DNA of 64,000 nucleotides. It comes from Flectonema sp. DT1601 (Eukaryota). How positions within the stretch are numbered: position 1 is the first letter of the stretch; every line of letters starts with the position of its first letter. The stretch is from the NCBI GenBank assembly GCA_964019425.1, contig OZ025780.1, forward strand, positions 1,488,001-1,552,000. The letters are read 5' to 3'. A model generated the notes under the pieces. It did not search any database and was not told where the DNA came from. It saw only the letters and a list, made by a program, of their open reading frames with translations. The position numbers and the translations under genes are program-made. Of this stretch, positions 1-64,000 are shown piece by piece.

Positions 1-2587
1 CTGGGATTTCAATCTTCCTTTTTTTTCTATTCCCCTCTTTGATGACCAGTATTCACAGCAGAGGTATTTCCTCTTAAACAGGATCTCAACTTTTTTTTTT
101 TTTTTTTTTGTGCATTGTGAGCTGAACTAAGACTAACAAAGTCATGTACAAATACATCAACCCAACCACAGTAATATATGATACGCTCATCGTTGTCCAA
201 GTGACAGACACCGAGGAGAGAGGGAAAAGAAACGAATCGCAGGTATGATGTGACAACTGTTGTCGCATGCGTATCTCTTTTTGAGAAACGAGTGTATGCT
301 GTCAACCAATGACCACTACATACCAAATACAAGGCTTCCTCAGTATCAATCTATGTGAGGAAAGTATAAGATCAAAAGAACAATATTAAAAAGAATTAAA
401 TGCAAAAAAGACCATGTTTCAAACATTAGATTTTCTTATTAAAATATAAAGGCAAGAATTAGTTGGTAGAATAAATCGTTCATCAGTGAAATAATAAATA
501 AGGAAACCTCACACAAGTTAGATCAAATGAAACAGTATTAAGTTTGATAAGAGGGGTAAGTCGATACGTCTTTTATTGCTTTTTTTTCCTTAAAATCTTA
601 TTAGAAGGAGGGAGATGTACCCAAATGCCACAAAACGAAAAAAAAAACTCTCACAAAAATAATGAAATCAACGCTGTGTACACATTTCCATTACAGGAAA
701 GTAATCTGTACCGTCGCTTCGCGGTTAAAGACTGAGGGAGTTGAGGGAAGAAAAGATAGATAAAAATGAAAAACCGACCACAATTCGCAGTCTGACTAAC
801 TCAAAACCGAAAAATACAGAAGGAATGAGGAAGAAAGTAAATCGACAATCCTTTCTTTGTCAATTGAAACTGTTTTTTTTCTTTTTTTTAAAGGAAGACA
901 ATAAAATATTCATAAAGAGGTACGTAGAGGAATCCTCAAACGGAGAACCTTTGTCAAGTAATTTAATTTTGTTGTTGATGTTGTTGTTGTTGTCGTTTTT
1001 TTTTTTTTTTTTTCTTGCCAACGGAAAAATTGGTCTAAAGGGAAAAAATATTTAATAAATAATAATAGAACTGGTGTTTCCACAGTCGCACATGAAAAAA
1101 TATAGAATAAACTGTCCAGTGGCTGCCTGTGGGATACCCACAACGCAACCCACGTAAGCATACATTACCAACAAAAACACTGCTAGTTTGTTGTTGGTTC
1201 ATGGATCGCAAATTGTAGGGGGGAAAAAAAAAAAGGGCAGGACGTCAAACCCGTAGTAAGTTCTTATTTTATTTTTTTTACATCAAGACAACTGCAACTA
1301 CTCACTGACCAACTAAATGGCAAAAAAAAAAAAAAAATAATAATATTATTATTAAAGTACAACACAACAATATTTTGATTTGGTTTTTTTTTTTTTTTTT
1401 TTTGTCTGGAAGTCTCAACGAAAAAATATACTGTGAGAACAGCAGACAAACATCTTTTTTTTTAATTTTATAATGAAAAAAAAAAAAGCTGAACAACACC
1501 AAGTAAAGTTCTAAAGGAGATTATGCGGCCTCACCTGGTCTTCGAAACAAAATGTTGAGCACTGTCGTTTCGCAGAGCCTCAGCATTTTGAACGTAAAAA
1601 GACTAGTTAAGTGGTCTCAAAATACACAATCAAAAAAAAGAGAAAAATGAAAGGGGAAAAAAAAAAAAAAAGGTTCTTCAAAGTAGACAGCCTACGTATG
1701 TCAAATATCTACGGAGACAACAAAAACTCAGCGATCGTCAGCTTCTACGATTCGCTGATATTTTTTTTAACTACTTATGTAATGAGGTGTCGGTAATTTA
1801 TTTTTTTTTTTTTTCCGGAAGTTCAATTTCCATAACTAAGACCATAAAAGGTTAGCAAAATATTACATATGTTGCCACACATTTTTGTTCCTCCTTTTTT
1901 TTTTTTTTTTTTCTTTTTCGATCTCACATTAAACAAACATGTCACCTTATGGCATAAATAAATTGCTGATACCCCATCTGGGATCGCTTTATTTCTTTTT
2001 TCAATTTTAAAAAACAAAAAGTCAGGCAACTATATGTCACATCGGTGGGGAGGGATGAAAAGCAGCAGACTGTCGGGTAATCAGTCCGGTTTTTTCATGA
2101 ACAGAGACGGAGGGAACCTTTCATAATATTCAAAACAAAACTGAAACAAAAAAACCTAATTTAAAAAAAAAAAAAAAACATGAGAAGGGAAGGGTACATC
2201 GTAAGATGTGAACATTACGAGGACTCAACCCGCCTGTCCACCTACGCAGTGTTATCGTTTGTTACCAGATCATGGGGAGAAGAGAAAATCCACTTTCAAT
2301 ACAAGAAGTAATATCTCAGATAAACGGCACACAAAATGCTCGAAACCGAATTATTAAAAAAAATATCCATACTTTGCGGAGGGGTGTGTGTGTGTGTTGT
2401 GTTGTGCGTGTTGTGTATATGATAAGCACAACGAATAAATCATCAAGTTACCGAATTATCTTTCAGAAGAGGTCTTATAAGTAGGACAGTGCCTGGACCT
2501 AATGAACAGATGTAGTAAAGTGTTCGTAATCACAACCAGAGAGACTGTCGCTCAATGATATAAATTACTTTTTTTTTTTTTTTTTTT

Positions 2588-4214
2588 TCATTCGGTACTT
2601 GAGGTGGGCAGATCTCGTAACGGAATCGGTAACACGGGATCGACGGGTTTTCTCAAAGGTGGTGATGGTGGTCTTGCAGAAGGCCAGGTACCTACGGAAT
2701 CTGAAAACAGATCATCACCTCCACACAGACTAGCAGCAGTCAGAGAGCCTTCATCATCACTGATGTCGCTATCGCTGTGAACAACTACTGAAAGATCATA
2801 GCCACCGTATTCAACACCACTTACACTTCGTCTGACAACAAAAAGAATTCCAATAACTGATGTAAGAGATAACAATAACGGTATTCTGTTTATTTAGTTT
2901 TATATATTTGTCATCACTGTAGTTGCGGCTCCTTAGGAGCTTTTAAAATAACAAAGAGATCACACAATTGTTTTTAATGTAGATTACTTCATAAAAATAC
3001 AACAACAAGAATACATACGCTAACACAGACTGGACTGTTACCCAAATAACACCAATCGTTAAGAGAGCTGTGAATGTTGCAGTGGCGTTACCATAGACAA
3101 GTAACTTGCTGCTTGACAGTCCTCTAATGCTGGTAATAATATTTGCTACACATGACGATTCGAGTGATGACAACAATAAATGAGTACCCAACCACAACAA
3201 CAGATATCCAACTATTCTCAATAAGTAAACCTCAACACCTGGATTACTAAGAGGAAGCAGCGGTTCAACTTTAAGGGAATTACTTATTATTGATATTGCT
3301 GCTTTTTCACTGTAGCCATCCACCTCATAAGGAACAAGTGAAAAGCCTTCTTTGGTGCGAATTTGCTTTCCTACAGCGATTACAGATTCAGGTGGGGTTA
3401 GAATATGCCATCTTAGTCGGAAGTCATTAGAAGCAGGGTTGCAGTTGCCTTGATTTAGATAAACCCAACCATCATCATTGCATTGTCTCAGATTATTTTT
3501 TGTAACGTAGTCACCAAAATTCCAAACTGTCGTTGGATGAAGCTGTTGAAGTTTTAAGATCTTCCAGTCTGCTTCATCAGAAGAAAATAGTGAAGTCTCT
3601 CCAAAAGTGTTGGGATTAAATCGATATGAGTCACTGCCAATAGCATCCCCCAACGACAACTGAGGTGTCATCATTTTGAAATCGAGTTCAAAGGAACTAG
3701 GCCATGGCTTATTATCACAAGGTTCTTTAAATTGAAGCTCACACAAAGTTTTATCGTTCGACAATAACTCGTTGTGGTGTCCAATAAATTCCTTTTTGAA
3801 AGTACCATCAGCTGACTTAACAAATTGAAATTGCTGAATTTCCCTATGAAATGATAAAAACCCGTTATGTTCTGTTGCGATTATTGGTAGTGTTTCCACA
3901 CCTTTTTCTTCAACAAGTCCAGCAAGGATGTGTTCCTCGACAGGAACCGATCCAAATGCAGGTTTAGTGTGGCATCCTCTCACAGAGACTAATTGATTAT
4001 TATTTACTTCTGTTGGTGTGCAGTTTCCAGTTGTTTTTAAATTATCAGTGACAGCTCTATTACCTTTCCAAATATACACCGCATGCAATTCAGTAACTGC
4101 CAGGATAACTATTCCACTCAAGATTGACATCAACCCTAAAGGAGCAAGAGATAACCCGAGAAACTTACATCTTAACAGCGAATTGCCGTTGTTGCTACCG
4201 TCGCTGTTAGTCAT
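2588..4214 (-). CDS. TMEM43-family (DUF1625/LUMA-like) membrane protein, 2 exons (4214-3019, 2885-2588), ~497 aa
   Basis: N-terminal TM helix, then a lumenal domain with 'NNNQLVSVRG', 'WVYLNQG...DFRLRW', 'AVGKQ' and 'LVPYE' motifs, then 'LLRIVGYLLLWLG' and further TM helices, as in TMEM43. A GTATGT...AACAG intron (2886-3018) joins the two ORFs in frame. Confidence 0.7.
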
Positions 4215-4442
4215 TTCCGATAGATATTCGTTTTTTATTTAAGCAACTCAACGTTCATATGGTTGGTTATGGGTTCTTTTATTATAACAAGGGAAAAGGG
4301 AGGTGGGTGCTTGAAATAATCCTGTTGAAGTAGTTTAAAGAAGAACACATTTAAATAAAACTATTTGGTGAAAAATTTCTTCTTTTTTTTTTTTTTTTTT
4401 TTTTTGAGTCCCGTTGTGTAAATGGAAAAGTACAAGAACTCA

Positions 4443-4811
4443 CTAGATACTATCGTTGTTGCAGTCACTAGGTTGAGTGTCACTGCAATCGTTGTCGAGG
4501 TGCTTTTGAAACAATTCTTCTCGAGAAGGAACTTTCGCGGCTACTACTGCGCCACAAAGCCCTCCAGAGAGAGAACTCACAACCAGTGAGTCAGCAATAC
4601 CTAATCCCAGTAGTGGTGTCGCACAACCAGTTACTACACCACTACATGCACCAGAAGCACAACCCCACTTGCTGCCTTCACTTATCTTAAATTCAGTTCC
4701 TTCCGTATTAAATAACACTTTTCCAGTACTCAAAGCAACGATTACTAACAAACCTCCAGCAGCACCTCCAGAAACTAATCCGAGACTTCCACACATTAAA
4801 ATAGATGTCAT
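4443..4811 (-). CDS. Small Gly-rich hydrophobic (membrane) hypothetical protein
   Basis: ORF 4443-4865 with first ATG at 4811; GxxxG-rich hydrophobic segments; same strand as neighbours. No family recognised and the start is uncertain. Confidence 0.45.
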   Translation of the reverse strand: MTSILMCGSLGLVSGGAAGGLLVIVALSTGKVLFNTEGTEFKISEGSKWGCASGACSGVVTGCATPLLGLGIADSLVVSSLSGGLCGAVVAAKVPSREELFQKHLDNDCSDTQPSDCNNDSI

Positions 4812-5453
4812 GATTTCCCCAAGGGGGGGGACACTTACAGGGATGGAGGAGCCAGTACGAAGCACCTTTGAACAATGATATGTTTCCCTTTGCTTTTACT
4901 GCGGGTGGTAAAAATGTGTCTTGAAATGCGTCAACTACTTTCCAACTGAACCTACTTGATACAAAAAAAAAGCATTAATTGTAAATAAGGGAAACAAGAA
5001 AGAAAAAGAAAACCAGAATCGTCTTTTAGAAGTGTAAAAGTATCGCCCAACGGCTTTTAAAAAAACTAAAAAAAAAAATTTTAAAAAAATTCGATTTTCA
5101 AATTCGTAGTGCATCCCTCACCCCTAAAGTGGATAAAGGAACGCACATATAATTAACTCATTATTCCTTTCCATGGCCAAGTCTTTTTTTCAAGACAATT
5201 CTTTATTTATGAAAAAAGGTAACAACGTCCATCAATAAACATTACGATAACAAATTGAAGGGTACAAAGTTGTAACCGCGTTGACGGAAGTCATGCGGCT
5301 GTAATAATAAAAAGAAAAAGTACTTTCTTGCATAAAATGAGATGAATGTTTTCACACATTGGAATCAGAAATCAAATCAGTAACAGACCATCAGAACCGT
5401 TGAAGTGAGTGTGTTCATCCATCTTTACACGCAGAAGTGCTCATTAAATTAAT

Positions 5454-8400
5454 TTAATTTTCAAGGTCGTCATTCTCATCTTTGGCGTCCTTCTCTGACC
5501 CAAAGCGAGCCCTTCTTTGCGACTCTCTGGATTGCTTTCGCTTTTGTCTTTCAGACCTGGCTGCGTGAATTCTGTATGATCGCTGAATAGCTTCTGCTGC
5601 TTCGTTTTCATTTTTTAAATTTTGTGGATCATCGTTCGCTTGTTGGCCGCAATGATGTTTCCGAGTTTGGTGCCCCCGCCACACACGTTGAATTGCAGTT
5701 GCGTTCTCATCCCTGTGAAGAGACTGATTGGTGTAGAGATGTTCAGCTTGGTGACGGGAACGTCTTTTGCGAGATGAGGAACATCGCCAAGCACATTGGA
5801 TGGTAACTGCAGACCTGTCAATTCGATTTTCACATTTTACGTTAAATCGAATGTGCTTACGAACATATCGACGAGTGTCCGCTACATCACATTCAGCAAT
5901 TCTTTTTCTAACTTGACGTTGAATACGAGCAGCGGCCTCGTTCTGCAACTCTCGTAGATCGAAAGTCGCTTTGGATTCAATTTGCTTCTCTAATTCTTCT
6001 TTCTTTTGTTGTCGGGCTGCTTTTGATTTTTGTATTTTTCGCAATCCCTGAATTCTAATAGCCGCAGCCTCCTGATCGTTGGTATCGAAGGTACTTTCCA
6101 GTTGTACTTCTAGTTGACGACTTCCCATTATCATCATGGCTCGTTCACGACGAAGAACTCGAGCTGCTGTGTATCTACACATTCTCTGAATTACACAGGC
6201 AGCATACCAGCGTCTGACAGGATCAGAGCTTCCTGCCACACGGGACTGTTCACTAGCTGCATTCAGAGCCATAAATGAGATGCCTGAAACATCACCAAAA
6301 CTGTCACGTCGGCTACCTCCGACTGGTTTCCCCGGAGGTGGTTTTGGCTTTCGCAGTTTTTGCTGCTCTTCTACAAGCTCTTGTTGCAATTTACGCAGGC
6401 AGATAGCTTCATTTTCTGCTTCGATGACAGATTTTGTATTTACTTTCTCAAACTCTTTTGATATCGGAGATGCTTTTTCGTAGATTTCTGTCGCCGTTTG
6501 CGGTGAGACGACGGCATGCGGTGAGTTGGTTTCGTCTTCGCGGACCTCATCGACGACCAGTTCTTCAACAGATTCATCATTTCCGTGTTTGAGTGATTCT
6601 AAGTAACGAAGGGCACCTTCATTCTGTTTTGTGTTGTTATTTTTAGTAAATTATGACAAAGGTACAATAGTAGTAGATGTGTACATACAACTCCTTCTTC
6701 AATCTGACGATCAAGATGAGACTCCTTTTCTTTTTGCTCTCTCTGATAATTTAATATTCGAAGTTGATCTTCAGCAACACGCTGCTCTTCTTCAGGAGGA
6801 TGTATTGTAGAAGACGTTGCCCAGAAGTCTTCCTCGTGAATGCGGACCTGACGGTGGCGTTCGGCAGCTCGATTTTCAACTCGTCGTCGATCTGCTTCAT
6901 TCCGTGCGGCATTCCCGCGTAAAATTGATTGAATCTTTGTGGCTGCTTCAGCTTCGGTTTCAGCTTCCATGTCTCCAGCTCCGGAAGTAGGAAGATCACT
7001 CTGAGGAGTGCTACCACCAGCTGCTAAGAATGCGGAGATATCAAAGTCAGGAACTACAATTCGAGTGGCTACCAAGTCTTGAAATCCGATTTCCTCCTCC
7101 GGTTCTTCTTGTGCATCCTCTTTGGTGCAGTTGTTTCCATCATCAGGTTCTTGAGGACCTGAAGGAGAGTGTTGTCTATTACACAGAACGGGATTTCTGT
7201 AGCCTGCCAGTTGTTGCGCAGCCTTAGCAGCGAATTCTCGATCTTCTTCAACCATTCGCTCTGATTCTGACTTCATCTTCCCTTCAAGTAATGATGCAAA
7301 CTTTCTCCTCATATTACGAGCCTTTGCCCACTGTTGTAGTTTCTTAACTGCAGCGCTTCGGATCTCTAATTCGACTTCTTCGGCAAACTCTACGCGGCGT
7401 TGATGAACCTGGTTTTGAGTTTTATTATTATTCTGCGCGCTGTACTTTACATTACATGGTGAAGGTCAACAGTTTGATAGATGGTAACACAACACAACAC
7501 AACACAACACAACACAACACAACACAACACAACACAACACAACACAACACAACACAACACAACACAACACAACACAACACAACACAACACAACACAACAC
7601 AACACAACACAACACAACACAACACAACACAACACAACACAACACAACACAACACAACACAACACAACACAACACAACACAACACAACACAACACAACAC
7701 AACACAACACAACACAACACAACACAACACAACACAACACAACACAACACAACACAACACAACACAATACATACCAACTGTTTGGCCTTAAATCGACGAG
7801 TAGCTCTTTGTAAAACATGAACAGACTGTTCTTCCAGTATTTGAGATTGACCACATAAATTATGTTTCAGATCTGATGCTTCACAAACATCAATAATACC
7901 AGTCAGGATGGTTGGAAGAGAAGTGCCGCATATTTGAACAGTATCTTCACCACATGGAATAGTTCGTTCTAAAGTTATGTATCTCGTACTCGCATCGTAA
8001 ATTACTTTAGTAGCATAATGGCTAAATAGACTATCTACATACACTACCGGGAGATTATCTTCTATTTTAAAAGTTACAGCAGAACCTGTTAACGTTTTAA
8101 ACTCCACTGATGGTGGTGGTGGTGGAGGAAGATTGAATACTTCACTCAATTCACTCAACAGAGGTACACGAGTAAGACTCGATTCGATTACAAATGATAA
8201 ACCTCCTCTGTTTGTTTCAAACAGACTTCCTAACATCTCTTCCTTTGATAATATATTCCGCTTTGGCGATATAATTTTTATATTATTATAATCGCTGTGG
8301 ATCATGTCTTGATCGACTGTCAGTTGTTCTTCTCGCAGTGCTTTTGGAAGGTGTTTTTTTATTTCATTTTCTCTCAGTATTTCCGCTTCCTTTCTCTTTT

Positions 8401-11400
8401 GATCTTTTCTTGTTAAATATCCACGTGTTGATGCCTGAAGCTTTACAGCCGCAGCATTTATTTCTGCAACCCTATCATTCTGAAGAGAATCCAATATAGT
8501 GTGTCGATGTTTAGTCTCTACTCTCGCCAAGTATCCTTTCCAACAACTACTGATAACCGTGGCGTAGTGATTGCTTGCTTGTGATGCAACTCGTTTTTTG
8601 CGTTCCTGTTGAGAATTATTTAAGTTACTTGAGATTATGTTTTGTTGTGTTATTATTTTAATTAAATAAAAGCAGAAGGTATACCTGTCGTAATCTACGA
8701 ACACAGCGCATCGCCCAAATGCGTTTTATAAAACATTGCATTGCGACAATCGAGTAGATACGTCTACCTACAAGGCTGCGTTCTCGTTCATTTCGTTGAA
8801 GAAGTTGGGAATGTTTCGCTTCAGTGTATCCGAGGTGACCTCGCCAACAACGTTGGATAGTTGTGATTGAATAATTTCGATATTCAATTCGTTCACGAAG
8901 TTCACGAGTTCTAATTCGAGTTGCTCGCATCGACTTAGCCAGCTGTCGACTTCGATAACCTTTCCAACTAGCTCTGATTTGAGTAGCAGCGTGTTGACGT
9001 AATGCCTCACCGTCTAATTGATGCTGTCTTCTTATTCTACCTCTAAGTGTGTCAGCTAATAATCTCGCTCTGTATCCTCGAAATACTTTTTGAACGCGAA
9101 CAGCTGCACATCTTTTCTTTTCAGTTTCAAGTCGTTGCTTCCAAACTTGTTGTTTACGCTGTCGGAGTGATTTTATTTTAATTGAAGCCTGAACACGTCT
9201 TGTAAAACATTGAATAACACAAACAGCCCAATTCATTTTAGTATAATAAGTTCGAAGACGTTTGGCATTGCGACGAGCAAGCCAGCCACGTGCTTGACGT
9301 TGAATTGAAGTGGCTGCAGCACTTCGTTGTTGGAATTCGACCATTGCCTCATGTTCCAACCTCCTACGATTGCTATTTAATTGGGATACATATCGAATGA
9401 ATTTTGTTATTTTTTTAGCACTTTCATTCTCTCGATAAAGTCGAGACATAGCCTGACGGGTTCTAATTTCTCTGTTCTTCTCAACTAACAGTCTGGCTGA
9501 CATACTTCTGTAAGAACATTGAATTCTAAGAGCTGCCTGGAACTGTTGTTCAAAAGAGTCCTCGTCTTTGAGAAGCTTAACTAGCAATTGGTTCATGTAA
9601 GTTAGCGCGTCTTCTTTTCTTTTATCATCATCACGCAGGTCATCGTGTCTTCGTATGTTACGTTGCTTTGTAGGTTCCGACTTCTCTTTTCGATGTTGAG
9701 GAGCTGAGTACTCTCCACCATCTCTCTGTTGGATAGGGTCTTTCGATTGATGCTCGGTGACTTCCGCTATTTGTTGATTTGATGTGACTACTTGTCCTCG
9801 ATGACCTCCCGAACCACCTCGAGAACTATGAGGAATATTATTATAAAACTCTTTCTTCTGTTGAGTGTTTTTAGAATGTTGTTGTTGATTGTTGTCATGT
9901 TGTTGTTTCTCATTCAGAGAATGTGATGGTGCACCTTGTGGGGCTTTTCTCGCACCTCTCTGTAGCGGCTGTGTTGGTGGTGTTGGCCTCATAGCCCCAA
10001 CTCCCTTCTGCGGAGGTTGTGGAGGGACTACAGGAGGACCATTCCCAGAGCTCTGATTCATCGACTCCCTACTAACATTAGCTTCGCCTTTAATCATTTT
10101 AGGTGAAGACAGTCTCCTCATCCTCGATGCTTGAGTTCCTGTAGTGAGAACCTTTCCCTTTCCTTTTCCCTTTCGTCTTCTCTGGGACACGTCACGTGTT
10201 GGGTTGTCTGCCCCACGCTCAGTTAGAATCATTCCTGAGTGATAATTATTATTATTATTTTGGGGGTTTTTTTATATCAAATGTATTAAGGCATGCCTTA
10301 CTGTAAAATAGTAGTTCATGCATGACTTGGTATACACAACTGAATGTATTTCTGCAAAAAAAAAAGAAATCGTTTCCAACAGCCTTGGTACGAATGTAGA
10401 ACTTTAGCCACTGAGAAAAGTCAAAAAAAAAAAGAAATTCCGGAACCCAATTTAATTAACCACACGATACAATATATAAATCACAAACCTGTGTCAGCTG
10501 AATAGTCAGGATTAAGTTCTTGCTGAAGCTGATTTGCAGACATCATTCTACTAGTGGCCGTAGGAACGGTATCTGGAGATTGAGAGACCTGAGGAAGTGG
10601 TGATATTAAAGGCAACACATTTCTATCATGCTGGGCATTTGGAGATGATTTCGTAGCTGGAGGAGAATTCGATAATTCATAACCAGAGTGACCCATCGCC
10701 TTCGTTCGAGATTGATTGCTCCCCCCTGTGCTCGTTGGGTTATATTTTTCCTTTTTATTTCGATTTATTTTCCGTGATTTCCACGTCGCATTACTGTGAT
10801 TTAATTGATTGCCAGAACCCACTACCTTCTGAGCTCGTATCATTGCTTTTTTTACTGCGATAGTTGTTTGATGATTCTTTCCCAATTCCTTGCCAGCAGT
10901 GCTAACTGCTGCCGCATAGGATTCGACAGCGTCAGACCTGTTGGGTAGTTGGTGTTGTCACTGGGATGTTATTTATAACAATTTAAAAATACACTAACAT
11001 ACTTATCTTCAAGGGAACTAGACGACTCCTGAGCCATGGCTAAGTTATGATACGCAATAGCGAGAAGTGAACTCTCCTCAGCTGTTCTTTTTGATACTTG
11101 TGTTAGTAGACCCACAGCACGTCTTGCAGTACCGATGGCTTCCTGATGACGAGAGAGTTGAGTTAGAATGGCGCTGATGTTTAGACTCGTCGTGGCTGAA
11201 CTATTCCTCTCAATTTGTGACGATAATGTGAGGTGCTTGAGTGCTGCTTCATTATTCCCACGACGTCGTTCCATACACCCTAAGTTATTTAAAGTAGTTG
11301 CTCTAAGACGAAGTCTAAGATCATCATCACCACTAAAGTAAACAGCTCCAGGACGTTCTTCTGTTAACTTCATAGCACGCTGTAAGAATGTTGCAGCCTG

Positions 11401-11697
11401 ATTGTGTTTGTCTGATTTAAAGCATCTGACACCTGCAGCGTTGTATCCAACACAAAGTTTCTCTGCTGCGTTGTGAACTTCTTTCTCTGGGAGGAATCCT
11501 CTGTTGACGAGTTCTTTTTTATACGGAAGAAGTTTTTCTTCTATTTGAATAATCGCTACAGGATTTCCTTCAGCATCACGACGGGACTCTTCAAGTTCTC
11601 TAACTACTTGTAGTAGACTCTGAACTTCATTATCATCAGGAGGACTATTATACATCCTGTCATCACCTTCATAAGTATGAGGTACTGCCGCCTCCAT
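5454..11697 (-). CDS. Large TPR + multi-IQ (calmodulin-binding) protein, 6 exons (11697-11003, 10937-10489, 10234-8685, 8605-7775, 7408-6689, 6623-5454), ~1804 aa
   Basis: Five GT-AG introns join six ORF-track fragments in frame (5415 nt total). N-terminal TPR-like repeats (TTLNNLGC, IAYHNLAMA); about 19 IQ-like motifs (e.g. AAVRVQKVFRGYRAR, NATAIQRVWRGHQTR). Confidence 0.85.
7486..7767. repeat. Perfect (AACAC)n pentanucleotide microsatellite, ~56 units, inside intron 4 of the IQ gene
   Basis: Seen directly; it explains the spurious CCVVL and TTQHN ORFs. Confidence 0.98.
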
Positions 11698-14600
11698 TGT
11701 CTTGCTGTTTTAGAAGTGTACTTTATAATCGATAATTGAAACTCTGGTGACGCTCTTTTTCAAACTGTCTCACATGTACAATATTATTATTCTAACCTGT
11801 TAGTTGTGTTAAGGGAAGAAGGGAAGGATTTAATGACACAGTTTGTAATTATCGTATTATAAACTCACCACTACAACAACGCACAAGACTTGCGATAAAT
11901 AATACTAGTCGATGTGCCTACTGACGAAGCAGTAAAAGGAGAGGAAGGGAGAGGAAATGGGCAGGGAGGGTAGGTTTTTTTTTTTTTTTTTTTTTCCAAA
12001 TACTAATTTTTTTTTTATAGAATATGTGGTTTTCGAATCGCTTTTCTTTTTTTTTTTTTTTTTTTTTTTTTTCCTCAACAATAAAAGGTAGGGAGACCGT
12101 AGCCACATTTATCTAAGTGAGAACCAGAATTGGAAAGAATGCTAGCCATTTCAGCTGTTGCGAGATTTTCGTACGTTAAGTAAGAATCTTGTTTATTTTA
12201 TGTTTTTTTTTTTCATTTATTTATTTTTCGCCTTCGTTCGTTTATGTCACTCCCCACAACAGCAGAACGAAACCTAGTCGAGGCCAAACCCGAATGACTT
12301 GCTTGAACAGACGGAGAAGAGAAAAAAACCCTTTGTTGGAAAGAATTATCCTCCCTTTAGTCATTATTGTTCTTGACATGTTTCTTCTTCTATGGAAAAA
12401 GAAAGCACTGCATAAAATCAATTCGGAATTAACTCCCACTTGCGATTTTGAACGCTGCCCTTTATGAAGCGTTTTGAGAGATAAGAAATAGTTAAAAAAA
12501 AGGGTAAAAGGAATGCATCCTCAAAAAGAAATATAGAAGTGCTGGGTGCACCAGCCAATGGTGTAGTAAGGGAAGTAGGGGAATACTTCAAAAAAACATA
12601 GTGAACCATCCAATTAAAGTAAGGATTTTAACGTGTACCTTCTTTAGCGGTTCAATTTGCTTACAGTTGTTAGCAGGAAAGGATATGGGGGAGGGCTGTT
12701 ATAAATACATAACTTACTTATTTGTTAATGAAATGTACTATAACAGAAAAATTCTCGTACGACCAAAAAAAAAAAAACCAGGCTTCGCCTGATAAGTAAA
12801 AAGATTAAGTTTCCCATGGGGATAGCAAAAAGCGATTTTTTTTTTTTTTTTTTTTCTTGTTCCTTTTTCCATAGTAATTTACAAGATTGACATCATCACA
12901 TTGTTACATCGAAGACATTGGATTTTCTCAGTGAAATAACAAAAAAAAAAAAAAAAAAAAGTGATGATGGTATTTACAAACCCGCAAAAGACTTAGCTCG
13001 CAGGTGCTTACACGAAAAGCCCTGAAAAAAAGAAAATATTAATTTTGGTTGCAATTCCATCCATATCGATCAGGTGATAGCACACATCAATGCAACATAT
13101 TAAGCACATCGCAATAGAACTGGTGATAGACTCTGATAGATCTCCCATTGGATGATAAGATTAATTTTCAGCTTTTTTTTTTTTTTTTATTTGGTCATAA
13201 ATATCATAACAAATGCTCGGGAAAAGAAGGGGAGGGACTTGGATAAGTAAATCAAGAAGGGATGGGAGAGAGGAGGAGGGAGGGGGAAAAAAACTTGACA
13301 CAGCCTGAAATCAAATCAATTCGAAGTTAAAATCTCATGACAATTAACTCAATCAGGACAGGGACGGTTATTTAAAAAAATCATTTTTCGCCAAGGGGGG
13401 AAAAACCGACTAACGCTCCCAAGTGGTGTAATCGAGGCCGTTTCGCGACAAACCCTAGGTGGGATAACAATAATCCATATTTTACCATAGCAAGAAGCTC
13501 GGCGCCCAGTGAATGTCCGATAATGTTACTGCATTCGAAAACAATATGGACATCTCTCAATCGATGAGACTATCGCTAAGGCAATCATGGTTCACCTTGT
13601 CATATCGCCTTCCCGAACTTTCCTACCACTTTTCCCCTTTGGCTCCTTTTTTCCAAAGAGAATTAAAAAACCGGTTTTACCGCTGTCCTTAATGAAATTA
13701 AAAAAAAAAGAAAACAACTTGATGATTTAAAGCACACGGTAAGAATGAACACACTCCTTACGAGGAAAAATAAAAAATAAGGAAGAAAGAATTATTGGTG
13801 TTTAAAGTCGTTTAGGAACGCAAGGAAGTTGTGATTTTTGGTGCTTTTAATACCTCAGGGCATCTCAGCCATCTGTCAGTGGCCATGCCAAAAAAAAAGC
13901 ATCAATGTTTTTTTTTTTAATTAAACAATACCGTTCTGAAGTAGGTAGTATTAAAAAACAGTTCTGGTTTCGATATAATACTTTAAAAATTAATCTTCAG
14001 GCAACTACTCCTACCCCATCCTTCTTCAGTGAAGAAAGTAAGGGTACACTGCAGAATCACGCTGTCATAATAAAGTTGTTAGTAAGAAAGTAAACGACAT
14101 CCACACCACACAGAGATGTGGTTATCAGCGCGAAGTAATGAGCTGAAGACCACGTATCTCCAGATGAGCGCAAGTAAATAAAAAGAAGAAGAAAAAAAAG
14201 GAAGAGAGACTTCTCAGAGGGAGGAATACAAAAAAAGAAAAAAAAAGAACATTGCCCTACGATATAGACAATATCAACCCTATGACTTTCACGTAATTTA
14301 AAACGTTAAAATTCCAGCTGAAACGTTAAAAAAAAAAAAAAAAAAAAAAAAAGACACTACTGATGTACAAAAGAAATGTTGAACAAATTACTGGCGTGTC
14401 TTGCTGCCAGCAAAAGCATAAAATACACGGTAGACCAAACAGGTGTGTGCTCTAGGAGGATGATCTGCACATCGTCTACATAGACGAAGGTAAAGCTTGA
14501 TCATAGTTTTTTTTTTATATTTAATTTTATTTTATTTTTACTTTCTTTAGTTAGTTTGTTATCAAAGTCCAGTATCTGATGAATGCAGATAATCTGTTTA

Positions 14601-15619
14601 ATCTGCACCATCAAAAGGACTAATCGCTTCGTACTCAGCAGCGATTAAAAAAAAAACCAAAAAAAAAAAAAAAAAAAAGGAAAGGTGCCATACCGACCAA
14701 ACGGCACACGCGACGTCGAAGGGAGAAAAAAGAAGGCGGCACCTCACTAAATAATTCTCACTTTGTTTTTATGCGCAACTAGAAACAAACCTATAAAAGT
14801 AAAGGTGCTAACGTTACGCTTCCATAATGATCTTTCACTCGTAAAAACATGTCTTCGAGATGAAAAATGAAAACTAAATAACTACTGAGAAAAATATTTC
14901 CACAGTAAACGCTTCGTCTATTCGTACGAATAAAGTTAGGAAACACTGCAGTCAAAAGTGAAAGTACTGCAGAACCAATTGAAAAACGCTTTAATTAATA
15001 AAACTGCATGTCGTTAGTAATATTTTTGTTTTGTGAACTAAAAACTTTTTTTTTTTTTTTTTTTTTCGAGACGGTAAATAACTTAGACAATGCAAAAAAT
15101 CAGAAAAGTATGTACCTTGATTACCAGAACTAATCTGGGATTTAAAAAAAATTGAGGAAAGGGGAGTTTATAGGGAAGTAATTACCGTCGGTCAACGGGT
15201 TCGTTTATTCTCCATCTATTATGACTTTAATATTTTAGAACATTTTTTAGTGAATTATGTGTCATGACTGTTCCGCATGTAAGAACCAATAAACCCTCAC
15301 CGAGAGAGATTATTTGATTATTACATTTCATGTGTCAACAATATTTTTTTCATAATAAAACAAGAATCACTTTTCCGTATTCAAGAACAATCAACAACAA
15401 GTTTTTGTCAAATCGACAATTTGCATTTACGACATCACCCCGGGGGGGGAGGAAAGAAGAGATCCGTTTCACTCAAGGCCAAAAGGAAAAGATATGGCGA
15501 GAAGAATGCAGACTGTTAGAAAGGCTGGTGCACCAAAAAGTAGAGAGCGTGAGAACAACCCGAAGTTCAAGCACATCGTATAGAGTAATATAAGTATGTT
15601 TGTCTTATTGAAGTGATCA

Positions 15620-17746
15620 TTAAATTGTTGGGCACTTTGATCCACAATTCCCAGTTGGAAATGGTCCGTGTGGTTTGTCACACAGAGGTACTGGAAGTTC
15701 CCCGTTTTTCATCAAAACAACAAACAACTCGTCGTGTTGAAGTTCAAAGGTTTTTTCATAATGACCATCAACATTCTTGTAGAAGAGAGAAGTGCTGAAT
15801 TCCGTGTCGAATTTTGGTGAGCAGGCTGCGCTGTCCCAGTTGTCCAGCAACAATTGCTGTGTCATTCCAAATGGCTTTGGTCCAGTGCAGTCAGTGCATC
15901 TGTACAGAGCGAAGGCGAACGAGCACTTCTCTCCATCACAACACTTCAAGTGGACCTTAGACCCTGTCAAGACTGGTCTTGGGAAAGCAAAGGCGCTCAT
16001 TGATGAGATCTCAGTAGGGAACTTAACATAACGAGTGTGAATCAGATCCAACTCACCATTAGAGATAGTCATGGGCTGTATATCAACAACGTTGGATCCT
16101 CCAGCAGCAGTCATGCCGACTCCGCTGTAGCAAGGACAGCAAGTATCATCGTTACAGCTGGAGAAGTCAGATCCGCTGCATCTCGCCTGAGCTGGTTCTG
16201 GCCAGTGGACCCCTGTCGCACATGTGTATCCAGAGCACGAACGGAGACACTTACCATTGCAACCCTGACCAATAGTGTTGTGTTCACAAACGTGGAGATC
16301 TTTACAAATGCAGACGTAGTCGTCAACTCCGTTACCCGGGTGACATACGGAGTTGACGTCACAAGTGTGGGTACCACTGTCGCATCTGTGAGGGACTGGA
16401 GTAGATGGACAGCAGCTGGCTTCATTACAACTGGAGAAGTCAGTCCCGCTGCATCCTACGTGAGACGGCTCAGCCCAGCTTACTCCACCATTGACGCAGT
16501 TGTAACCGAAGCAGGATCTCACACATCTTCCAGGGCAACCTTGACCAACAGCCTTTTCTTCACAAACAAAAAGGTCCTTACAGATGCATACATAATCATC
16601 AACACCCCCCTTTCCTGGACGGCATTCAGAGTTAACATCACATGTATGGGAACCGCTGTCACACTGGTGAGGAACTGGAGTAGAAGGGCAACACGTGGGT
16701 TCGTTGCAGCTGAGAATGTCAGTTCCACTACACGCTACTTGAGCAGACCCAACACCGCTTGGACAAGTGTAACCAGCGCATGAACGAAGGCAACGACCAG
16801 CGCAACCAGCATTGAGTGTTGGGGTTTCACAAATATAGTTCTGTCTGCAGATACAAACATAATCTGACACTCCTGCCCCAGCAAAGCAATTAGAGTTCGC
16901 ATCACAGGTGTTTGTTCCACTGCAGTCATGTGGAGATGGGGTAGGTGGAGCATCGGTGGTCGGAGCAGGAGTTGCAGGAGCATCAGTTTCTGGGCAGCAA
17001 ACACCGTTGTTGCAGCTGCTTGCGTCTCTACCAGAACACGCAACATTTTGCGGTTGCTGCCATTCCACGTTAGGACATGCGTACCCAACGCAGTTACGGT
17101 GGCATCTGTGACCGTTAAATGGCCAGTCGCAACCGGAAACACAAACATAGTTTGGACGGCACTCACAGTGGTATTGATTTTGAACACCATCTCTTAAGAA
17201 ACACTCTGCGTATTGAGCATCACAGTTGTCGTTGTTAGTAGTGCAGTAATGCGGAGCAGGAGTAGGTGGAGCTGGGGTTGGATCAGGCCACCACCTGAAC
17301 TCAATCCTGATCCACGCATCAGTATTAACACAGTGGACATTATGCCAACCAGCGGTACTAACGTAGTTCGTCATCGTAAAGTAGCATTCACCTGAGACTC
17401 TGTCGTCGTCAGAGTTAAAAAATGAGTTGTCAAATGAGCACCGGTTGCCAGTGTCGTCTTCCCATGCAGTGAAACTAACTTTGAGTACTTTTGAACTCGT
17501 GCTACGTCTACCAGAGTCAGCGTAAACTCCATTAGACCTACAGTCACGTGACGACGTGCACTGAATGCAAGTATTTGGTCCAGTGTACCCACCAACATTG
17601 GCTCTCGCCAACATCGTATACTCTTCGTTACCAGATTCAGTTCCTCTTTGGTCCTGAAAAACTTCCCTGAATCTCACCTGGAAATCAATTGCGTGTGAGG
17701 GCATCACAAGAGCCAGGGATGCAACAAGCAGAGCTTTCATTGTCAT
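15620..17746 (-). CDS. Secreted cysteine-rich protein with four tandem EGF-like/Cys modules, ~708 aa
   Basis: Signal peptide MTMKALLVASLALVMPSHA (ATG 17746). Four repeats of an EGF-like unit (H.C......CD..S.C......Y.C.C) plus a C.GY.C...CSG....C....CC unit, separated by PTPAP linkers. No intron needed. Confidence 0.8.
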   Translation of the reverse strand: MTMKALLVASLALVMPSHAIDFQVRFREVFQDQRGTESGNEEYTMLARANVGGYTGPNTCIQCTSSRDCRSNGVYADSGRRSTSSKVLKVSFTAWEDDTGNRCSFDNSFFNSDDDRVSGECYFTMTNYVSTAGWHNVHCVNTDAWIRIEFRWWPDPTPAPPTPAPHYCTTNNDNCDAQYAECFLRDGVQNQYHCECRPNYVCVSGCDWPFNGHRCHRNCVGYACPNVEWQQPQNVACSGRDASSCNNGVCCPETDAPATPAPTTDAPPTPSPHDCSGTNTCDANSNCFAGAGVSDYVCICRQNYICETPTLNAGCAGRCLRSCAGYTCPSGVGSAQVACSGTDILSCNEPTCCPSTPVPHQCDSGSHTCDVNSECRPGKGGVDDYVCICKDLFVCEEKAVGQGCPGRCVRSCFGYNCVNGGVSWAEPSHVGCSGTDFSSCNEASCCPSTPVPHRCDSGTHTCDVNSVCHPGNGVDDYVCICKDLHVCEHNTIGQGCNGKCLRSCSGYTCATGVHWPEPAQARCSGSDFSSCNDDTCCPCYSGVGMTAAGGSNVVDIQPMTISNGELDLIHTRYVKFPTEISSMSAFAFPRPVLTGSKVHLKCCDGEKCSFAFALYRCTDCTGPKPFGMTQQLLLDNWDSAACSPKFDTEFSTSLFYKNVDGHYEKTFELQHDELFVVLMKNGELPVPLCDKPHGPFPTGNCGSKCPTI

Positions 17747-18850
17747 TTCGTAAGCAAATTTAAATAATAGCAATCTGGTGGAGGTAATTTGATTAAATAT
17801 AAAGCAACTTGAAACTGACCAAACTAAAATAAAGTTGCCATGTAAAAAGGCCAACAGTTGGTAATGATAAAATTTCACATGTGCCGTCTGAAAGTAGAAT
17901 TGTTTCAAAGAGAGTACAAGTAACATAACACAATTTTTAACTACATGAAATCTACTATGCATGTTCCTGAGTTTTAGCGTGCTGTAAAAAACTAAAAAAT
18001 GAAAATTTATAAATCCAGAACTAACCGATCCCTAAAAGTATGTATTCACTTCCCTCTGCCTTAGTGGCGGACACGTTAAGTAGTCAGATGTGAAATATAA
18101 TATTTAAAAAAAAAAAAAAAAAAAAACGCTTGCTTTATAAACAAGGAATTTCTTGAATTATTCCGCAGGTAGCATTCACCTTAATGACCTTGTTTACTTG
18201 GATAATTAAACAAGCTCATTAAGGCAAATAAATAATGAACTGTTCTTCTAATAGGTCAGAATAATTGGAAGCACGAGCCCATTCTAATGGCAATTAGTGA
18301 TTTAAAACACCAATCATTGAGACGAATGAAGTGACCACCACCACATGTGATAAATTGACTACCAATACCACATCTGGTTTCGGATGAATAAGACTATTTA
18401 AGGAACAAGCAGCTTTCGGAGAAGAACGAAGAAGAAGGGGAGGGGAGGGTGAAGAAAAACTCACAATAACATTAACGCTGATCGCCTTAAAATCGACGAG
18501 AAGAAGAAAAAAAAAAAAAACGAAATAAAAAATAATAATAAATTAGAACAGAGAGGTGACTTCTAGTTCAAACCTTTTTATTGCCTCTTTATTTTTTTTT
18601 CAATCAATTGTTTGATTGAAAGTACATATGGCTATGCAAGGGAACGAGCCTCCTCTGGTCGCTTCATCGGAGATGACGGGAAGAAATAACCACACGGGAA
18701 TTGCCTCCTTCGAAGTCGTCTCTTCTTCAGAATTGATTAAGTATTGAATTGTTCAATAACTTGAATGTCAGAGGTACTACTATTTAATAATCTATTGTTT
18801 ATCCATATTTCAGTTGTTTCGTGGAGGCCAGTTCAGCTGATCTAAGGCTA

Positions 18851-20393
18851 TCAGGTTTCGTCTTCCATTTCTAAGTCCGTTTTCATTTCTCGTTCTTCGT
18901 GTTGTTTTTGTCGGTTACGAGAAGTAAGAAACGAGATTCCGTAGCCAAATATAATTCCTCCGATAACTGCACCCACGATAGTTCCAACGGTTTTGAACTT
19001 GTTGCAATCTTCATTTATTGTTGTATGTGTGGTGAATAACATTGTACGCAAGCAGATTGGTACTGAATCACTACACTGATCACACCACTGTTCTACAGTA
19101 CACTGAAGATGTACAAATTCACTTGGTGATGAGACATAAACATCACCCCACGTAGCAGTGCTGTTCAAGGGGTCCCAATTATCACCCTCATCTATGTAGT
19201 ACCAGTGAATATTTCGACCTCCACCAACCTCTTCAACTATCTCGAATACGATTGCTGCTCCAAAACCCGGAACTCCATTTATCTTGTTGTCGAATCCTAA
19301 CAACTTTGCGAGTGATATCTATTTTTATTATTATTGATGTCTTGGGTTTCGTACATACTGGATTTGTACTTACATTGGAGCGTAAGAATGCTCTAATTTC
19401 AACTTTCTTGGGGAAAAGGGAAAAAAGTGAAAAACCATAATTCCACATAAAAGTTTGTGAAATGTTGCATCTCAACAGAAAAGTTTCCGAAATGGATATA
19501 CACCCAGCTATTTTACGTTTGCCCCCAAAAAAAAAAAAAAAAAAACATGGAATAGTTGTTTTCTTCTTTTTAAATTATTGACATACCAAGGTAGGATAAT
19601 GACCGGACCAAAGGCTTAGACGAACGCCGGATTTGTTGTCGATCACACCTGCGATGAAAGTATTTATGTCAGTCAATAGTTGGCATGCGGTTGGAACTGT
19701 TTTTGCTGACTCGTAGTCGTAGTCACTAATCCAGTTAAGGAGGTTTGATAATTCAGGTTTGTGACCGAGAAGCTTTGCCCTCTTTACTGGATCAGTCTCA
19801 TCCTCCGAATGGGCTAAGTAAGCCTGTAATTCATCATATAAATTCCAAACATCTTCAAGACCGTTATCCTTTACTCCAAGCAAATCAGCTACCTCAGTTC
19901 GAAGCTTTTGGCTTGTGGTTTCTAGCTCTCTAAAGGCCGGATCGAGCCTTCGTGCTTCAACCGCCTTTTTGAAATTATCACATTGTTTATATGACCTAAT
20001 TTTTATGTCGATAGACTCGTCAATAGAATAGACAACCGGGACTCGAACTGTATCCCCTATTTGAAATAATTTACCGATAACTGCATTCGCACTCGCAACA
20101 GTCCTATCGACTGAACTGCTGACAGCGCTAACTTGGTTGTGGAGAACTGGAAAGTCAGTGGTGTTTAAAAAGGTATCGGTGCTTAGCAGGTATCGTTCTC
20201 GCAAAATTGTTCCTAACCACTCCATTCTCGTGTAACCCTTGTCGGTTAGTGTCCCATATGTGCTCTCAACAAACCCACTGCTGTCCTTCACTAGAACTTC
20301 TCTATCACCATGTCTGTGAAGTATTCCAACTCCGAGTACCCTGCTAACTGTCAGCATCGGTAGCAACAACGCAACTGTTGCCCGTAACATCAT
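18851..20393 (-). CDS. Histidine acid phosphatase family (branch 2) type-I membrane protein, 2 exons (20393-19587, 19318-18851), ~424 aa
   Basis: Signal peptide, RHGDR motif, 'GTLTDKG', 'SSSVDRTVASA', 'SGHYPTL|ISLAKLLG' across a GTATGT...ATAG intron, and a C-terminal TM helix. Confidence 0.85.
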
Positions 20394-20907
20394 TTTGAAA
20401 GGGTCTATAAATAAAAAAGAATGATGACTTATTTAAACTGCTAACTCGACCGTTTGACAATCAATCTTTTGAGCGATCACAATCAGCACAACAGCCCGAC
20501 CAGATAATAATTGAATGACGCATTTAGATGGTTCAGCAGCAGAACTTACAGAAAAAATGCATGGTGAAACGACAAGAGCTTAACATCCCTTTGTGAAGGT
20601 CTGAAGGTGCATAAGAAGGTGTATAATGGAAGTACGAAACATGGATATACATGTCCGATCTCTGCGCAAGAAGGAATACGATCACACTGCTCACAAGATA
20701 CTTTTATTTTTTACTTTGCAATAATTTTTTTCTTAGAAGGTTTGGAAGCTTTCTTAACTTTTTTTTTTTTTTTTTCGTGTCTGTACTGCTACTTTCTCAT
20801 CTTCATTGGCACCGACATCGAAGTCGAATCGGCAATTTCTGGCCAATCGACTGTACGGCACGTGTCGTGATTTCGGTAGTCGCCTTGATTAGTGTCGGCG
20901 GCGGGGC

Positions 20908-21594
20908 TTGAAACTATTGTTCTTCCCAACACCCCCTTTTTTATTCGAATCAACGTCCACGGTAAAGAATTACCGACTCCCTCTCATCGCAACAACCCAT
21001 TGCTCCTGGTCTCCCAAACCCCGTCTTTCCTTTTTTTTTACCCCTCATTCTCCATTGATCACGTTCCCTTCTGAACTGTCTCAAAGTAGACTACTGGTAT
21101 CGTCTTCTGCTCAAACGGAACAAGAAAAAGACAGTGCGGCGACCTCATCGACGGAAGAATCACCTATTGCGAGGCAATGGTCCGAAGGTAGACTCGATTT
21201 ACTGGACAACTATTGTCAAGCGGTAAGTGACTCTCTCCAGACAAATGAGAAAGTGGCGCTGCTCTCGGAAAAACTATTGGAAGAGCAACGTCGATACTCC
21301 GAGTTGAGCTATCAACAGAAGACTGTTCATAAAGAACAACTGGATCATTCCATGTTGTTGACGGAGATGGCCAGTGAGCTCTCTGAGCAACTCTATTTGG
21401 CAAAAGACCAAAACAGAGCTCTCAAGTTTCAGTTACAAACTTGGGCAAATGGTTTTAACCTGCCCGAAAAGGAAGCGCAAGAAGAGAATGAGACCCCAAC
21501 GCGTCCGAGGGAGCGCTTATCACAAAAAAAGCGAACTCCACCGTCAACGAACTTTCATGATCGCAGAAGAATCTTTTTAGATGACGATTGCTAA
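20908..21594 (+). CDS. Hypothetical coiled-coil ORF at the edge of the repeat island (no early ATG; possibly element-derived)
   Basis: 228-codon open frame with a heptad-like E/Q/L-rich segment; opposite strand to all upstream genes. Confidence 0.35.
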   Translation: MKLLFFPTPPFLFESTSTVKNYRLPLIATTHCSWSPKPRLSFFFTPHSPLITFPSELSQSRLLVSSSAQTEQEKDSAATSSTEESPIARQWSEGRLDLLDNYCQAVSDSLQTNEKVALLSEKLLEEQRRYSELSYQQKTVHKEQLDHSMLLTEMASELSEQLYLAKDQNRALKFQLQTWANGFNLPEKEAQEENETPTRPRERLSQKKRTPPSTNFHDRRRIFLDDDC

Positions 21595-23144
21595 GTTCTA
21601 GTTTCTATTAGTATTTATTTATTTGTATTATTTTGTCGATATGTTTATGTCCGTCAGATCATAACGTTAATCAGATTAATTGTTAATTGTAAATAGTCTA
21701 AACCCCAATCCAAGTTCCCAAGGCTTGGCATAGATTTGAGTGACGCCTTACTGGCCTCCTCATCCTCTATTAGTGCCAGCAATGGTTTTTTTTCTTATAT
21801 TTTTCTTTTTCCTTTTACTCTAATATGAAATATTTTTGAACAAAATGTGATTATTAATTTTAAAAAAAAAAAAAAAAAACAATGAAAATAAATATATAAA
21901 AAAAAACATGCCTTGGGAATACAACCAAAGCCCCAACTATTCGGTCCTTTCTTTTTCCCTCTTGTTAATTGATCGCTCCACTCGTCGATCACCATAACCC
22001 TTGATCACCAAAACTTTGTGTGTGGAGCTTGTCGTTTTTGAAAACTTTGTGAGTGGAGCTTGTCATTTTTGAAAACTTTGTGTGTGGAACTTGTCGTTTG
22101 TGAAAACTTTGTGAGTGGAGCTGGTGGTTTTTGAAAACTTTGTGAGTGGAGCTTGTCGTTTTTTAAAACTTTGTGAGTTGAGCTTGTCATTTTTGAAAAC
22201 TTTGTGTGTGGAACTTGTCGTTTGTGAAAACTTTGTGAGTGGAGCTTGTCGTTTTTTAAAACTTTGTGTGTGGAGCTTGTCATTTTCTAAAAGTTTGTGT
22301 GTGGAGCTTGTTGTTTTTGAAAACTTTGTGTGCGGAGCTTATCATTTTTTAAAAACTTTGTGAGTGGAGCTGGTGGTTTTTGAAAACTTTGTGTGTGGAG
22401 CTTGTCGTTTTTGAAAACTTTGTGTGTGGAGCTTGTCGTTTTTGAAAACTTTGTGTGTGGAGCTCGTCGTTTTTGAAAACTTTGTGTGTGAAGCTTGTCG
22501 TTTTTGAAAACTTCGTGTGTGGAGCTTATCGTTTTTGAAAAAATTGTGTGTAGAGCTTGTCGTTTTTTTACAGTTTTTGTGTGGAGCTTGTCGTTTTTTA
22601 CAACTTGGTGTGGAGCTGGTGGTTTTTGAAAACTTTGTGTGTGAAGCTGGTGGTTTTTTTAAAGTTTTTGTGTGGTTGAGGCGATCGGCAGGGTGGAGGT
22701 GTTCACGATTTTTCACTTTGCTACACGAAAATTCACGATTTTTCACTTAATTTTTTGCTGCTTTTTGGTAGTGAAATCCTGTGAAAATGTGTGAAAATGT
22801 GTGAATTCTAGTGAAAAAAGTGAGTGATATCCAGATGGTACCGTTGGTGCTGGTGTGCTGTGCGATGTCAAACCTGTTCAGTTTGCCATACGTCATGTCA
22901 CTTTGACAACTAAATGGGCATCGCTTGTGCCCAGTGACCCATCACCCTTCCTGACCATCGCTTGTGGTGAGGTTCCGGACTTTGGACCGGCGCATCGCGT
23001 GTGCGGTGGGTTTAATCACTGAGGGGGCTCATTCTCGTTCACACTGTTCTGTTCTGTGGTGTCTTTCCATTACTCCTCCCATCTCTGCCAGGAGACAGCC
23101 TGACAACCCATATTGATATTGCTTGAGAGACAATGAGAGGTAAT

Positions 23145-24904
23145 TCATTGGGGTAGAAACAAGTGAGCGTAATCATTGGGTTCCAAGCTGATGATAATTT
23201 TTTTGGTTAAATAAATAAAAAATCCAAAGAGCAACTGTTGGCATTGCTCAACCTTGGGATTCTTGCGTGCCGGTTCTGCAGCCTTCTTTTTCTTCGCCTC
23301 TGCAGCCTTCTTCCTGGCTGCATCCCTTGCTTCCTCCTTCGCCTTCTTGGCAGCCGCCTTCTCCTTTCTTGCCTCCTCTTTTCGCTGAGCAGTTTTTTCT
23401 TGTGCAACTTTCCTGGCAGCAGCATTTTCTGCTGCTTTCGCTTGGGTCAGTGTGGCGGACTGCTGGGGCACCGGGAGGGAGAGGGGGTCACGCAACTTTA
23501 GCTTTGTGGGGAGCTCCAGCGCAAAGCATTCAACAACAGAGAAAATGAATGCCCCGCGCTGGGACTTGGTTGGGGGGTTAGGTAGGGATGGTGCGTCCAC
23601 CGGGATGATGCTGGCATCAGGCTTGGTGAGCATGGGGTCATCGGGGACATCACTCTTCAGCTTAGAGACCTGAATGTGGTTCACATGGGAGAGGGCGTGG
23701 TTGACCTGCCTATTGACTTCCAGCAGGCGGGCGTGGTGAGGGGAGACTGTGTCACCGCAATAGCAGCAACGAAAAATGCCCTTTCCCCCCAAGGGTTCCA
23801 GCATGTAGAACCATCTACCTGGAAGCTCGGTATCGAGCAATGCAAAAATCTTTTCCCAATAATCGAGGTGACAGTGGCCTGATCTTCTGGCCTGGCTGTC
23901 CTGAACTTTCTGCCGGTTAATCTTTTTGAAATGTTCTGTTGTGTTACCCTCAACAAGAAAACACAATGAAGCAGTTGAACGTGTGTCCTCTAACCAAGAC
24001 AACGCCCCTGCCAAGGCACCTGTAAAATCAACCCCCCTCTCAATGAGTAAGCAAACGACCGATTCCCACGTATGAAGAAGCACAGCGTTGCTATTGAACG
24101 GAGGAAGTCACTGAGGCCAAAGTACTTCGCAATCCAGGAGGCAATGCAATGAACTCGGTGTGTAGGCTCCGGGATGAGGCAGATATTGCCATCTTGGTCA
24201 AATAATTTAAACCCCCTGTATTCTGATCCACCCCGATCACTGAGCGCAGAGGTAATCGTGCAAGTTGACAGAGGTGGTGGTGCCGGATCAGTGATTAAGA
24301 TTCCGAGCTGCTGGAAGTGGTGCAGCGCACGTCGTAGTGTGTCACAGAATGATTGAGCTTGGTGGCTCTGTGTCAGTCTGCATGCAAGACTATAGCATGC
24401 AGTCGTAGCTGTAGCAGCAGTGATGTGTAGCGCTGACGAGTTTTCTGTCACAGATGTTGCGTCACTTACTAGGCAGAAGGTACTCTCCCGGTTGCGAATG
24501 AGAAACACACAATCCTGCACATACAACCACCGGATCATCTCTCTTCGTGCAGCCCAATAACTGACGGAGTCAAGACCATGAAGCTGGCGGGTAAACTGCG
24601 GAATGCGGCGCATGGCGATGTGCTGCAAGAGGATCCGGACAACTGTACTTGGTGGCTGTGGGCGGAGATGCAGGGTCCCAGCAACAGTGTATTGCGATAC
24701 ACCGTCAACCTCACCAATCTTCTCATCGCACCAGATCAGCATGCCATCTGTGCCAGCAACACGAGCCCTAACCTCCAAGTCATCTTCAACTTCTAGTCCC
24801 ATACCACCCAATACATCTAACAGCTTTGATCTGCTAGTCACATACAGCAAGATCTCTGCTGGCAAGGAATCGCGAAGTTGCACTGTTACTCTTACGAGAG
24901 CCAT
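23145..24904 (-). pseudogene. Frameshifted or deleted DDE-transposase-like ORFs (24904-23990 and 24083-23145)
   Basis: 'FCLVSDATS', 'ALSDRGGS' and 'PTHRVH' resemble the hAT D1, D2 and CxxH regions. The second frame has a CxxC...H...H zinc-finger-like motif and a Lys/Ala-rich tail. Confidence 0.5.
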
Positions 24905-25199
24905 GTGAATGCATTACCACAATAAACTTTAGAGAACGATAGGATTAACAAGCACCACCACTTCAACGATCACCACACATGCCTATCAACCCACCTGTGC
25001 TAGAATAGTTCAGCAACCACATGAAACTGTAACAAGAGCTGGATTAAAGAGAAGTAGTATTAACAATAAACTGTAGAGAACGATAGGATTAACAAGCACC
25101 GATGACAACTACGAAGCAGTGCAGTTCAGGCCCCCGCTGAGTAGTCTTTTTTACCAAACCACAAATCTCAATATCAAAATTCACGAAAATTCACGATTA

Positions 25200-25469
25200 C
25201 TGCAACTGGAAATATTACTGCGCGGAAAAAACCGCACTAATTTCCAAATCTGCAAAAAACCGCACTAATTTTTCCATGCAGTAATATTTCCACCGCACTA
25301 ATATTTCTGCTCAGAAGTGATTTTTTCTCCAGCTGCATTTTTCTGCTGGTGCCTTACACAGCAAAAAAGCAACCAAATTTTTTTCTACCACCAAGTGGAA
25401 AAAACCGCACTAATCTTTTCTCAAAAAAACCGCACTAATTTTTCTGCGCAGTAATATTTCCAGTTGCAG
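25200..25469. mobile_element. MITE (270 bp), TA TSD, nested in the hAT-like element
   Basis: TIRs CTGCAACTGGAAATATTACTGCGC / GCGCAGTAATATTTCCAGTTGCAG, flanked by TA on both sides; internal AAAAACCGCACTAAT repeats. Confidence 0.9.
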
Positions 25470-26255
25470 TATTCACGAAAATTCACGATTTTTCACCATG
25501 CTTATTGGCAGTGAATTTTCGTGAATTTTTGTGATAGGTAGAATTTATCGAAATCACAACTTGTGACAAACCGTGAAGGATCATGAAAATTCGTGAAACC
25601 TCTACCCCTGCCGATCGCCTCAGTGGTGCTTGTCGTTTTTTAAAAGTTTGTGTGTGAAGCTTGTCGTTTTTGAAAACTTTGCGAGTGGAGCTTGTTGTTT
25701 TTGAAAATTTTGTGTGCGGTGCTTGTCATTTTTGAAAACTTTGTGTGTGGAGCTTGTGGGTTTTCGAAACTTTATGTGTGGAGCTTGTCGTTTGTGAAAA
25801 CTTTGTAAGTGGAGCTGGTGGTTTTTAAAAACTTTGCGAGCGGAGCTGGTGGTTTTTAAAAAAATTGTGTGTGGAGCTTGTCGTTTGTGAGACCTTTGTA
25901 AGTGGAACTGGTGGTTATGAAACTTTGTGTGTGGAGCTTGTTGTTTGTGAAACTTTTGTAAGTGGAGCTGGTGGTTTTTGAAAACTTTGTGTGTGGAGCT
26001 TGTCGTTTGTGAAAACTTTGTGTGTGGAGCTTGTCGTTTGTGAAAACTTTGTGTGCGGTGCTTGTCATTTTTGAAAACTTTGTGTGTGGAGCTTGTCGTT
26101 TTTGAAAACTTTGTGTGTGGAGCTTATCGGTTTTTACAACTTGGTGCGGAGCTGGTGGTTTTTGAAAACTTTGTGTGTGGAGCTTGTCGTTTTTGAAAAC
26201 TTTGCGCGTGGAGCTTGTTGTTTTTGAAAACTTTGTGTGTAGAGCTTGTCGTTCT

Positions 26256-27901
26256 GTGACCAACCTTGACATTCTTTCTTTTCTCTCCTGTTGTGACAAA
26301 CACAAAATACACACACAGCTTACAGTGTGTTCTTTGTGTATGTTTTCTTCAGGTGTGAGTAGTTTTTTTGTTCTTGCTCTTCAGGGAGGGCCTTAGCCAA
26401 AAGCTAACAGTCCAAATCTCACCTGGAAATTCAACTCAGTCCTTGTCAGTTTTGGCATCAAACTTGTAATGGTTTAATCATTACAGGTTATTTACTGAAA
26501 TATTTGTTCTAAAAGTTGCTAAGTATTTCTCACTTAGAAATTTTTTATTTTTTTATTTTCAGCTTAATTAGCTACAAATTGTTTCTACTAAGTGTTTCTC
26601 ACTTAGATTTTTTTTTTGCTTTTCAGCTCCTTAAAAGCTGCTAAGTGTTTCTGCTAAGTGTTTCTCACTTAGAATTTTATTTTTATGTTCGTTTTCTATC
26701 CCTTCTCCTATCCCTTTTGTTCAAAATAAGCGGGAGGAAATTCTCTCATTCACGCTAAGATGCACTCTGAACTTTGATTTTTTGATCTGAGTGTGAGGGA
26801 ATGACCTGTTAGTGCATTGGGCATAGGCTGGGCTGCAGTTTAGATGTCTTAGGTGTTAATAGGGGGTTCCTCTTAGCATTTTTCTTTGTTCCCACCTTAT
26901 GATTTTCTTGAAGAAAAAAAATAGAAGTCATAATGGTGCTTCCCTCTGGAAGGGTTGTAAGCCATGGTGTCCAACTAGATTAATGGACAAGTCTGGGATA
27001 ATCCCTGCCAGAGGGGCGAGTATTCTACCATGGTTGAAATACTCTGGCAACTGATCTTCAATTTTATGTTGTTTGTTAGCTGCTGGTGTAATTAAATCAT
27101 GTGTTGATACTTGCATTTGTTTATTTGTTATCTTTTACTACAATAACGCTTGCCTATATCTTTTCTTTTTATTCCCTATCTGTTCTGATCTGTTACTTCA
27201 TTTGTCTTGTTTAACTTCAGTTATATGCATTTTACTTTTTATTGTTTCCCATCTACTTTTTATTTTCTATTAGTTCTGGTCAGAAACTCCTGGGCAGCAA
27301 GAAGGAAAGTAGTTAAGTACTTCTGGGTGTTTGGCATCACCCCCCATAGTGAGCAAGTACAACAGGTAGCATTGGTAGTCTGTTGATCCTGAGTGATCCC
27401 AGCTACAGTTTTGTTTTTCTTTCTTTTTTTTAGAAGAAGATCAGGACATCCAAGCACTGCTGGATAGTTGCTGAATGCAGGGCCTGCCTGTGGCATTATA
27501 ATAACAGGCTAAGTCATTTGTAGTTCATAGTTTACCTTTGATTTTATAACTTCACACAGGGTACTATGAACGATGAGAGATCCAGTGGGATCACTCAGGG
27601 TCTAGTAGAGACCACCAATGTTGTGCGTTGATAGGCAAGGTGACCAACCTTGACATTCTTTCTTTTCTCTCCTGTTGTGACAAACACAAAATACACACAC
27701 AGCTTACAGAATTTCGATAAAGTGGGAAGTAACGGACTGGGAGCTTTTGGCTCCTGCCCTATTCCCGATGTAAACTTTCTTTTAATTTTTATTTTTTTTT
27801 AACAGGCCCAAAGGGCGACAATGATGGTTGCTGACCAAGGAATAATATTCAAATGAATTTTCGTTTCAAAGAAACGAACAGAATTAAGAGAGAGGCAGAG
27901 G

Positions 27902-27932
<31 letters not shown>

Positions 27933-28274
27933 GAAAAAAAAAAATGAAGAGGAAATAATCAAACATGAAAAAAAAAAAAAAAAAAAATATATATATATAA
28001 ACAAAAAATGTTGTATGAAAAAGGAAAAAAAAGAAAAAAAAAAGACCAGAAAAGGAAAGAGAAAATGAAAAGGTATAATATTATTGTGGGGATATGAGGG
28101 ATAGCAGGGAGATGCTCTTTTTTTTTTTTTTTTTTTTTTTTTCTTATTTATTATTTAAAAAAGTGTTCTTTGTGTATGTTTTCTTCAGGTGTGAGTAGTT
28201 TTTTTGTTCTTGCTCTTCAGGGAGGGCCTTAGCCAAAAGCTAACAGTCCAAATCTCACCTGGAAATTCAACTCA
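26256..28274 (+). mobile_element. Element B copy 1: one 1384-bp unit plus ~180 bp repeat, interrupted by element A at 27709-28162
   Basis: GTGACCAACC at 26256 recurs at 27640; ends at GGAAATTCAACTCA; inserted in the 31-bp minisatellite with no TSD; non-coding. Confidence 0.85.
27709..28162 (-). mobile_element. Element A, short truncated copy (head only)
   Basis: Fixed end GAATTTCGATAAAGTGGG at 27709; the B sequence resumes at 28163 with a 1-2 bp loss. Confidence 0.9.
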
Positions 28275-29391
28275 CTTTACAGTTTTTGTGTGGAGCTTGT
28301 CGTTTTTTACAACTTGGTGTGGAGCTGGTGGTTTTTGAAAACTTTGTGTGTGGAGCTTGTCGTTTTTCGAAACTTTATGTGTGGAGCTTGTCGTTTTTGA
28401 AAACTTTGTAAGTCGAGCTGGTGGTTTTTAAAAACTTTGCGAGCGGAGCTTGTCGTTTTTTAAAAAAATTGTGTGTGGAGCTTGTCGTTTGTGAAAACTT
28501 TGTAAGTGGAGCTGGTGGTTTTTAAAAACTTTGCGAGCAGAGCTTGTCTTTGAAAACTTTGTGTGTGGAGCTTGTCGTTCTTGAAAACTTTGTGTGTGGA
28601 GCTTGTCGTTTTTGAAAACTTTGTGTGTGAAGCTTGTCGTTTTTAAAAACTTTGTGTGTGGAGCTTGTCGGTTTTTACAACTTTGTGAGTGGAGCTTGTC
28701 GTTTTTTAAAACTTTGTGTGTGAAGCTTGTCGTTTTTAAAAACTTCGTGTGGAGCTGGTGGTTTTTGAAAACTTTGTGTGCGGTGCTTGTCGTTTTTGAA
28801 AACTTTGCGAGTGGAGCTTGTCGTTTTTGAAAACTTTGTGTGTGGAGCTTGTCGTTTTTGAAAACTTTGTGTGGAGCTTGTCGTTTTTGAAAACTTTGTG
28901 TGTGGAGCTTGTTGTTTTTGAAAACTTTGTGTGTGAAGCTTGTCGTTTTTAAAAACTTTGTGTGTGGAGCTTGTCGTTTTTGAAAACATTGTGTGGAGCT
29001 TGTCGTTTTTGGAAACTTTGTGTGTGAAGCTTGTCGTTTTTAAAAACTTTGTGTGTGGAGCTTGTCGTTTTTGAAAACATTGTGTGTGGAGCTTGTCGTT
29101 TTTGGAAACTTTGTGTGTGAAGCTTGTCGTTTTTAAAAACTTTGTGTGTGGAGCTTGTCGTTTTTGAAAACTTTGCGTGTGGAGCTTGTCGTTTTTGAAA
29201 ACTTTGTGTGTAGAGCTTGTCGTTTTTTTACAGTTTTTGTGTGGAGCTTGTCGTTTTTTACAACTTGGTGTGGAGCTGGTGGTTTTTGAAAACTTTGTGT
29301 GTGGAGCTTGTTGTTTTTGAAAACTTTGTGTGTGGAGCTTGTTGTTTTTGAAAACTTTGTGTGTGGAGCTTGTGGTTTTTCGAAACTTTAT

Positions 29392-29775
29392 CCATGGTGT
29401 CCAACTAAATTAAAGGACAAGTCTGGGATAATCCCTGCCAGAGGGGCGAGTATTCTACCATGGTTGAAATACTCTGGCAACTGATCTTCAATTTTATGTT
29501 GTTTGTTAGCTGCTGGTGTATCTTGATCATGTGTTGATACTTGCATTTTTTTATTTGTAATCTTCTATTACAATTCTCTTTCTGTTCTGGTCTGTTACTT
29601 CATTTGTCTTGTTTAACTTCAGTTATATCCATTTTACTTTTTATTGTTTCCCATCTACTTTTTATTTTCTATTAGTTCTGGTCAGAAACTCCTGGGCAGC
29701 AAGAAGGAAAGCAGTTGAGTACTTCTGGGTGTTTGGCATCACCTCCCATAGTGAGCAAGTACAACAGGTAGCATT
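29392..29775 (+). mobile_element. Element B truncated copy, cut by element A at 29776
   Basis: Near-identical to 38036-38420. Confidence 0.85.
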
Positions 29776-30064
29776 GAATTTCGATAAAGTGGGAAGTAAC
29801 GGACTGGGAGCTTTTGGCTCCTGCCCTATTCCCGATGTAAACTTTCTTTTTATTTTTATTTTTTTTTAACAGGCCCAAAGGGCGACAATGATGGTTGCTG
29901 ACCAAGGAATAATATTCAAATGAATTTTCGTTTCAAAGAAACGAACAGAATTAAGAGAGAGGCAGAGGAAAAAAAAAAAAAAAGAAAGAAAAGAAAAGAA
30001 AAGAAAAAAAAAAATGAAGAGGAAATAATCAAACATGAAAAAAAAAAAAAAAAAAAATATATAT

Positions 30065-30840
30065 CAGTCATTCCTTTTTTTTGCGAACAAATTTTAGACA
30101 TTGAAAAAGATTTTCAAAAAAAAATTGTAAAATTTTCGATCGAAGCGGCATTTTAATGCGCTGCATCATTGGGTTCATTTCCGTCCGAAATCGGGAGGTT
30201 GGCATCACATACTTGTCACCCGAATTGAGAAAAGAGATTTTGTGGTTTACTAAATCAGCTCAGCCGTGGACAAGTACCAAAACTAAAAATTAATCGAAGG
30301 GTCTAATTTTACACTGCCGGTCCAGCGGGATCCAGAGAAAAAATAATCGAGCAAAAATATATTAAAGAGTACTAAGCATGTGCCGGTGAGGCAGATTGTT
30401 ACTACCTGTCTTTTTGGACCTACTTTGATACTTAATGATCATTATCACCACCACAGATGCAACATTTTCCTTACATAATTGCTACTAGGGTTGATTTGTT
30501 AGTAAAAAGGTGCATATCTCTTGAGTGCGGGAGAAGGGGGAAAAAATAGTGAAAAAAAAAAATTAGGGGTGTTTTTTACTCAGATTTTCTCGATCTTTCC
30601 ATTCCAGGTCTGGGATTAATATTTATCATTGAGTAGTACCAAGGAAATGTTGCAAAGAGACGTTTATCTCTTTTTAGCAGCACTTACCATGTTTAAAAGT
30701 ATATCCCTATGCCTAATTTTACAGATCGCACCCTCCCCGATTCCAAAAAATAAAAAATCGAGCAAAAGTAACATATCGTGTAACCTTGCTCAGGCGGTGA
30801 GAAAATGGTGTTTTTTGTTCGCAAAAAAAAGGAATGACTG
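30065..30840. mobile_element. Non-autonomous TIR element X inserted in (TA)n
   Basis: TIRs CAGTCATTCCTTTTTTTTGCGAACAAA / TTTGTTCGCAAAAAAAAGGAATGACTG; the first ~370 bp are near-identical to 63223-63597. Confidence 0.9.
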
Positions 30841-30850
30841 ATATATATAT

Positions 30851-32574
30851 TAGTCATTCCAAAAATAACCGGCCGCGAAAACCAGTTTTGCTTCGAGCAG
30901 CCGTTGGTCAAAAATGCATCCATTTTCGAGATTTTTTACGAGGTGGAAAGGTTCGGCCCCAATCTCTCATTTTACGCGATGGGATTATTTTTTTTTCACT
31001 TTTTTTACTGACCGTTGGAACCCGACAGGTGCGTTATGGGTACTAAGAGAATGTCACTGTCGGCACGGAAAAGTTAATCCTGTTGCTGCATTTAATTTTT
31101 TTCTGGAAAAAAAAGGGAAATGCATCAGAGATTGGCATTTTTTCTCGTAACTACACTTATTATTCCCTTAAGCACCAGCTTAAACTTCTCTTGTCACATG
31201 TGCCACGAGATGCCAGCTGAGTATGTCGTCGCGGATTTGCCAGAACCGGTAATGAGGACGCTAGATCGGAGTGGGAGAAAAGGCAATCTGCATCGCATGC
31301 CTCCGGAAATACAAGCACTTCGGGAATACAAGAACCGACAAGGCGTGCTCCTCAGACAACTACAACTGCACCTCGCACACTAACGCGAAAAGATGGAATC
31401 CGAAGTTCAACAAGCTTCTTGAGCCACCCTGCCGTGACTTCGCGGTAGTCTTGAAATCCCCGGCGTATGCTCCTCTGCGCTCAATCTGCAACGCTTGCTA
31501 CCAGCGAGCAAAAAGGCTGACTAGTGATCCGCATTACGCATCCGTCAGTGTCCCTGCAGAGCCGATCAATCCGGAACCGCTCTCCGATATTTTTGAACGC
31601 GTGAAAGAATCAGTTCCTGCTGTCCGTTCTCAGTTTTTGAGACTCTGTCTCACGCTAAGCTACACTGATAGCCAGATTAATGCCCATGTCAGGGATTCTT
31701 CAATGCGTAAGCAGCTACAGAGGCTGGAACAGCACGATCCCTCCCAATCAGTAAAGCAGCGCAGCCAAGACAGAGATATCTGGAACTTCTGGATTTCCAA
31801 TGCACGCCCTGAGTCAAACCGCGTGGTCCTCAGCAAAGACTACATAACCGGCGAGACAAGTAAAGAGACAGTCCTCCATGTAAAAGAACCATACCTTGCC
31901 TTGGAGTGCCTTCTGCAGAACTCACACAGCTATCTCATATGCTCAGTTTTGTGACAAAAGGCCTAAATGTGGGTTGGTGCGAGCCAACTTTCACCTGCTA
32001 CCAACACTGAGAGTGAGTCTATTTCAGAAACAACTGAACCCACCTCAGATTCTGGTGAGTCTTCTACTGGCTCTTACTCTGTTAGTGAATCTAGTTCTAG
32101 TTCCAGTTTCAGATCGCTGTGTTCAACTAGTTCTATTATCGGTTCATTGCCGGTAGGAAAACGAAGAAAGCCAGCAGTAAAAGTTGCCAAAAAAGCTAAG
32201 CCTAATCAAAAATAAAAATAGGCTAAGTGTAGTGTAAGATGTACAAGGTACTGTTTTGCTTCGAGCAGCCTTTGTAACTGTTTCAGAGTAAAACATCCGA
32301 CCAGGTACGGCCGGATATAGAACCATATACCGATTTTTCATTTTAGCACCCGGGGCAGCCGATTAGACATCAACAGTTCCATTATTCAAAAATTTCACCA
32401 CACAAAAATGTCACAATTTTTTTGAATCTCAGCTGCATTTTTTTGAATCGCAGCGGGAATGAAATCGGCGGTGCAAAAGCGATTAAAATGGGTATTCGGT
32501 TTTAAGTTTTACTCCCTATTTTCACCCATGAAATACTGGAACCCTAAAATGGACGGTTATTTTTGGAATGACTA
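30851..32574 (+). mobile_element. TIR element Y (related termini), with internally deleted coding remnants 31271-32215
   Basis: TIRs TAGTCATTCCAAAAATAACCG / CGGTTATTTTTGGAATGACTA within (TA)n; Cys-motif ORF (CIAC, CNAC) followed by a Ser-rich frame. Confidence 0.85.
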
Positions 32575-33941
32575 ATATATATAAATAAAAAACGTTGTAT
32601 GAAAAAGGAAAAAAAAGAAAAAAAAAAGACCAGAAAAGGAAAGAGAAAATGAAAAGGTATAATATTATTGTGGGGATATGAGGGATAGCAGGGAGATGCT
32701 CTTTTTTTTTTTTTTTTTTTTTTTCTTATTTATTATTTAAAAAAAGGAAACAATCAGTTTAGCGTCTCGATCAGGACGGAAAATAGAAATTAATCGACAT
32801 AGTTGATCGATAGAAAAAAAAAACAATGATAACATTGTTTATTCATTTTTTTTTTTTTTTTTTTTTTTTTAAATCTTTTTAATTATTTTAAAGAAAAAAC
32901 AATCAGTTTAGCGTCTTGACCAGGACGGAAAATAGTAAGTAATCGACATAGTCGATCGATAAAAAAAAAACAATGATAACATTGTTTATTCCTTTTTTTT
33001 TTTTTTTATTCTTTTTATTTATTTTTAAAGAAAAAACAATCAGTTTAGCGTCCTGACCAGGACGGAAAATAGAAAGTAATCGACATAGTCGATCGATAAA
33101 AAAAAACAATGATAACATTGTTTATTCTTTTTTTTTTTTTTTATTTTAATTCTTTTTATTTATTTTTTAAAAAGAAAAAAAATGGAAAATAGAAATTAGT
33201 CAACAAAGTCGAACGATAAAAAAAAACACAATGATAACATTGTTTATTCTTTTTTTTTTTATTTTTTTTATATTCTTTTTTATTAATCTTGAAAAAAAAA
33301 ACAATCAGTTTAGCGTCTTGACCAGGACGGAAAATAGAAAGTAGTCGACATAGTCGATCGATAAAAAAAACAATGATAACATTGTTTATTCTTTTTTTTT
33401 TTATTTTAAATTCTTTTTATTTATTTTTTAAAGAAAAAAAACGGAAAATAGAAATTAGTCGACAAAGTCGAACGATAAAAAAAAACAATGATAACATTGT
33501 TTATTCTTTTTTTTGTATTTTTTTATATTCTTTTTTATTAATTTTGAAAAAAAAAACAATCAGTTTAGCGTCTTGACCAGGACGGAAAATAGAAAGTAAT
33601 CGACATAGTCGATCGATAAAAAAAACAATGATAACATTGTTTATTCTTTTTTTTTTTTTTTTTTTAAATTCTTTTTATTAATTTTTTAAAGAAAAAAAAC
33701 GGAAAATAGAAATTAGTCAACAAAGTCGAACGATAAAAAAAAACAATGATAACATTGTTTATTCTTTTTTTTTATTTTTTTTTTTTAATATTTTTTTTTT
33801 TTTTTATTTTGAAAAAAAAACAATCAGTTTAGCGTCTTGACCAGGACGGAAAATAGAAAGTGATCGACATAGTCGATCGATAAAAAAACAATGATAACAT
33901 TGTTTATTCTTTTTTTTTATTTTAAATTCTTTTTATTATTT

Positions 33942-33981
33942 ATATCTGTACTTTATTGTTTTACATATCTGTACTTTATTG
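33942..33981 (+). other. Two tandem spliced-leader relics (ATATCTGTACTTTATTG x2) at the LINE 5' end
   Basis: The 17-mer occurs at 33942-33958 and 33965-33981. TCTGTACTTTATTG is the 3' end of euglenozoan SL exons (e.g. Leishmania, Diplonema). It lies 20 nt upstream of the ORF1 ATG. Confidence 0.8.
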
Positions 33982-34001
33982 ATTTCCAATAATTAACAAC
34001 T

Positions 34002-36609
34002 ATGACATTGGATCCAGGCCTATTTGGCCTGATGCTGGAGAAGATGGTGGGCATGCTCGGTGAGATGCAGAAGGGTTTGAATGTAAAGGGGGTTACTAAA
34101 CGCAACGGGGGAGAGAAGTCATCGGTGGATTTATCGCCGATGAATGAAGAATGGACGAGGGTACGTGGTAAACGGCCCAAGGTAGTGAAGCGCAAGTCTG
34201 AGCCGGCTCAAGCGCTGAATTCGTTTAGTGGACTGAAGGAGGTCCGATGTGATGGGAAGGCAGCAACGAATTTCGAAAAGGTGGGAAGTAACGGACTGGG
34301 AGCTTTTGGCTCCTGCCCTATTCCCGATGTAAACTTTCTTTTTATTTTTTTTTTTTTTTTTAACAGGCCCAAAGGGCGACAATGATGGTTGCTGACCAAG
34401 GAATAATATTCAAATGAATTTTCGTTTCAAAGAAACGAACAGAATTAAGAGAGAGGTAGAGAAAAAAAAAAAAAAAAAAAAAAAAAAAAGAAAGAATAGA
34501 AAAAAAATATGAAGAGGAAATAATCAAACATGAAAAAAAAAAAAAAAAATAAAATATAAATAAAAAACGTTGTATGAAAAAGGAAAAAAAGAAAAAAAAA
34601 AGACCAGAAAAGGAAAGAGAAAATGAAAAGGTATAATATTATTGTGGGGATATGAGGATAGCAGGGAGATGCTCTTTTTTTTTTTTTTTTTTTCTTTTTT
34701 TTTTTATTTATTATTTAAAAAAAGAAACAATCAGTTTAGCGTCTCGATCAGGACGGAAAATAGAAATTAATCGACATAGTCGATCGATAGAAAAAAAACA
34801 ATGATAACATTGTTTATTCCTTTTTTTTTTTTTTTTTTTTTTATTCTTTTTATTTATTTTTAAAGAAAAAACAATCAGTTTAGCGTCCTGACCAGGACGG
34901 AAAATTGAAAGTGATCGACATAGTCGATCGATAGAAAAAAAACAATGATAACATTGTTTATTCCTTTTTTTTTTTTTTTTTTTTTTATTCTTTTTATTTA
35001 TTTTTAAAGAAAAAACAATCAGTTTAGCGTCCTGACCAGGACGGAAAATTGAAAGTGATCGACATAGTCGATCGATAGAAAAAAAACAATGATAACATTG
35101 TTTATTCTTTTTTTTTTTTTTTTTTTTTTTAAATCCTTTTAATTATTTTAAAGAAAAACAATCAATTTGCCGAATGTGCAAGAGAAGCGGTGGGACTGCC
35201 AACTCCGTGATGATGACTGGTCTGTTCCAGTAATTTCGATGTCAGGCGTGTTTAACACGTCGATTACGTGTGGTGTGTCACTGGGCACGGCCTCTGATGT
35301 AGATGCGATGATTAAACTCCGACCGGGAACAAACCTCTCGGTAATTTGCAAGAAAAACCCTGGGGGCGGTAAGAAGATACAGTTCCCGGCGGTGGTAAAC
35401 GACGGTGTACTGACACATCGGACCGGTTGGATTGTATCAACCGGGAAACCAGCTACCCTCTTCCGTGGAGACGCTCTGACTGCCGGTGACAATCGAGTGG
35501 TATTGTTCCACCACCACGCGCTCCACTCCAACGACAAGGTGCCTTCGCCTAGTGAGCTATGCAAGAAGGCCTCCGACTTCTACACGGCAGTTACGAACCT
35601 GCCCATCGAGCCGCACCTCTTGTGGCCTGCCAACAAGAAGGAATCAGACCCTCATGTTAAGTCTGTGAACATGAGGGTGCCAGCAGACGCTGTTGACGCC
35701 TTGAGAAGGGCAAGTGGGAGTGGTGGGTACTTCTTATCAGTACCGAATTTCGCAGACACAGCACCGTGCAGGACGTCAATCCAGCTCACGGTGGATTTTA
35801 AGTTAGCCTCATCGCTAGCCGGTGAACTCCGGTTACCTCTGAGGTTCTACCGCCACTCACGCAAACTGGGGGTTGTGTGTCTGAAGACCGACGAAGATTA
35901 CGTTCGATCGAAGCTGGGTGAGAATGCACTGCCGCCTCCACCTGAAGGCCTCAAGTTCTGTTTGAGGAGCCGAGCCATTGATGCGATGAGTTCGCTGGAA
36001 GTAGTGCAGGTCTGTGCTCACCAAGGGTGGGAGATTAACGTCGTTGCTCGGTACAGGAGCAGAAAGGAGCTTCCTAAGATGATTGTAGTGGCCAAGGAGA
36101 AACCCAAGAGTAACTTCATCATTCTTCGTGATGACATGATCACAATCAAAGAGGTGGGCCTCGGCAAGCAGAATCCCGATAAGATGGACCTGGACGAGTT
36201 TCCTCACCTCTGTCAACCTAACGCTGCGCCATCTGTTGGAATTGATTTATCGCCACCGCCTGTTTCTCAGCAAAATCAGCAATATCTGCAAACGCTTCAA
36301 TCGAACAAACAGCAGCTGCCCATACCGCCTTCGCAGTACAACTGTCAACAATCCGACATTTCTAAATTGGTATCGCAGGTTACTGAACTAACGGCTGCTG
36401 TGAAGAGTCTACGGCAGGACCTTGCTGAAGAGAGGGATGCGAATAGATGTCTCCGAAAGGAGATTGAGTCCCTAAATAATGAAAAAGGATCGGGATCTCA
36501 GAGGCTGACCGTCTCAAGTAGGCAACGAGCTAACTCTGTTGCTGCTACTAAGTCTGAAATGGCTGACCGTCTTGATCGGAATGAGAAACGGGACTACTCG
36601 CGGAATTAG
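34002..36609 (+). CDS. LINE ORF1 (570 aa after removing insert 34274-35168)
   Basis: The join ACG AAT TT|G CCG AAT gives ...GKAATNLPNVQEKRW...; C-terminal Q-rich and coiled-coil region; AATTT is duplicated at the junctions. Confidence 0.8.
34268..35163 (-). mobile_element. Element A copy inserted in LINE ORF1
   Basis: Fixed end GAATTTCGAAAAGGTGGG; truncated after ~3.5 satellite units; AATTT on both sides. Confidence 0.9.
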
Positions 36610-37655
36610 CAACCACTTCCAATTGACTGTTTATTGGGAAAGACTCCGTCCTTGGAGTACTATTATTCTGTGAGTGGACTTCTGGAACTCTATCGTAGTG
36701 GTTTTCCGAGACACCCTGGTCCGATGTCTGATATATCGCCGCTGAGAATACTTAGTTGGAATGCGCTGTCGATGGTAAAACACCATGAATCTCTGGTACG
36801 GCTCGTTCAATCGGCTAATCCTGACATCCTCCATATTCAAGAAACTTGGCTCACTGATCTGGTTCTTGATGAACAGATTCAACTTCAGGGATACACCTGC
36901 TTCCGTAGGGACAGAATCAGATTAAATTTTAATGGCAAGGCAAAACGCGGTGGTGGACTGGCGACTTTCTGCAGGGACTCCCTTGTGGTCAGGAGATTAT
37001 CGGATCCAACTGAGCGTAATTCACCGTTTGAGGTGTTAGTTGTCGAGGTAATGACAGACATCGGTCCGATTACGTCTTCTAATGTGTATATTCCGCAGAA
37101 TTTCTTGGTGCCGACCTCTGTTGTCTTCGGTGAAGTAGTATGTGGAGATTTCAATGCTCACCATCGGTCGTGGTCGAGGGTGGTTCCAACAAGTAGTTCG
37201 TCGCGAGGTCTGTCAGTTCTTGATTGGATTAACGGAAATGGACTGCAGATTTGCGATGTTCCGCTGGATACAAGACCTTGTTCAGAGACTTCACCTGATT
37301 TGTTTCTTGTCGACAGCAATATTGAGGTGTTGAATGTACACCAGTACAGTGCGTCTGATAGTGGGTCCGACCACACGCCAATAGTGGTTGACATCTCGGT
37401 ATATCCGGGCTGCTCACAAATTACCACTCCCGCTCACCGCCGCTGGTTCTACAACAAGTTCGAGGATGAGCACTGGGTCTCATTTCGCGTGCTAACTGAA
37501 GCGCGAGCTCATCGTTTGGAGGGGATGTCTAATGTGAACAAGCTTGGATGTGAATTTATTAGTCTAATTGAGGAGGTGGCTATTGAAACGCTTCCAAACA
37601 AATGGTTCAAATCTGATACGAAGCGGAGGAAGAAATTACCTAAGCTGAGACCTAA
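36610..37655 (+). CDS. LINE ORF2 part 1: apurinic-like (APE) endonuclease
   Basis: LRILSWNA, PDILHIQETWL, RRDR...GGGLA, NVYIP, GDFNAHH, PDLF and SDHTPI motifs; first Met at 36724. Confidence 0.95.
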
Positions 37656-37830
37656 ATTTCGAAAAGGTGGGAAGTAACGGACTGGGAGCTTTTGGCTCCT
37701 GCCCTATTCCCGATGTAAACTTTCTTTTTATTTTTTTTTTTTTTTTAACAGGCCCAAAGGGCGACAATGATGGTTGCTGACCAAGGAATAATATTCAAAT
37801 GAATTTTCGTTTCAAAGAAACGAACAGAAT

Positions 37831-40224
37831 TAAGATGCACTCTGAACTTTGATTTTTTGATCTGAGTGTGAGGGAATGACCTGTTAGTGCATTGGGCATA
37901 GGCTGGGCTGCAGTTTAGATGTCTTAGGTGTTAATAGGGGGTTCCTCTTAGCATTTTTCTTTGTTCCCACCTTATGATTTTCTTGAAGAAAAAAAATAGA
38001 AGTCATAATGGTGCTTCCCTCTGGAAGGGTTGTAAGCCATGGTGTCCAACTAAATTAAAGGACAAGTCTGGGATAATCCCTGCCAGAGGGGCGAGTATTC
38101 TACCATGGTTGAAATACTCTGGCAACTGATCTTCAATTTTATGTTGTTTGTTAGCTGCTGGTGTATCTTGATTATGTGTTGATACTTGCATTTTTTTATT
38201 TGTAATCTTCTATTACAATTCTCTTTCTGTTCTGGTCTGTTACTTCATTTGTCTTGTTTAACTTCAGTTATATGCATTTTACTTTTTATTGTTTCCCATC
38301 TACTTTTTATTTTCTATTAGTTCTGGTCAGAAACTCGTGGGCAGCAAGAAGGAAAGCAGTTAAGTACTTCTGGGTGTTTGGCATCACCCCCCATAGTGAG
38401 CAAGTACAACAGGTAGCATTGGTAGTCTGTTGATCCTGAGTGATCCCAGCTACAGTTTTGTTTTTCTTTCTTTTTTTTAGAAGAAGATCAGGACATCCAA
38501 GCACTGCTGGATAGTTGCTGAATGCAGGGCCTGCCTGTGGCATTATAATAACAGGCTAAGTCATTTGTAGTTCATAGTTTACCTTTGATTTTATAACTTC
38601 ACACAGGGTACTATGAACGATGAGAGATCCAGTGGGATCACTCAGGGTCTAGTAGAGACCACCAATGTTGTGCGTTGATAGGCAAGGTGACCAACCTTGA
38701 CATTCTTTCTTTTCTCTCCTGTTGTGACAAACACAAAATACACACACAGCTTACAGTGTGTTCTTTGTGTATGTTTTCTTCAGGTGTGAGTAGTTTTTTT
38801 GTTCTTGCTCTTCAGGGAGGGCCTTAGCCAAAAGCTAACAGTCCAAATCTCACCTGGAAATTCAACTCAGTCCTTGTCAGTTTTGGCATCAAACTTGTAA
38901 TGGTTTAATCATTACAGGTTATTTACTGAAATATTTGTTCTAAAAGTTGCTAAGTATTTCTCACTTAGAATTTTTTTATTTTTTTATTTTCAGCTTAATT
39001 AGCTACAAATTGTTTCTACTAAGTGTTTCTCACTTAGATTTTTTTTTTGCTTTTCAGCTCCTTAAAAGCTGCTAAGTGTTTCTGCTAAGTGTTTCTCACT
39101 TAGAATTTTATTTTTATGTTCGTTTTCTATCCCTTCTCCTATCCCTTTTGTTCAAAATAAGCGGGAGGAAATTCTCTCATTCACGCTAAGATGCACTCTG
39201 AACTTTGATTTTTTGATCTGAGTGTGAGGGAATGACCTGTTAGTGCATTGGGCATAGGCTGGGCTGCAGTTTAGATGTCTTAGGTGTTAATAGGGGGTTC
39301 CTCTTAGCATTTTTCTTTGTTCCCACCTTATGATTTTCTTGAAGAAAAAAAATAGAAGTCATAATGGTGCTTCCCTCTGGAAGGGTTGTAAGCCATGGTG
39401 TCCAACTAAATTAAAGGACAAGTCTGGGATAATCCCTGCCAGAGGGGCGAGTATTCTACCATGGTTGAAATACTCTGGCAACTGATCTTCAATTTTATGT
39501 TGTTTGTTAGCTGCTGGTGTATCTTGATTATGTGTTGATACTTGCATTTTTTTATTTGTAATCTTCTATTACAATTCTCTTTCTGTTCTGGTCTGTTACT
39601 TCATTTGTCTTGTTTAACTTCAGTTATATGCATTTTACTTTTTATTGTTTCCCATCTACTTTTTATTTTCTATTAGTTCTGGTCAGAAACTCGTGGGCAG
39701 CAAGAAGGAAAGCAGTTAAGTACTTCTGGGTGTTTGGCATCACCCCCCATAGTGAGCAAGTACAACAGGTAGCATTGGTAGTCTGTTGATCCTGAGTGAT
39801 CCCAGCTACAGTTTTGTTTTTCTTTCTTTTTTTTAGAAGAAGATCAGGACATCCAAGCACTGCTGGATAGTTGCTGAATGCAGGGCCTGCCTGTGGCATT
39901 ATAATAACAGGCTAAGTCATTTGTAGTTCATAGTTTACCTTTGATTTTATAACTTCACACAGGGTACTATGAACGATGAGAGATCCAGTGGGATCACTCA
40001 GGGTCTAGTAGAGACCACCAATGTTGTGCGTTGATAGGCAAGGTGACCAACCTTGACATTCTTTCTTTTCTCTCCTGTTGTGACAAACACAAAATACACA
40101 CACAGCTTACAGTGTGTTCTTTGTGTATGTTTTCTTCAGGTGTGAGTAGTTTTTTTGTTCTTGCTCTTCAGGGAGGGCCTTAGCCAAAAGCTAACAGTCC
40201 AAATCTCACCTGGAAATTCAACTC
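37831..40224 (+). mobile_element. Element B copy 2: ~1.77 head-to-tail units of 1356 bp
   Basis: Identical ORF-track entries 1356 bp apart (38003/39359, 38307/39663); ends at GGAAATTCAACTC; TAAGA microhomology at the other junction; 2-bp target loss. Confidence 0.92.
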
Positions 40225-40439
40225 GAGGTAGAGAAAAAAAAAAAAAAAAAAAAAAAAAGAAAGAATAGAAAAAAAATATGAAGAGGAAATAATCAAACAT
40301 GAAAAAAAAAAAAAAAAATAAAATATAAATAAAAAACGTTGTATGAAAAAGGAAAAAAAGAAAAAAAAAAGACCAGAAAAGGAAAGAGAAAATGAAAAGG
40401 TATAATATTATTGTGGGGATATGAGGATAGCAGGGAGAT

Positions 40440-40475
<36 letters not shown>

Positions 40476-41017
40476 TTATTATTTAAAAAAAGGAAACAAT
40501 CAGTTTAGCGTCTCGATCAGGACGGAAAATAGAAATTAATCGACATAGTCGATCGATAGAAAAAAAACAATGATAACATTGTTTATTCCTTTTTTTTTTT
40601 TTTTTTTTTTATTCTTTTTAATTATTTTTAAAGAAAAAACAATCAGTTTAGCGTCCTGACCAGGACGGAAAATTGAAAGTGATCGACATAGTCGATCGAT
40701 AGAAAAAAAACAATGATAACATTGTTTATTCTTTTTTTTTTTTTTTTTTTTTTTTTAAATCCTTTTAATTATTTTAAAGAAAAAACAATCAGTTTAGCGT
40801 CTTGACCAGGGCGGAAAATAGAAAGTGATCGACATAGTCGATCGATAAAAAAAAAACAATGATAACATTGTTTATTCCTTTTTTTTTTTTTTTTTTTTTT
40901 TATTCTTTTTATTTATTTTTAAAGAAAAAACAATCAGTTTAGCGTCCTGACCAGGACGGAAAATTGAAAGTGATCGACATAGTCGATCGATAAAAAAACA
41001 ATGATAACATTGTTTAT

Positions 41018-41052
<35 letters not shown>

Positions 41053-41656
41053 CTTTTAATTATTTTTTAAAGAAAAAACAATCAGTTTAGCGTCTTGACC
41101 AGGACGGAAAATAGAAAGTGATCGACATAGTCGATCGATAAAAAACAATGATAACATTGTTTATTCTTTTTTTTTTTTTTTTTTTAATCCTTTTTATTAT
41201 TTTAAAGAAAAAACAATCAGTTTAGCGTCTTGACCAGGACGGAAAATAGAAAGTGATCGACATAGTCGATCGATAAAAAAACAATGATAACATTGTTTAT
41301 TCTTTTTTTTTTTTTTTTTTTAAATTCTTTTTATTTATTTTTAAAGAAAAAAAAAACGGAAAATAAAAATTAGTCGACAAAGTCGAACGATAAAAAAAAA
41401 ACAATGATAACATTGTTTATTCTTTTTTTTTTTGTTTTTTTTTTTATTATTCTTTTTTATTAATTTTGAAAAAAAAACAATCAGTTTAGCGTCTTGACTA
41501 GGACGGAAAATAGAAAGTAATCGACATAGTCGATCGATAAAAAAAAACAATGATAACATTGTTTACTCTTTTTTTTTTTTTTTTTTAAATTCTTTTTATT
41601 TTAAAAAGAAAAAAAACGGAAAATAGAAATTAGTCGACAAAGTCGAACGATAAAAA

Positions 41657-43660
41657 TGAATTTAAAATAAAAAAAAAGAATAAACAATGTTATCATTGTT
41701 TTTTTTATCGATCGACTATGTCGATCACTTTCTATTTTCCGTCCTAGTCAATACGCTAAACTGATTGTTTTTTTTTTTCAAAATTAATAAAAAAGAATAT
41801 AAAAAAATACAAAAAAAAAGAATAAACAATGTTATCATTGTTTTTTTTTATCGTTCGACTTTGTCGACTAATTTCTATTTTCCGTTTTTTTTCTTTTAAA
41901 AATAAATAAAAAGAATTTAAAATAAAAAAAAAGAATAAACAATGTTATCATTGTTTTTTTATCGATCGACTATGTCGATCACTTTCTATTTTCCGTCCTG
42001 GTCAAGACGCTAAACTGATTGTTTTTTTTTTTTCAAAATAAAAAAAAAATATTAAAAAAAAAAAAATAAAAAAAAAGAATAAACAATGTTATCATTGTTT
42101 TTCTTTATCGTTCGACTTTGTTGACTAATTTCTATTTTCCGTTTTTTTTTCTTTAAAAAATAAATAAAAAGAATTTAAAAAAAAAAAAAAAAAAAAGAAT
42201 AAACAATGTTATCATTGTTTTTTTTATCGATCGACTATGTCGATTACTTTCTATTTTCCGTCCTGGTCAAGACGCTAAACTGATTGTTTTTTTTTCAAAA
42301 TTAATAAAAAAGAATATAAAAAAATACAAAAAAAAGAATAAACAATGTTATCATTGTTTTCTTTATCGATCGACTATGTCGATTACTTTCTATTTTCCGT
42401 CCTGGTCAAGACGCTAAACTGATTGTTTTTTTTTCAAAATTAATAAAAAAGAATATAAAAAAATACAAAAAAAAGAATAAACAATGTTATCATTGTTTTT
42501 TTTATCGATCGACTATGTCGATTACTTTCTATTTTCCGTCCTGGTCAAGACGCTAAACTGATTGTTTTTTTTTTCAAAATAAAAAAAAAATATTAAAAAA
42601 AAAAAAATAAAAAAAAAGAATAAACAATGTTATCATTGTTTTTTTTTATCGTTCGACTTTGTTGACTAATTTCTATTTTCCGTTTTTTTTCTTTAAAAAA
42701 TAAATAAAAAGAATTTAAAAAAAAAAAAAAAAAAAAGAATAAACAATGTTATCATTGTTTTTTTTATCGATCGACTATGTCGATTACTTTCTATTTTCCG
42801 TCCTGGTCAAGACGCTAAACTGATTGTTTTTTTTTTCAAAATTAATAAAAAAAAAAGAATATAAAAAAATACAAAAAAAAGAATAAACAATGTTATCATT
42901 GTTTTTTTTTATCGTTCGACTTTGTCGACTAATTTCTATTTTCCGTTTTTTTTCTTTAAAAAATTAATAAAAAGAATTTAAAATAAAAAAAAAAAAGAAT
43001 AAACAATGTTATCATTGTTTTTTTTATCGATCGACTATGTCGATTACTTTCTATTTTCCGTCCTGGTCAAGACGCTAAACTGATTGTTTTTTTTTTCAAA
43101 ATTAATAAAAAAGAATATAAAAAAAATAAAAAAAAAAAAGAATAAACAATGTTATCATTGTTTTTTTTTATCGTTCGACTTTGTTGACTAATTTCTATTT
43201 TCCATTTTTTTTCTTTTTAAAAATAAATAAAAAGAATTAAAATAAAAAAAAAAAAAAAAGAATAAACAATGTTATCATTGTTTTTTTTATCGATCGACTA
43301 TGTCGATTACTTTCTATTTTCCGTCCTGGTCAGGACGCTAAACTGATTGTTTTTTCTTTAAAAATAAATAAAAAGAATAAAAAAAAAAAAAAAAGGAATA
43401 AACAATGTTATCATTGTTTTTTTTTTATCGATCGACTATGTCGATTACTTACTATTTTCCGTCCTGGTCAAGACGCTAAACTGATTGTTTTTTCTTTAAA
43501 ATAATTAAAAAGATTTAAAAAAAAAAAAAAAAAAAAAAAATGAATAAACAATGTTATCATTGTTTTTTTTTCTATCGATCAACTATGTCGATTAATTTCT
43601 ATTTTCCGTCCTGATCGAGACGCTAAACTGATTGTTTCCTTTTTTTAAATAATAAATAAG

Positions 43661-43691
<31 letters not shown>

Positions 43692-44091
43692 ATCTCCCTG
43701 CTATCCCTCATATCCCCACAATAATATTATACCTTTTCATTTTCTCTTTCCTTTTCTGGTCTTTTTTTTTTTCTTTTTTTCCTTTTTCATACAACGTTTT
43801 TTATTTATATATATATATATTTTTTTTTTTTTTTTCATGTTTGATTATTTCCTCTTCATTTTTTTTTTTCTTTTCTTTTCTTTCTTTTTTTTTTTTTTTC
43901 CTCTGCCTCTCTCTTAATTCTGTTCGTTTCTTTGAAACGAAAATTCATTTGAATATTATTCCTTGGTCAGCAACCATCATTGTCGCCCTTTGGGCCTGTT
44001 AAAAAAAAATAAAATAAAAAGAAAGTTTACATCGGGAATAGGGCAGGAGCCAAAAGCTCCCAGTCCGTTACTTCCCACTTTATCGAAATTC
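41657..44091 (+). mobile_element. Element A copy inserted in inverted orientation within another A satellite
   Basis: Satellite orientation flips at ~41657; fixed end ...TATCGAAATTC at 44091. Confidence 0.88.
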
Positions 44092-44518
44092 AAAACAATG
44101 ATAACATTGTTTATTCTTTTTTTTTTATTTTTTTTTTTTATATTCTTTTTTATTAATTTTGAAAAAAAAACAATCAGTTTAGCGTCTTGACCAGGACGGA
44201 AAATAGAAAGTGATCGACATAGTCGATCGATAAAAAAAAACAATGATAACATTGTTTATTCTTTTTTTTTTTTTTTAAATCTTTTTATTTATTTTTTAAA
44301 AAGAAAAAAAAAAAACGGAAAATAGAAATTAGTCAACAACGTCGAACGATAAAAAAAAAACAATGATAACATTGTTTATTCTTTTTTTTTTATTTTTTTT
44401 TGTATTCTTTTTTATTAATTTTGAAAAAAAACAATCAGTTTTGCGTCTTGACCAGGACGGAAAATAGAAAGTGATCGACATAGTCGATCGATAAAAAAAC
44501 AATGATAACATTGTTTAT

Positions 44519-44554
<36 letters not shown>

Positions 44555-44609
44555 CTTTTTTTTTTTTTAAAGAAAAAACAATCAGTTTAGCGTCTTGACC
44601 AGGACGGAA

Positions 44610-45114
44610 TCTTATTGCGAAAATTGGTTCTTCAAAAGGAGCGGCCTGGGCCTTCGACAAGCTGCGGGAACTCAGGGGCGGTCGGTCCAATTCAAAGGAA
44701 GTTCCGGTTGCTGCTGATGATTTACTCGACCATTTCTTTGGTGATTCAAAATCCTCACCGTTATTAGTTCCTGATTCGAAGCCTGCTGATTATGATGACT
44801 CAAGCTGTGGTTCTTTTTCGATTCATGAGTTATACACGGTACTGAAGTCATTGACTCCCTCCCACGGGTCTGGTTTAGATTCTGTTTCTAATAATATGCT
44901 GCTTAACTTGGGTCCCCGTATGCTCCTACTATTGCTTAGACTCGCCTCGCTATCTTTCAGGAGGGGTATCTTTCCCTCTTGCATGAAAAAGGCCAAGGTG
45001 ATTATAATTCCGAAGGGAGGGGATCGTGACCCGCTTCTTCCGTCTTCTTACAGACCAATCTCTTTGACGTCAATTGTTTCGAAGTGCTTGGAGTCGCTTG
45101 TGGGTAATCGAATT
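44610..45114 (+). CDS. LINE ORF2 part 2: linker and RT domains 0-2
   Basis: FSIHELYTVLKSL, GSGLDSV, KKAKVIIIPKGG and SYRPISLTSIVSKCLE motifs; open from 44608. Confidence 0.92.
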
Positions 45115-45300
45115 TCGATAAAGTGGGAAGTAACGGACTGGGAGCTTTTGGCTCCTGCCCTATTCCCGATGTAAACTTTCTTTTTATTTTTATTTTTTTT
45201 TAACAGGCCCAAAGGGCGACAATGATGGTTGCTGACCAAGGAATAATATTCAAATGAATTTTCGTTTCAAAGAAACGAACAGAATTAAGAGAGAGGCAGA

Positions 45301-45334
<34 letters not shown>

Positions 45335-45510
45335 GAGAAAAAAAATGAAGAGGAAATAATCAAACATGAAAAAAAAAAAAAAAAAAAAATATATAAATAA
45401 AAAACGTTGTATGAAAAAGGAAAAAAAGAAAAGAAAAAAAGACCAGAAAAGGAAAGAGAAAATGAAAAGGTATAATATTATTGTGGGGATATGAGGGATA
45501 GCAGGGAGAT

Positions 45511-45543
<33 letters not shown>

Positions 45544-46594
45544 CTTATTTATTATTTAAAAAAAGGAAACAATCAGTTTAGCGTCTCGATCAGGACGGAA
45601 AATAGAAATTAATCGACATAGTTGATCGATAGAAAAAAAAACAATGATAACATTGTTTATTCATTTTTTTTTTTTTTTTTTTTTTTAAATCTTTTTAATT
45701 ATTTTAAAGAAAAAACAATCAGTTTAGCGTCTTGACCAGGACGGAAAATAATAAGTAATCGACATAGTCGATCGATAAAAAAAAAACAATGATAACATTG
45801 TTTATTCCTTTTTTTTTTTTTTTTTTATTCTTTTTATTTATTTTTAAAGAAAAACAATCAGTTTAGCGTCCTGACCAGGACGGAAAATAGAAAGTAATCG
45901 ACATAGTCGATCGATAAAAAAAACAATGATAACATTGTTTATTCTTTTTTTTTTTTTTTATTTTAATTCTTTTTTTTTATTTTTAAAAAGAAAAAAAAGG
46001 GAAATAGAAATTAGTCAACAAAGTCGAACGATAAAAAAAAACAATGATAACATTGTTTATTCTTTTTTTTTTTATTTTTTTTATATTCTTTTTTATTAAT
46101 TTTGAAAAAAAAACAATCAGTTTAGCGTCTTGACCAGGACGGAAAATAGAAAGTAATCGACATAGTCGATCGATAAAAAAAACAATGATAACATTGTTTA
46201 TTCTTTTTTTTTTTTATTTTAAATTCTTTTTATTTATTTTTTGAAGAAAAAAAACGGAAAATAGAAATTAGTCGACAAAGTCGAACGATAAAAAAAAACA
46301 ATGATAACATTGTTTATTCTTTTTTTTGTATTTTTTTATATTCTTTTTTATTAATTTTGAAAAAAAAACAATCAGTTTAGCGTCTTGACCAGGACGGAAA
46401 ATAGAAAGTAATCGACATAGTCGATCGATAAAAAAAACAATGATAACATTGTTTATTCTTTTTTTTGTATTTTTTTATATTCTTTTTTATTAATTTTGAA
46501 AAAAAAACAATCAGTTTAGCGTCTTGACCAGGACGGAAAATAGAAAGTGATCGACATAGTCGATCGGTAAAAAAACAATGATAACATTGTATAT

Positions 46595-46627
<33 letters not shown>

Positions 46628-49600
46628 CTTTTTATTTATTTTTTAAAGAAAAAAAAAACGGAAAATAGAAATTAGTCAACAAAGTCGAACGATAAAAAAA
46701 ACAATGATAACATTGTTTATTCTTTTTTTTTATTTTTTTTTATATTCTTTTTTAATAATTTTGAAAAAAAAAACAATCAGTTTAGCGTCTTGACCAGGAC
46801 GGAAAATAGAAAGTGATCGACATAGTCGATCGATAAAAAAACAATGATAACATTGTTTATTCTTTTTTTTTTTTTTTTTTTTTTTTTAAATTCTTTTTAT
46901 TTATTTTTTAAAGAAAAAAAAACGGAAAATAGAAATTAGTCAACAAAGTCGAACGATAAAAAAAACAATGATAACATTGTTTATTCTTTTTTTTTTATTT
47001 TTTTTTTTTAATATTTTTTTTTATTTTGAAAAAAAAAACAATCAGTTTAGCGTCTTGACCAGGACGGAAAATAGAAAGTAATCGACATAGTCGATCGATA
47101 AAAAAAAACAATGATAACATTGTTTATTCTTTTTTTTTATTTTAAATTCTTTTTATTTATTTTTTAAAGAAAAGAAACGGAAAATAGAAATTAGTCGACA
47201 AAGTCGAACGATAAAAAAAAAAACAATGATAACATTGTTTATTCTTTTTTTTTTGTATTTTTTTTAATATTCTTTTTTATTAATTTTGAAAAAATAAACA
47301 ATCAGTTTAGCGTCTTGACCAGGACGGAAAATAGAAAGTGATCGACATAGTCGATCGATAAAAAAAAACAATGATAACATTGTTTATTCTTTTTTTTATT
47401 TTAAATTCTTTTTATTAATTTTTTAAAGAAAAAAAAAAAACGGAAAATAGAAATTAGTCGACAAAGTCGAACGATAAAAAAAACAATGATAACATTGTTT
47501 ATTCTTTTTTTTTGTATATTTTTATGTTCTTTTTTATTAATTTTGAAAAAAAAAACAATCAGTTTAGCGTCTTGACCAGGACGGAAAATAGAAAGTGATC
47601 GACATAGTCGATCGATAAAAAAAACAATGATAACATTGTTTATTCTTTTTTTTTATTTTAAATTCTTTTTATTTATTCTTTAAAGAAAAGAAACGGAAAA
47701 TAGAAATTAGTCGACAAAGTCGAACGATAAAAAAAAACAATGATAACATTGTTTTTCCTTTTTTTTTTTTTTTTTTATATTCTTTTTTATTAATTTTGAA
47801 AAAAAAAAAAACAATCAGTTTAGCGTCTTGACCAGGACGGAAAATAGAAAGTGATCGACATAGTCGATCGATAAAAAAACAATGATAACATTGTTTATTC
47901 TTTTTTTTTATTTTAAATTCTTTTTATTTATTCCTTAAAGAAAAGAAACGGAAAATAGAAATTAGTCGACAAAGTCTAACGATAAAAAAAAAACAATGAT
48001 AACATTGTTTATTCTTTTTTTTTTTTTTTTTTTTATATTCTTTTTTATTAATTTTGAAAAAAAAAACAATCAGTTTAGCGTCTTGACCAGGACGGAAAAT
48101 AGAAAGTGATCGACATAGTCGATCGATAAAAAAACAATGATAACATTGTTTATTCTTTTTTTTTATTTTAAATTCTTTTTATTTATTTTTTAAAGAAAAA
48201 AAACGGAAAATAGAAATTAGTCAACAAAGTCGAACGATAAAAAAAACAATGATAACATTGTTTATTCTTTTTTTTTTTTTTTTTTTTTTTATATTCTTTT
48301 TTATTAATTTTGAAAAAAAAAACAATCAGTTTAGCGTCTTGACCAGGACGGAAAATAGAAAGTGATCGACATAGACGATCGATAAAAAAACAATGATAAC
48401 ATTGTTTATTCTTTTTTTTTATTTTAAATTCTTTTTATTTATTTTTTAAAGAAAAAAAACGGAAAATAGAAATTAGTCAACAAAGTCGAACAATAAAAAA
48501 AAACAATGATAACATTGTTTATTCTTTTTTTTTTTTTTTTTTTTTTTTTTATATTCTTTTTTATTAATTTTGAAAAAAAAAACAATCAGTTTAGCGTCTT
48601 GACCAGGACGGAAAATAGAAAGTAATCGACATAGTCGATCGATAAAAAAAACAATGATAACATTGTTTATTCTTTTTTTTTATTTTAAATTCTTTTTATT
48701 TATTATTTAAAGAAAAGAAACGGAAAATAGAAATTAGTCGACAAAGTCGAACGATAAAAAAAAACAATGATAACATTGTTTATTCTTTTTTTTTTTTTTT
48801 TTATATTCTTTTTATTAATTTTTTAAAAAAAAAAAAAAAAACAATCAGTTTAGCGTCTTGACCAGGACGGAAAACTGGAAGTAATCGACATAGTCGATCG
48901 ATAAAAAAAACAATGATAACATTGTTTCATCTTTTATATTTTTTAATTTTTTTTTATATTTGAAGAAAAGAAAGAAGAAAAAAAAAAAAAAAAAAAACAA
49001 GCGGAATTGATCATAATGGGTGGCAGGGGTTGATATAACTTCATTTGAAAATTCTTCTTTTTTAATTTCTTTTTTTTTGAAAATTTTTTTTTATTTAACA
49101 GGAGTTAAGATCACTTACATGAGTTAACACAACACAGATACGAGAGTAGCAAACTGAGGTAACACTACCAATTCAACAAAAAATAATCAGGATCGGACAC
49201 AAGGAGGAGAGTTCATTCTACCTCTCACTGTCCTTGCTGGTATCTTAAGTGTCTTGGTATCTCTTGTGTGTCGGTATCTCGGAAGTGCTGGTATCTCGTG
49301 TGTGCGTTGGTATCTCTTGCGTGTTGGTATCTCTTGCACATAATAAAAAAAAAATATTGAGTTAACATGATCAGTTTTATTTAACATCAGAGACAGACCG
49401 GAACTATTTGAAAATAAAATGTAGATGGGAAACAGTGAAAATTAAAATGAATGATAAAATTAAATGAGATTTATGACATAACAGACCAGATAGAGAGTAA
49501 TAAAGGGAAAAGGAAAACGGGAAGGGTTCATTCACTTAGTTAAAGTTAAGACCGATTAGTCAGTTTAAGGTCTTGACTAGGACCAACAAAAAAAAAATAA

Positions 49601-50076
49601 ATAAATAAATAACGGTCAAGCTGAGCTGATCTTGTTTTTATTAAAATAAGGGGAGCGGGAGGGATGGAAGGAATAAAGGAAAAAAAAGAAAAGGTCGATC
49701 AATTGGATCTGGTCGTCGAGAAGAAGAAGACAATTATTTTAAAGGTCGATCGGCATAGCCGATCGTTGAGAAAAATAACCAGATATAAATACAATCAGTT
49801 TAAATAAAAAAAAAAAAAAAATAAATAAATAAAAAAAGTTTAACGATCAAGCTGAGCTGATCTTGTTTTTATTAAATTAAGGGGAGCGGGAGGGATGGAA
49901 GGAATAAAGGAAAAAAAAAGAAAAGGTCGATCAATTGGATCTGATCGTCGAGAAGAAGAAAACAATTATTTTTAAAAAAAATGATCGGTATAGCCGATCG
50001 TTGAGAAAAGAACAGATATAAATACAATCGGTTTTGGTGATCGACGAGTGGAGCGATCACTTGACAAGAAGGATGT
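45110..50076 (-). mobile_element. Long element A copy (~5 kb) in the RT domain: head, ~3.4-kb satellite, unique distal region
   Basis: Fixed end at 45110; satellite ~45568-48930; distal region with a GGTATCTC array (49239-49333), a ~190-bp duplication (49610-49800 / 49840-50030) and the leader motif 50031-50066. Confidence 0.88.
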
Positions 50077-51117
50077 GAACATTTGTTGGAGGGGAAGTTG
50101 GACCCTAGGCAGTCTGGTTTTACGCCGGGCAGAAATGTAGAAGAGAACATCTCGCTATTGGTGGATGCGGCTTCCGGTGTGCAGAAACTCTATGATGGTT
50201 ATGGAGCGATCATCCTCTTTGATATCTCTGGGGCATTCGATAACGTGGATCATCAAATACTCGTTGATAGATTGGTAGCTGTCCTGCCGGTTCCGTATGT
50301 TAAATGGCTTGCGAACTATCTTTCGGATAGAAATGTGAGTCTGTCTCTGGGATTAGATAATGGATCCAGATCCTGTACGAAGGGGGTCCCTCAAGGATCT
50401 GTGCTTGGTCCTCTCTTATTTCGGATCTTTGTCGACTCCCTGCCAGGTCTAATAAGTGGTGCTGATCTCAGTGTTCTGTTTGCTGATGATCTTGCCGTGT
50501 TTCTGCAACATGAGAAGATAGATGGGATCGAAGCGAAGGGCCTGTCCGTCATCTCTCAGATAGAAGGTTGGATGGTTTCCTCTAAGATGGAGGTAAACAT
50601 GAAGAAAACAGAGTACGTTGCCTTTGGTAAGCGCATCTCTGGCTCCGATGTCGAATGGAGTAGGGCACCTCGCTTTTACTTCCCATCGTCTGTTGAAGAG
50701 TTACACATGCCTACAGGCTCTGCCGGTGCTCTCACTGAGAAGCTTTCTCCATCAATAGGGGCAGTTCTGGATCTCGCTGATGCTTTGCTGCCACTGGAGA
50801 TTGATGGTTACCCGGTGACGAGACGTTCTGACTTTGTCCGACTGGCCTGTGCTCGTAAGAGCAAGGAGTTCAGGCTGAAAGCAGCGATCCCACTGAAACG
50901 TGTCAGGAGCGCGAAATACCTAGGAGTTATCATTGATGACTCGCTATGCTTCGACGAACAGGTGGATAAGATTGTGAAAACAATTCGAGCTGGTTGCGGT
51001 TTACTCAAAATGTTCTCTGCCTATGAGGTCAAAACTGATACCCTTCGTCAGCTTGTAGATGGTGCAGTGTTATCTCGAGCGTTCTTTGGACTAAAGGCTT
51101 TTTCTCCCTTTTTGTCT
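50077..51117 (+). CDS. LINE ORF2 part 3: reverse transcriptase core
   Basis: QSGF, FDISGAFDNVDH, GVPQGSVLGPLLF, FADD and KYLGV motifs. Confidence 0.96.
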
Positions 51118-51907
51118 CTTTCCTTTTCTGGTCTTTTTTTTTTCTTTTTTTCCTTTTTCATACAACGTTTTTTATTTACTGTAAAGGGAAATATTCTCGC
51201 GGGGAAATATTCTTGCGGGGAAATATTCTTGCGGGGAAATATTCTCGCGGATTTGGAGATTTTTTTTCAAACTCGCGGGTTTTTCCCCACAAGAATATTT
51301 CCCTGCCACAGAGGATTTTTGTGAAAGCCAGCCAGTTGATCAAGAATCTAAGAAATCTTTGTGCTTCCATCAAGTGTCAGGTAGAACAAAGCATTATTCT
51401 CCAAGCAAACACAATAAAAAACTACCATACTGCACAATAAAAATAATTTTTACTGAAACTTTCCTTCATAGCACACATATTTTCTTCACAAAAAAGAACA
51501 AAAAAATGGCTAGAAAAAAAGTATGCTTGCAGGGAAATATTCCCGCGGGGAAATATTCTCGCGGATTCAGAAAAAATAATAAAAACTCGTGGGTTTTTCC
51601 CCACAAGAATATTTCCCTTTACAGTATATTTTTTTTTTTTTTTTTTTTTTCATGTTTGATTATTTCCTCTTCATATTTTTTTTCTATTCTTTCTTTTTTT
51701 TTTTTTTTTTTTTTTCTCTACCTCTCTCTTAATTCTGTTCGTTTCTTTGAAACGAAAATTCATTTGAATATTATTCCTTGGTCAGCAACCATCATTGTCG
51801 CCCTTTGGGCCTGTTAAAAAAAAAAAAAAATAAAAAGAAAGTTTACATCGGGAATAGGGCAGGAGCCAAAAGCTCCCAGTCCGTTACTTCCCACCTTTTC
51901 GAAATTC
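51115..51907 (+). mobile_element. Short element A copy between RT and RNase H, carrying a MITE
   Basis: Fixed end ...TTTTCGAAATTC at 51907; TCT at both junctions. Confidence 0.9.
51179..51624. mobile_element. MITE (446 bp), TA TSD
   Basis: TIRs CTGTAAAGGGAAATATTCT / AGAATATTTCCCTTTACAG, flanked by TA; internal GCGGGGAAATATTCT repeats; termini resemble the 25200 MITE. Confidence 0.92.
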
Positions 51908-51908
51908 T

Positions 51909-53480
51909 GATGTTCAGATCAAGCGGATCGAAGCGTGCTTGCGTCATCTACGGATAAGACTCACTGGTTGCTCGTTCTCGACGAAGGATGTGGTGCTCAC
52001 AGTTGAGTCGCGAATTCCACCGCTGCAACAAACGATATCTAGGCTCCTTGCCCTAGTTCATGAAGATCTGCTAAGGCGACAACCTGAATGTCCTTCATGG
52101 AGGCTGTTTAACGGTGGTGAGAAGAAGAGACCATGGCAGACTAGAGTTGAAGCCTGTTCCTCGGAATTTTCTCTGTCAGAGCTTAGGTCCCAGAAAGTTC
52201 TGCCACATCAGTATCCTCCGTGGTCGAAGCATCCTCCTTTGGTTGTAAACACGTCCTGCGGTTATGACAAGACTGACACACCTGAGGAGAAGTATGCTGT
52301 GGCGATGACGACCCTCAATGAACTGCCCCCGTGTGTTGCTGAAGTCTACACTGATGCCTCGGTCTTCCATGACGAGGAGCGGGGATTATTATGTGGGGGG
52401 GCTGCTGTTCTGCTAGTTGCTGGCAAGGTCATTGAGAAGCTCTCCAAGTTCCAACCGTCCCTCACGATTTACAATGCAGAACAACTAGCACTATTGTCAG
52501 CCCTTGAACTACTAGAGGAGAATCTTCATGTTGTTTCGCATGGCGTGATTCATATTTTCAGTGATTGTCAGTCGGCGCTTGCCTCCCTGCATAGGGGGCC
52601 ATCCAGGCAGTCATCATCAACAAATCGTGAGATTTTTGAACGCTCAGTGCTTCTTGATAGGCCGTTGATTTTCCAGCATGTCCCATCTCATTGTGGCATT
52701 GCAGGGAATGAACTGGCTGATACACTGGCAAAGAAGGCAGCCTTGCAATCAGTTGACCCTGAACTAACTCCGTATGATTTCAGGATGGCTCAATGTTGTA
52801 TTAAGAAACAAGCAAATTGGAAGGCTATGGGTACTGTGGACTCTTCGCATTCATACAGCAAAGCGACTCTAGGATCTGGCCCTCAACGTTTCCTTCCCTG
52901 TCTCACTAGGGGCCAGGAGGTAGAATTGTCTCGTCTGCGAACCTCTCACCACAGGCTTGTAAAGCTGCCGAGGGTCACTGCGGGCTTTAAATGTTGTCTG
53001 TTCTGTGGCTTTCAGGATACCTCAACTGAGCATCTGCTGCTTGAATGCGTTGAGACCAGGGAATTAGTAAAGCAAACCATGAGATTTCCGACACCTGATG
53101 ATGAGCTATCTCTGGATATGTTCTTTCGAACCGAATGGCAGCCTTTCACGTTGTTATTGATCAGCAAGCTTGATAATCATCTTAAAGAGTTATCTGACAA
53201 TCCGTTGTTGTTGAAGTTTCCGCTTCAGGGTATTTTTGTGAGGAAGAAACTAATCACACACATCGAAAGGAAGACAAGTTTCTCGCTACTGGGTTCTGAT
53301 GTGAAGGAATATGTTATGGAACTTATTGATAACGCTTATAAAGCTACCGATTTAAATGTTGTTATTGACGACCTTTCTATGGTTAATGTGCTGGTCAATC
53401 CTAGCTGGTCGGAATCCAAGCTTTCTAAGTTCCTCTCTCACCTAAGTCGCCTCCTGCGAAGTAATCCCCGAGGTAGATAA
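51909..53480 (+). CDS. LINE ORF2 part 4: connection, RNase H, CCHC zinc knuckle, C-terminal extension
   Basis: VYTDAS, YNAEQLAL, IFSDCQSAL, HVPSHCGIAGNELADTLAK; LSRLRTSH; CLFCG....STEHLLLEC. Confidence 0.95.
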   Translation, partial: DVQIKRIEACLRHLRIRLTGCSFSTKDVVLTVESRIPPLQQTISRLLALVHEDLLRRQPECPSWRLFNGGEKKRPWQTRVEACSSEFSLSELRSQKVLPHQYPPWSKHPPLVVNTSCGYDKTDTPEEKYAVAMTTLNELPPCVAEVYTDASVFHDEERGLLCGGAAVLLVAGKVIEKLSKFQPSLTIYNAEQLALLSALELLEENLHVVSHGVIHIFSDCQSALASLHRGPSRQSSSTNREIFERSVLLDRPLIFQHVPSHCGIAGNELADTLAKKAALQSVDPELTPYDFRMAQCCIKKQANWKAMGTVDSSHSYSKATLGSGPQRFLPCLTRGQEVELSRLRTSHHRLVKLPRVTAGFKCCLFCGFQDTSTEHLLLECVETRELVKQTMRFPTPDDELSLDMFFRTEWQPFTLLLISKLDNHLKELSDNPLLLKFPLQGIFVRKKLITHIERKTSFSLLGSDVKEYVMELIDNAYKATDLNVVIDDLSMVNVLVNPSWSESKLSKFLSHLSRLLRSNPRGR

Positions 53481-53583
53481 TGAACGTCTCTTTCCTCTAG
53501 TGTAATTTCTTATTTTATTTATTAGAATTCCTCAATTCTTCCGTCATGGTCATGACATTCTTTTTCGTTTCTCTAATGCACAA

Positions 53584-53678
53584 GAGATACCATCACTCAT
53601 GAGATACCAACGCACATACGAGATACCAGCACTCCAGAGATACCGACACGCTAGAGATACCAAGTCACTTGAGATACC
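53584..53678 (+). repeat. Six GAGATACC boxes with variable 9-11 bp spacers
   Basis: Starts at 53584, 53601, 53620, 53637, 53654 and 53671; counterpart on the minus strand at 49239-49333. Confidence 0.9.
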
Positions 53679-54240
53679 TCCTTGTAAATTAATTCCCGGT
53701 ATTTCAAATTTGAATTGATAGTGTCAACTCTGCTTGCTGCTCTTGTTAATGTGTTGTCTCCTGAAAGTGATCTTAACTCCTGTAAAAAGAAAAAAAAAAA
53801 GAAATCAAAAAAGAAGAATTTTCAAACGAAGTTATAACAACCCCTACCACCCATTATGATCAATTCCGCTTGTTTTTTTTTTTTTTTAAAACAAAAAAAA
53901 AAATAAAAAATTATAAAAGATTAAACAATGTTATCATTGTATTTTTATCGATCGACTATGTCGATTACTTTCTATTTTCCGTCCTGGTCAAGACGCTAAA
54001 CTGATTGTTTTTTTTTTTTTTTTTCAAAATTAATAAAAAAGAATATAAAAAAAAAAATAAAAAAAAGAATAAACAATGTTATCATTGTTTTTTTATCGAT
54101 CGACTATGTCGATTACTTTCTATTTTCCGTCCTGGTCAAGACGCTAAACTGATTGTTTTTTTTTTTTTCAAAATTAATAAAAAAGAATAAAAAAAAAAAA
54201 AATAAAAAAAAGAATAAACAATGTTATCATTGTTTTTTTA

Positions 54241-54280
54241 AGACGCTAAACTGATTGTTTTTTCTTTAAAAAAAAAAAAG

Positions 54281-54314
<34 letters not shown>

Positions 54315-55088
54315 AATAAACAATGTTATCATTGTTTTTTTTTATCGATCGACTATGTCGATCACTTTCTATTTTCCGTCCTGGTCAAGACGCTAAACTG
54401 ATTGTTTTTTTTTCAAAATTAATAAAAAAGAATATAAAAAAAAAAAATAAAAAAAAAAGAATAAACAATGTTATCATTGTTTTTTTTTTATCGTTCGACT
54501 TTGTCGACTAATTTCTATTTTCCGTTTTTTTTCTTTTTAAAATAAAAAGAATTTAAAAAAAAAAAAAAAAAAAAGAGTAAACAATGTTATCATTGTTTTT
54601 TTTTATCGATCGACTATGTCGATTACTTTCTATTTTCCGTCCTAGTCAAGACGCTAAACTGATTGTTTTTTTTTCAAAATTAATAAAAAAGAATAAAAAA
54701 AAACAAAAAAAAAAAGAATAAACAATGTTATCATTGTTTTTTTTTTATCGTTCGACTTTGTCGACTAATTTTTATTTTCCGTTTTTTTTTCTTTAAAAAT
54801 AAATAAAAAGAATTTAAAAAAAAAAAAAAAAAAAGAATAAACAATGTTATCATTGTTTTTTTATCGATCGACTATGTCGATCACTTTCTATTTTCCGTCC
54901 TGGTCAAGACGCTAAACTGATTGTTTTTTCTTTAAAATAATAAAAAGGATTAAAAAAAAAAAAAAAAAAAAAAAGAATAAACAATGTTATCATTGTTTTT
55001 TATCGATCGACTATGTCGATCACTTTCTATTTTCCGTCCTGGTCAAGACGCTAAACTGATTGTTTTTTCTTTAAAAAATAATTAAAAG

Positions 55089-55127
<39 letters not shown>

Positions 55128-56249
55128 ATAAACAATGTTATCATTGTTTTTTTATCGATCGACTATGTCGATCACTTTCAATTTTCCGTCCTGGTCAGGA
55201 CGCTAAACTGATTGTTTTTTCTTTAAAAATAAATAAAAAGAATAAAAAAAAAAAAAAAAAAAAAGGAATAAACAATGTTATCATTGTTTTTTTTTTATCG
55301 ATCGACTATGTCGATTACTTTCTATTTTCCACCCTGGTCAAGACGCTAAACTGATTGTTTTTCTTTAAAATAATTAAAAGGATTTAAAAAAAAAAAAAAA
55401 AAAAAAAAAGAATAAACAATGTTATCATTGTTTTTTTTCTATCGATCGACTATGTCGATCACTTTCAATTTTCCGTCCTGGTCAGGACGCTAAACTGATT
55501 GTTTTTTCTTTAAAAATAAATAAAAAGAATAAAAAAAAAAAAAAAAAAAAAAAGGAATAAACAATGTTATCATTGTTTTTTTTCTATCGATCGACTATGT
55601 CGATCACTTTCAATTTTCCGTCCTGGTCAGGACGCTAAACTGATTGTTTTTTCTTTAAAAATAAATAAAAAGAATAAAAAAAAAAAAAAAAAAAAAAGGA
55701 ATAAACAATGTTATCATTGTTTTTTTTCTATCGATCGACTATGTCGATTAATTTCTATTTTCCGTCCTGATCGAGACGCTAAACTGATTGTTTCTTTTTT
55801 TAAATAATAAATAAAAAAAAAAAGAAAAAAAAAAAAAAAAAAAGAGCATCTCCCTGCTATCCTCATATCCCCACAATAATATTATACCTTTTCATTTTCT
55901 CTTTCCTTTTCTGGTCTTTTTTTTTTCTTTTTTTCCTTTTTCATACAACGTTTTTTATTTATATTTTATTTTTTTTTTTTTTTTTTCATGTTTGATTATT
56001 TCCTCTTCATTTTTTTTTCTATTCTTTCTTTTTTTTTTTTTTTTTTTTTTTTTTTTCTCTACCTCTCTCTTAATTCTGTTCGTTTCTTTGAAACGAAAAT
56101 TCATTTGAATATTATTCCTTGGTCAGCAACCATCATTGTCGCCCTTTGGGCCTGTTAAAAAAAAAAAAAAAATAAAAAGAAAGTTTACATCGGGAATAGG
56201 GCAGGAGCCAAAAGCTCCCAGTCCGTTACTTCCCACCTTTTCGAAATTC
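54241..56249 (+). mobile_element. Element A inner copy with 15-bp TSD ATCATTGTTTTTTTA
   Basis: The TSD lies at 54226-54240 and 56250-56264; fixed end at 56249. Confidence 0.85.
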
Positions 56250-57417
56250 ATCATTGTTTTTTTATCGTTCGACTTTGTCGACTAATTTCTATTTTCCGTT
56301 TTTCTTCTTAAAAAATAAATAAAAAGAATTTAAAAAAAAAAAAAAAAAAAAAAGAATAAACAATGTTATCATTGTTTTTTTATCGATCGACTATGTCGAT
56401 TACTTTCTATTTTCCGTCCTGGTCAAGACGCTAAACTGATTGTTTTTTTTTTTTTCAAAATTAATAAAAAAGAATAAAAAAAAAAAAAATAAAAAAAAGA
56501 ATAAACAATGTTATCATTGTTTTTTTATCGTTCGACTTTGTCGACTAATTTCTATTTTCCGTTTTTTTTTCTTAAAAAATAAATAAAAAGAATTTAAAAA
56601 AAAAAAAAAAAAAAGAATAAACAATGTTATCATTGTTTTTTTATCGATCGACTTTGTCAACTAATTTCTATTTTCCGTCCTGGTCAAGACGCTAAACTGA
56701 TTGTTTTTTCTAAATAAATAAAAAGAATAAAAAAAAAAAAAAAAAAAAAAGATTAAACAATGTTATCATTGTTTTTTTTTATCGATCGACTATGTCGATT
56801 ACTTTCTATTTTCCGTCCTGGTCAGGACGCTAAACTGATTGTTTTTTCTTTAAAAAATAAATAAAAAGAATAAAAAAAAAAAAAAAAATAAAAAAAGAAT
56901 AAACAATGTTATCATTGTTTTTTTATCGATCGACTATGTCGATCACTTTCTATTTTCCGTCCTGGTCAAGACGCAAAACTGATTGTTTTTTTTCAAAATT
57001 AATAAAAAAGAATACAAAAAAAAATTAAAAAAAAAAGAATAAACAATGTTATCATTGTTTTTTTTTTATCGTTCGACGTTGTTGACTAATTTCTATTTTC
57101 CGTTTTTTTTTTTTCTTTTTAAAAAATAAATAAAAAGATTTAAAAAAAAAAAAAAAGAATAAACAATGTTATCATTGTTTTTTTTATCGATCGACTATGT
57201 CGATTACTTTCTATTTTCCGTCCTGGTCAGGACGCTAAACTGATTGTTTTTTCTTGAAAAAATAAATAAAAAGAATAAAAAAAAAAAAAAAAAAAAAAAA
57301 AAGAATAAACAATGTTATCATTGTTTTGTTATCGATCGACTTTGTCGACTAATTTCTATTTTCCGTCCTGGTCAAGACGCTAAACTGATGTTTTTTCTTT
57401 AAAAAATAAATAAAAAG

Positions 57418-57451
<34 letters not shown>

Positions 57452-59051
57452 TAAACAATGTTATCATTGTTTTTTTATCGATCGACTATGTCGATCACTT
57501 TCTATTTCCCGTCCTGGTCAGGACGCTAAACTGATTGTTTTTTCTTTAAAAATAAATAAAAAGAATAAAAAAAAAAAAAAAAGGAATAAACAATGTTATC
57601 ATTGTTTTTATTTTATCGATCGACTATGTCGATTACTTTCTATTTTCCGTCCTGGTCAAGACGCTAAACTGATTGTTTTTTCTTTAAAAAATAAAAAGAA
57701 GGATTTAAAAAAAAAAAAAAAAAAAAAAAAGAATAAACAATGTTATCATTGTTTTTTTATCGATCGACTATGTCGATCACTTTCTATTTTTCGTCCTGGT
57801 CAAGACGCTAAACTGATTGTTTTTTCTTTAAAAATAATAAAAAGGATTAAAAAAAAAAAAAAAAAAAGAATAAACAATGTTATCATTGTTTTTTTATCGA
57901 TCGACTATGTCGATCACTTTCTATTTTCCGTCCTGGTCAAGACGCAAAACTGATTGTTTTTTTTCAAAATTAATAAAAAAGAATACAAAAAAAAATAAAA
58001 AAAAAAGAATAAACAATGTTATCATTGTTTTTTTTTTTATCGTTCGACGTTGTTGACTAATTTCTATTTTCCGTTTTTTTTTTTCTTTTTAAAAAATAAA
58101 TAAAAAGATTTAAAAAAAAAAAAAAAGAATAAACAATGTTATCATTGTTTTTTTTATCGATCGACTATGTCGATTACTTTCTATTTTCCGTCTTGGTCAG
58201 GACGCTAAACTGATTGTTTTTTCTTTAAAAAAAAAAAAAGGATTTAAAAAAAAAAAAAAAAAAGAAAAAAAAAAGAATAAACAATGTTATCATTGTTTTT
58301 TTTTATCGATCGACTATGTCGATCACTTTCTATTTTCCGTCCTGGTCAAGACGCTAAACTGATTGTTTTTTTTTTAAAAATTAATAAAAAAGAATATAAA
58401 AAAAAAAAATAAAAAAAAAAGAATAAACAATGTTATCATTGTTTTTTTTTTATCGTTCGACTTTGTCGACTAATTTCTATTTTCCGTTTTTTTTCTTTTT
58501 AAAATAAAAAGAATTTAAAAAAAAAAAAAAAAAAAGAGTAAACAATGTTATCATTGTTTTTTTTTATCGATCGACTATGTCGATTACTTTCTATTTTCCG
58601 TCCTAGTCAAGACGCTAAACTGATTGTTTTTTTTTCAAAATTAATAAAAAAGAATAAAAAAAAACAAAAAAAAAAAGAATAAACAATGTTATCATTGTTT
58701 TTTTTTTATCGTTCGACTTTGTCGACTAATTTTTATTTTCCGTTTTTTTTTCTTTAAAAATAAATAAAAAGAATTTAAAAAAAAAAAAAAAAAAAAGAAT
58801 AAACAATGTTATCATTGTTTTTTTATCGATCGACTATGTCGATCACTTTCTATTTTCCGTCCTGGTCAAGACGCTAAACTGATTGTTTTTTCTTTAAAAT
58901 AATAAAAAGGATTAAAAAAAAAAGAAAAAAAAAAAAAGAATAAACAATGTTATCATTGTTTTTTATCGATCGACTATGTCGATCACTTTCTATTTTCCGT
59001 CCTGGTCAAGACGCTAAACTGATTGTTTTTTCTTTAAAAAATAATTAAAAG

Positions 59052-59084
<33 letters not shown>

Positions 59085-59735
59085 AATAAACAATGTTATC
59101 ATTGTTTTTTTATCGATCGACTATGTCGATCACTTTCAATTTTCCGTCCTGGTCAGGACGCTAAACTGATTGTTTTTTCTTTAAAAATAAATAAAAAGAA
59201 TAAAAAAAAAAAAAAAAAAAAAAGAATAAACAATGTTATCATTGTTTTTTTATCGATCGACTATGTCGATCACTTTCTATTTTTCGTCCTGGTCAAGACG
59301 CTAAACTGATTGTTTTTTCTTTAAAAATAATAAAAAGGATTAAAAAAAAAAAAAAAAAAAGAATAAACAATGTTATCATTGTTTTTTTATCGATCGACTA
59401 TGTCGATCACTTTCTATTTTCCGTCCTGGTCAAGACGCAAAACTGATTGTTTTTTTTCAAAATTAATAAAAAAGAATACAAAAAAAAATAAAAAAAAAAG
59501 AATAAACAATGTTATCATTGTTTTTTTTTTTATCGTTCGACGTTGTTGACTAATTTCTATTTTCCGTTTTTTTTTTTCTTTTTAAAAAATAAATAAAAAG
59601 ATTTAAAAAAAAAAAAAAAGAATAAACAATGTTATCATTGTTTTTTTTATCGATCGACTATGTCGATTACTTTCTATTTTCCGTCTTGGTCAGGACGCTA
59701 AACTGATTGTTTTTTCTTTAAAAAAAAAAAAAGGA

Positions 59736-59768
<33 letters not shown>

Positions 59769-60546
59769 GAATAAACAATGTTATCATTGTTTTTTTTTAT
59801 CGATCGACTATGTCGATCACTTTCTATTTTCCGTCCTGGTCAAGACGCTAAACTGATTGTTTTTTTTTTAAAAATTAATAAAAAAGAATATAAAAAAAAA
59901 AAATAAAAAAAAAAGAATAAACAATGTTATCATTGTTTTTTTTTTATCGTTCGACTTTGTCGACTAATTTCTATTTTCCGTTTTTTTTCTTTTTAAAATA
60001 AAAAGAATTTAAAAAAAAAAAAAAAAAAAGAGTAAACAATGTTATCATTGTTTTTTTTTATCGATCGACTATGTCGATTACTTTCTATTTTCCGTCCTAG
60101 TCAAGACGCTAAACTGATTGTTTTTTTTTCAAAATTAATAAAAAAGAATAAAAAAAAACAAAAAAAAAAAGAATAAACAATGTTATCATTGTTTTTTTTT
60201 TATCGTTCGACTTTGTCGACTAATTTTTATTTTCCGTTTTTTTTTCTTTAAAAATAAATAAAAAGAATTTAAAAAAAAAAAAAAAAAAAAAGAATAAACA
60301 ATGTTATCATTGTTTTTTTATCGATCGACTATGTCGATCACTTTCTATTTTCCGTCCTGGTCAAGACGCTAAACTGATTGTTTTTTCTTTAAAATAATAA
60401 AAAGGATTAAAAAAAAAAGAAAAAAAAAAAAAGAATAAACAATGTTATCATTGTTTTTTATCGATCGACTATGTCGATCACTTTCTATTTTCCGTCCTGG
60501 TCAAGACGCTAAACTGATTGTTTTTTCTTTAAAAAATAATTAAAAG

Positions 60547-60581
<35 letters not shown>

Positions 60582-61100
60582 ATAAACAATGTTATCATTG
60601 TTTTTTTATCGATCGACTATGTCGATCACTTTCAATTTTCCGTCCTGGTCAGGACGCTAAACTGATTGTTTTTTCTTTAAAAATAAATAAAAAGAATAAA
60701 AAAAAAAAAAAAAAAAAAAGGAATAAACAATGTTATCATTGTTTTTTTTTTATCGATCGACTATGTCGATTACTTTCTATTTTCCGCCCTGGTCAAGACG
60801 CTAAACTGATTGTTTTTTCTTTAAAATAATTAAAAGGATTTAAAAAAAAAAAAAAAAAAAAAAGAATAAACAATGTTATCATTGTTTTTTTTCTATCGAT
60901 CGACTATGTCGATCACTTTCAATTTTCCGTCCTGGTCAGGACGCTAAACTGATTGTTTTTTCTTTAAAAATAAATAAAAAGAATAAAAAAAAAAAAAAAA
61001 AAAAAGGAATAAACAATGTTATCATTGTTTTTTTTCTATCGATCAACTATGTCGATTAATTTCTATTTTCCGTCCTGATCGAGACGCTAAACTGATTGTT
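56250..61100. repeat. ~100-125 bp satellite array of element A (largest block; others at 32750-33940, 40496-43637, 44092-44609, 45568-48930, 53920-55793, 61821-63050)
   Basis: Unit CAATCAGTTTAGCGTCTTGACCAGGACGGAAAATAGAAAGTRATCGACATAGTCGATCGAT(A)nCAATGATAACATTGTTTATTC(T)n, alternating with a shorter GTCGACAAAGTCGAACGAT variant. Confidence 0.95.
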
Positions 61101-61115
61101 TCCTTTTTTTAAATA

Positions 61116-61155
<40 letters not shown>

Positions 61156-61545
61156 ATCTCCCTGCTATCCTCATATCCCCACAATAATATTATACCTTTT
61201 CATTTTCTCTTTCCTTTTCTGGTCTTTTTTTTTTTCTTTTTTTCCTTTTTCATACAACGTTTTTTATTTTTATTTTTTTTTTTTTTTTCATGTTTGATTA
61301 TTTCCTCTTCATATTTTTTTTCTATTCTTTCTTTTTTTTTTTTTTTTTTTTTCTCTACCTCTCTCTTAATTCTGTTCGTTACTTTGAAACGAAAATTCAT
61401 TTGAATATTATTCCTTGGTCAGCAACCATCATTGTCGCCCTTTGGGCCTGTTAAAAAAAAAAAAAAAATAAAAAGAAAGTTTACATCGGGAATAGGGCAG
61501 GAGCCAAAAGCTCCCAGTCCGTTACTTCCCACCTTTTCGAAATTC

Positions 61546-61820
61546 ATCATTTCTCTTTCTTATCATTACTTTATTTCTTATTTTCTGATCTAATGTGGCG
61601 TGTTCTCCCTCTCTTTGGCGAAAATTGGCGTTATCAGCCGTCTCTAACACTGTCTGCTCGCGTGGACGGTGGGTTTAGGTAGTCATTTGTTCCAGGTTAT
61701 TCTACGTCTCTTATCGTCTGTGAGAGTCTCACGGTTGCTGGTAGCGATATAACTGTTACTCTGTGAGCTTTTCCTGGCTTTTGGCTTCCTAGGCTTCGTA
61801 AATAAATAAATAAATAAATA
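61546..61820 (+). other. Distal LINE 3' UTR and (TAAA)5 tail
   Basis: Unique sequence ending in TAAA repeats (61799-61820), after which the satellite unit interrupted at 33941 resumes. Confidence 0.8.
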
Positions 61821-61903
61821 TTTATTTTTAAAGAAAAAAAACGGAAAATAGAAATTAGTCAACAAAGTCGAACGATAAAAAAAACAATGATAACATTGTT
61901 TAT

Positions 61904-61941
<38 letters not shown>

Positions 61942-62083
61942 TTCTTTTTTATTAATTTTGAAAAAAAAAACAATCAGTTTAGCGTCTTGACCAGGACGGA
62001 AAATAGAAAGTAATCGACATAGTCGATCGATAAAAAAACAATGATAACATTGTTTATTCTTTTTTTTTATTTTAAATTCTTTT

Positions 62084-62920
62084 AACTGATTGTTTTTTTT
62101 TCAAAATAAAAAAAAATATTAAAAAAAAAAAAATAAAAAAAAAGAATAAACAATGTTATCATTGTTTTTTTTTATCGTTCGACTTTGTTGACTAATTTCT
62201 ATTTTCCGTTTTTTATTCTTTAAAAAATAAATAAAAAGAATTTAAAAAAAAAAAAAAAAAAAAGAATAAACAATGTTATCATTGTTTTTTTTATCGATCG
62301 ACTATGTCGATTACTTTCTATTTTCCGTCCTGGTCAAGACGCTAAACTGATTGTTTTTTTTTCAAAATTAATAAAAAAGAATATAAAAAAAATAAAAAAA
62401 AAAAGAATAAACAATGTTATCATTGTTTTTTTTTTATCGTTCGACTTTGTTGACTAATTTCTATTTTCCATTTTTTTTCTTTTTAAAAATAAATAAAAAG
62501 AATTAAAATATAAAAAAAAAAAAAAAGAATAAACAATGTTATCATTGTTTTTTTTATCGATCGACTATGTCGATTACTTTCTATTTTCCGTCCTGGTCAA
62601 GACGCTAAACTGATTGTTTTTTTTTCAAAATTAATAAAAAAGAATATAAAAAAAATAAAAAAAAAAAGAATAAACAATGTTATAATTGTTTTTTTTTATC
62701 GATCGACTATGTCGATTACTTTCTATTTTCCGTCCTGGTCAGGACGATAAACTGATTGTTTTTTCTTTAAAAATAAATAAAAAGAATAAAAAAAAAAAAA
62801 AAAGGAATAAACAATGTTATCATTGTTTTTTTTTTATCGATCGACTATGTCGATTACTTACTATTTTCCGTCCTGGTCAAGACGCTAAACTGAATGTTTT
62901 TTCTTTAAAATAATTAAAAA

Positions 62921-62953
<33 letters not shown>

Positions 62954-63222
62954 TGAATAAACAATGTTATCATTGTTTTTTTTTCTATCGATCAACTATG
63001 TCGATTAATTTCTATTTTCCGTCCTGATCGAGACGCTAAACTGATTGTTTCCTTTTTTTAAATAATAAATAAGAAAAAAAAAAAAAAAAAAAAAAGAGCA
63101 TCTCCCTGCTATCCCCCATATCCCCACAATAATATTATACCTTTTCATTTTCTCTTTCCTTTTCTGGTCTTTTTTTTTTCTTTTTTTTCCTTTTTCATAC
63201 AACGTTTTTTATTTATATATAT
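62084..63222 (+). mobile_element. Element A copy (inverted relative to its host), interrupted in its head by transposon X'
   Basis: Satellite orientation flips at 62084; head sequence 63050-63222. Confidence 0.85.
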
Positions 63223-64000
63223 CAGTCATTCCTTTTTTTTGCGAACAAATTCTGGACAATGAAAAATTTTTTCAAAAAAAAATGGTAAAAATTTCGATCG
63301 AAGCGGCATTTTAATGCGCTGCATCGTTGGGTTCATTTCCGTCCGAAATCGGGAGGTTGGCATCACATACTTGTCACCTGAATCGAGAAAAGAGATTTTG
63401 TGGTCTACTAAATCAGCTCAGCCGTGGACAAGTACCAAAACTAAAAATTAATCGAAGGGTCTAATTTTACACTGCTGGCCCAGCGGGATCCAGAGAAAAA
63501 ATAATCGAGCAAAAATATATTAAAGAGTACTAAGCATGTGCCGGTGAGCCAGATTGTTACTACCAGTTTTTTTGGACCTACTTTGATACTTAATGAAAAC
63601 CCTCGTACAACACTTTTTTTATATGAAGTCACAACTTATGATGAATTATGAGCTATCTGAGCCACATGAAGTGATATCATCATCATCATCATCATAGCTA
63701 GTGCTGATGGAAGACTTCTCATACTCGGAAGAAGTGCTGTCTGACTCCTCAGTAGTGCTATCTGACCCCTCGGAGGTACTACTTGGCGGGTGAGATGTGA
63801 CTATTTTATATCCAACAGATCCCTGTATTTGCTCACAAAGATCGTAGTCACCTGTGATGCAGAGGGTACAAAAGCATGAAACGGCGCGATATCCCATTGT
63901 AAAGTCTTGTACTTCATTTTGATAACCCCTCACTAGTGAGCGGAAGGAGAAGAAGTTACTACGGATACCGGTCAAGATTATCTCTCCGTGTCTAGGGGAT
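63223..64000 (-). mobile_element. TIR DNA transposon X' (longer, possibly autonomous relative of X), cut by the window end; C-terminal ORF fragment 63646-63975
   Basis: Same TIR as X in (TA)n; diverges from X at ~63597; the ORF ends in R..SCFC..C..G.Y..C plus a Ser/Asp tail. Confidence 0.8.

Follow-up and report, generated by a model that had tools for sequence, protein, structure and literature searches.

A shared 3′ hairpin at a fixed distance from the insertion end of two non-coding repeat families: a candidate retrotransposition signal in a probable diplonemid genome

Two families of repeated elements, here termed A and B, carry a common hairpin at their fixed 3′ ends, and in both families the element terminates 24-25 nt downstream of the hairpin stem. 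Judged by sequence, the two families are related to each other, and both are non-coding. The explanation we favour, with a probability of about 0.8, is that they are mobilised as non-autonomous retroelements via a 3′ RNA recognition hairpin, which would thus act as a retrotransposition signal. That the partner enzyme is Penelope-like in particular is a proposal by analogy, and we consider it about an even bet. An earlier note on this DNA had described the hairpin as the recognition signal of an undescribed mobilisation system. A signal for a reverse transcriptase is still the best reading, but the second part of the claim had to be given up, since the anatomy is known from non-autonomous Penelope-like elements; for now, it would be premature to speak of a new system.

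The window, i.e. the whole 64-kb stretch of DNA analysed here, harbors host genes in its first 21.6 kb, including those for TMEM43 and a histidine phosphatase, and the remainder is a nested repeat cluster. Of five matches to a host TPR protein, the best is a protein of Diplonema papillatum with 49% identity, and on this one protein the host is probably a diplonemid. The exact hairpin core GGGC-N-N5-CAAAA-N5-CA-GTCC occurs 13 times in the window, in nine A and four B copies. All 13 cores are located inside the repeat cluster (21900-64000), and the gene-rich part (1-21900) contains no exact match. The B-type core is found, for example, at 26388..26413 on the plus strand and consists of a GGGC/GUCC stem, a 1x2 internal loop, a UUAGC/GCUAA stem and a CAAAA loop; this copy ends at 26437, 24-25 nt downstream. 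The A-type core, e.g. at 44041..44066 on the plus strand, has the upper stem GGAGC/GCUCC, and its copy ends at 44091, 25 nt downstream. The B copies terminate at 26437, 28273, 38868 and 40224, and the A copies at 44091, 51907, 56249 and 61545 on the plus strand and at 27709, 29776, 34268, 37655 and 45110 on the minus strand. The motif and its coordinates had been given correctly in the earlier note, and so had its location at the fixed insertion end of both families: the fixed 3′ end of an element carries the hairpin in 13 of 13 copies. The covariance-model scan that had been asked for was run on the window and at E<=10 yielded 18 matches, namely the 13 cores with 68-92 bits, all of them at element termini, and five noise matches with at most 11.4 bits. 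A relaxed structure scan of the window returned the same 13 cores along with four unrelated matches. The motif is real and positioned.

The distance between hairpin and element end is nearly invariant. In A, the end lies 25 nt past the GTCC stem in eight of the nine copies and 24 nt past it in the ninth, and in B it lies 24 nt past the stem at 40224 and 24-25 nt past it in the other three copies. The terminal letters are GAAATTC in A and AACTC(A) in B. GAAATTC had been described as terminal in both families, which holds for A but not for B, since B extends 5-6 nt beyond it. The heptamer occupies positions +19..25 in A and +13..19 in B, i.e. it is 6 nt nearer to the stem in B. As GAAATTC is shifted by 6 nt while the stem-to-end distance is constant, the element end follows the hairpin rather than the heptamer; this comparison of two families is the sharpest new fact of the analysis, and it could be coincidence. 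The presence of GAAATTC in both A and B is weakly beyond chance (p 0.01-0.03). Neither an optional tail of 30-40 nt nor a second initiation site, both features of Penelope-like elements, was seen among the 13 ends, a small number of copies, which differ from each other by 1 nt. Neither a poly(A) nor a simple-repeat tail is present at any of the 13 ends, in agreement with the earlier view of elements without poly(A); the A-run following 44091 belongs to the target repeat and not to an element tail.

The fold proposed before is both the RNA minimum-energy structure and the centroid structure of 71-76-nt fragments from both families. Compared with shuffled sequences, the stability z-scores are -2.83 and -1.90 for A and -0.42 for B, i.e. 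the B fold is no more stable than its shuffles. The mean pair probability with RNA parameters is 0.98-0.99 for A and 0.43-0.93 for B, and with DNA parameters 0.82-0.84 and 0.27-0.61, respectively. From the G.U pair it had been concluded that the motif folds as RNA; the plus strand is indeed favoured, but this does not amount to proof of an RNA structure, because with DNA parameters the A hairpin is predicted to form as well. As already recognized, the lower stem is specific to each family. Four stem changes distinguish A and B and all of them keep the pairing. Covariation concerns two of the nine pairs, which are adjacent and change from G-C to U-A in a single family comparison, and it is not significant alone, with 54 of 500 shuffles equalling it (p ~0.11). 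The two swapped G-C pairs therefore exist as described, but not as proof of the structure. Overall, the hairpin appears plausible as a modelled structure, and covariation alone is no proof of it.

A and B had been regarded as unrelated, which is contradicted by 78 of 99 nt shared internally (E=4e-18). This 99-nt module, 79% identical, is located at 39587..39684 on the plus strand in B and at 49396-49490 on the minus strand in A, and contigs of other sequencing runs branch here. When the last 150 nt of A and B are compared, 22 of 27 nt are identical at equal offset from the end and none of 1000 shuffles reaches the score; when the last 400 nt are compared instead, 6 of 300 shuffles reach the alignment score. 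The flanks of this end island do not align across several hundred nt. The B monomer has a length of 1356 nt, and the longest A copy (~4.96 kb; 45110..50073, minus strand) is composed of a structured 5′ part, a 140-bp repeat array, ~400 unique nt and the hairpin. The idea of interchangeable cargo is borne out insofar as differing bodies are attached to the same end modules. Neither A nor B contains an ORF of more than 78 codons from ATG. In both families the 5′ ends vary with frequent 5′ truncation, and there is one fixed 3′ end. Within A, the 140-bp units (45595-48720) and the 5′ part (49545-50034) have small hairpins in common that show paired changes, from A-T to G-C in one and from C-G to G-C in another, and the internal A arrays may be under structural constraint as well. 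A long imperfect inverted repeat was seen by eye inside B (27370-27400 and 27580-27620).

Many of the copies are nested in a LINE. This element (33936..61820, plus strand) encodes an APE endonuclease, a reverse transcriptase and an RNase H, ends in a (TAAA)n tail and is flanked by a target duplication of ~7 nt. It sits in an A repeat array and is itself interrupted by A copies at five sites; nested A, B and other inserts have stretched a LINE of ~6 kb to 28 kb. Its closest other reverse transcriptase relatives are ~30-45% identical over part of the query. On the minus strand, a 5′-truncated A copy (27709..28162) is inserted in B with the loss of 1 nt, and another copy (29776..33935) contains DNA transposons (30064-32575) and is split by the LINE, with its array resuming at ~61820-62085. 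Further 5′-truncated copies on this strand lie in LINE ORF1 (34268..35165, with a 5-nt duplication inferred from the reading frame) and in the LINE (37655..44609, carrying a nested B tandem and a nested plus-strand A). The longest A copy is inserted in the LINE reverse transcriptase frame with a 2-nt overlap. On the plus strand, 5′-truncated copies are located in the repeat array of another A (41657..44091) and in the LINE (51113..51907, with a nested MITE-like insert). Two A copies of the same orientation (53526..61545, ends at 56249 and 61545) lie within the LINE 3′ UTR, and a further plus-strand copy (62086..63218) has its 3′ end removed by a DNA transposon and the window edge. Penelope-like elements can have an inverted 5′-truncated copy beside their 5′ end; back-to-back A junctions are present at 41656/41657, which is equally explained as nested insertion, and at ~62085. 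A 44-nt motif (21956..21999, plus strand) is identical at 40 of 44 positions to the 5′ end of the longest A and leads into arrays of a 31-bp repeat.

Within the window, monomer tandems are clear for B and not clear for A. One partial tandem (26256..28273, plus strand) consists of a 182-nt 3′ fragment (26256-26437) and a full monomer (26438-28273) with a nested A, the whole being flanked by 31-bp repeats. The other (37831..40224, plus strand) consists of a 5′-truncated piece of 1038 nt (37831-38868) and a full 1356-nt monomer (38869-40224), and is inserted in an A copy with 2 nt lost. In both cases the upstream piece is joined head to tail to the full monomer. A middle part of B (29392..29776, plus strand) comes after an array of the 31-bp repeat and is disrupted by an A copy. 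The B end-to-start junction recurs in contigs from two of the public sequencing runs, X1 and X4, which stem from two studies (runs are coded X1-X16, and one may be the window's own source). The tandems in the window and in these runs indicate that sequence continues beyond the fixed end in source loci, and the template thus probably continues past this end as well. In addition, a 291-nt contig of X4 links the B end to the B middle via a different stretch of 231 nt, and a 2250-nt contig of X1 enters B at the module shared with A. Run X3 contains an A-type end (62 nt, depth 25.6) with another upstream sequence, and the DNA beyond this end resembles the 31-bp repeat by eye; a 1382-nt contig of X5 extends 1323 nt beyond an A-type end. 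Run X7 shows almost no match to B in the part examined. B or part of it is present in runs from 12 studies with 12 different organism labels, which suggests that the host protist is a frequent passenger in the sequencing of other organisms.

A target duplication of constant length is absent, the net change of the target being -1, -2, 0, +2, +2, +2 and +5 nt. Of the four plus values, three were deduced from the continuity of LINE reading frames and one rests on protein P0001. The losses were determined against empty sites in the window and amount to 1 nt for the A copy at 27709 and 2 nt for B at 40224, and the target of the A copy at 44091 is unchanged within A-run variation. For four A insertions in the LINE, element and target overlap at both junctions, by 5, 2, 2 and 2 nt, and at site 45110 the 99% identical protein P0001 reads through. 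Contigs of X1 start at 50072 and 51906, as expected of empty sites, and may represent another LINE copy. The overlap of the fixed end with the target is often 1-6 nt, and the target base at this end equals the last base of the element in six of eight scorable A insertions (p 0.004), or in 6 of 10 (p 0.02) when two more insertions are entered as misses, namely the ninth A, which has no known empty site, and the only scorable B, which does not match. At the 5′ junctions, 2-5 nt are common to element and target. A consensus of the target sites is not evident by eye. The elements appear to have been active recently, given that the 3′ copies of B are identical at 181 of 181 positions and that two of the A insertions are missing from a LINE contig of X1.

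For the favoured mobilisation of A and B as non-autonomous retroelements, the following course can be envisaged. Tandem arrays of the element would be transcribed through, and the hairpin would fold in the RNA and bind the reverse transcriptase-endonuclease of an autonomous element elsewhere in the genome. The nicked target strand would then prime reverse transcription within the RNA, 24-25 nt beyond the stem, often aided by 1-6 nt of pairing; if the arrays are indeed transcribed through, copying starts inside the RNA. The enzyme may drop off after a variable distance, giving rise to 5′-truncated copies, or may run on into the previous monomer, giving rise to partial tandems. Among the known systems, Penelope-like elements of the Chlamys/MRC1 type fit this tail-less, 5′-truncated and partial-tandem anatomy better than SINEs or Helitrons. 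Partial tandems (pseudo-LTRs) and head-to-tail copies, both traits of Penelope-like elements, are present in B; a further such trait, frequent 5′ truncation combined with a constant 3′ end that lacks poly(A), is seen in A and B alike. In the literature (references here and below are to those passages of PMC8557442, PMC9977147, PMC10161547, PMC10288648, PMC11167929, PMC12278014 and bioRxiv 10.64898/2026.07.22.740005 that concern the features named), Penelope-like elements with 5′ truncation, partial tandems and internal tandem repeats have been described, together with non-autonomous forms which are arranged in head-to-tail arrays and resemble their partners at the 3′ end (PMC8557442). Chlamys insertions are short and 5′-truncated (PMC9977147), and a Penelope-like protein initiates reverse transcription internally in vitro, in an AC-rich stem-loop (PMC11167929). 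The canonical hammerhead ribozyme, which canonical clades carry in the pLTR, is missing in Naiad and Chlamys (PMC8557442). For A and B, there was no hammerhead match in Rfam at E<=5 in 21000-64000 and no CTGANGA..GAAA core on their plus strand, which excludes the canonical Penelope-like clades but not Naiad/Chlamys.

Chlamys MRC1 of Chlamydomonas reinhardtii (PMC8557442) is, like A and B, non-coding and 5′-truncated, and shares with them partial tandems, head-to-tail copies, internal tandem repeats, the lack of a canonical hammerhead and a family resemblance concentrated at the 3′ end. A and B differ from it by their likely diplonemid host and by a microsatellite target not being evident, and a covarying 3′ hairpin with a fixed stem-to-end distance is undescribed for Chlamys in those sections of PMC8557442. 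The element Poseidon PAc of Anolis carolinensis (PMC11167929) also forms tandem loci with an insertion end internal to a longer template, and the AC-rich stem-loop at its start site may be compared to the A/B hairpin. However, PAc starts inside the stem-loop, at two sites and without target homology, and possesses a hammerhead, whereas A and B lack a hammerhead and have a single end, which lies 24-25 nt beyond the stem and often overlaps the target. Non-LTR retrozymes (bioRxiv 10.64898/2026.07.22.740005) are likewise non-coding tandem monomers and are thought to use Penelope-like machinery, but each of their units of 51-972 bp contains a type I hammerhead, in contrast to B with 1356 bp and none.

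An autonomous element ending in the hairpin, or a partner enzyme, is not present in the window, and no PLE RT was detected among the 13 window ORFs scanned. In the literature searched, with most subscription papers outside its scope, we found no report of Penelope-like elements in diplonemids and no description of this hairpin. Curation of 57 trypanosomatids resulted in INGI, CRE, VIPER and TATE only (PMC12278014). The ORFs listed for D. papillatum include LINE, SLACS, R2-like, TATE, MULE and Helitron types, Penelope is not in the list given in the passages on repeats, and a rigorous repeat annotation is still to come (PMC10161547). The seven supplementary files of the latter paper contain no Penelope, GIY-YIG, Athena or Helitron, where the repeat section of Additional file 1 may fall outside the covered text. 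In D. papillatum, 13 occurrences are known of a dispersed repeat with about eight 2.5-kb units in tandem (PMC10161547), which may be a similar tandem mobile element. Directly 5′ of the B hairpin, a pyrimidine tract ending in CAG (26365-26385) resembles by eye a splice or trans-splice acceptor; an intron is present in the pLTRs of Penelope and Chlamys (PMC8557442).

Other machineries were considered for the mobilisation of A and B. It is unlikely, if still to be reckoned with, that they are mobilised in trans by an ordinary stringent-3′ non-LTR retrotransposon, either an RLE-type R2/CRE-like element or a LINE outside the window, with tandems and chimeras arising from template jumping between RNAs that have the hairpin in common. 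The R2 reverse transcriptase is capable of template jumping, and 5′ truncation and short end overlaps, both observed here, are usual for LINE-type priming. One LINE is present in the window, and LINE, SLACS and R2-like ORFs are among those annotated in D. papillatum (PMC10161547). However, the only LINE in view has a (TAAA)n tail, a target duplication of ~7 nt and no such hairpin, and the 13 ends of A and B are untailed with no target consensus by eye. Its 3′ UTR is without same-strand similarity to the A and B ends (the score is reached by 644/1000 and 993/1000 shuffles); this LINE is a target of A and not an evident partner. Furthermore, a Pol III head (tRNA, 5S, 7SL) was not found on A or B, with 0 ARAGORN genes and no such Rfam match. 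The stringent LINE/SINE model put forward in the earlier note consequently fits less well, given elements without a tRNA or Rfam head and a window LINE without the shared 3′ structure. In the stringent pair UnaL2/UnaSINE1 of eel, a 3′ stem-loop is said to recruit the reverse transcriptase to non-coding RNA; A and B are unlike this pair in lacking a Pol III head and a simple-repeat tail, in continuing in tandem beyond the end, and in that no LINE in view shares their 3′ end. As an improbable alternative, A and B might belong to the rolling-circle (HUH) elements, as Helentron/DINE-1 or Replitron types, with the hairpin functioning as single-stranded DNA. Elements of this kind can contain internal tandem arrays and form head-to-tail copies, and the A hairpin forms as DNA too. 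The B hairpin, however, folds poorly as DNA, and the CTRR of a Helitron-type 3′ end is missing. Rep transposons generally have terminal hairpins (PMC10288648) and Helitron-like ORFs are reported in D. papillatum (PMC10161547), and Helitrons, Helentrons and Replitrons share with A and B a subterminal 3′ hairpin and the lack of a long target duplication (PMC10288648). But Helitrons insert between AT or TT (PMC10288648), and the first flank base is T at three of nine A ends and at none of four B ends. In addition to the missing AT/TT target and CTRR, A and B differ from Helitrons and Helentrons by variable 5′ ends and by targets that lose or repeat a variable number of up to 5 nt, and from Replitrons, which have short direct repeats at two defined termini (PMC10288648), by 5′ ends that differ from copy to copy. 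Tyrosine-recombinase elements (TATE/VIPER), judged by their general features, were ruled out since the 5′ ends of A and B vary.

We hold it to be similarly improbable that a reverse transcriptase outside the described Penelope-like and LINE clades is at work, which would use the hairpin as a ruler to fix its start 24-25 nt downstream inside tandem transcripts and would insert whatever cargo of 0.2-5 kb lies upstream, with neither a tail nor target specificity. The equal stem-to-end distance in two families, the modular bodies, the lack of a match in Rfam and the lack of a diplonemid Penelope-like report in the literature searched would suit such an enzyme. Against it, each anatomical feature has a Penelope-like precedent, and missing reports may merely reflect uncurated diplonemid repeats (PMC10161547). 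Lastly, the common 26 nt might be a functionless leftover of shared ancestry with paired substitutions arisen by chance, a possibility of still lower probability. It would agree with the other A/B module of similar identity (79%), with the p of ~0.11 for covariation and with the B z-score of -0.42. However, the flanking several hundred nt do not align, so that an island was kept and its surroundings were not; moreover, all four stem changes keep the pairing, the lower stem differs by family, and the 6-nt shift of GAAATTC leaves the distance to the end unaltered.

The choice of an internal start site by Penelope-like enzymes has so far been studied in vitro for one element (PMC11167929). The two natural families described here point to a stretch of ~50 nt as a candidate cis signal, for which they supply both a compensatory variant and a constant spacing of 24-25 nt. 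A Penelope-like partner would extend the group to the Euglenozoa, for which no prior report was found in the literature searched; with any other partner, the signal would lead to an enzyme inserting kilobase cargo without a tail.

Pattern scans for relatives of the hairpin gave no match in viral contigs, six in JGI metagenomes and five in GTDB genomes. The latter 11 were taken as chance, since neither tail occurs in any of them and pairing at all of the three free stem positions is seen only in L010, a bacterial contig. Rfam at E<=5 returned nothing relevant at the element ends and only an lncRNA model far below its cut-off. Likenesses to the hairpin ribozyme, HDV-like ribozymes, twister, domain V of group II introns and U6, seen by eye, were dropped because the required partner motifs are missing. 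The reverse complement of a loop 10-mer in the LINE 3′ UTR (61776-61785) was dropped as a link too (p ~0.05, wrong strand).

Beyond A, B and the LINE, the repeat cluster contains several DNA transposons. The one at 22676-25622 has TG...CA inverted ends and a 5-bp target duplication, sits in a 31-bp repeat array and on the minus strand weakly matches an integrase core (rve); a twister-P1 match within it (22935-23018; 31 bits vs a cut-off of 67) is probably due to chance. The MITE-like insert at 51180-51623 inside an A copy has inverted ends and 16-bp internal repeats. The elements at 30064-32575 and 63218-63596 are related DNA transposons with inverted ends starting with CAGT. They occupy the same TA run in two different A copies, with opposite orientations with respect to A, and this run is an insertion hot spot for CAGT-ended DNA transposons.

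What the first reader, a model, noticed from the sequence alone, without database searches (positions are those of the whole stretch)
27709..63222. Element A: a multi-kilobase satellite-carrying non-autonomous retroposon
Ten copies, nine with a visible fixed end (27709, 29776, 34268, 37655, 44091, 45110, 51907, 56249, 61545). The other end is truncated anywhere from ~0.35 to ~6 kb. Junctions range from 1-2 bp deletions through 2-5 bp shared bases to a 15-bp TSD, often with target microhomology to GAAATTC. This pattern fits target-primed reverse transcription with 5' truncation. There are two subfamilies (GATAAAGTGGG/GAGGCAGAG versus GAAAAGGTGGG/GAGGTAGAG). No ORF, no recognisable tRNA head and no tail repeat. 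It is far larger than a typical SINE and moves whole satellite arrays.
Basis: partly seen in the sequence, partly recalled or inferred. Interest (0 to 1): 0.8.

Follow-up and report, generated by a model that had tools for sequence, protein, structure and literature searches.

The report
Satellite-filled tail of R2-like retrotransposon
Ten copies of a 0.35-5.3 kb stretch of satellite DNA that ends in one fixed hairpin are nested through this window, and they are likely the unusually long non-coding tail of an R2-like jumping gene, which would copy whole satellite arrays to new sites through RNA.

Summary
Element A is real: ten young copies in two subfamilies, one fixed end with a hairpin, the other end cut 0.35-5.3 kb in. 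Satellite units keep their order between dispersed copies. Empty sites read from intact neighbours show 1-3 nt duplications or 1-2 nt deletions, 1-2 nt of target match at the fixed end (4 of 7 readable sites) and excess overlap at the cut end (P=0.002). That fits target-primed reverse transcription and not Helitron insertion. The 15-bp TSD is not confirmed. A second family, B, shares the hairpin with two compensated pairs. New here: the start-less ORF at 20920-21594 is the cut-off end of a 47-member protein cluster with reverse transcriptase, CCHC knuckle and restriction-like endonuclease (nearest solved structures: R2), followed by about 600 extra residues. 361 nt after its stop lies a 44-nt segment that also forms the far end of copy A6. 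So A is likely the multi-kilobase 3' part of an R2-like element, not a stand-alone non-coding family. No single copy was seen running from ORF to hairpin, and no RNA data were available. New variant of a known kind; interest 0.5.

The parts
20920..21594 (+). 5'-cut end of the ORF of an R2-like (RLE) non-LTR retrotransposon: last 224 codons of a coiled-coil-rich extension that follows the endonuclease in fuller copies
   Evidence: Product P0180 is a member of the 47-member cluster of P0167, 94% identical to residues 812-1035 of P0172; no match upstream of 20920; RT and endonuclease motifs in P0179
21595..21955 (+). 361-nt non-coding stretch between the RLE stop and segment Z; presumed 3' UTR, continuity not proven (holds an A18 run)
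   Evidence: Sequence; its last 30 nt resemble the loose end of X2 contig 9 beside the A6-type Z
21956..21999 (+). Segment Z (44 nt, small hairpin), shared with the far end of A6
   Evidence: 91% over 44 nt, E 8e-13; fold
22010..29389 (+). 31-bp satellite array that follows Z (22010-22676, 25623-26253, 28276-29389), split by a TIR transposon and by B copies; its own 3' end is not in the window
   Evidence: flanks rejoin across the B insertion
26256..28273 (+). Family B: 182-nt partial copy plus 1.38-kb unit in head-to-tail tandem, ending in the shared hairpin and GAAATTCAACTC; split by A1
29392..29775 (+). 5'-cut B copy in the 31-bp array, split by A2
37836..40224 (+). B tandem (1,033-nt partial plus 1,356-nt unit) inserted into the head of A4; 5-nt overlap at cut end, 2-nt deletion
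27709..28162 (-). A1, 454 nt, subfamily I, in B; G shared at fixed end, 1-nt deletion
   Evidence: Three empty B copies in the window
29776..62083 (-). A2, subfamily I, about 1.9 kb in three pieces (29776-30063, 32575-33941, 61819-62083), split by two TIR elements and by the APE LINE; G shared at fixed end
34268..35168 (-). A3, 901 nt, subfamily II, in ORF1 of the APE LINE; empty site not seen
37654..44609 (-). A4, subfamily II, about 2.1 kb in three pieces (37654-37835, 40225-41656, 44092-44609), split by B and A5; in ORF2 of the APE LINE
   Evidence: Intact proteins read KLRP-D-LIAK across the site in 5 of 5 members that cover it
41657..44091 (+). A5, 2,435 nt, subfamily I, inserted in reverse into the satellite of A4; no shared base at fixed end
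45110..50073 (-). A6, 4,964 nt, subfamily I: head, 26 satellite units, 17-bp repeats, segment Y, two 231-bp repeats, Z; GA on both sides (2-nt duplication)
   Evidence: Intact proteins read LVGNR-CEHL across the site
45135..45160 (-). Terminal hairpin core (example in A6): 4+5-pair stem, CAAAA loop, 25 nt from the end
   Evidence: Same fold in A and B; 9 of 9 pairs kept, 2 changed on both sides
49396..49512 (-). Segment Y of A6, shared with B (27160-27281) in the same orientation
   Evidence: 76% over 123 nt, E 2e-17
51115..51907 (+). A7, about 350 nt, subfamily II, split by a TIR element (51179-51624); 3-nt duplication TCT
   Evidence: Empty site seen as DNA: X1 contig 3 joins 51114 to 51906
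53526..56249 (+). A8, 2,724 nt, subfamily II, in the 3' UTR of the APE LINE
   Evidence: Contigs of X1 and X2 both stop matching at 53526; empty site inferred only
56250..61545 (+). A9, 5,296 nt, subfamily II, 35 satellite units, inserted at the fixed end of A8; closer to A4 than to A8, so not a local duplicate
62084..63221 (+). A10, visible part 1,138 nt; cut by a TIR element at 63222, fixed end outside the window
33942..61818 (+). APE-RT-RNase H LINE, in pieces; target of six A insertions, itself inserted in A2; ends in (TAAA)n. Serves as the empty-site reference
   Evidence: Pfam; intact 1,349-aa relatives

Best explanation
Element A is a fixed hairpin end plus up to 5.3 kb of satellite-filled DNA, and it is likely the long non-coding 3' part of the RNA of an R2-like (restriction-like endonuclease) non-LTR retrotransposon, whose reverse transcriptase would bind the hairpin and copy the RNA into nicked DNA. 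Steps. Shown: fixed end, variable cut end, junction pattern, ordered satellite cargo, and a young multi-copy RT-endonuclease family whose ORF end lies in this window ahead of segment Z. Inferred: the strand that ends in GAAATTC is the RNA; the endonuclease nicks with little sequence preference; the primer pairs with the last 1-2 letters of the RNA; copying usually stops inside the A/T-rich satellite, so most copies never reach the ORF and look non-coding; the second nick falls within a few bases of the first, giving 1-3 nt duplications or 1-2 nt deletions; the cut end is joined by short overlaps. Head-to-tail tandems (B, A8/A9) would come from template jumps, read-through, or priming on an existing end. 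Untested: transcription, binding, and a single copy running from ORF to hairpin.
For: Empty sites: A1, A2 and both B insertions from other copies in the window, A4 and A6 from intact proteins, A7 from DNA. Far-junction overlap 22 nt over 10 junctions against a null mean of 7.7, P=0.002. This matches the R2 5' junction pattern of 1-5 nt microhomology, deletions and extra bases (PMC2718515, passages), and R2 protein binds a 3' UTR structure (PMC13580325, passages). Hairpin kept with two compensated pairs between A and B. Satellite unit order is kept between dispersed copies. P0179 has RT (E 8e-17) and zf-RVT, CCHC, RHD and RPD..E..K motifs, and R2 proteins as nearest solved relatives (E 2.7e-23). 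The window ORF belongs to that cluster, is cut at its 5' side and lies on the same strand 361 nt ahead of Z, which A6 shares. X2 contig 9 extends A6-type Z by 30 nt that match the stretch ahead of Z at 27 of 30 by eye. A, B and the 31-bp array are joined to RLE ORF pieces at other loci, in both nesting orders, so they were active together.
Against: The link from ORF to hairpin is two-step and rests on one window locus, one 44-nt segment and one 132-nt contig; no copy was seen whole. The array that follows the ORF here is the 31-bp one, not A's, and its 3' end is outside the window. B turned out to be inserted into that array, not its native end. An A18 run 270 nt after the stop could be the element's real tail, making Z part of a separate insertion. 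All these repeats nest in each other, so adjacency is weak evidence; at other loci 6 of 7 junction peptides are same-strand and 1 opposite, with gene-calling bias. The fixed-end match is weak (4 of 7; P 0.02-0.07). The overlap values were read by eye and A3's value (4) rests on an inferred target. The genome could not be searched for Penelope-like or HUH proteins. The hairpin comparison has only three sequences (58 of 500 shuffles as high).
Confidence: 0.5

Rival explanations
1. A is a stand-alone non-coding family that keeps the 3' hairpin and is copied in trans by the same R2-like reverse transcriptase.
For: Same junction evidence. Ten copies without ORF. B behaves as a short 1.36-1.38 kb unit in tandem, and X4 holds a cyclic 1,352-nt contig with A's end. 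A18 run after the RLE stop could end the coding element.
Against: No A copy with its own 5' end was seen; A6 is cut at Z and the family goes on into sequence like that behind the RLE stop. 66 runs of five or more T on the sense strand of A6 rule out a Pol III SINE, so it needs another promoter.
Confidence: 0.22
2. A and B are non-autonomous Penelope-like elements moved by an RT with GIY-YIG endonuclease (like MRC1 and other Chlamys derivatives).
For: Partial head-to-tail tandems of B look like pseudo-LTRs; frequent truncation, internal tandem repeats and lack of hammerheads are reported for Chlamys (PMC8557442 sections 9, 10, 15); priming near a stem-loop and insertion into its own copies are reported for PAc (PMC11167929 parts 1-2).
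Against: No Penelope-like protein in the window or among the proteins fetched; the partner found next to Z is R2-like. A6 has no pseudo-LTR. One exact end, no optional tail. PAc primes without target homology, A shows a slight match.
Confidence: 0.12
3. A is copied as DNA by an HUH endonuclease (Helitron, Helentron or Replitron type), starting at the fixed end and stopping at random.
For: Helentrons and Paramecium Helitrons carry ordered satellite arrays (PMC7492417, PMC13085455, passages). Hairpin near one end, cyclic contig in X4. Replitron-1 makes variable TSDs (PMC10288648 part 4).
Against: No strict dinucleotide target (first flank base at the nine fixed ends: t, a, g, a, a, g, t, a, a), duplications and deletions at the target, no TC...CTRR ends, no terminal direct repeat of Replitron type, no Rep ORF nearby.
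Confidence: 0.08
4. A is copied in trans by the APE-RT-RNase H LINE that it interrupts.
For: That LINE is young and has intact 1,349-aa copies; it nests with A in both orders. A 10-nt word near its 3' end matches the hairpin loop region, though on the opposite strand.
Against: Its 3' end is (TAAA)n and unlike A's; A has no such tail; APE elements usually leave longer TSDs (recalled; R1 gives 14 bp in PMC2718515).
Confidence: 0.05
5. The pattern comes from local duplications, recombination in a satellite field, or assembly errors.
For: Long homopolymers and arrays are hard to assemble; A9's array shows internal block duplication.
Against: Copies interrupt intact reading frames at single points that rejoin, an empty site exists as DNA in another run, two subfamilies interleave, and A9 resembles A4 more than its neighbour A8.
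Confidence: 0.03

Closest known systems
R2-group (RLE) non-LTR retrotransposons: R2, and the NeSL/Utopia, HERO, CRE, R4 clades; non-site-specific BLAG elements; FoTeR/MoTeR
   Same: RT followed by CCHC knuckle and RHD / PD..E endonuclease motifs (motif as given in PMC12857005); 5' truncation with 1-5 nt overlaps, small deletions, extra bases (PMC2718515); structured 3' end; FoTeRs carry tandem repeats, mostly 5' of the ORF.
   Different: About 600 residues follow the endonuclease motifs, where R2 ends with that domain (PMC13580325). If A is its 3' part, that part is over 5 kb against 600 nt in cockroach R2, 132-241 nt in BLAG (PMC7650587) and 336-409 nt in FoTeR. No fixed target, no tail. Clade not determined; a HERO likeness of the motifs is recalled, not tested.
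Non-autonomous Chlamys Penelope-like elements (MRC1, Chlamys-N4)
   Same: No ORF, 5' truncation, head-to-tail partial tandems, similarity to partners at the 3' end (PMC8557442; 10.1101/2022.05.23.493040 passages).
   Different: No Penelope-like partner seen, no microsatellite target, no pseudo-LTR on A, one exact end.
Helentron-associated HINE/DINE elements and satellite-bearing Paramecium Helitrons
   Same: Disperse ordered satellite arrays; hairpin near one end.
   Different: They insert at AT, TT or TC without TSD and need both termini; A has TSDs and deletions, no strict target, and one conserved end.
SINEs of stringent LINEs (3' stem-loop shared with the partner)
   Same: Non-coding, 3' stem-loop kept by compensated pairs (general feature recalled).
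   Different: No tRNA/5S/7SL head, many T runs, ten times longer, no tail repeat.

Membership tests
RLE non-LTR retrotransposon (partner ORF) | Non-LTR reverse transcriptase | tested here: met
   RVT_1 E 8e-17 in P0179; best PDB matches are R2 proteins, E 2.7e-23
RLE non-LTR retrotransposon (partner ORF) | CCHC knuckle followed by RHD and PD..E..K endonuclease motifs | tested here: met
   C-x2-C-x8-H-x4-C-x11-RHD-x80-RPD-x14-..E..K at residues 521-670; compare PMC12857005. Activity untested; the structure model was unusable
RLE non-LTR retrotransposon (partner ORF) | Endonuclease is the last domain of the protein | tested here: not met
   617 residues from the EVGVRG motif to the stop in P0172; no Pfam family there, only generic coiled-coil look-alikes
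RLE non-LTR retrotransposon (partner ORF) | N-terminal zinc fingers/Myb and RT phylogeny that fix the clade | not testable with these tools
   The longest member seen (P0179) starts inside the RT; 15 of 47 members were listed; no reference sequences of the clades on hand
RLE non-LTR retrotransposon (element A as its 3' part) | ORF and 3' end on one continuous copy | tested here: inconclusive
RLE non-LTR retrotransposon (element A as its 3' part) | Fixed 3' end, 5' truncation with short overlaps, little or no TSD | tested here: met
RLE non-LTR retrotransposon (element A as its 3' part) | Sequence-specific target (usual, not universal) | tested here: not met
   Targets are unrelated sequences; at most G/GA shared
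RLE non-LTR retrotransposon (element A as its 3' part) | RNA on the hairpin-last strand | not testable with these tools
   Only contigs were available
SINE (Pol III) | tRNA, 5S or 7SL head and no internal T runs | tested here: not met
   66 T runs of 5 or more in A6. The true 5' end of A was not seen
Penelope-like element | Telomerase-like RT with GIY-YIG partner | not testable with these tools
   None in the window ORFs scanned; the genome could not be searched
Penelope-like element | Partial tandem (pseudo-LTR) arrangement | tested here: inconclusive
   Present in both long B insertions, absent in canonical form from A
Penelope-like element | Hammerhead ribozyme (absent in most Chlamys and Naiads) | tested here: not met
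   No Rfam hammerhead; no CUGANGA core in A, two in B without the GAAA partner
Helitron / Helentron | Insertion at AT or TT without TSD; TC...CTRR or subterminal inverted repeats | tested here: not met
   definition from PMC13085455
Helitron / Helentron | Hairpin near the 3' end | tested here: met
Replitron | Short terminal direct repeats, RG target, Rep Y1 partner | tested here: inconclusive
   No RG rule at the fixed end; far terminus not seen; partner not searchable; definition from PMC10288648
Passenger of the APE-RT-RNase H LINE | Shared 3' end or tail with that LINE | tested here: not met
   (TAAA)n versus hairpin plus GAAATTC

The most novel reading that the evidence does not exclude
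[quoted passage not shown] It would be an RNA route for seeding ordered satellite arrays across a genome, a job so far credited mainly to rolling-circle elements.
Probability: 0.35. Interest if true: 0.7.

Novelty: new variant of a known kind. Interest (0 to 1): 0.5.

Why it matters
Dispersed satellite arrays inside mobile elements are usually put down to Helitrons. Here the junctions point to reverse transcription, so satellites with 25-30 nt homopolymers would travel as RNA in ordered 5-kb blocks. A tail-less, non-site-specific R2 relative that needs only a 70-nt hairpin and carries 5 kb of cargo is a direct test case for how R2-type enzymes choose template and target, a question of current interest for R2-based gene insertion (PMC13580325, passages). 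It also warns annotators that ORF-less 'non-autonomous' families can be the long 3' ends of coding elements.

Tried and rejected
No whole genome is held, so no genome-wide end counts. No RNA holder listed. X3 gave one 31-nt piece and several X2/X4 pieces of 21-35 nt over A-rich sequence; these were ignored as chance. Hairpin pattern: 0 matches in viral, metagenome and prokaryotic genome contigs; segment Z: 0 in viral contigs; P0179 found no relative in metagenome contigs. Earlier findings: none for this genome or these sequences. Rejected readings of my own: (1) A6 is full length with a conserved 5' end; refuted by X2 contig 9. (2) A8+A9 flanked by an 8-bp TSD; dropped once A8's cut end was placed at 53526. 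(3) B is the native continuation of the 31-bp array; the array flanks rejoin across it. (4) The X4 cyclic unit shares only A's last 59 nt; not knowable, the next stretch was skipped. (5) TOC1 as a Penelope-like precedent (recalled); PMC9940879 calls it DIRS. (6) A9 as a local duplicate of A8; it is closer to A4. The one-sided overlap null was replaced by the two-sided one. The first pair count used a mis-registered structure and was redone. Single-sequence model of P0171: mean pLDDT 36, not used for a fold search. Host lineage not determined: one host protein had no relative but itself, another no Atlas hit. Twister-like Rfam match at 22935-23018 is far below its gathering score.

Full report
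Scope and data. No genome is held for this window. The work rests on the window, on proteins of a public collection that come from long assembly contigs (the window's own contig is among them: P0001 and P0180 both show 187,040 bases), on one laying of contigs from four coded runs, and on papers. That the other long contigs belong to the same genome is inferred from 94-100% identity to window ORFs. The host looks like a protist with introns; its lineage was not determined.

1. The observation. Nine fixed ends lie at the stated places. Read on the strand that ends in GAAATTC, each copy is satellite, then a 450-nt head, then a hairpin and the end. After removing nested inserts the copies carry 351, 454, 901, 1,920, 2,132, 2,435, 2,724, 4,964 and 5,296 nt; the tenth shows 1,138 nt before a TIR element cuts it. 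Heads fall in two subfamilies. Coding the 137/258-bp satellite units shows the same order next to the head in dispersed copies: 0 1 2 3 in A2, A5 and A6, and the block 9 6 6 5 10 5 in A4, A8 and A9. So the array travels with the head. No ORF, tRNA or Rfam family was found. The 15-bp TSD was not found. The one long flank match is at A9, which sits on A8's end; six letters are flank, and A9 resembles A4 more than A8, so it is a separate insertion at an existing end.

2. Nesting. From 20920 to the end the window is one nest. A 5'-cut ORF is followed by segment Z and a 31-bp array. A TIR transposon and three B insertions split or follow the array; A1 and A2 sit in B; two TIR elements and an APE-RT-RNase H LINE sit in A2; A3, A4, A6, A7, A8 and A9 sit in that LINE; B and A5 sit in A4.

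3. Empty sites. Intact relatives of the APE LINE (P0002, P0122, P0123; 97.6-99.7% identical to the long window pieces) read straight across the A4, A6 and A7 sites, and X1 contig 3 joins 51114 to 51906 as DNA. With the empty B, head and array copies in the window the net changes are: A1 loses 1 nt; A6 duplicates 2; A7 duplicates 3; A4 duplicates 1-2, with its first base changed; A5 is in an A run with one extra base; B loses 2 nt at both sites, once with two extra bases on each side. The target starts with the element's own first letter(s), G or GA on the GAATTTC strand, at 4 of 7 readable sites (A1, A2, A6, A7 yes; A5 and both B no). A3 and A8 (target not seen), A9 (homologous end) and A4 (first base changed) were left out; with A4 it is 5 of 8. 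P is 0.02-0.07 for an assumed chance of 0.18-0.25; the real G share of the targets is 0.09-0.26. At the cut end the summed overlap over 10 junctions is 22 nt against 7.7 expected, P=0.002 (values read by eye, A3's from an inferred target). There is no fixed dinucleotide. This is the pattern described for truncated R2 copies (PMC2718515, passages) and not that of Helitrons (PMC13085455 and PMC7492417, passages).

4. The hairpin and family B. A second family ends in the same core, stem-loop with CAAAA loop, then GAAATTC. Both fold alike on that strand (z -2.8 for A, -0.2 for B); all 9 pairs hold and two are changed on both sides (three sequences, 58 of 500 shuffles as high). B also shares a 123-nt inner segment with A6 (76%). 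Both long B insertions are a partial copy plus a full 1.36-1.38 kb unit with the same joint. X4 holds a 1,382-nt contig whose ends overlap by 30 nt inside A's hairpin, a tandem or circle of 1,352 nt.

5. The far end. A6 stops in a 44-nt segment Z that also lies at 21956-21999 (91%). I first took this for a conserved 5' terminus. X2 contig 9 carries A6's last 35 nt unchanged and goes on with 30 nt like those ahead of Z in the window. So A6 is cut too, and no complete A was seen.

6. The partner. 361 nt ahead of Z, on the same strand, ends an ORF without a start. A scan of 1.84 billion representatives gave 7 relatives, all fragments; several run into A or a TIR element. An alignment search among longer proteins gave one cluster, P0167, 47 members (only 7,989 candidates were scored). 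Of 15 members listed, P0180 is the window ORF. P0179 has RT and zf-RVT, the CCHC, RHD and RPD..E..K motifs (compare the REL motif in PMC12857005, passages), and R2 proteins as its three best matches among 177,635 solved sequences. It has no significant match to the APE LINE. About 600 residues follow the endonuclease; they match no Pfam family and only generic coiled coils. Diverged versions at 48-85% exist, so there are several subfamilies. At other loci A, B and the 31-bp array are joined to pieces of this ORF, 6 of 7 on the same strand among 13 proteins checked; P0170 has A satellite before and A head after it.

7. Mechanism. Most likely (0.5) A is the 3' part of the RNA of one RLE subfamily, native or captured: the protein binds the hairpin, primes on nicked DNA with 0-2 paired bases, and stalls in the satellite, so copies rarely reach the ORF 5 kb or more upstream. 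Next (0.22) A is a separate non-coding family moved by the same enzyme. Together these put the R2-like driver at about 0.7. Penelope-like (0.12), HUH (0.08), APE LINE (0.05) and artefact (0.03) follow. Against the best reading: the ORF-to-hairpin link is indirect, the window's ORF is followed by a different satellite whose end is outside the window, an A18 run could be the real tail, and everything here nests in everything.

8. Known and new. Retrotransposition by RLE elements, 3' stem-loops and truncation are textbook. Tandem repeats inside RLE elements (FoTeR) and Chlamys elements (PMC8557442) are known. Unusual are the size of the inferred 3' region (over 5 kb against 0.13-0.6 kb in PMC7650587 and PMC12857005), the long protein extension, the lack of tail and target, and the ordered satellite cargo. 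Ten full-text searches showed no paper on this combination; the library lacks most subscription journals and Repbase, so this is weak. Papers seen: PMC8557442 abstract and sections 9, 10, 15; PMC10288648 parts 1, 2, 4 of 7; PMC11167929 parts 1-2 of 4; 10.64898/2026.07.22.740005 part 1 of 5; passages only of 10.1101/2022.05.23.493040, PMC3846280, PMC9940879, PMC13085455, PMC13580325, PMC2718515, PMC7650587, PMC12857005, PMC10088271, PMC7492417. No supplements were read; those of PMC8557442 and PMC13580325 may list related elements. The HERO likeness and typical APE TSD lengths are recalled.

Verdict. Real, mobile and young; a retro-mechanism is well supported, 'non-autonomous' is not. New variant of a known kind, interest 0.5; 0.7 if the ORF-to-hairpin link holds.

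Noticed in passing
window 22677-25622: 3-kb transposon with 39-nt terminal inverted repeats and a 5-bp TSD (GTGGT) in the 31-bp array; two ORFs on the minus strand, one with a weak integrase-core match (E 0.005, below cut-off). Pieces of it also end P0161 and P0164 at other loci.
   Followed up: partly
window 30064-30845, 30856-32574, 63222-64000: TIR elements in TA runs of the A head; the same site of A is hit in A2 and A10 in opposite orientation. A 229-aa ORF at 31265-31954 has only a weak zinc-finger match.
   Followed up: partly
window 51179-51624: 446-nt non-coding TIR element at a TA in A7, rich in palindromes, weakly like 25208-25307.
   Followed up: no
window 33942-61818: Young APE-RT-RNase H LINE with intact 1,349-aa copies elsewhere and two sister families at 47-48% identity; all other relatives score far lower. 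Clade not determined.
   Followed up: partly
window 61775-61790: Near the APE LINE's 3' end a 10-nt word matches the loop region of the A/B hairpin, but on the opposite strand relative to transcription; probably chance.
   Followed up: no
window 26354-26385: Just ahead of B's hairpin, on the sense strand, a GTGAGT...pyrimidine run...CAG stretch of about 30 nt looks like a tiny intron and is kept in all four B ends.
   Followed up: no
window 21985-22010 and 50020-50040; X2 contig 9: Three different sequences (31-bp array, A's 231-bp repeat, B body) join within about 12 nt behind the small hairpin of Z: an insertion or template-switch hot spot, or the point where different satellites grew.
   Followed up: partly
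window 29392 and protein P0172: A B copy here and one at another locus are cut at nearly the same base (B position 26962), suggesting a preferred stop.
   Followed up: no
window 49588-50034: The two 231-bp repeats of A6 hold a hairpin and a motif like those of the 137-bp satellite unit and may be its older form (by eye).
   Followed up: no
window 1-20432: Host genes on the minus strand: TMEM43-like, IQ-repeat, TPR, histidine phosphatase, and a cysteine-rich repeat protein without Pfam or Atlas match; a 57-copy AACAC run at 7486-7771.
   Followed up: no

Follow-up and report, generated by a model that had tools for sequence, protein, structure and literature searches.

Retro-copied genes headed by relict spliced-leader (SL) sequences have been described in dinoflagellates and Perkinsus, where they were taken to record a 'recycling of processed cDNAs' (PMC3229502, describing Slamovits and Keeling 2008, and PMC5585692; sections available to us). 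According to these sections, the reverse-transcribed RNA is represented in the genome with tandem SLs at its 5' end, and the inner copy is clipped at an AG internal to the SL. There, host genes are the passengers, and the enzyme that mobilises them is stated to be unknown. The locus described here is similar in that a genomic retro-copy begins exactly with tandem SL-like sequence. It differs in its passenger, which is an autonomous LINE itself and resides in Euglenozoa, and in that the AG upstream of the inner copy is a prediction only.

Among the euglenozoan non-LTR elements, those of the INGI clade (Tbingi, L1Tc) carry an APE, an RT and an RNase H (PMC12278014, in the part available), as does the LINE, a likeness that concerns the layout alone. 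The 2A-like consensus of L1Tc is DxExNPGP (PMC5814959, likewise in part), whereas the motif ahead of the APE is a degenerate HPGP in the LINE of the window (the entire 64,000-nt stretch of DNA that was analysed) and NPGP in its relatives P0021 and P0056, the DxE part being absent. The 77-nt Pr77 of the INGI elements, a promoter and HDV-like ribozyme, is absent from the 5' end of the LINE, which consists of 40 nt of SL-like sequence and a UTR of 20 nt; this absence was judged by the available length and by Rfam. The LINE further possesses a separate ORF1 of 570 aa and ends in a (TAAA)n tail, in contrast to the poly(A) of INGI. The RNAs of L1Tc and ingi are reported to be unspliced, and this has been called a general trait of the trypanosomatid LINEs (PMC1874656; also PMC5814959, in its accessible part).

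SL sequence is also found beside the non-LTR elements of the CRE/SLACS/CZAR and NeSL type. These elements, however, possess an RLE and insert in SL RNA genes, whereas the LINE lies in a tandem array and lacks an SL at its 3' junction. Its AP endonuclease is situated N-terminal to the RT, its 3' tail is a simple repeat and it has no LTRs, which places it in the APE-type class. No report of SL-headed LINEs in Euglenozoa was found in the literature searched, which holds few of the subscription papers, and the accessible parts of PMC2621209, PMC7049700 and PMC5890265 contain nothing relevant to them.

The LINE and its host

The host is a euglenozoan, and likely a diplonemid in view of its kinetoplastid-like gene matches combined with a GT-AG intron. 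Both features are seen in an IQ/TPR gene at 5.4-11.7 kb of the window, which carries such an intron and for which the best named matches are from Lotmaria and Leptomonas (44%), closer unnamed ones reaching 51-52%. Kinetoplastids have almost no introns, whereas diplonemids have many (PMC8061765 and PMC7859406, sections at hand). In Diplonema papillatum an SL of 39 nt is found on essentially all mRNAs, and the genes are arranged in co-transcribed clusters (PMC10161547, in part). The contigs of four sequencing runs gave, on the host genes at 8600-21700, short repeat matches and one piece of 267 nt with no SL-like loose end, and are not evidence on expression or on the SL. The same holds for the LINE, of which they leave 33974-34247 uncovered.

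The original prediction of a LINE is borne out by the domains PF03372, PF00078 and PF00075 and by matching intact proteins. The element measures 6294 nt (about 6.3 kb) and lies in six pieces spread over 28 kb, ending in a (TAAA)n tail (Table 1). The protein alignments establish that the APE, RT and RNase H pieces belong to one full-length LINE that was broken by later insertions, since intact database proteins map across them in order. The source of most of the breaks is a tandem-array element starting with AATTTCG. Among the 21 frames scanned, Pfam places the AP endonuclease at 36634-37674, the reverse transcriptase at 50083-51321 and the RNase H at 51939-53477; in the remainder of ORF1 (35169-36609) no Pfam family scored above the cut-off. 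The ORF1 protein P0002 aligns with 34002-34283 (94.7%) and 35152-36606 (96.9%). By the same kind of comparison the ATG at 34002 is the true start of ORF1, since the first residues are shared by the intact copies P0001, P0002, P0006 and P0008 (567-573 aa). ORF2 follows in frame after the ORF1 stop, with the degenerate 2A-like motif preceding the APE. The ORF2 protein P0020 gives four ordered matches, of which the short first one (77% over 57 residues) runs into an insertion. A contig of run X1 joins 37653 directly to the sequence at 44608, and APE and RT are contiguous in P0042, which, like P0043, is a complete ORF2 copy of 1349 aa. The ORF1 cluster comprises 8 members and the ORF2 cluster 25, with three related families (P0021-P0023) at 42-43%. 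The family is young, the pieces in the window being 94.7-99.7% identical to the intact proteins.

Table 1. Features of the LINE, of its 5' end and of the flanking target, in positions of the window
Feature	Position	Strand	Evidence
Left target flank, T-rich unit of tandem-array element	33822..33941	+	array alignment
Outer SL-like copy, 5'-truncated, 17 nt, LINE 5' end	33942..33958	+	last 14 nt equal the euglenozoan SL end; continuity of the flanks
Inner SL-like relic, 23 nt, without internal AG	33959..33981	+	compared with the 22-nt post-AG relic of locus L087
AT-rich 5' UTR, 20 nt	33982..34001	+	between inner copy and ORF1 ATG
ORF1, first 90 codons	34002..34273	+	94.7% to P0002 residues 1-94
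ORF1, remainder, with coiled-coil-like C-terminus	35169..36609	+	96.9% to P0002 residues 86-573
ORF2 start, degenerate 2A-like HPGP and AP endonuclease	36610..37654	+	PF03372, E 1.8e-14
ORF2 piece between APE and RT core	44608..45111	+	99.4% to P0020 residues 44-211
ORF2 reverse transcriptase	50074..51097	+	PF00078, E 1.6e-25; 99.7% to P0020 residues 212-559
ORF2 RNase H and C-terminal Cys/His motif, to the stop	51906..53480	+	PF00075, E 1.9e-10; 97.6% to P0020 residues 551-1082
Probable 3' UTR, first piece	53481..53578	+	unique in window; inverted array elements next
3' UTR, last piece with (TAAA)5, probably of the LINE	61546..61820	+	unique in window; in-register array unit after the tail
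Right target flank, continuing the array unit of the left flank	61821..61940	+	array alignment

An SL-like doublet at the 5' end

The 17-mer ATATCTGTACTTTATTG is present twice, at 33942-33958 and at 33965-33981. The two copies are 23 nt apart with TTTTAC between them, and the ORF1 ATG (34002-34004) follows the inner copy after exactly 20 nt, in the order and spacing originally noted. A third match is lacking in the entire window at up to 3 mismatches. At this loose setting shuffled sequences had a mean of 0.26 matches, and 2 out of 100 reached two matches.

That the doublet caps the element is confirmed by the flanks. The 120 nt to the left of 33942 align with 48068-48188 and the 120 nt to the right of 61820 with 48182-48300, which are parts of the same intact array unit; on this unit the two flanks overlap by about 7 low-complexity bases, and the exact target-site duplication is not resolvable. 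Since the flanks rejoin one array unit in register, their alignment establishes that the LINE was inserted into that unit and that, give or take a few bases of low complexity, its 5' end is formed by the outer 17-mer. We infer that 61546-61820 is the 3' end of the LINE, an assignment strongly backed by the tail, (TAAA)5 at about 61799-61819, which leads into the array unit that continues the 5' flank.

The resemblance to SLs, likewise part of the original prediction, was found in the table of consensus sequences in PMC3795323 (the part of that paper available to us). Of the 14 euglenozoan consensus SLs listed there, 7 have a 3' end identical to the last 14 nt of the copies, as does an eighth if an ambiguity code is allowed. 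Both copies of the 17-mer stop exactly at the last G of the SL, and the agreement with known SLs extends over 14 of the 17 repeated bases. With up to 2 mismatches allowed, this 14-nt core has no further match in the window. Upstream of the core the sequences diverge: all 14 consensus SLs of that table keep CAGTTTCTGTAC, which is missing from both copies in the window, and the bases following CA are GTT in all 14, compared with ATA in both copies. CAGTTTCTGTAC is also kept in the prokinetoplastid SL and in the diplonemid-type SLs of metagenome and viral loci, and CAGTT is invariant in every SL compared. The TACA before the core corresponds to the TACA of the SL, one base off register. The variant form was looked for elsewhere: the 15-mer had no match in the literature text searched, and the 19-mer had one match in IMG/VR, which sits within a phage coding frame and was taken as chance. 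The accessible text supplements of PMC10161547 yielded no SL match of any kind.

When read as units of 23 nt starting at 33942, the two copies are identical at 21 of 23 positions. The two mismatches are confined to the 6 nt that do not belong to the 17-mer, and one of them comes just after the SL-terminal G. In the canonical 39-nt SL the AGs end at nt 17 and 23, such that relics of 22 or 16 nt would remain after splicing at them; the inner unit measures 23 nt versus the 22 nt expected from splicing at the first internal AG. A variant SL without the second AG would leave a relic of about 22-23 nt, as is seen here, and such an SL is predicted for the host. No AG is present between 33873 and 34015, nor before codon 5 of ORF1. 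The 20-nt UTR is short when compared with 79 diplonemid-type cDNA ends of a different, GC-rich species (median 40, 10th percentile 30, minimum 10).

The element had been predicted to lack a ribozyme of its own. In agreement with this, no Rfam ribozyme was found, and a 77-nt 5' signature would not fit ahead of ORF1. No Rfam family reached its gathering score in the window, only noise being found at the 5' end of the LINE, and the folding of that end is unremarkable (z -1.81 and -0.33, the latter for 33982-34101).

Origin of the doublet

The reading that we prefer, with a probability of roughly 0.6, is that the two stacked SL-like copies stem from two successive rounds of SL trans-splicing and retrotransposition of the LINE RNA. 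A donor copy would be transcribed by host read-through in a polycistronic genome, and trans-splicing would cut out and cap its RNA, and translation of this RNA would then begin at the ATG that lies 20 nt downstream of the leader. Target-primed reverse transcription, starting from the (TAAA)n tail, would copy as far into the SL as it reached. Reverse transcription stopping near the modified cap 4 nucleotides would fit the 5'-truncated outer SLs of the bodonid-type metagenome loci described below. A new copy that keeps the internal AG of the SL behind a T-rich flank would possess its own acceptor, and the next round would add an SL before a relic of 22-23 nt. As everything upstream of the acceptor would be lost in each round, an upstream promoter or a 5' ribozyme would not be heritable. 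The LINE may lack a promoter of its own, as originally predicted, although a promoter inside ORF1 would be compatible with such a cycle. For the cycle to work, the host SL would have to end in the 23-nt unit, with an AG before that unit and without the usual second AG, and this is what we predict. The copy in the window was likely already a dead end at the time it was broken up, since only 17 nt of the newly added SL were kept and no AG precedes codon 5.

Another way to read the 23-nt units is as a simple tandem repeat. A single old SL relic, left by one trans-splicing of an ancestor, might have drifted (GTT to TA) and then been doubled, either by a 23-nt tandem duplication or by a template jump of the RT at the 5' end, with the host SL being canonical. 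The 21/23 identity of the units, as in a tandem duplication, and the invariance of the CAGTT stretch in all SLs fit this possibility, a serious rival that we nevertheless consider less likely than two rounds. If random substitutions had fallen in a duplicate, both would lie outside the 17-mer with a p of about 0.06, and one lies right after the SL-terminal G. Besides, two substitutions in 23 nt are many for a family with a protein identity of 94.7-99.7%, and the unit length and the TACA match suit a relic left by splicing after an AG. A match at 4 of the 6 bases outside the 17-mer has a chance probability of 0.11-0.13 in the local composition. The location of the mismatches and the youth of the family thus favour two additions of an SL, but moderately, as the variant host SL is predicted and not seen. 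The two-round reading is weakened by the presence of CAGTTTCTGTAC in all the SLs compared but in neither copy of the window, by a unit identity as high as that of a tandem duplication in a 5' end known from one copy only, and by the shortness of the UTR relative to the diplonemid-type cDNA ends.

Other explanations do without trans-splicing of the LINE RNA. The 5' end could be a fixed, hard-wired mimic of the leader, borne by an unspliced RNA that is made from an internal promoter and resembles host mRNA. Giant-virus contigs indeed carry a full 39-nt SL of the diplonemid or bodonid type ahead of ORFs (6/6 matches), and trypanosome LINEs use internal promoters (PMC1874656, accessible sections). 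These viral SLs are, however, full-length and canonical, whereas the outer copy of the LINE is truncated at the junction and the inner one lacks the 5' half of the SL; no promoter was identified in the LINE, and mimicry appears improbable to us. Still less credit is given to a chance resemblance, that is, an AT-rich 23-nt tandem duplication in the 5' UTR of the LINE that does not derive from an SL at all. The match to the SL covers only 14 of the 17 repeated bases and the region is about 79% AT, but under an order-2 model of the window the 14-nt core has a probability of 5.2e-9 per position, which gives 6.6e-4 expected occurrences for the window as a whole and 2.6e-7 at a distance of at most 50 nt from a given 5' end; moreover it ends at the last base of the SL, and does so in a euglenozoan. 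The SL-like bases could finally be target DNA or a target-site duplication, as would result from insertion in SL genes. Elements of the CRE clade (CRE/SLACS/CZAR) insert in the SL genes of kinetoplastids and SLACS-like RTs are known in Diplonema (PMC12278014, PMC5814959 and PMC10161547, each in part). The element of the window has an APE and an RNase H and not an RLE, no 5' half of an SL is found upstream and neither an exon nor an intron of an SL follows the 3' tail. As both flanks of the LINE are tandem array, insertion in SL genes was rejected and is the least probable of the explanations.

Stacked leaders at other loci

Metagenome contigs were scanned for two SL ends within 25 nt of each other, which resulted in 89 loci. 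Seven of these carry a bodonid-type SL with a relic of 16 nt behind it, whose first base directly follows the last AG of the SL; in locus L087 there is an additional relic of 22 nt, which starts after the first AG. Upstream DNA is available for five of the seven; in these the outer SL is 5'-truncated, beginning at about nt 6-12 and preceded by unrelated sequence, which argues that they are not SL genes. About 80 contigs with a partial SL are mentioned in PMC7859406. Two loci lead into RT frames (PF00078; L014, E 1.4e-9, and L059, E 1.6e-6), although the match of L059 (28.4 bits) is just under the Pfam cut-off and its frame is cut by the end of the locus. In three others (L020, L024 and L040) the long frames match no Pfam family significantly, and in the remaining two, L003 and L087, the downstream DNA is too short to tell. 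The library type of the bodonid-type loci is not on record. Rfam yielded nothing at E <= 0.5 in nine loci. The doublet pattern had no match in IMG/VR and none in 596 Gb of prokaryote genomes, and an alignment search revealed no relatives among 66 pattern matches in viral contigs. The bodonid-type loci are other retroelements in other hosts; they show that such a cycle operates in Euglenozoa and support the mechanism, but not its twofold use by this particular copy.

A wider proposal, to which we give somewhat less than even odds, is that a promoter-less, SL-dependent cycle is general in LINEs of several clades in free-living euglenozoans, among them this APE-RNase H family of a diplonemid and other RT elements in bodonid-type DNA, that stacked relics count the generations, and that the SL of this diplonemid lacks CAGTT and the second AG. 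Every LINE must regenerate its 5' end. The trypanosome ingi and L1Tc do so with an internal promoter and a ribozyme and avoid trans-splicing; if true, a LINE of the same layout and in the same phylum that uses the SL would represent the opposite solution, and it could do without a promoter in a polycistronic genome. The recycling of relict SLs would then reach from the alveolates to the Euglenozoa, and an SL-headed LINE would hint at what type of enzyme copies RNA capped with an SL. Stacked relics would constitute a built-in generation counter, with the rule that a donor must be a copy that retains the AG of the SL. If real, a host SL without CAGTT would be new with respect to the conservation of euglenozoan SLs and to the SL-based sorting of transcripts.

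As to the other doublets in the metagenome contigs, L035 and L088 fit neither the relic nor the concatemer class, and L007 was discarded as a relic doublet, being a local tandem repeat. The other 79 of the 89 were set aside as probable concatemers of library or assembly origin, since they occur at contig ends of many different genes; their inner copies start at nt 3, 6, 7 or 19 of the SL, or as one irregular unit, and not directly after an AG.

Spliced leaders and relics in metagenome and giant-virus contigs

Seven of the metagenome contig loci that hold two spliced leader (SL) ends within 25 nt (L003, L014, L020, L024, L040, L059 and L087) carry a bodonid-type SL followed by relics, i.e. clipped SL-like copies, that have been cut precisely at SL-internal AGs. 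Downstream of the SL and relic, RT frames were identified in L014 and L059; in the latter the pair immediately follows the 3' part of a different RT element, and in L087 three copies are stacked. These loci may provide a cleaner example than the LINE of the window.

Diplonemid-type SL concatemers were found in 79 of the loci L001-L089, at the contig ends of many different genes. The concatemer copies begin at SL nucleotide 3, 6, 7 or 19 rather than after an AG, and they are probably library or assembly artefacts. In L035 (289-328) and L088 the bases upstream of the doubled SL ends differ from CAGTT. The units of these doublets, of 26 and 36 nt, contain AGAACGA and may represent further variant SLs or simple tandem repeats.

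The full 39-nt diplonemid-type SL was observed on giant-virus contigs, at L091, L092, L094 and L096, which belong to the same 238-kb contig, and at L093; a full 39-nt SL of the bodonid type is present on the L095 contig. The viral SLs (L091-L096) are located just downstream of an AT-rich promoter-like motif, and an ATG follows 32-89 nt further on. The SL-bearing contigs suggest that there are giant viruses infecting diplonemids. Since the SL of L093 lacks the first AG, SL variants do exist.

Junction of ORF1 and ORF2 in the LINE

ORF2 of the LINE lies downstream of the stop that ends ORF1 and keeps to the same frame; upstream of its first Met come about 40 open codons, along with a degenerate 2A-like motif. 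This layout could imply stop read-through with ribosome skipping, or re-initiation.

Repeats and host genes of the window

Positions of features in the window
Feature	Positions	Strand
Host gene cluster	2943-20393	-
31-bp satellite	22010-29389	
Nested tandem-array element, region	27709-63232	
Array element, example stretch	34268-35168	
Array element, example stretch	45110-50030	
Array element, example stretch	53579-56249	
Array element, example stretch	56250-61545	
LINE ORF1-ORF2 junction	36607-36740	
Terminal-inverted-repeat element	30057-30845	
Terminal-inverted-repeat element	30846-32577	
Terminal-inverted-repeat element	about 51180-51625	
Terminal-inverted-repeat element	63215-63596	

The nested tandem-array element has a fixed end (AATTTCG...) and consists of about 420 bp of unique sequence, present in nine copies on both strands, plus poly-T/poly-A units of 111-147 bp. 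Its copies sit inside one another and inside the LINE, no coding capacity was seen in it, and array depth was high in all four sequencing runs. Runs of TA are the insertion sites of the terminal-inverted-repeat elements, which are putatively MITEs or DNA-transposon-like; one of them includes a 227-aa frame, for which Pfam returned no match. The host genes, among which introns occur, form a unidirectional cluster that encodes a TMEM43-like protein, an IQ/TPR protein, a 780-aa Cys-rich frame and a histidine phosphatase.

Follow-up and report, generated by a model that had tools for sequence, protein, structure and literature searches.

How the ORF2 protein is translated from a bicistronic LINE RNA is an open question, for which reinitiation is the only studied route in the literature surveyed, as far as the available texts go. 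A locus of Flectonema sp. DT1601, a marine and probably diplonemid protist, bears on this question. In the 64,000-nucleotide stretch analysed here (contig OZ025780.1, positions 1,488,001 to 1,552,000 of the forward strand), which we call the window, ORF1 (frame 35152-36609) and the APE endonuclease of ORF2 (frame 36610-37677) of a LINE lie in one and the same frame, and their junction reads CGG AAT TAG CAA CCA CTT. The sequence-only reading of this DNA had pointed out the TAG, its CARYYA context, the common frame and the 38 open codons up to the Met at 36724, all of which can be read directly from the sequence, and had proposed that the element makes an ORF1-ORF2 fusion by programmed readthrough.

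The element is an APE-RT-RNase H LINE with two ORFs. Its membership among the LINEs is given by the order of APE and non-LTR reverse transcriptase in ORF2 (Pfam PF03372, PF14529, and PF00078), which also encodes an RNase H (PF00075, E 2e-10) and, in its last piece, a CxxC...H...C finger; the best PDB sequence match of ORF2 is human L1 ORF2p (E 1e-14). The copy in the window is dead, being cut into five coding pieces by four nested insertions (Table 1). Introns were ruled out as the source of these insertions, which are missing from intact copies and whose ends are not GT-AG. No clear 3' tail or target-site duplication was seen, and both ends of the element adjoin other insertions. A continuous ORF2 is absent from the window, where the frame closes at 37677, while intact copies encode an ORF1 of 570-573 aa, the stop, 38 codons, and an ORF2 of 1,349 aa (1,958-1,961 in all). 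The fusion of ~1960 aa in the sequence-only reading, in which neither the dead state of this copy nor the 2A-like motif described below had been noticed, is thus right in length for intact copies only, because the window copy is broken by the insertions. This is a young family, and one that evolves under selection, since the window ORF2 differs from an intact copy at 7 of 1,347 residues and 9 of the 11 ORF1 substitutions in sequencing run X1 are synonymous.

Table 1. Features of the LINE copy and its junction (positions in the window)
Feature	Position	Strand	Basis or remark
SL-like relic 1, matching the last 14 nt of a euglenozoan spliced-leader exon	33945..33958	+	SL exon table, PMC3795323
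SL-like relic 2	33968..33981	+	20 nt upstream of ORF1 ATG
ORF1 N-terminal piece, 90 codons	34002..34271	+	tblastn with intact ORF1 P0002; junction comparison
Nested insertion 1, copy-specific, short AATTT repeat at flanks	34272..35166 (ends approximate)		Missing from intact ORF1 proteins
ORF1 main piece; predicted tandem RRM-like domains and C-terminal coiled coil	35167..36606	+	Weak fold matches
Single in-frame TAG closing ORF1	36607..36609	+	Same end in other copies
CAA CCA, CAR-YYA type I readthrough context	36610..36615	+	Definition in the available text of PMC3159437
38-codon AUG-free spacer, conserved coding leader	36610..36723	+	Homologous to sister family B ORF2 N-terminus
In-frame TTG, candidate near-cognate start	36634..36636	+	Aligned with Met2 of sister ORF2 P0026
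Degenerate 2A-like peptide ending ...SGFPRHPGP, adjoining the APE domain	36664..36723	+	Position as in L1Tc/Ingi (available text of PMC3708506)
ORF2 piece 1 from first Met: APE endonuclease and linker (P0012 residues 1-310)	36724..37653	+	PF03372/PF14529; 1 difference from P0012
Nested composite insertion 2	37654..44610 (ends approximate)		
ORF2 piece 2 (P0012 residues 312-477)	44611..45108	+	0 differences
Nested composite insertion 3	45109..50073 (ends approximate)		
ORF2 piece 3: reverse transcriptase (P0012 residues 479-826)	50074..51117	+	PF00078; 1 difference
Nested insertion 4	51118..51908 (ends approximate)		
ORF2 piece 4: RNase H, CCHC finger, C-terminus, TAA stop (P0012 residues 827-1349)	51909..53480	+	PF00075; 5 differences

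For ORF1, no Pfam family passes. Its structure model, at a mean pLDDT of 62.7, shows alpha/beta domains together with a helix of 50 residues, and its fold matches are tandem-RRM proteins, with weak scores (E about 6e-4, TM under 0.3); ESM Atlas matches, all at or below 0.80, serve as leads only. ORF1 is conserved among its relatives. At the 5' end of the element, the number of SL-like 14-mers (two) is reached in 0 of 100 shuffles. Both lie upstream of ORF1, with none near the ORF1-ORF2 junction, and a search of Rfam gave no SL or other family above the gathering score. Reads of run X1 at this end amount to one 48-nt piece of low identity. The suggestion of an SL-capped monocistronic mRNA is favoured by the SL-like relics as regards the cap, whereas the RNA itself would be bicistronic.

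Is the TAG a property of the family or of this copy? The copies were compared as predicted proteins only. In the ORF1 cluster, the C-terminus is reached in seven of eight members, and all seven end in ...RDYSRN; P0004, probably the window's own copy, is left out of the end count, and with P0029 and P0030, which likewise stop at this residue, there are eight other distinct proteins in all. In addition, P0018 was called from another copy in a shifted frame; its sequence ...GISNHF fits TAG alone among the three stops, with YAA-YCA next. On this protein evidence the ORF1 stop is common to the whole family. As to the codon and its context, whose conservation the sequence-only reading had proposed to check, one further copy implies TAG-YAA-YCA, and TAG plus CARYYA is known from one young family alone, where conservation is to be expected anyway. 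From the base composition of the element, CARYYA is expected at about 1 in 612, and it is observed at 4 of its 1,946 codon-aligned hexamers. The joint chance of a common frame (1/3), CARYYA, and an open spacer is ~1e-4, a post hoc figure uncorrected for how many LINEs the scan covered. Four contigs from run X1 cover 36139-37650 with a hole at 36570-36645, and none bridges the stop. No fused ORF1-ORF2 protein was found in protein searches, one of which was insensitive, having missed P0026. Downstream RNA structure is not required at type I readthrough sites. Here, folding places a 7-bp hairpin 7 nt 3' of the stop, but none of the segments folded beats its shuffles (z +0.28 to -1.05). In the literature searched, we found no report of CARYYA leakiness measured in a euglenozoan.

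The spacer that follows the stop has no ATG in any of the frames, and by chance 15.6% of 20,000 shuffled spacers stay open. An ungapped alignment pairs it with the leader of P0026, an ORF2 of sister family B (10 of 31 residues identical), although the ORF2s of the window family (A) and family B are only 41% identical. The local score is 53, against 19.4 +/- 4.0 for shuffled spacers, and 0 of 20,000 shuffles score as high; without the last nine residues, the score is reached by 103 of 20,000 shuffles in local alignment and by 0 of 50,000 in anchored alignment. Because the spacer is conserved at the protein level, ribosomes likely translate it, even though it has no AUG. In family B, the gene caller chose a leader Met as the start in all four full-length members, and at least one of these leader Mets is a true Met that aligns with the TTA/TTG of the window element; for this reason, initiation within the leader may be ancestral, or is at least possible. 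The ORF2 starts called in families C and D lie after the first APE strand (P0192) and after the QETW motif (P0191), and starts as late as these occur in 10 of 141 unrelated APE matches, a weak hint that these sister families have no leader AUG.

The leader ends in a 2A-like motif, whose PGP is kept, together with the upstream leader, between families A and B; the P0026 leader has NPGP. As in class A 2A peptides, the motif immediately precedes APE and has a Leu-rich tract upstream, but S-G-F-P-R-H-P-G-P departs from the class A cores G-D-x-E-x-N-P-G-P and G-x-E-x-N-P-G-P. Class B peptides have an invariant upstream Trp, an EEGIE-like core, and P-[NH]-PGP, and active ones with HPGP occur (PMC12338488); the spacer has the HPGP and neither Trp nor acidic core. 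According to the available text of PMC3708506, substitutions of the 2A Glu kill activity and a change of N to H lowers it. Because the key Glu (Pro here) and Asn (His here) are missing, skipping at the motif is probably weak or absent.

These observations are best explained, with a probability that we put at about 0.6, by occasional type I readthrough of the UAG, so that ORF2p would be made as a minor predicted ORF1-ORF2 fusion of ~1,960 aa. The element RNA would be capped by SL trans-splicing, and most ribosomes would halt at the UAG and release the predicted RNA-binding ORF1p of 570-573 aa. A few per cent would decode the UAG with an amino acid and go on into ORF2, which would yield a high ratio of ORF1p to ORF2p. 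The 2A-like motif would be a weak or inactive relic, and most of the readthrough product is therefore predicted to remain fused. Programmed readthrough is favoured by the common stop and the conserved spacer, while the UUG at the position of the sister start Met and the AUG before the APE catalytic residues weigh on the other side. As AUG 36724 precedes these residues, the family could produce ORF2p without readthrough.

The strongest competitor, though unlikely, is termination-reinitiation or a leaky near-cognate start, either at UUG 36634 with the 2A-like leader kept or at AUG 36724, the first AUG after the stop in any frame; the frame and CARYYA would then be incidental. Reinitiation is described for SART1 and proposed for mammalian L1 in the available texts (PMC5972666, PMC3708506), would account for the conserved leader as well, and fits the alignment of TTA/TTG at 36631/36634 with Met1/Met2 of P0026. 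On the other hand, it leaves an exact CARYYA (~1/600) behind an in-frame UAG unexplained, an overlapping stop-start is absent, and families C and D seem to have no upstream AUG, the last being a weak objection.

Readthrough could also be followed by efficient StopGo at the 2A-like motif, which would release ORF2p, with Pro as its first residue, from an ORF1p extended to about 608-611 aa. The position directly before APE, as in L1Tc and Ingi, whose 2As are active (in the available text of PMC3708506), the PGP and leader shared by families A and B, and the HPGP of active class B peptides (PMC12338488) agree with this, and ORF2p would be separated from ORF1p; the Pro at the conserved Glu, the His at the Asn, and the missing class B Trp make it rather improbable, a judgement that covers efficient skipping, the readthrough step being common to the best explanation. 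A bolder version is similarly doubtful: a diplonemid LINE clade with two serial recodings on one SL-capped RNA, in which tobamovirus-type UAG readthrough would control how many ribosomes enter ORF2, and ORF2p would then be set free by a non-canonical 2A (HPGP, no Glu), with no initiation codon involved. If true, this would be both a novel route to ORF2p and a novel class of active 2A sequence.

Still less probable is an internal SL trans-splicing acceptor, at the AG of the TAG or another spacer AG, that creates a separate capped ORF2 mRNA read from AUG 36724. Euglenozoans do cut polycistronic RNA by SL trans-splicing (PMC8061765), the stretch 36560-36723 contains seven AG dinucleotides, and the AUG-less spacer would make a clean 5' UTR. 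However, its protein-level conservation would be unexplained, and the SL-like relics lie upstream of ORF1 and not at the junction. Under cis preference, which is established for L1, ORF2p translated from such a truncated RNA should use this RNA, and not the full element, as its template. Finally, it is highly improbable that the element has a single ORF in which the TAG arose as a nonsense mutation of this copy, the case that the sequence-only reading had named as refuting its proposal, or that the host decodes it as an amino acid: mutations could have piled up in a dead copy and stop reassignment is known in a kinetoplastid genus (PMC8061765), but the eight other ORF1 proteins with the same end refute the mutation at the protein level, relatives of ORF1 stop close to this point, protein searches returned no fused form, and reassignment is rejected because the roughly 1,960 codons include one TAG but 65 codons for Gln (P under 0.01, even if the TAG share were 10%).

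Scans of viral contigs for sister-family DNA gave nothing related, and a degenerate 2A-plus-APE pattern matched at least 117 stretches in metagenome contigs; among the matches listed, none of the 122 loci checked (117 metagenome and five viral) belongs to this clade, and only L027 is LINE-like. Genome contigs gave two distant LINEs at an uninformative 25-26% identity. In a quick RT tree of 56 rows, which has no named Ingi, I, or Nimb references, the careful search being unfinished, families A-D group together (SH-aLRT 100) and are joined by a Flectonema element (99).

What does the family add to known systems? It offers a short textbook signal, UAG-CAA-CCA, together with an independent sign of translation after the stop, so that a handful of point mutations in a single reporter would tell readthrough, reinitiation, and StopGo apart. 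The combination of an ORF1 and a 2A-like leader in a euglenozoan element is a state between two-ORF LINEs and the single-ORF, 2A-bearing Ingi elements.

The LTR element SIRE1 uses CARYYA. MuLV, Tca2, SIRE1, and VdLTRE5 resemble the window element in having structural and enzymatic ORFs in frame with one stop between them, and differ in their LTR architecture; in the available texts, MuLV has a pseudoknot, and Tca2 and VdLTRE5 have no CARYYA (PMC2194720, PMC3441728). The Tca2 case, as far as described, also indicates that an in-frame stop junction need not be read through by local context (PMC2194720). The tobamovirus replicase, in the available text of PMC3159437, shares UAG-CAR-YYA, an abundant upstream product, a downstream polymerase, and no significant 3' structure, whereas its -1/-2 context is A-rich and the 5' codon here is AAU. 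Unlike this virus, our element, for which readthrough is predicted, is a nuclear retrotransposon. Mammalian L1 and silkworm SART1 likewise have a bicistronic LINE RNA with low ORF2 output, but termination-reinitiation is proposed for L1 over a 63-nt spacer and described for SART1 at a UAAUG overlap, neither of which is readthrough (available texts of PMC5972666, PMC3708506). L1Tc and Ingi (Odon et al. 2013, PMC3708506, as far as available) share a 2A-like peptide directly before APE, an APE-RT-RNase H ORF2, and a euglenozoan host. The C-terminal Cys/His finger of ORF2, like its RNase H, also agrees with the Ingi clade. Ingi elements lack an ORF1, so that the window family, with its ORF1 of 570-573 aa, falls outside their single-ORF definition; it carries a degenerate motif, with Glu missing and His in place of Asn, and an AUG-free leader attached to the ORF1 stop. 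The closest precedent is Group 3 of the non-LTR elements of Paramecium tetraurelia, for which readthrough was proposed from consensus sequences (Guerin et al. 2017, PMC5405496), and "unusual for non-LTR elements", as the sequence-only reading put it, was overstated. According to its available text, these are also APE-RT LINEs with ORF1 and ORF2 in one frame and one in-frame stop; they belong to a ciliate clade, RNase H is not among their annotated proteins, and neither CARYYA nor a 2A-like leader is mentioned there. The window family is thus a variant on a readthrough already proposed for Paramecium LINEs, and what is new is the spacer as a conserved coding leader, homologous to the 2A-like N-terminus of the family B ORF2.

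At positions 36601-36618 the sequence reads CGG AAT TAG CAA CCA CTT, with the TAG at 36607-36609. A single reading frame spans 35152-37700: 485 codons are open, one stop follows, and the next 355 codons, which include the APE endonuclease, are open again. From the TAG to the ATG at 36724 there are 38 open codons, and this 114-nt spacer (36610-36723) contains no ATG in any frame. The sequence-only reading had described the in-frame TAG, its CARYYA context and the open codons before ATG 36724, all of which are seen in the window sequence, and its fusion length of ~1960 aa agrees with a predicted readthrough product of 1,958-1,961 aa. A frame is shared by chance in 1/3 of cases, CARYYA is expected about once in 612 positions from the base composition (within the element it is found at 4 of 1,946 codon-aligned positions), and 15.6% of spacer shuffles stay open; the joint chance of frame, context and open spacer is ~1e-4, a post hoc figure uncorrected for the many LINEs scanned.

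We consider UAG readthrough the best reading of this junction throughout family A, the LINE family of the window copy; it is putative but likely, with a probability of roughly 0.6. Most ribosomes would stop at UAG and release ORF1p, and a small share would read through the CAA-CCA context to make an ORF1-ORF2 fusion. This single mechanism would account for the shared frame, the CARYYA context and a spacer that is open, free of AUG and conserved. RNA structure prediction 3' of the stop gave nothing better than shuffles; in the available text of PMC3159437, the definition of type I readthrough sites involves only the six bases. Tca2, whose in-frame junction failed to direct readthrough in yeast reporters (available text of PMC2194720), is by analogy a caution against reading an in-frame junction as readthrough.

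A search with the read-through sequence found P0026, the ORF2 of sister family B, with a match starting within the spacer. P0026 is 41% identical to family A ORF2 over its own length, and begins with a 31-residue leader ending ...LLRSGVHPNPGP, followed directly by APE. The last 31 spacer residues align with this leader without gaps (10/31 identical), with a local score of 53 against 19.4 +/- 4.0 for shuffles, none of 20,000 scoring as high. When the last four residues were removed, the score was reached by 4/20,000 shuffles, and when the last nine were removed, by 103/20,000 (local) or 0/50,000 (anchored). Because a neutral spacer would not stay alike over such divergence, the spacer is likely to have been translated in the family A lineage, at least until recently. 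P0020, also of family A, keeps the final 17 residues of the spacer, and the sole spacer change in sequencing run X1 is synonymous.

The leader is a degenerate 2A-like peptide in which Pro replaces the key Glu and His replaces the Asn, and its motif departs from the 2A core. According to the available text of PMC3708506, Glu substitutions abolish 2A recoding and N to H lowers it, so that little or no skipping is predicted here; efficient StopGo after readthrough, a branch of the best reading, is doubtful. LINEs with 2A-like leaders before APE are also seen in Flectonema neradi (P0035/P0188/P0189) and Diplonema ambulator (P0034), and one diplonemid leader, GNVEVNPGP, is near canonical.

Ribosomes might instead reinitiate at UUG 36634 or AUG 36724, which we regard as the foremost rival, though an unlikely one; a separate ORF2 mRNA from an internal SL acceptor seems improbable. 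The family A leader has no AUG upstream of the 2A-like motif. In family B one or more leader residues are true Met; Met1/Met2 of that leader stand opposite the window's TTA/TTG at 36631/36634, which lends near-cognate reinitiation some plausibility. In two further families, C and D (P0191 and P0192; 41-42% identical to family A), the called ORF2 starts lie inside the APE domain, past its first strand or past the QETW motif. Clearly truncated starts make up 10/141 of unrelated APE hits, a control biased toward complete domains and with P0192 just below its threshold; as each family also has one representative, we take this as a weak hint that AUG-less leaders may be common in the clade. In a quick RT tree families A-D form one group (SH-aLRT 100), in which A lies outside B, C, and D (89). 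ORF1 relatives share roughly this end position, among them P0027, named as a Flectonema transcript's second ORF. The sister ORF1 proteins P0027, P0031, and P0032 all end in Gln or Lys, whose codons could give the A-rich 5' context of viral readthrough sites, a post hoc observation at the protein level.

At 33945-33981 lie two exact tandem copies of the 3'-terminal 14 nt of a euglenozoan spliced leader (sequences from the available text of PMC3795323), 20 and 43 nt upstream of the ORF1 ATG; 0/100 shuffles reached two copies. The GT of an SL gene is absent after both copies, which resemble remnants of a trans-spliced RNA that had been copied back into DNA, and we infer that family A RNA has passed through SL trans-splicing. 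Another insertion adjoins these candidate relics, which may lie inside or outside the element's true 5' end.

Seven of the eight members of the ORF1 cluster reach the C-terminus, and all seven end ...RDYSRN; the eighth has a frameshift upstream. P0004, identical to the window piece and starting just past the first insertion, is treated as the window copy itself and left out of the count. The six remaining members are recorded on 9 contigs, and the fragments P0029 and P0030 have the same final residue, although all of the proteins could derive from a single assembly, and a shared protein end does not specify the stop codon. P0018, a +1-frame call from another copy, reads ...RGISNHF, where the Ser is given by TAG alone among the three stops and the next residues imply YAA-YCA. 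On these sequences the TAG stop is a family-wide feature of family A, and the check on other copies for a copy-specific nonsense mutation thus came out in favor of a shared stop. A nonsense mutation or code change is very hard to sustain with TAG common to the family, and TAG as a sense codon was ruled out by 1 TAG against 65 Gln codons. No fused ORF1-ORF2 protein was found in the best 150 of 1,333 hits of the read-through query against 1.84 billion representatives, or in two further word-based protein searches.

A single LINE lies in the window, split into five coding pieces where a repeat-rich mobile element inserted four times; Pfam detects APE, RT, and RNase H domains in it. Intact family A ORF1 proteins have 567-573 aa, and intact ORF2 proteins have 1,349 aa and begin with the Met that corresponds to ATG 36724. 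The ORF2 pieces differ from the intact P0012 at 7/1,347 residues, which indicates that family A is young and that the window copy was killed by insertion, not decay. The predicted ORF1 model (mean pLDDT 62.7) has a weak likeness to tandem-RRM proteins and a long helix at the end. The closest named relatives are in the Flectonema neradi and Diplonema ambulator transcriptomes, which together with the spliced-leader copies makes a diplonemid the probable host.

Coding pieces of the LINE and positions of the foldback-like element family
Feature	Positions	Strand
LINE coding piece 1	34002-34271	
LINE coding piece 2	35167-37653	
LINE coding piece 3	44611-45108	
LINE coding piece 4	50074-51117	
LINE coding piece 5	51909-53480	
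Foldback-like element family	27710, 29777, 34269, 37655, 45111	+
Foldback-like element family	44090, 51906, 56248, 61544	-

Members of the foldback-like family share the terminus AATTTCGA...GTGGGAAG and contain extended arrays of A/T-rich repeats of ~140 bp; the family struck the LINE copy four times and occupies much of 27-64 kb. Within insertion 2, a ~1.3-kb segment is duplicated in tandem (37834-40225), and part of it also lies at 29390-29776; it could be captured sequence, or the duplication could be an artefact of the assembly. A separate element at ~30060-32580 has terminal inverted CAGTCATTCC inside (TA)n. Its Cys-rich ORF of 229 codons (31265-31954) matches zf-Tnp_2 weakly (E 0.058), and a related end recurs near 63220. 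A large multi-exon host gene at 5454-10271 (-) encodes numerous IQ-like repeats and contains a (TGTGT)n tract that resembles an intron.

The idea of LINE ORF1/ORF2 readthrough is not new, since consensus sequences of Paramecium Group 3 LINEs had already led to that proposal (available text of PMC5405496). The literature covered, with most subscription journals and Repbase outside its scope, yielded no UAG-CARYYA LINE junction, no readthrough stop before a 2A-like leader, and no diplonemid LINE clade A-D; the available text of the D. papillatum genome paper names LINE-like ORFs and gives no detail. Two pseudoscorpion proteins have 2A-like peptides between their ORF1p and ORF2p domains (available text of a 2026 preprint, 10.64898/2026.06.17.732966), and L1Tc and Ingi have one at the same position as the family A leader (PMC3708506, available text). 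The ORF2 of family A has features like Ingi, and the family is not classed as Ingi because ORF1 is present. With a junction that would function like a type I readthrough cassette, family A offers a good test case for LINE readthrough.
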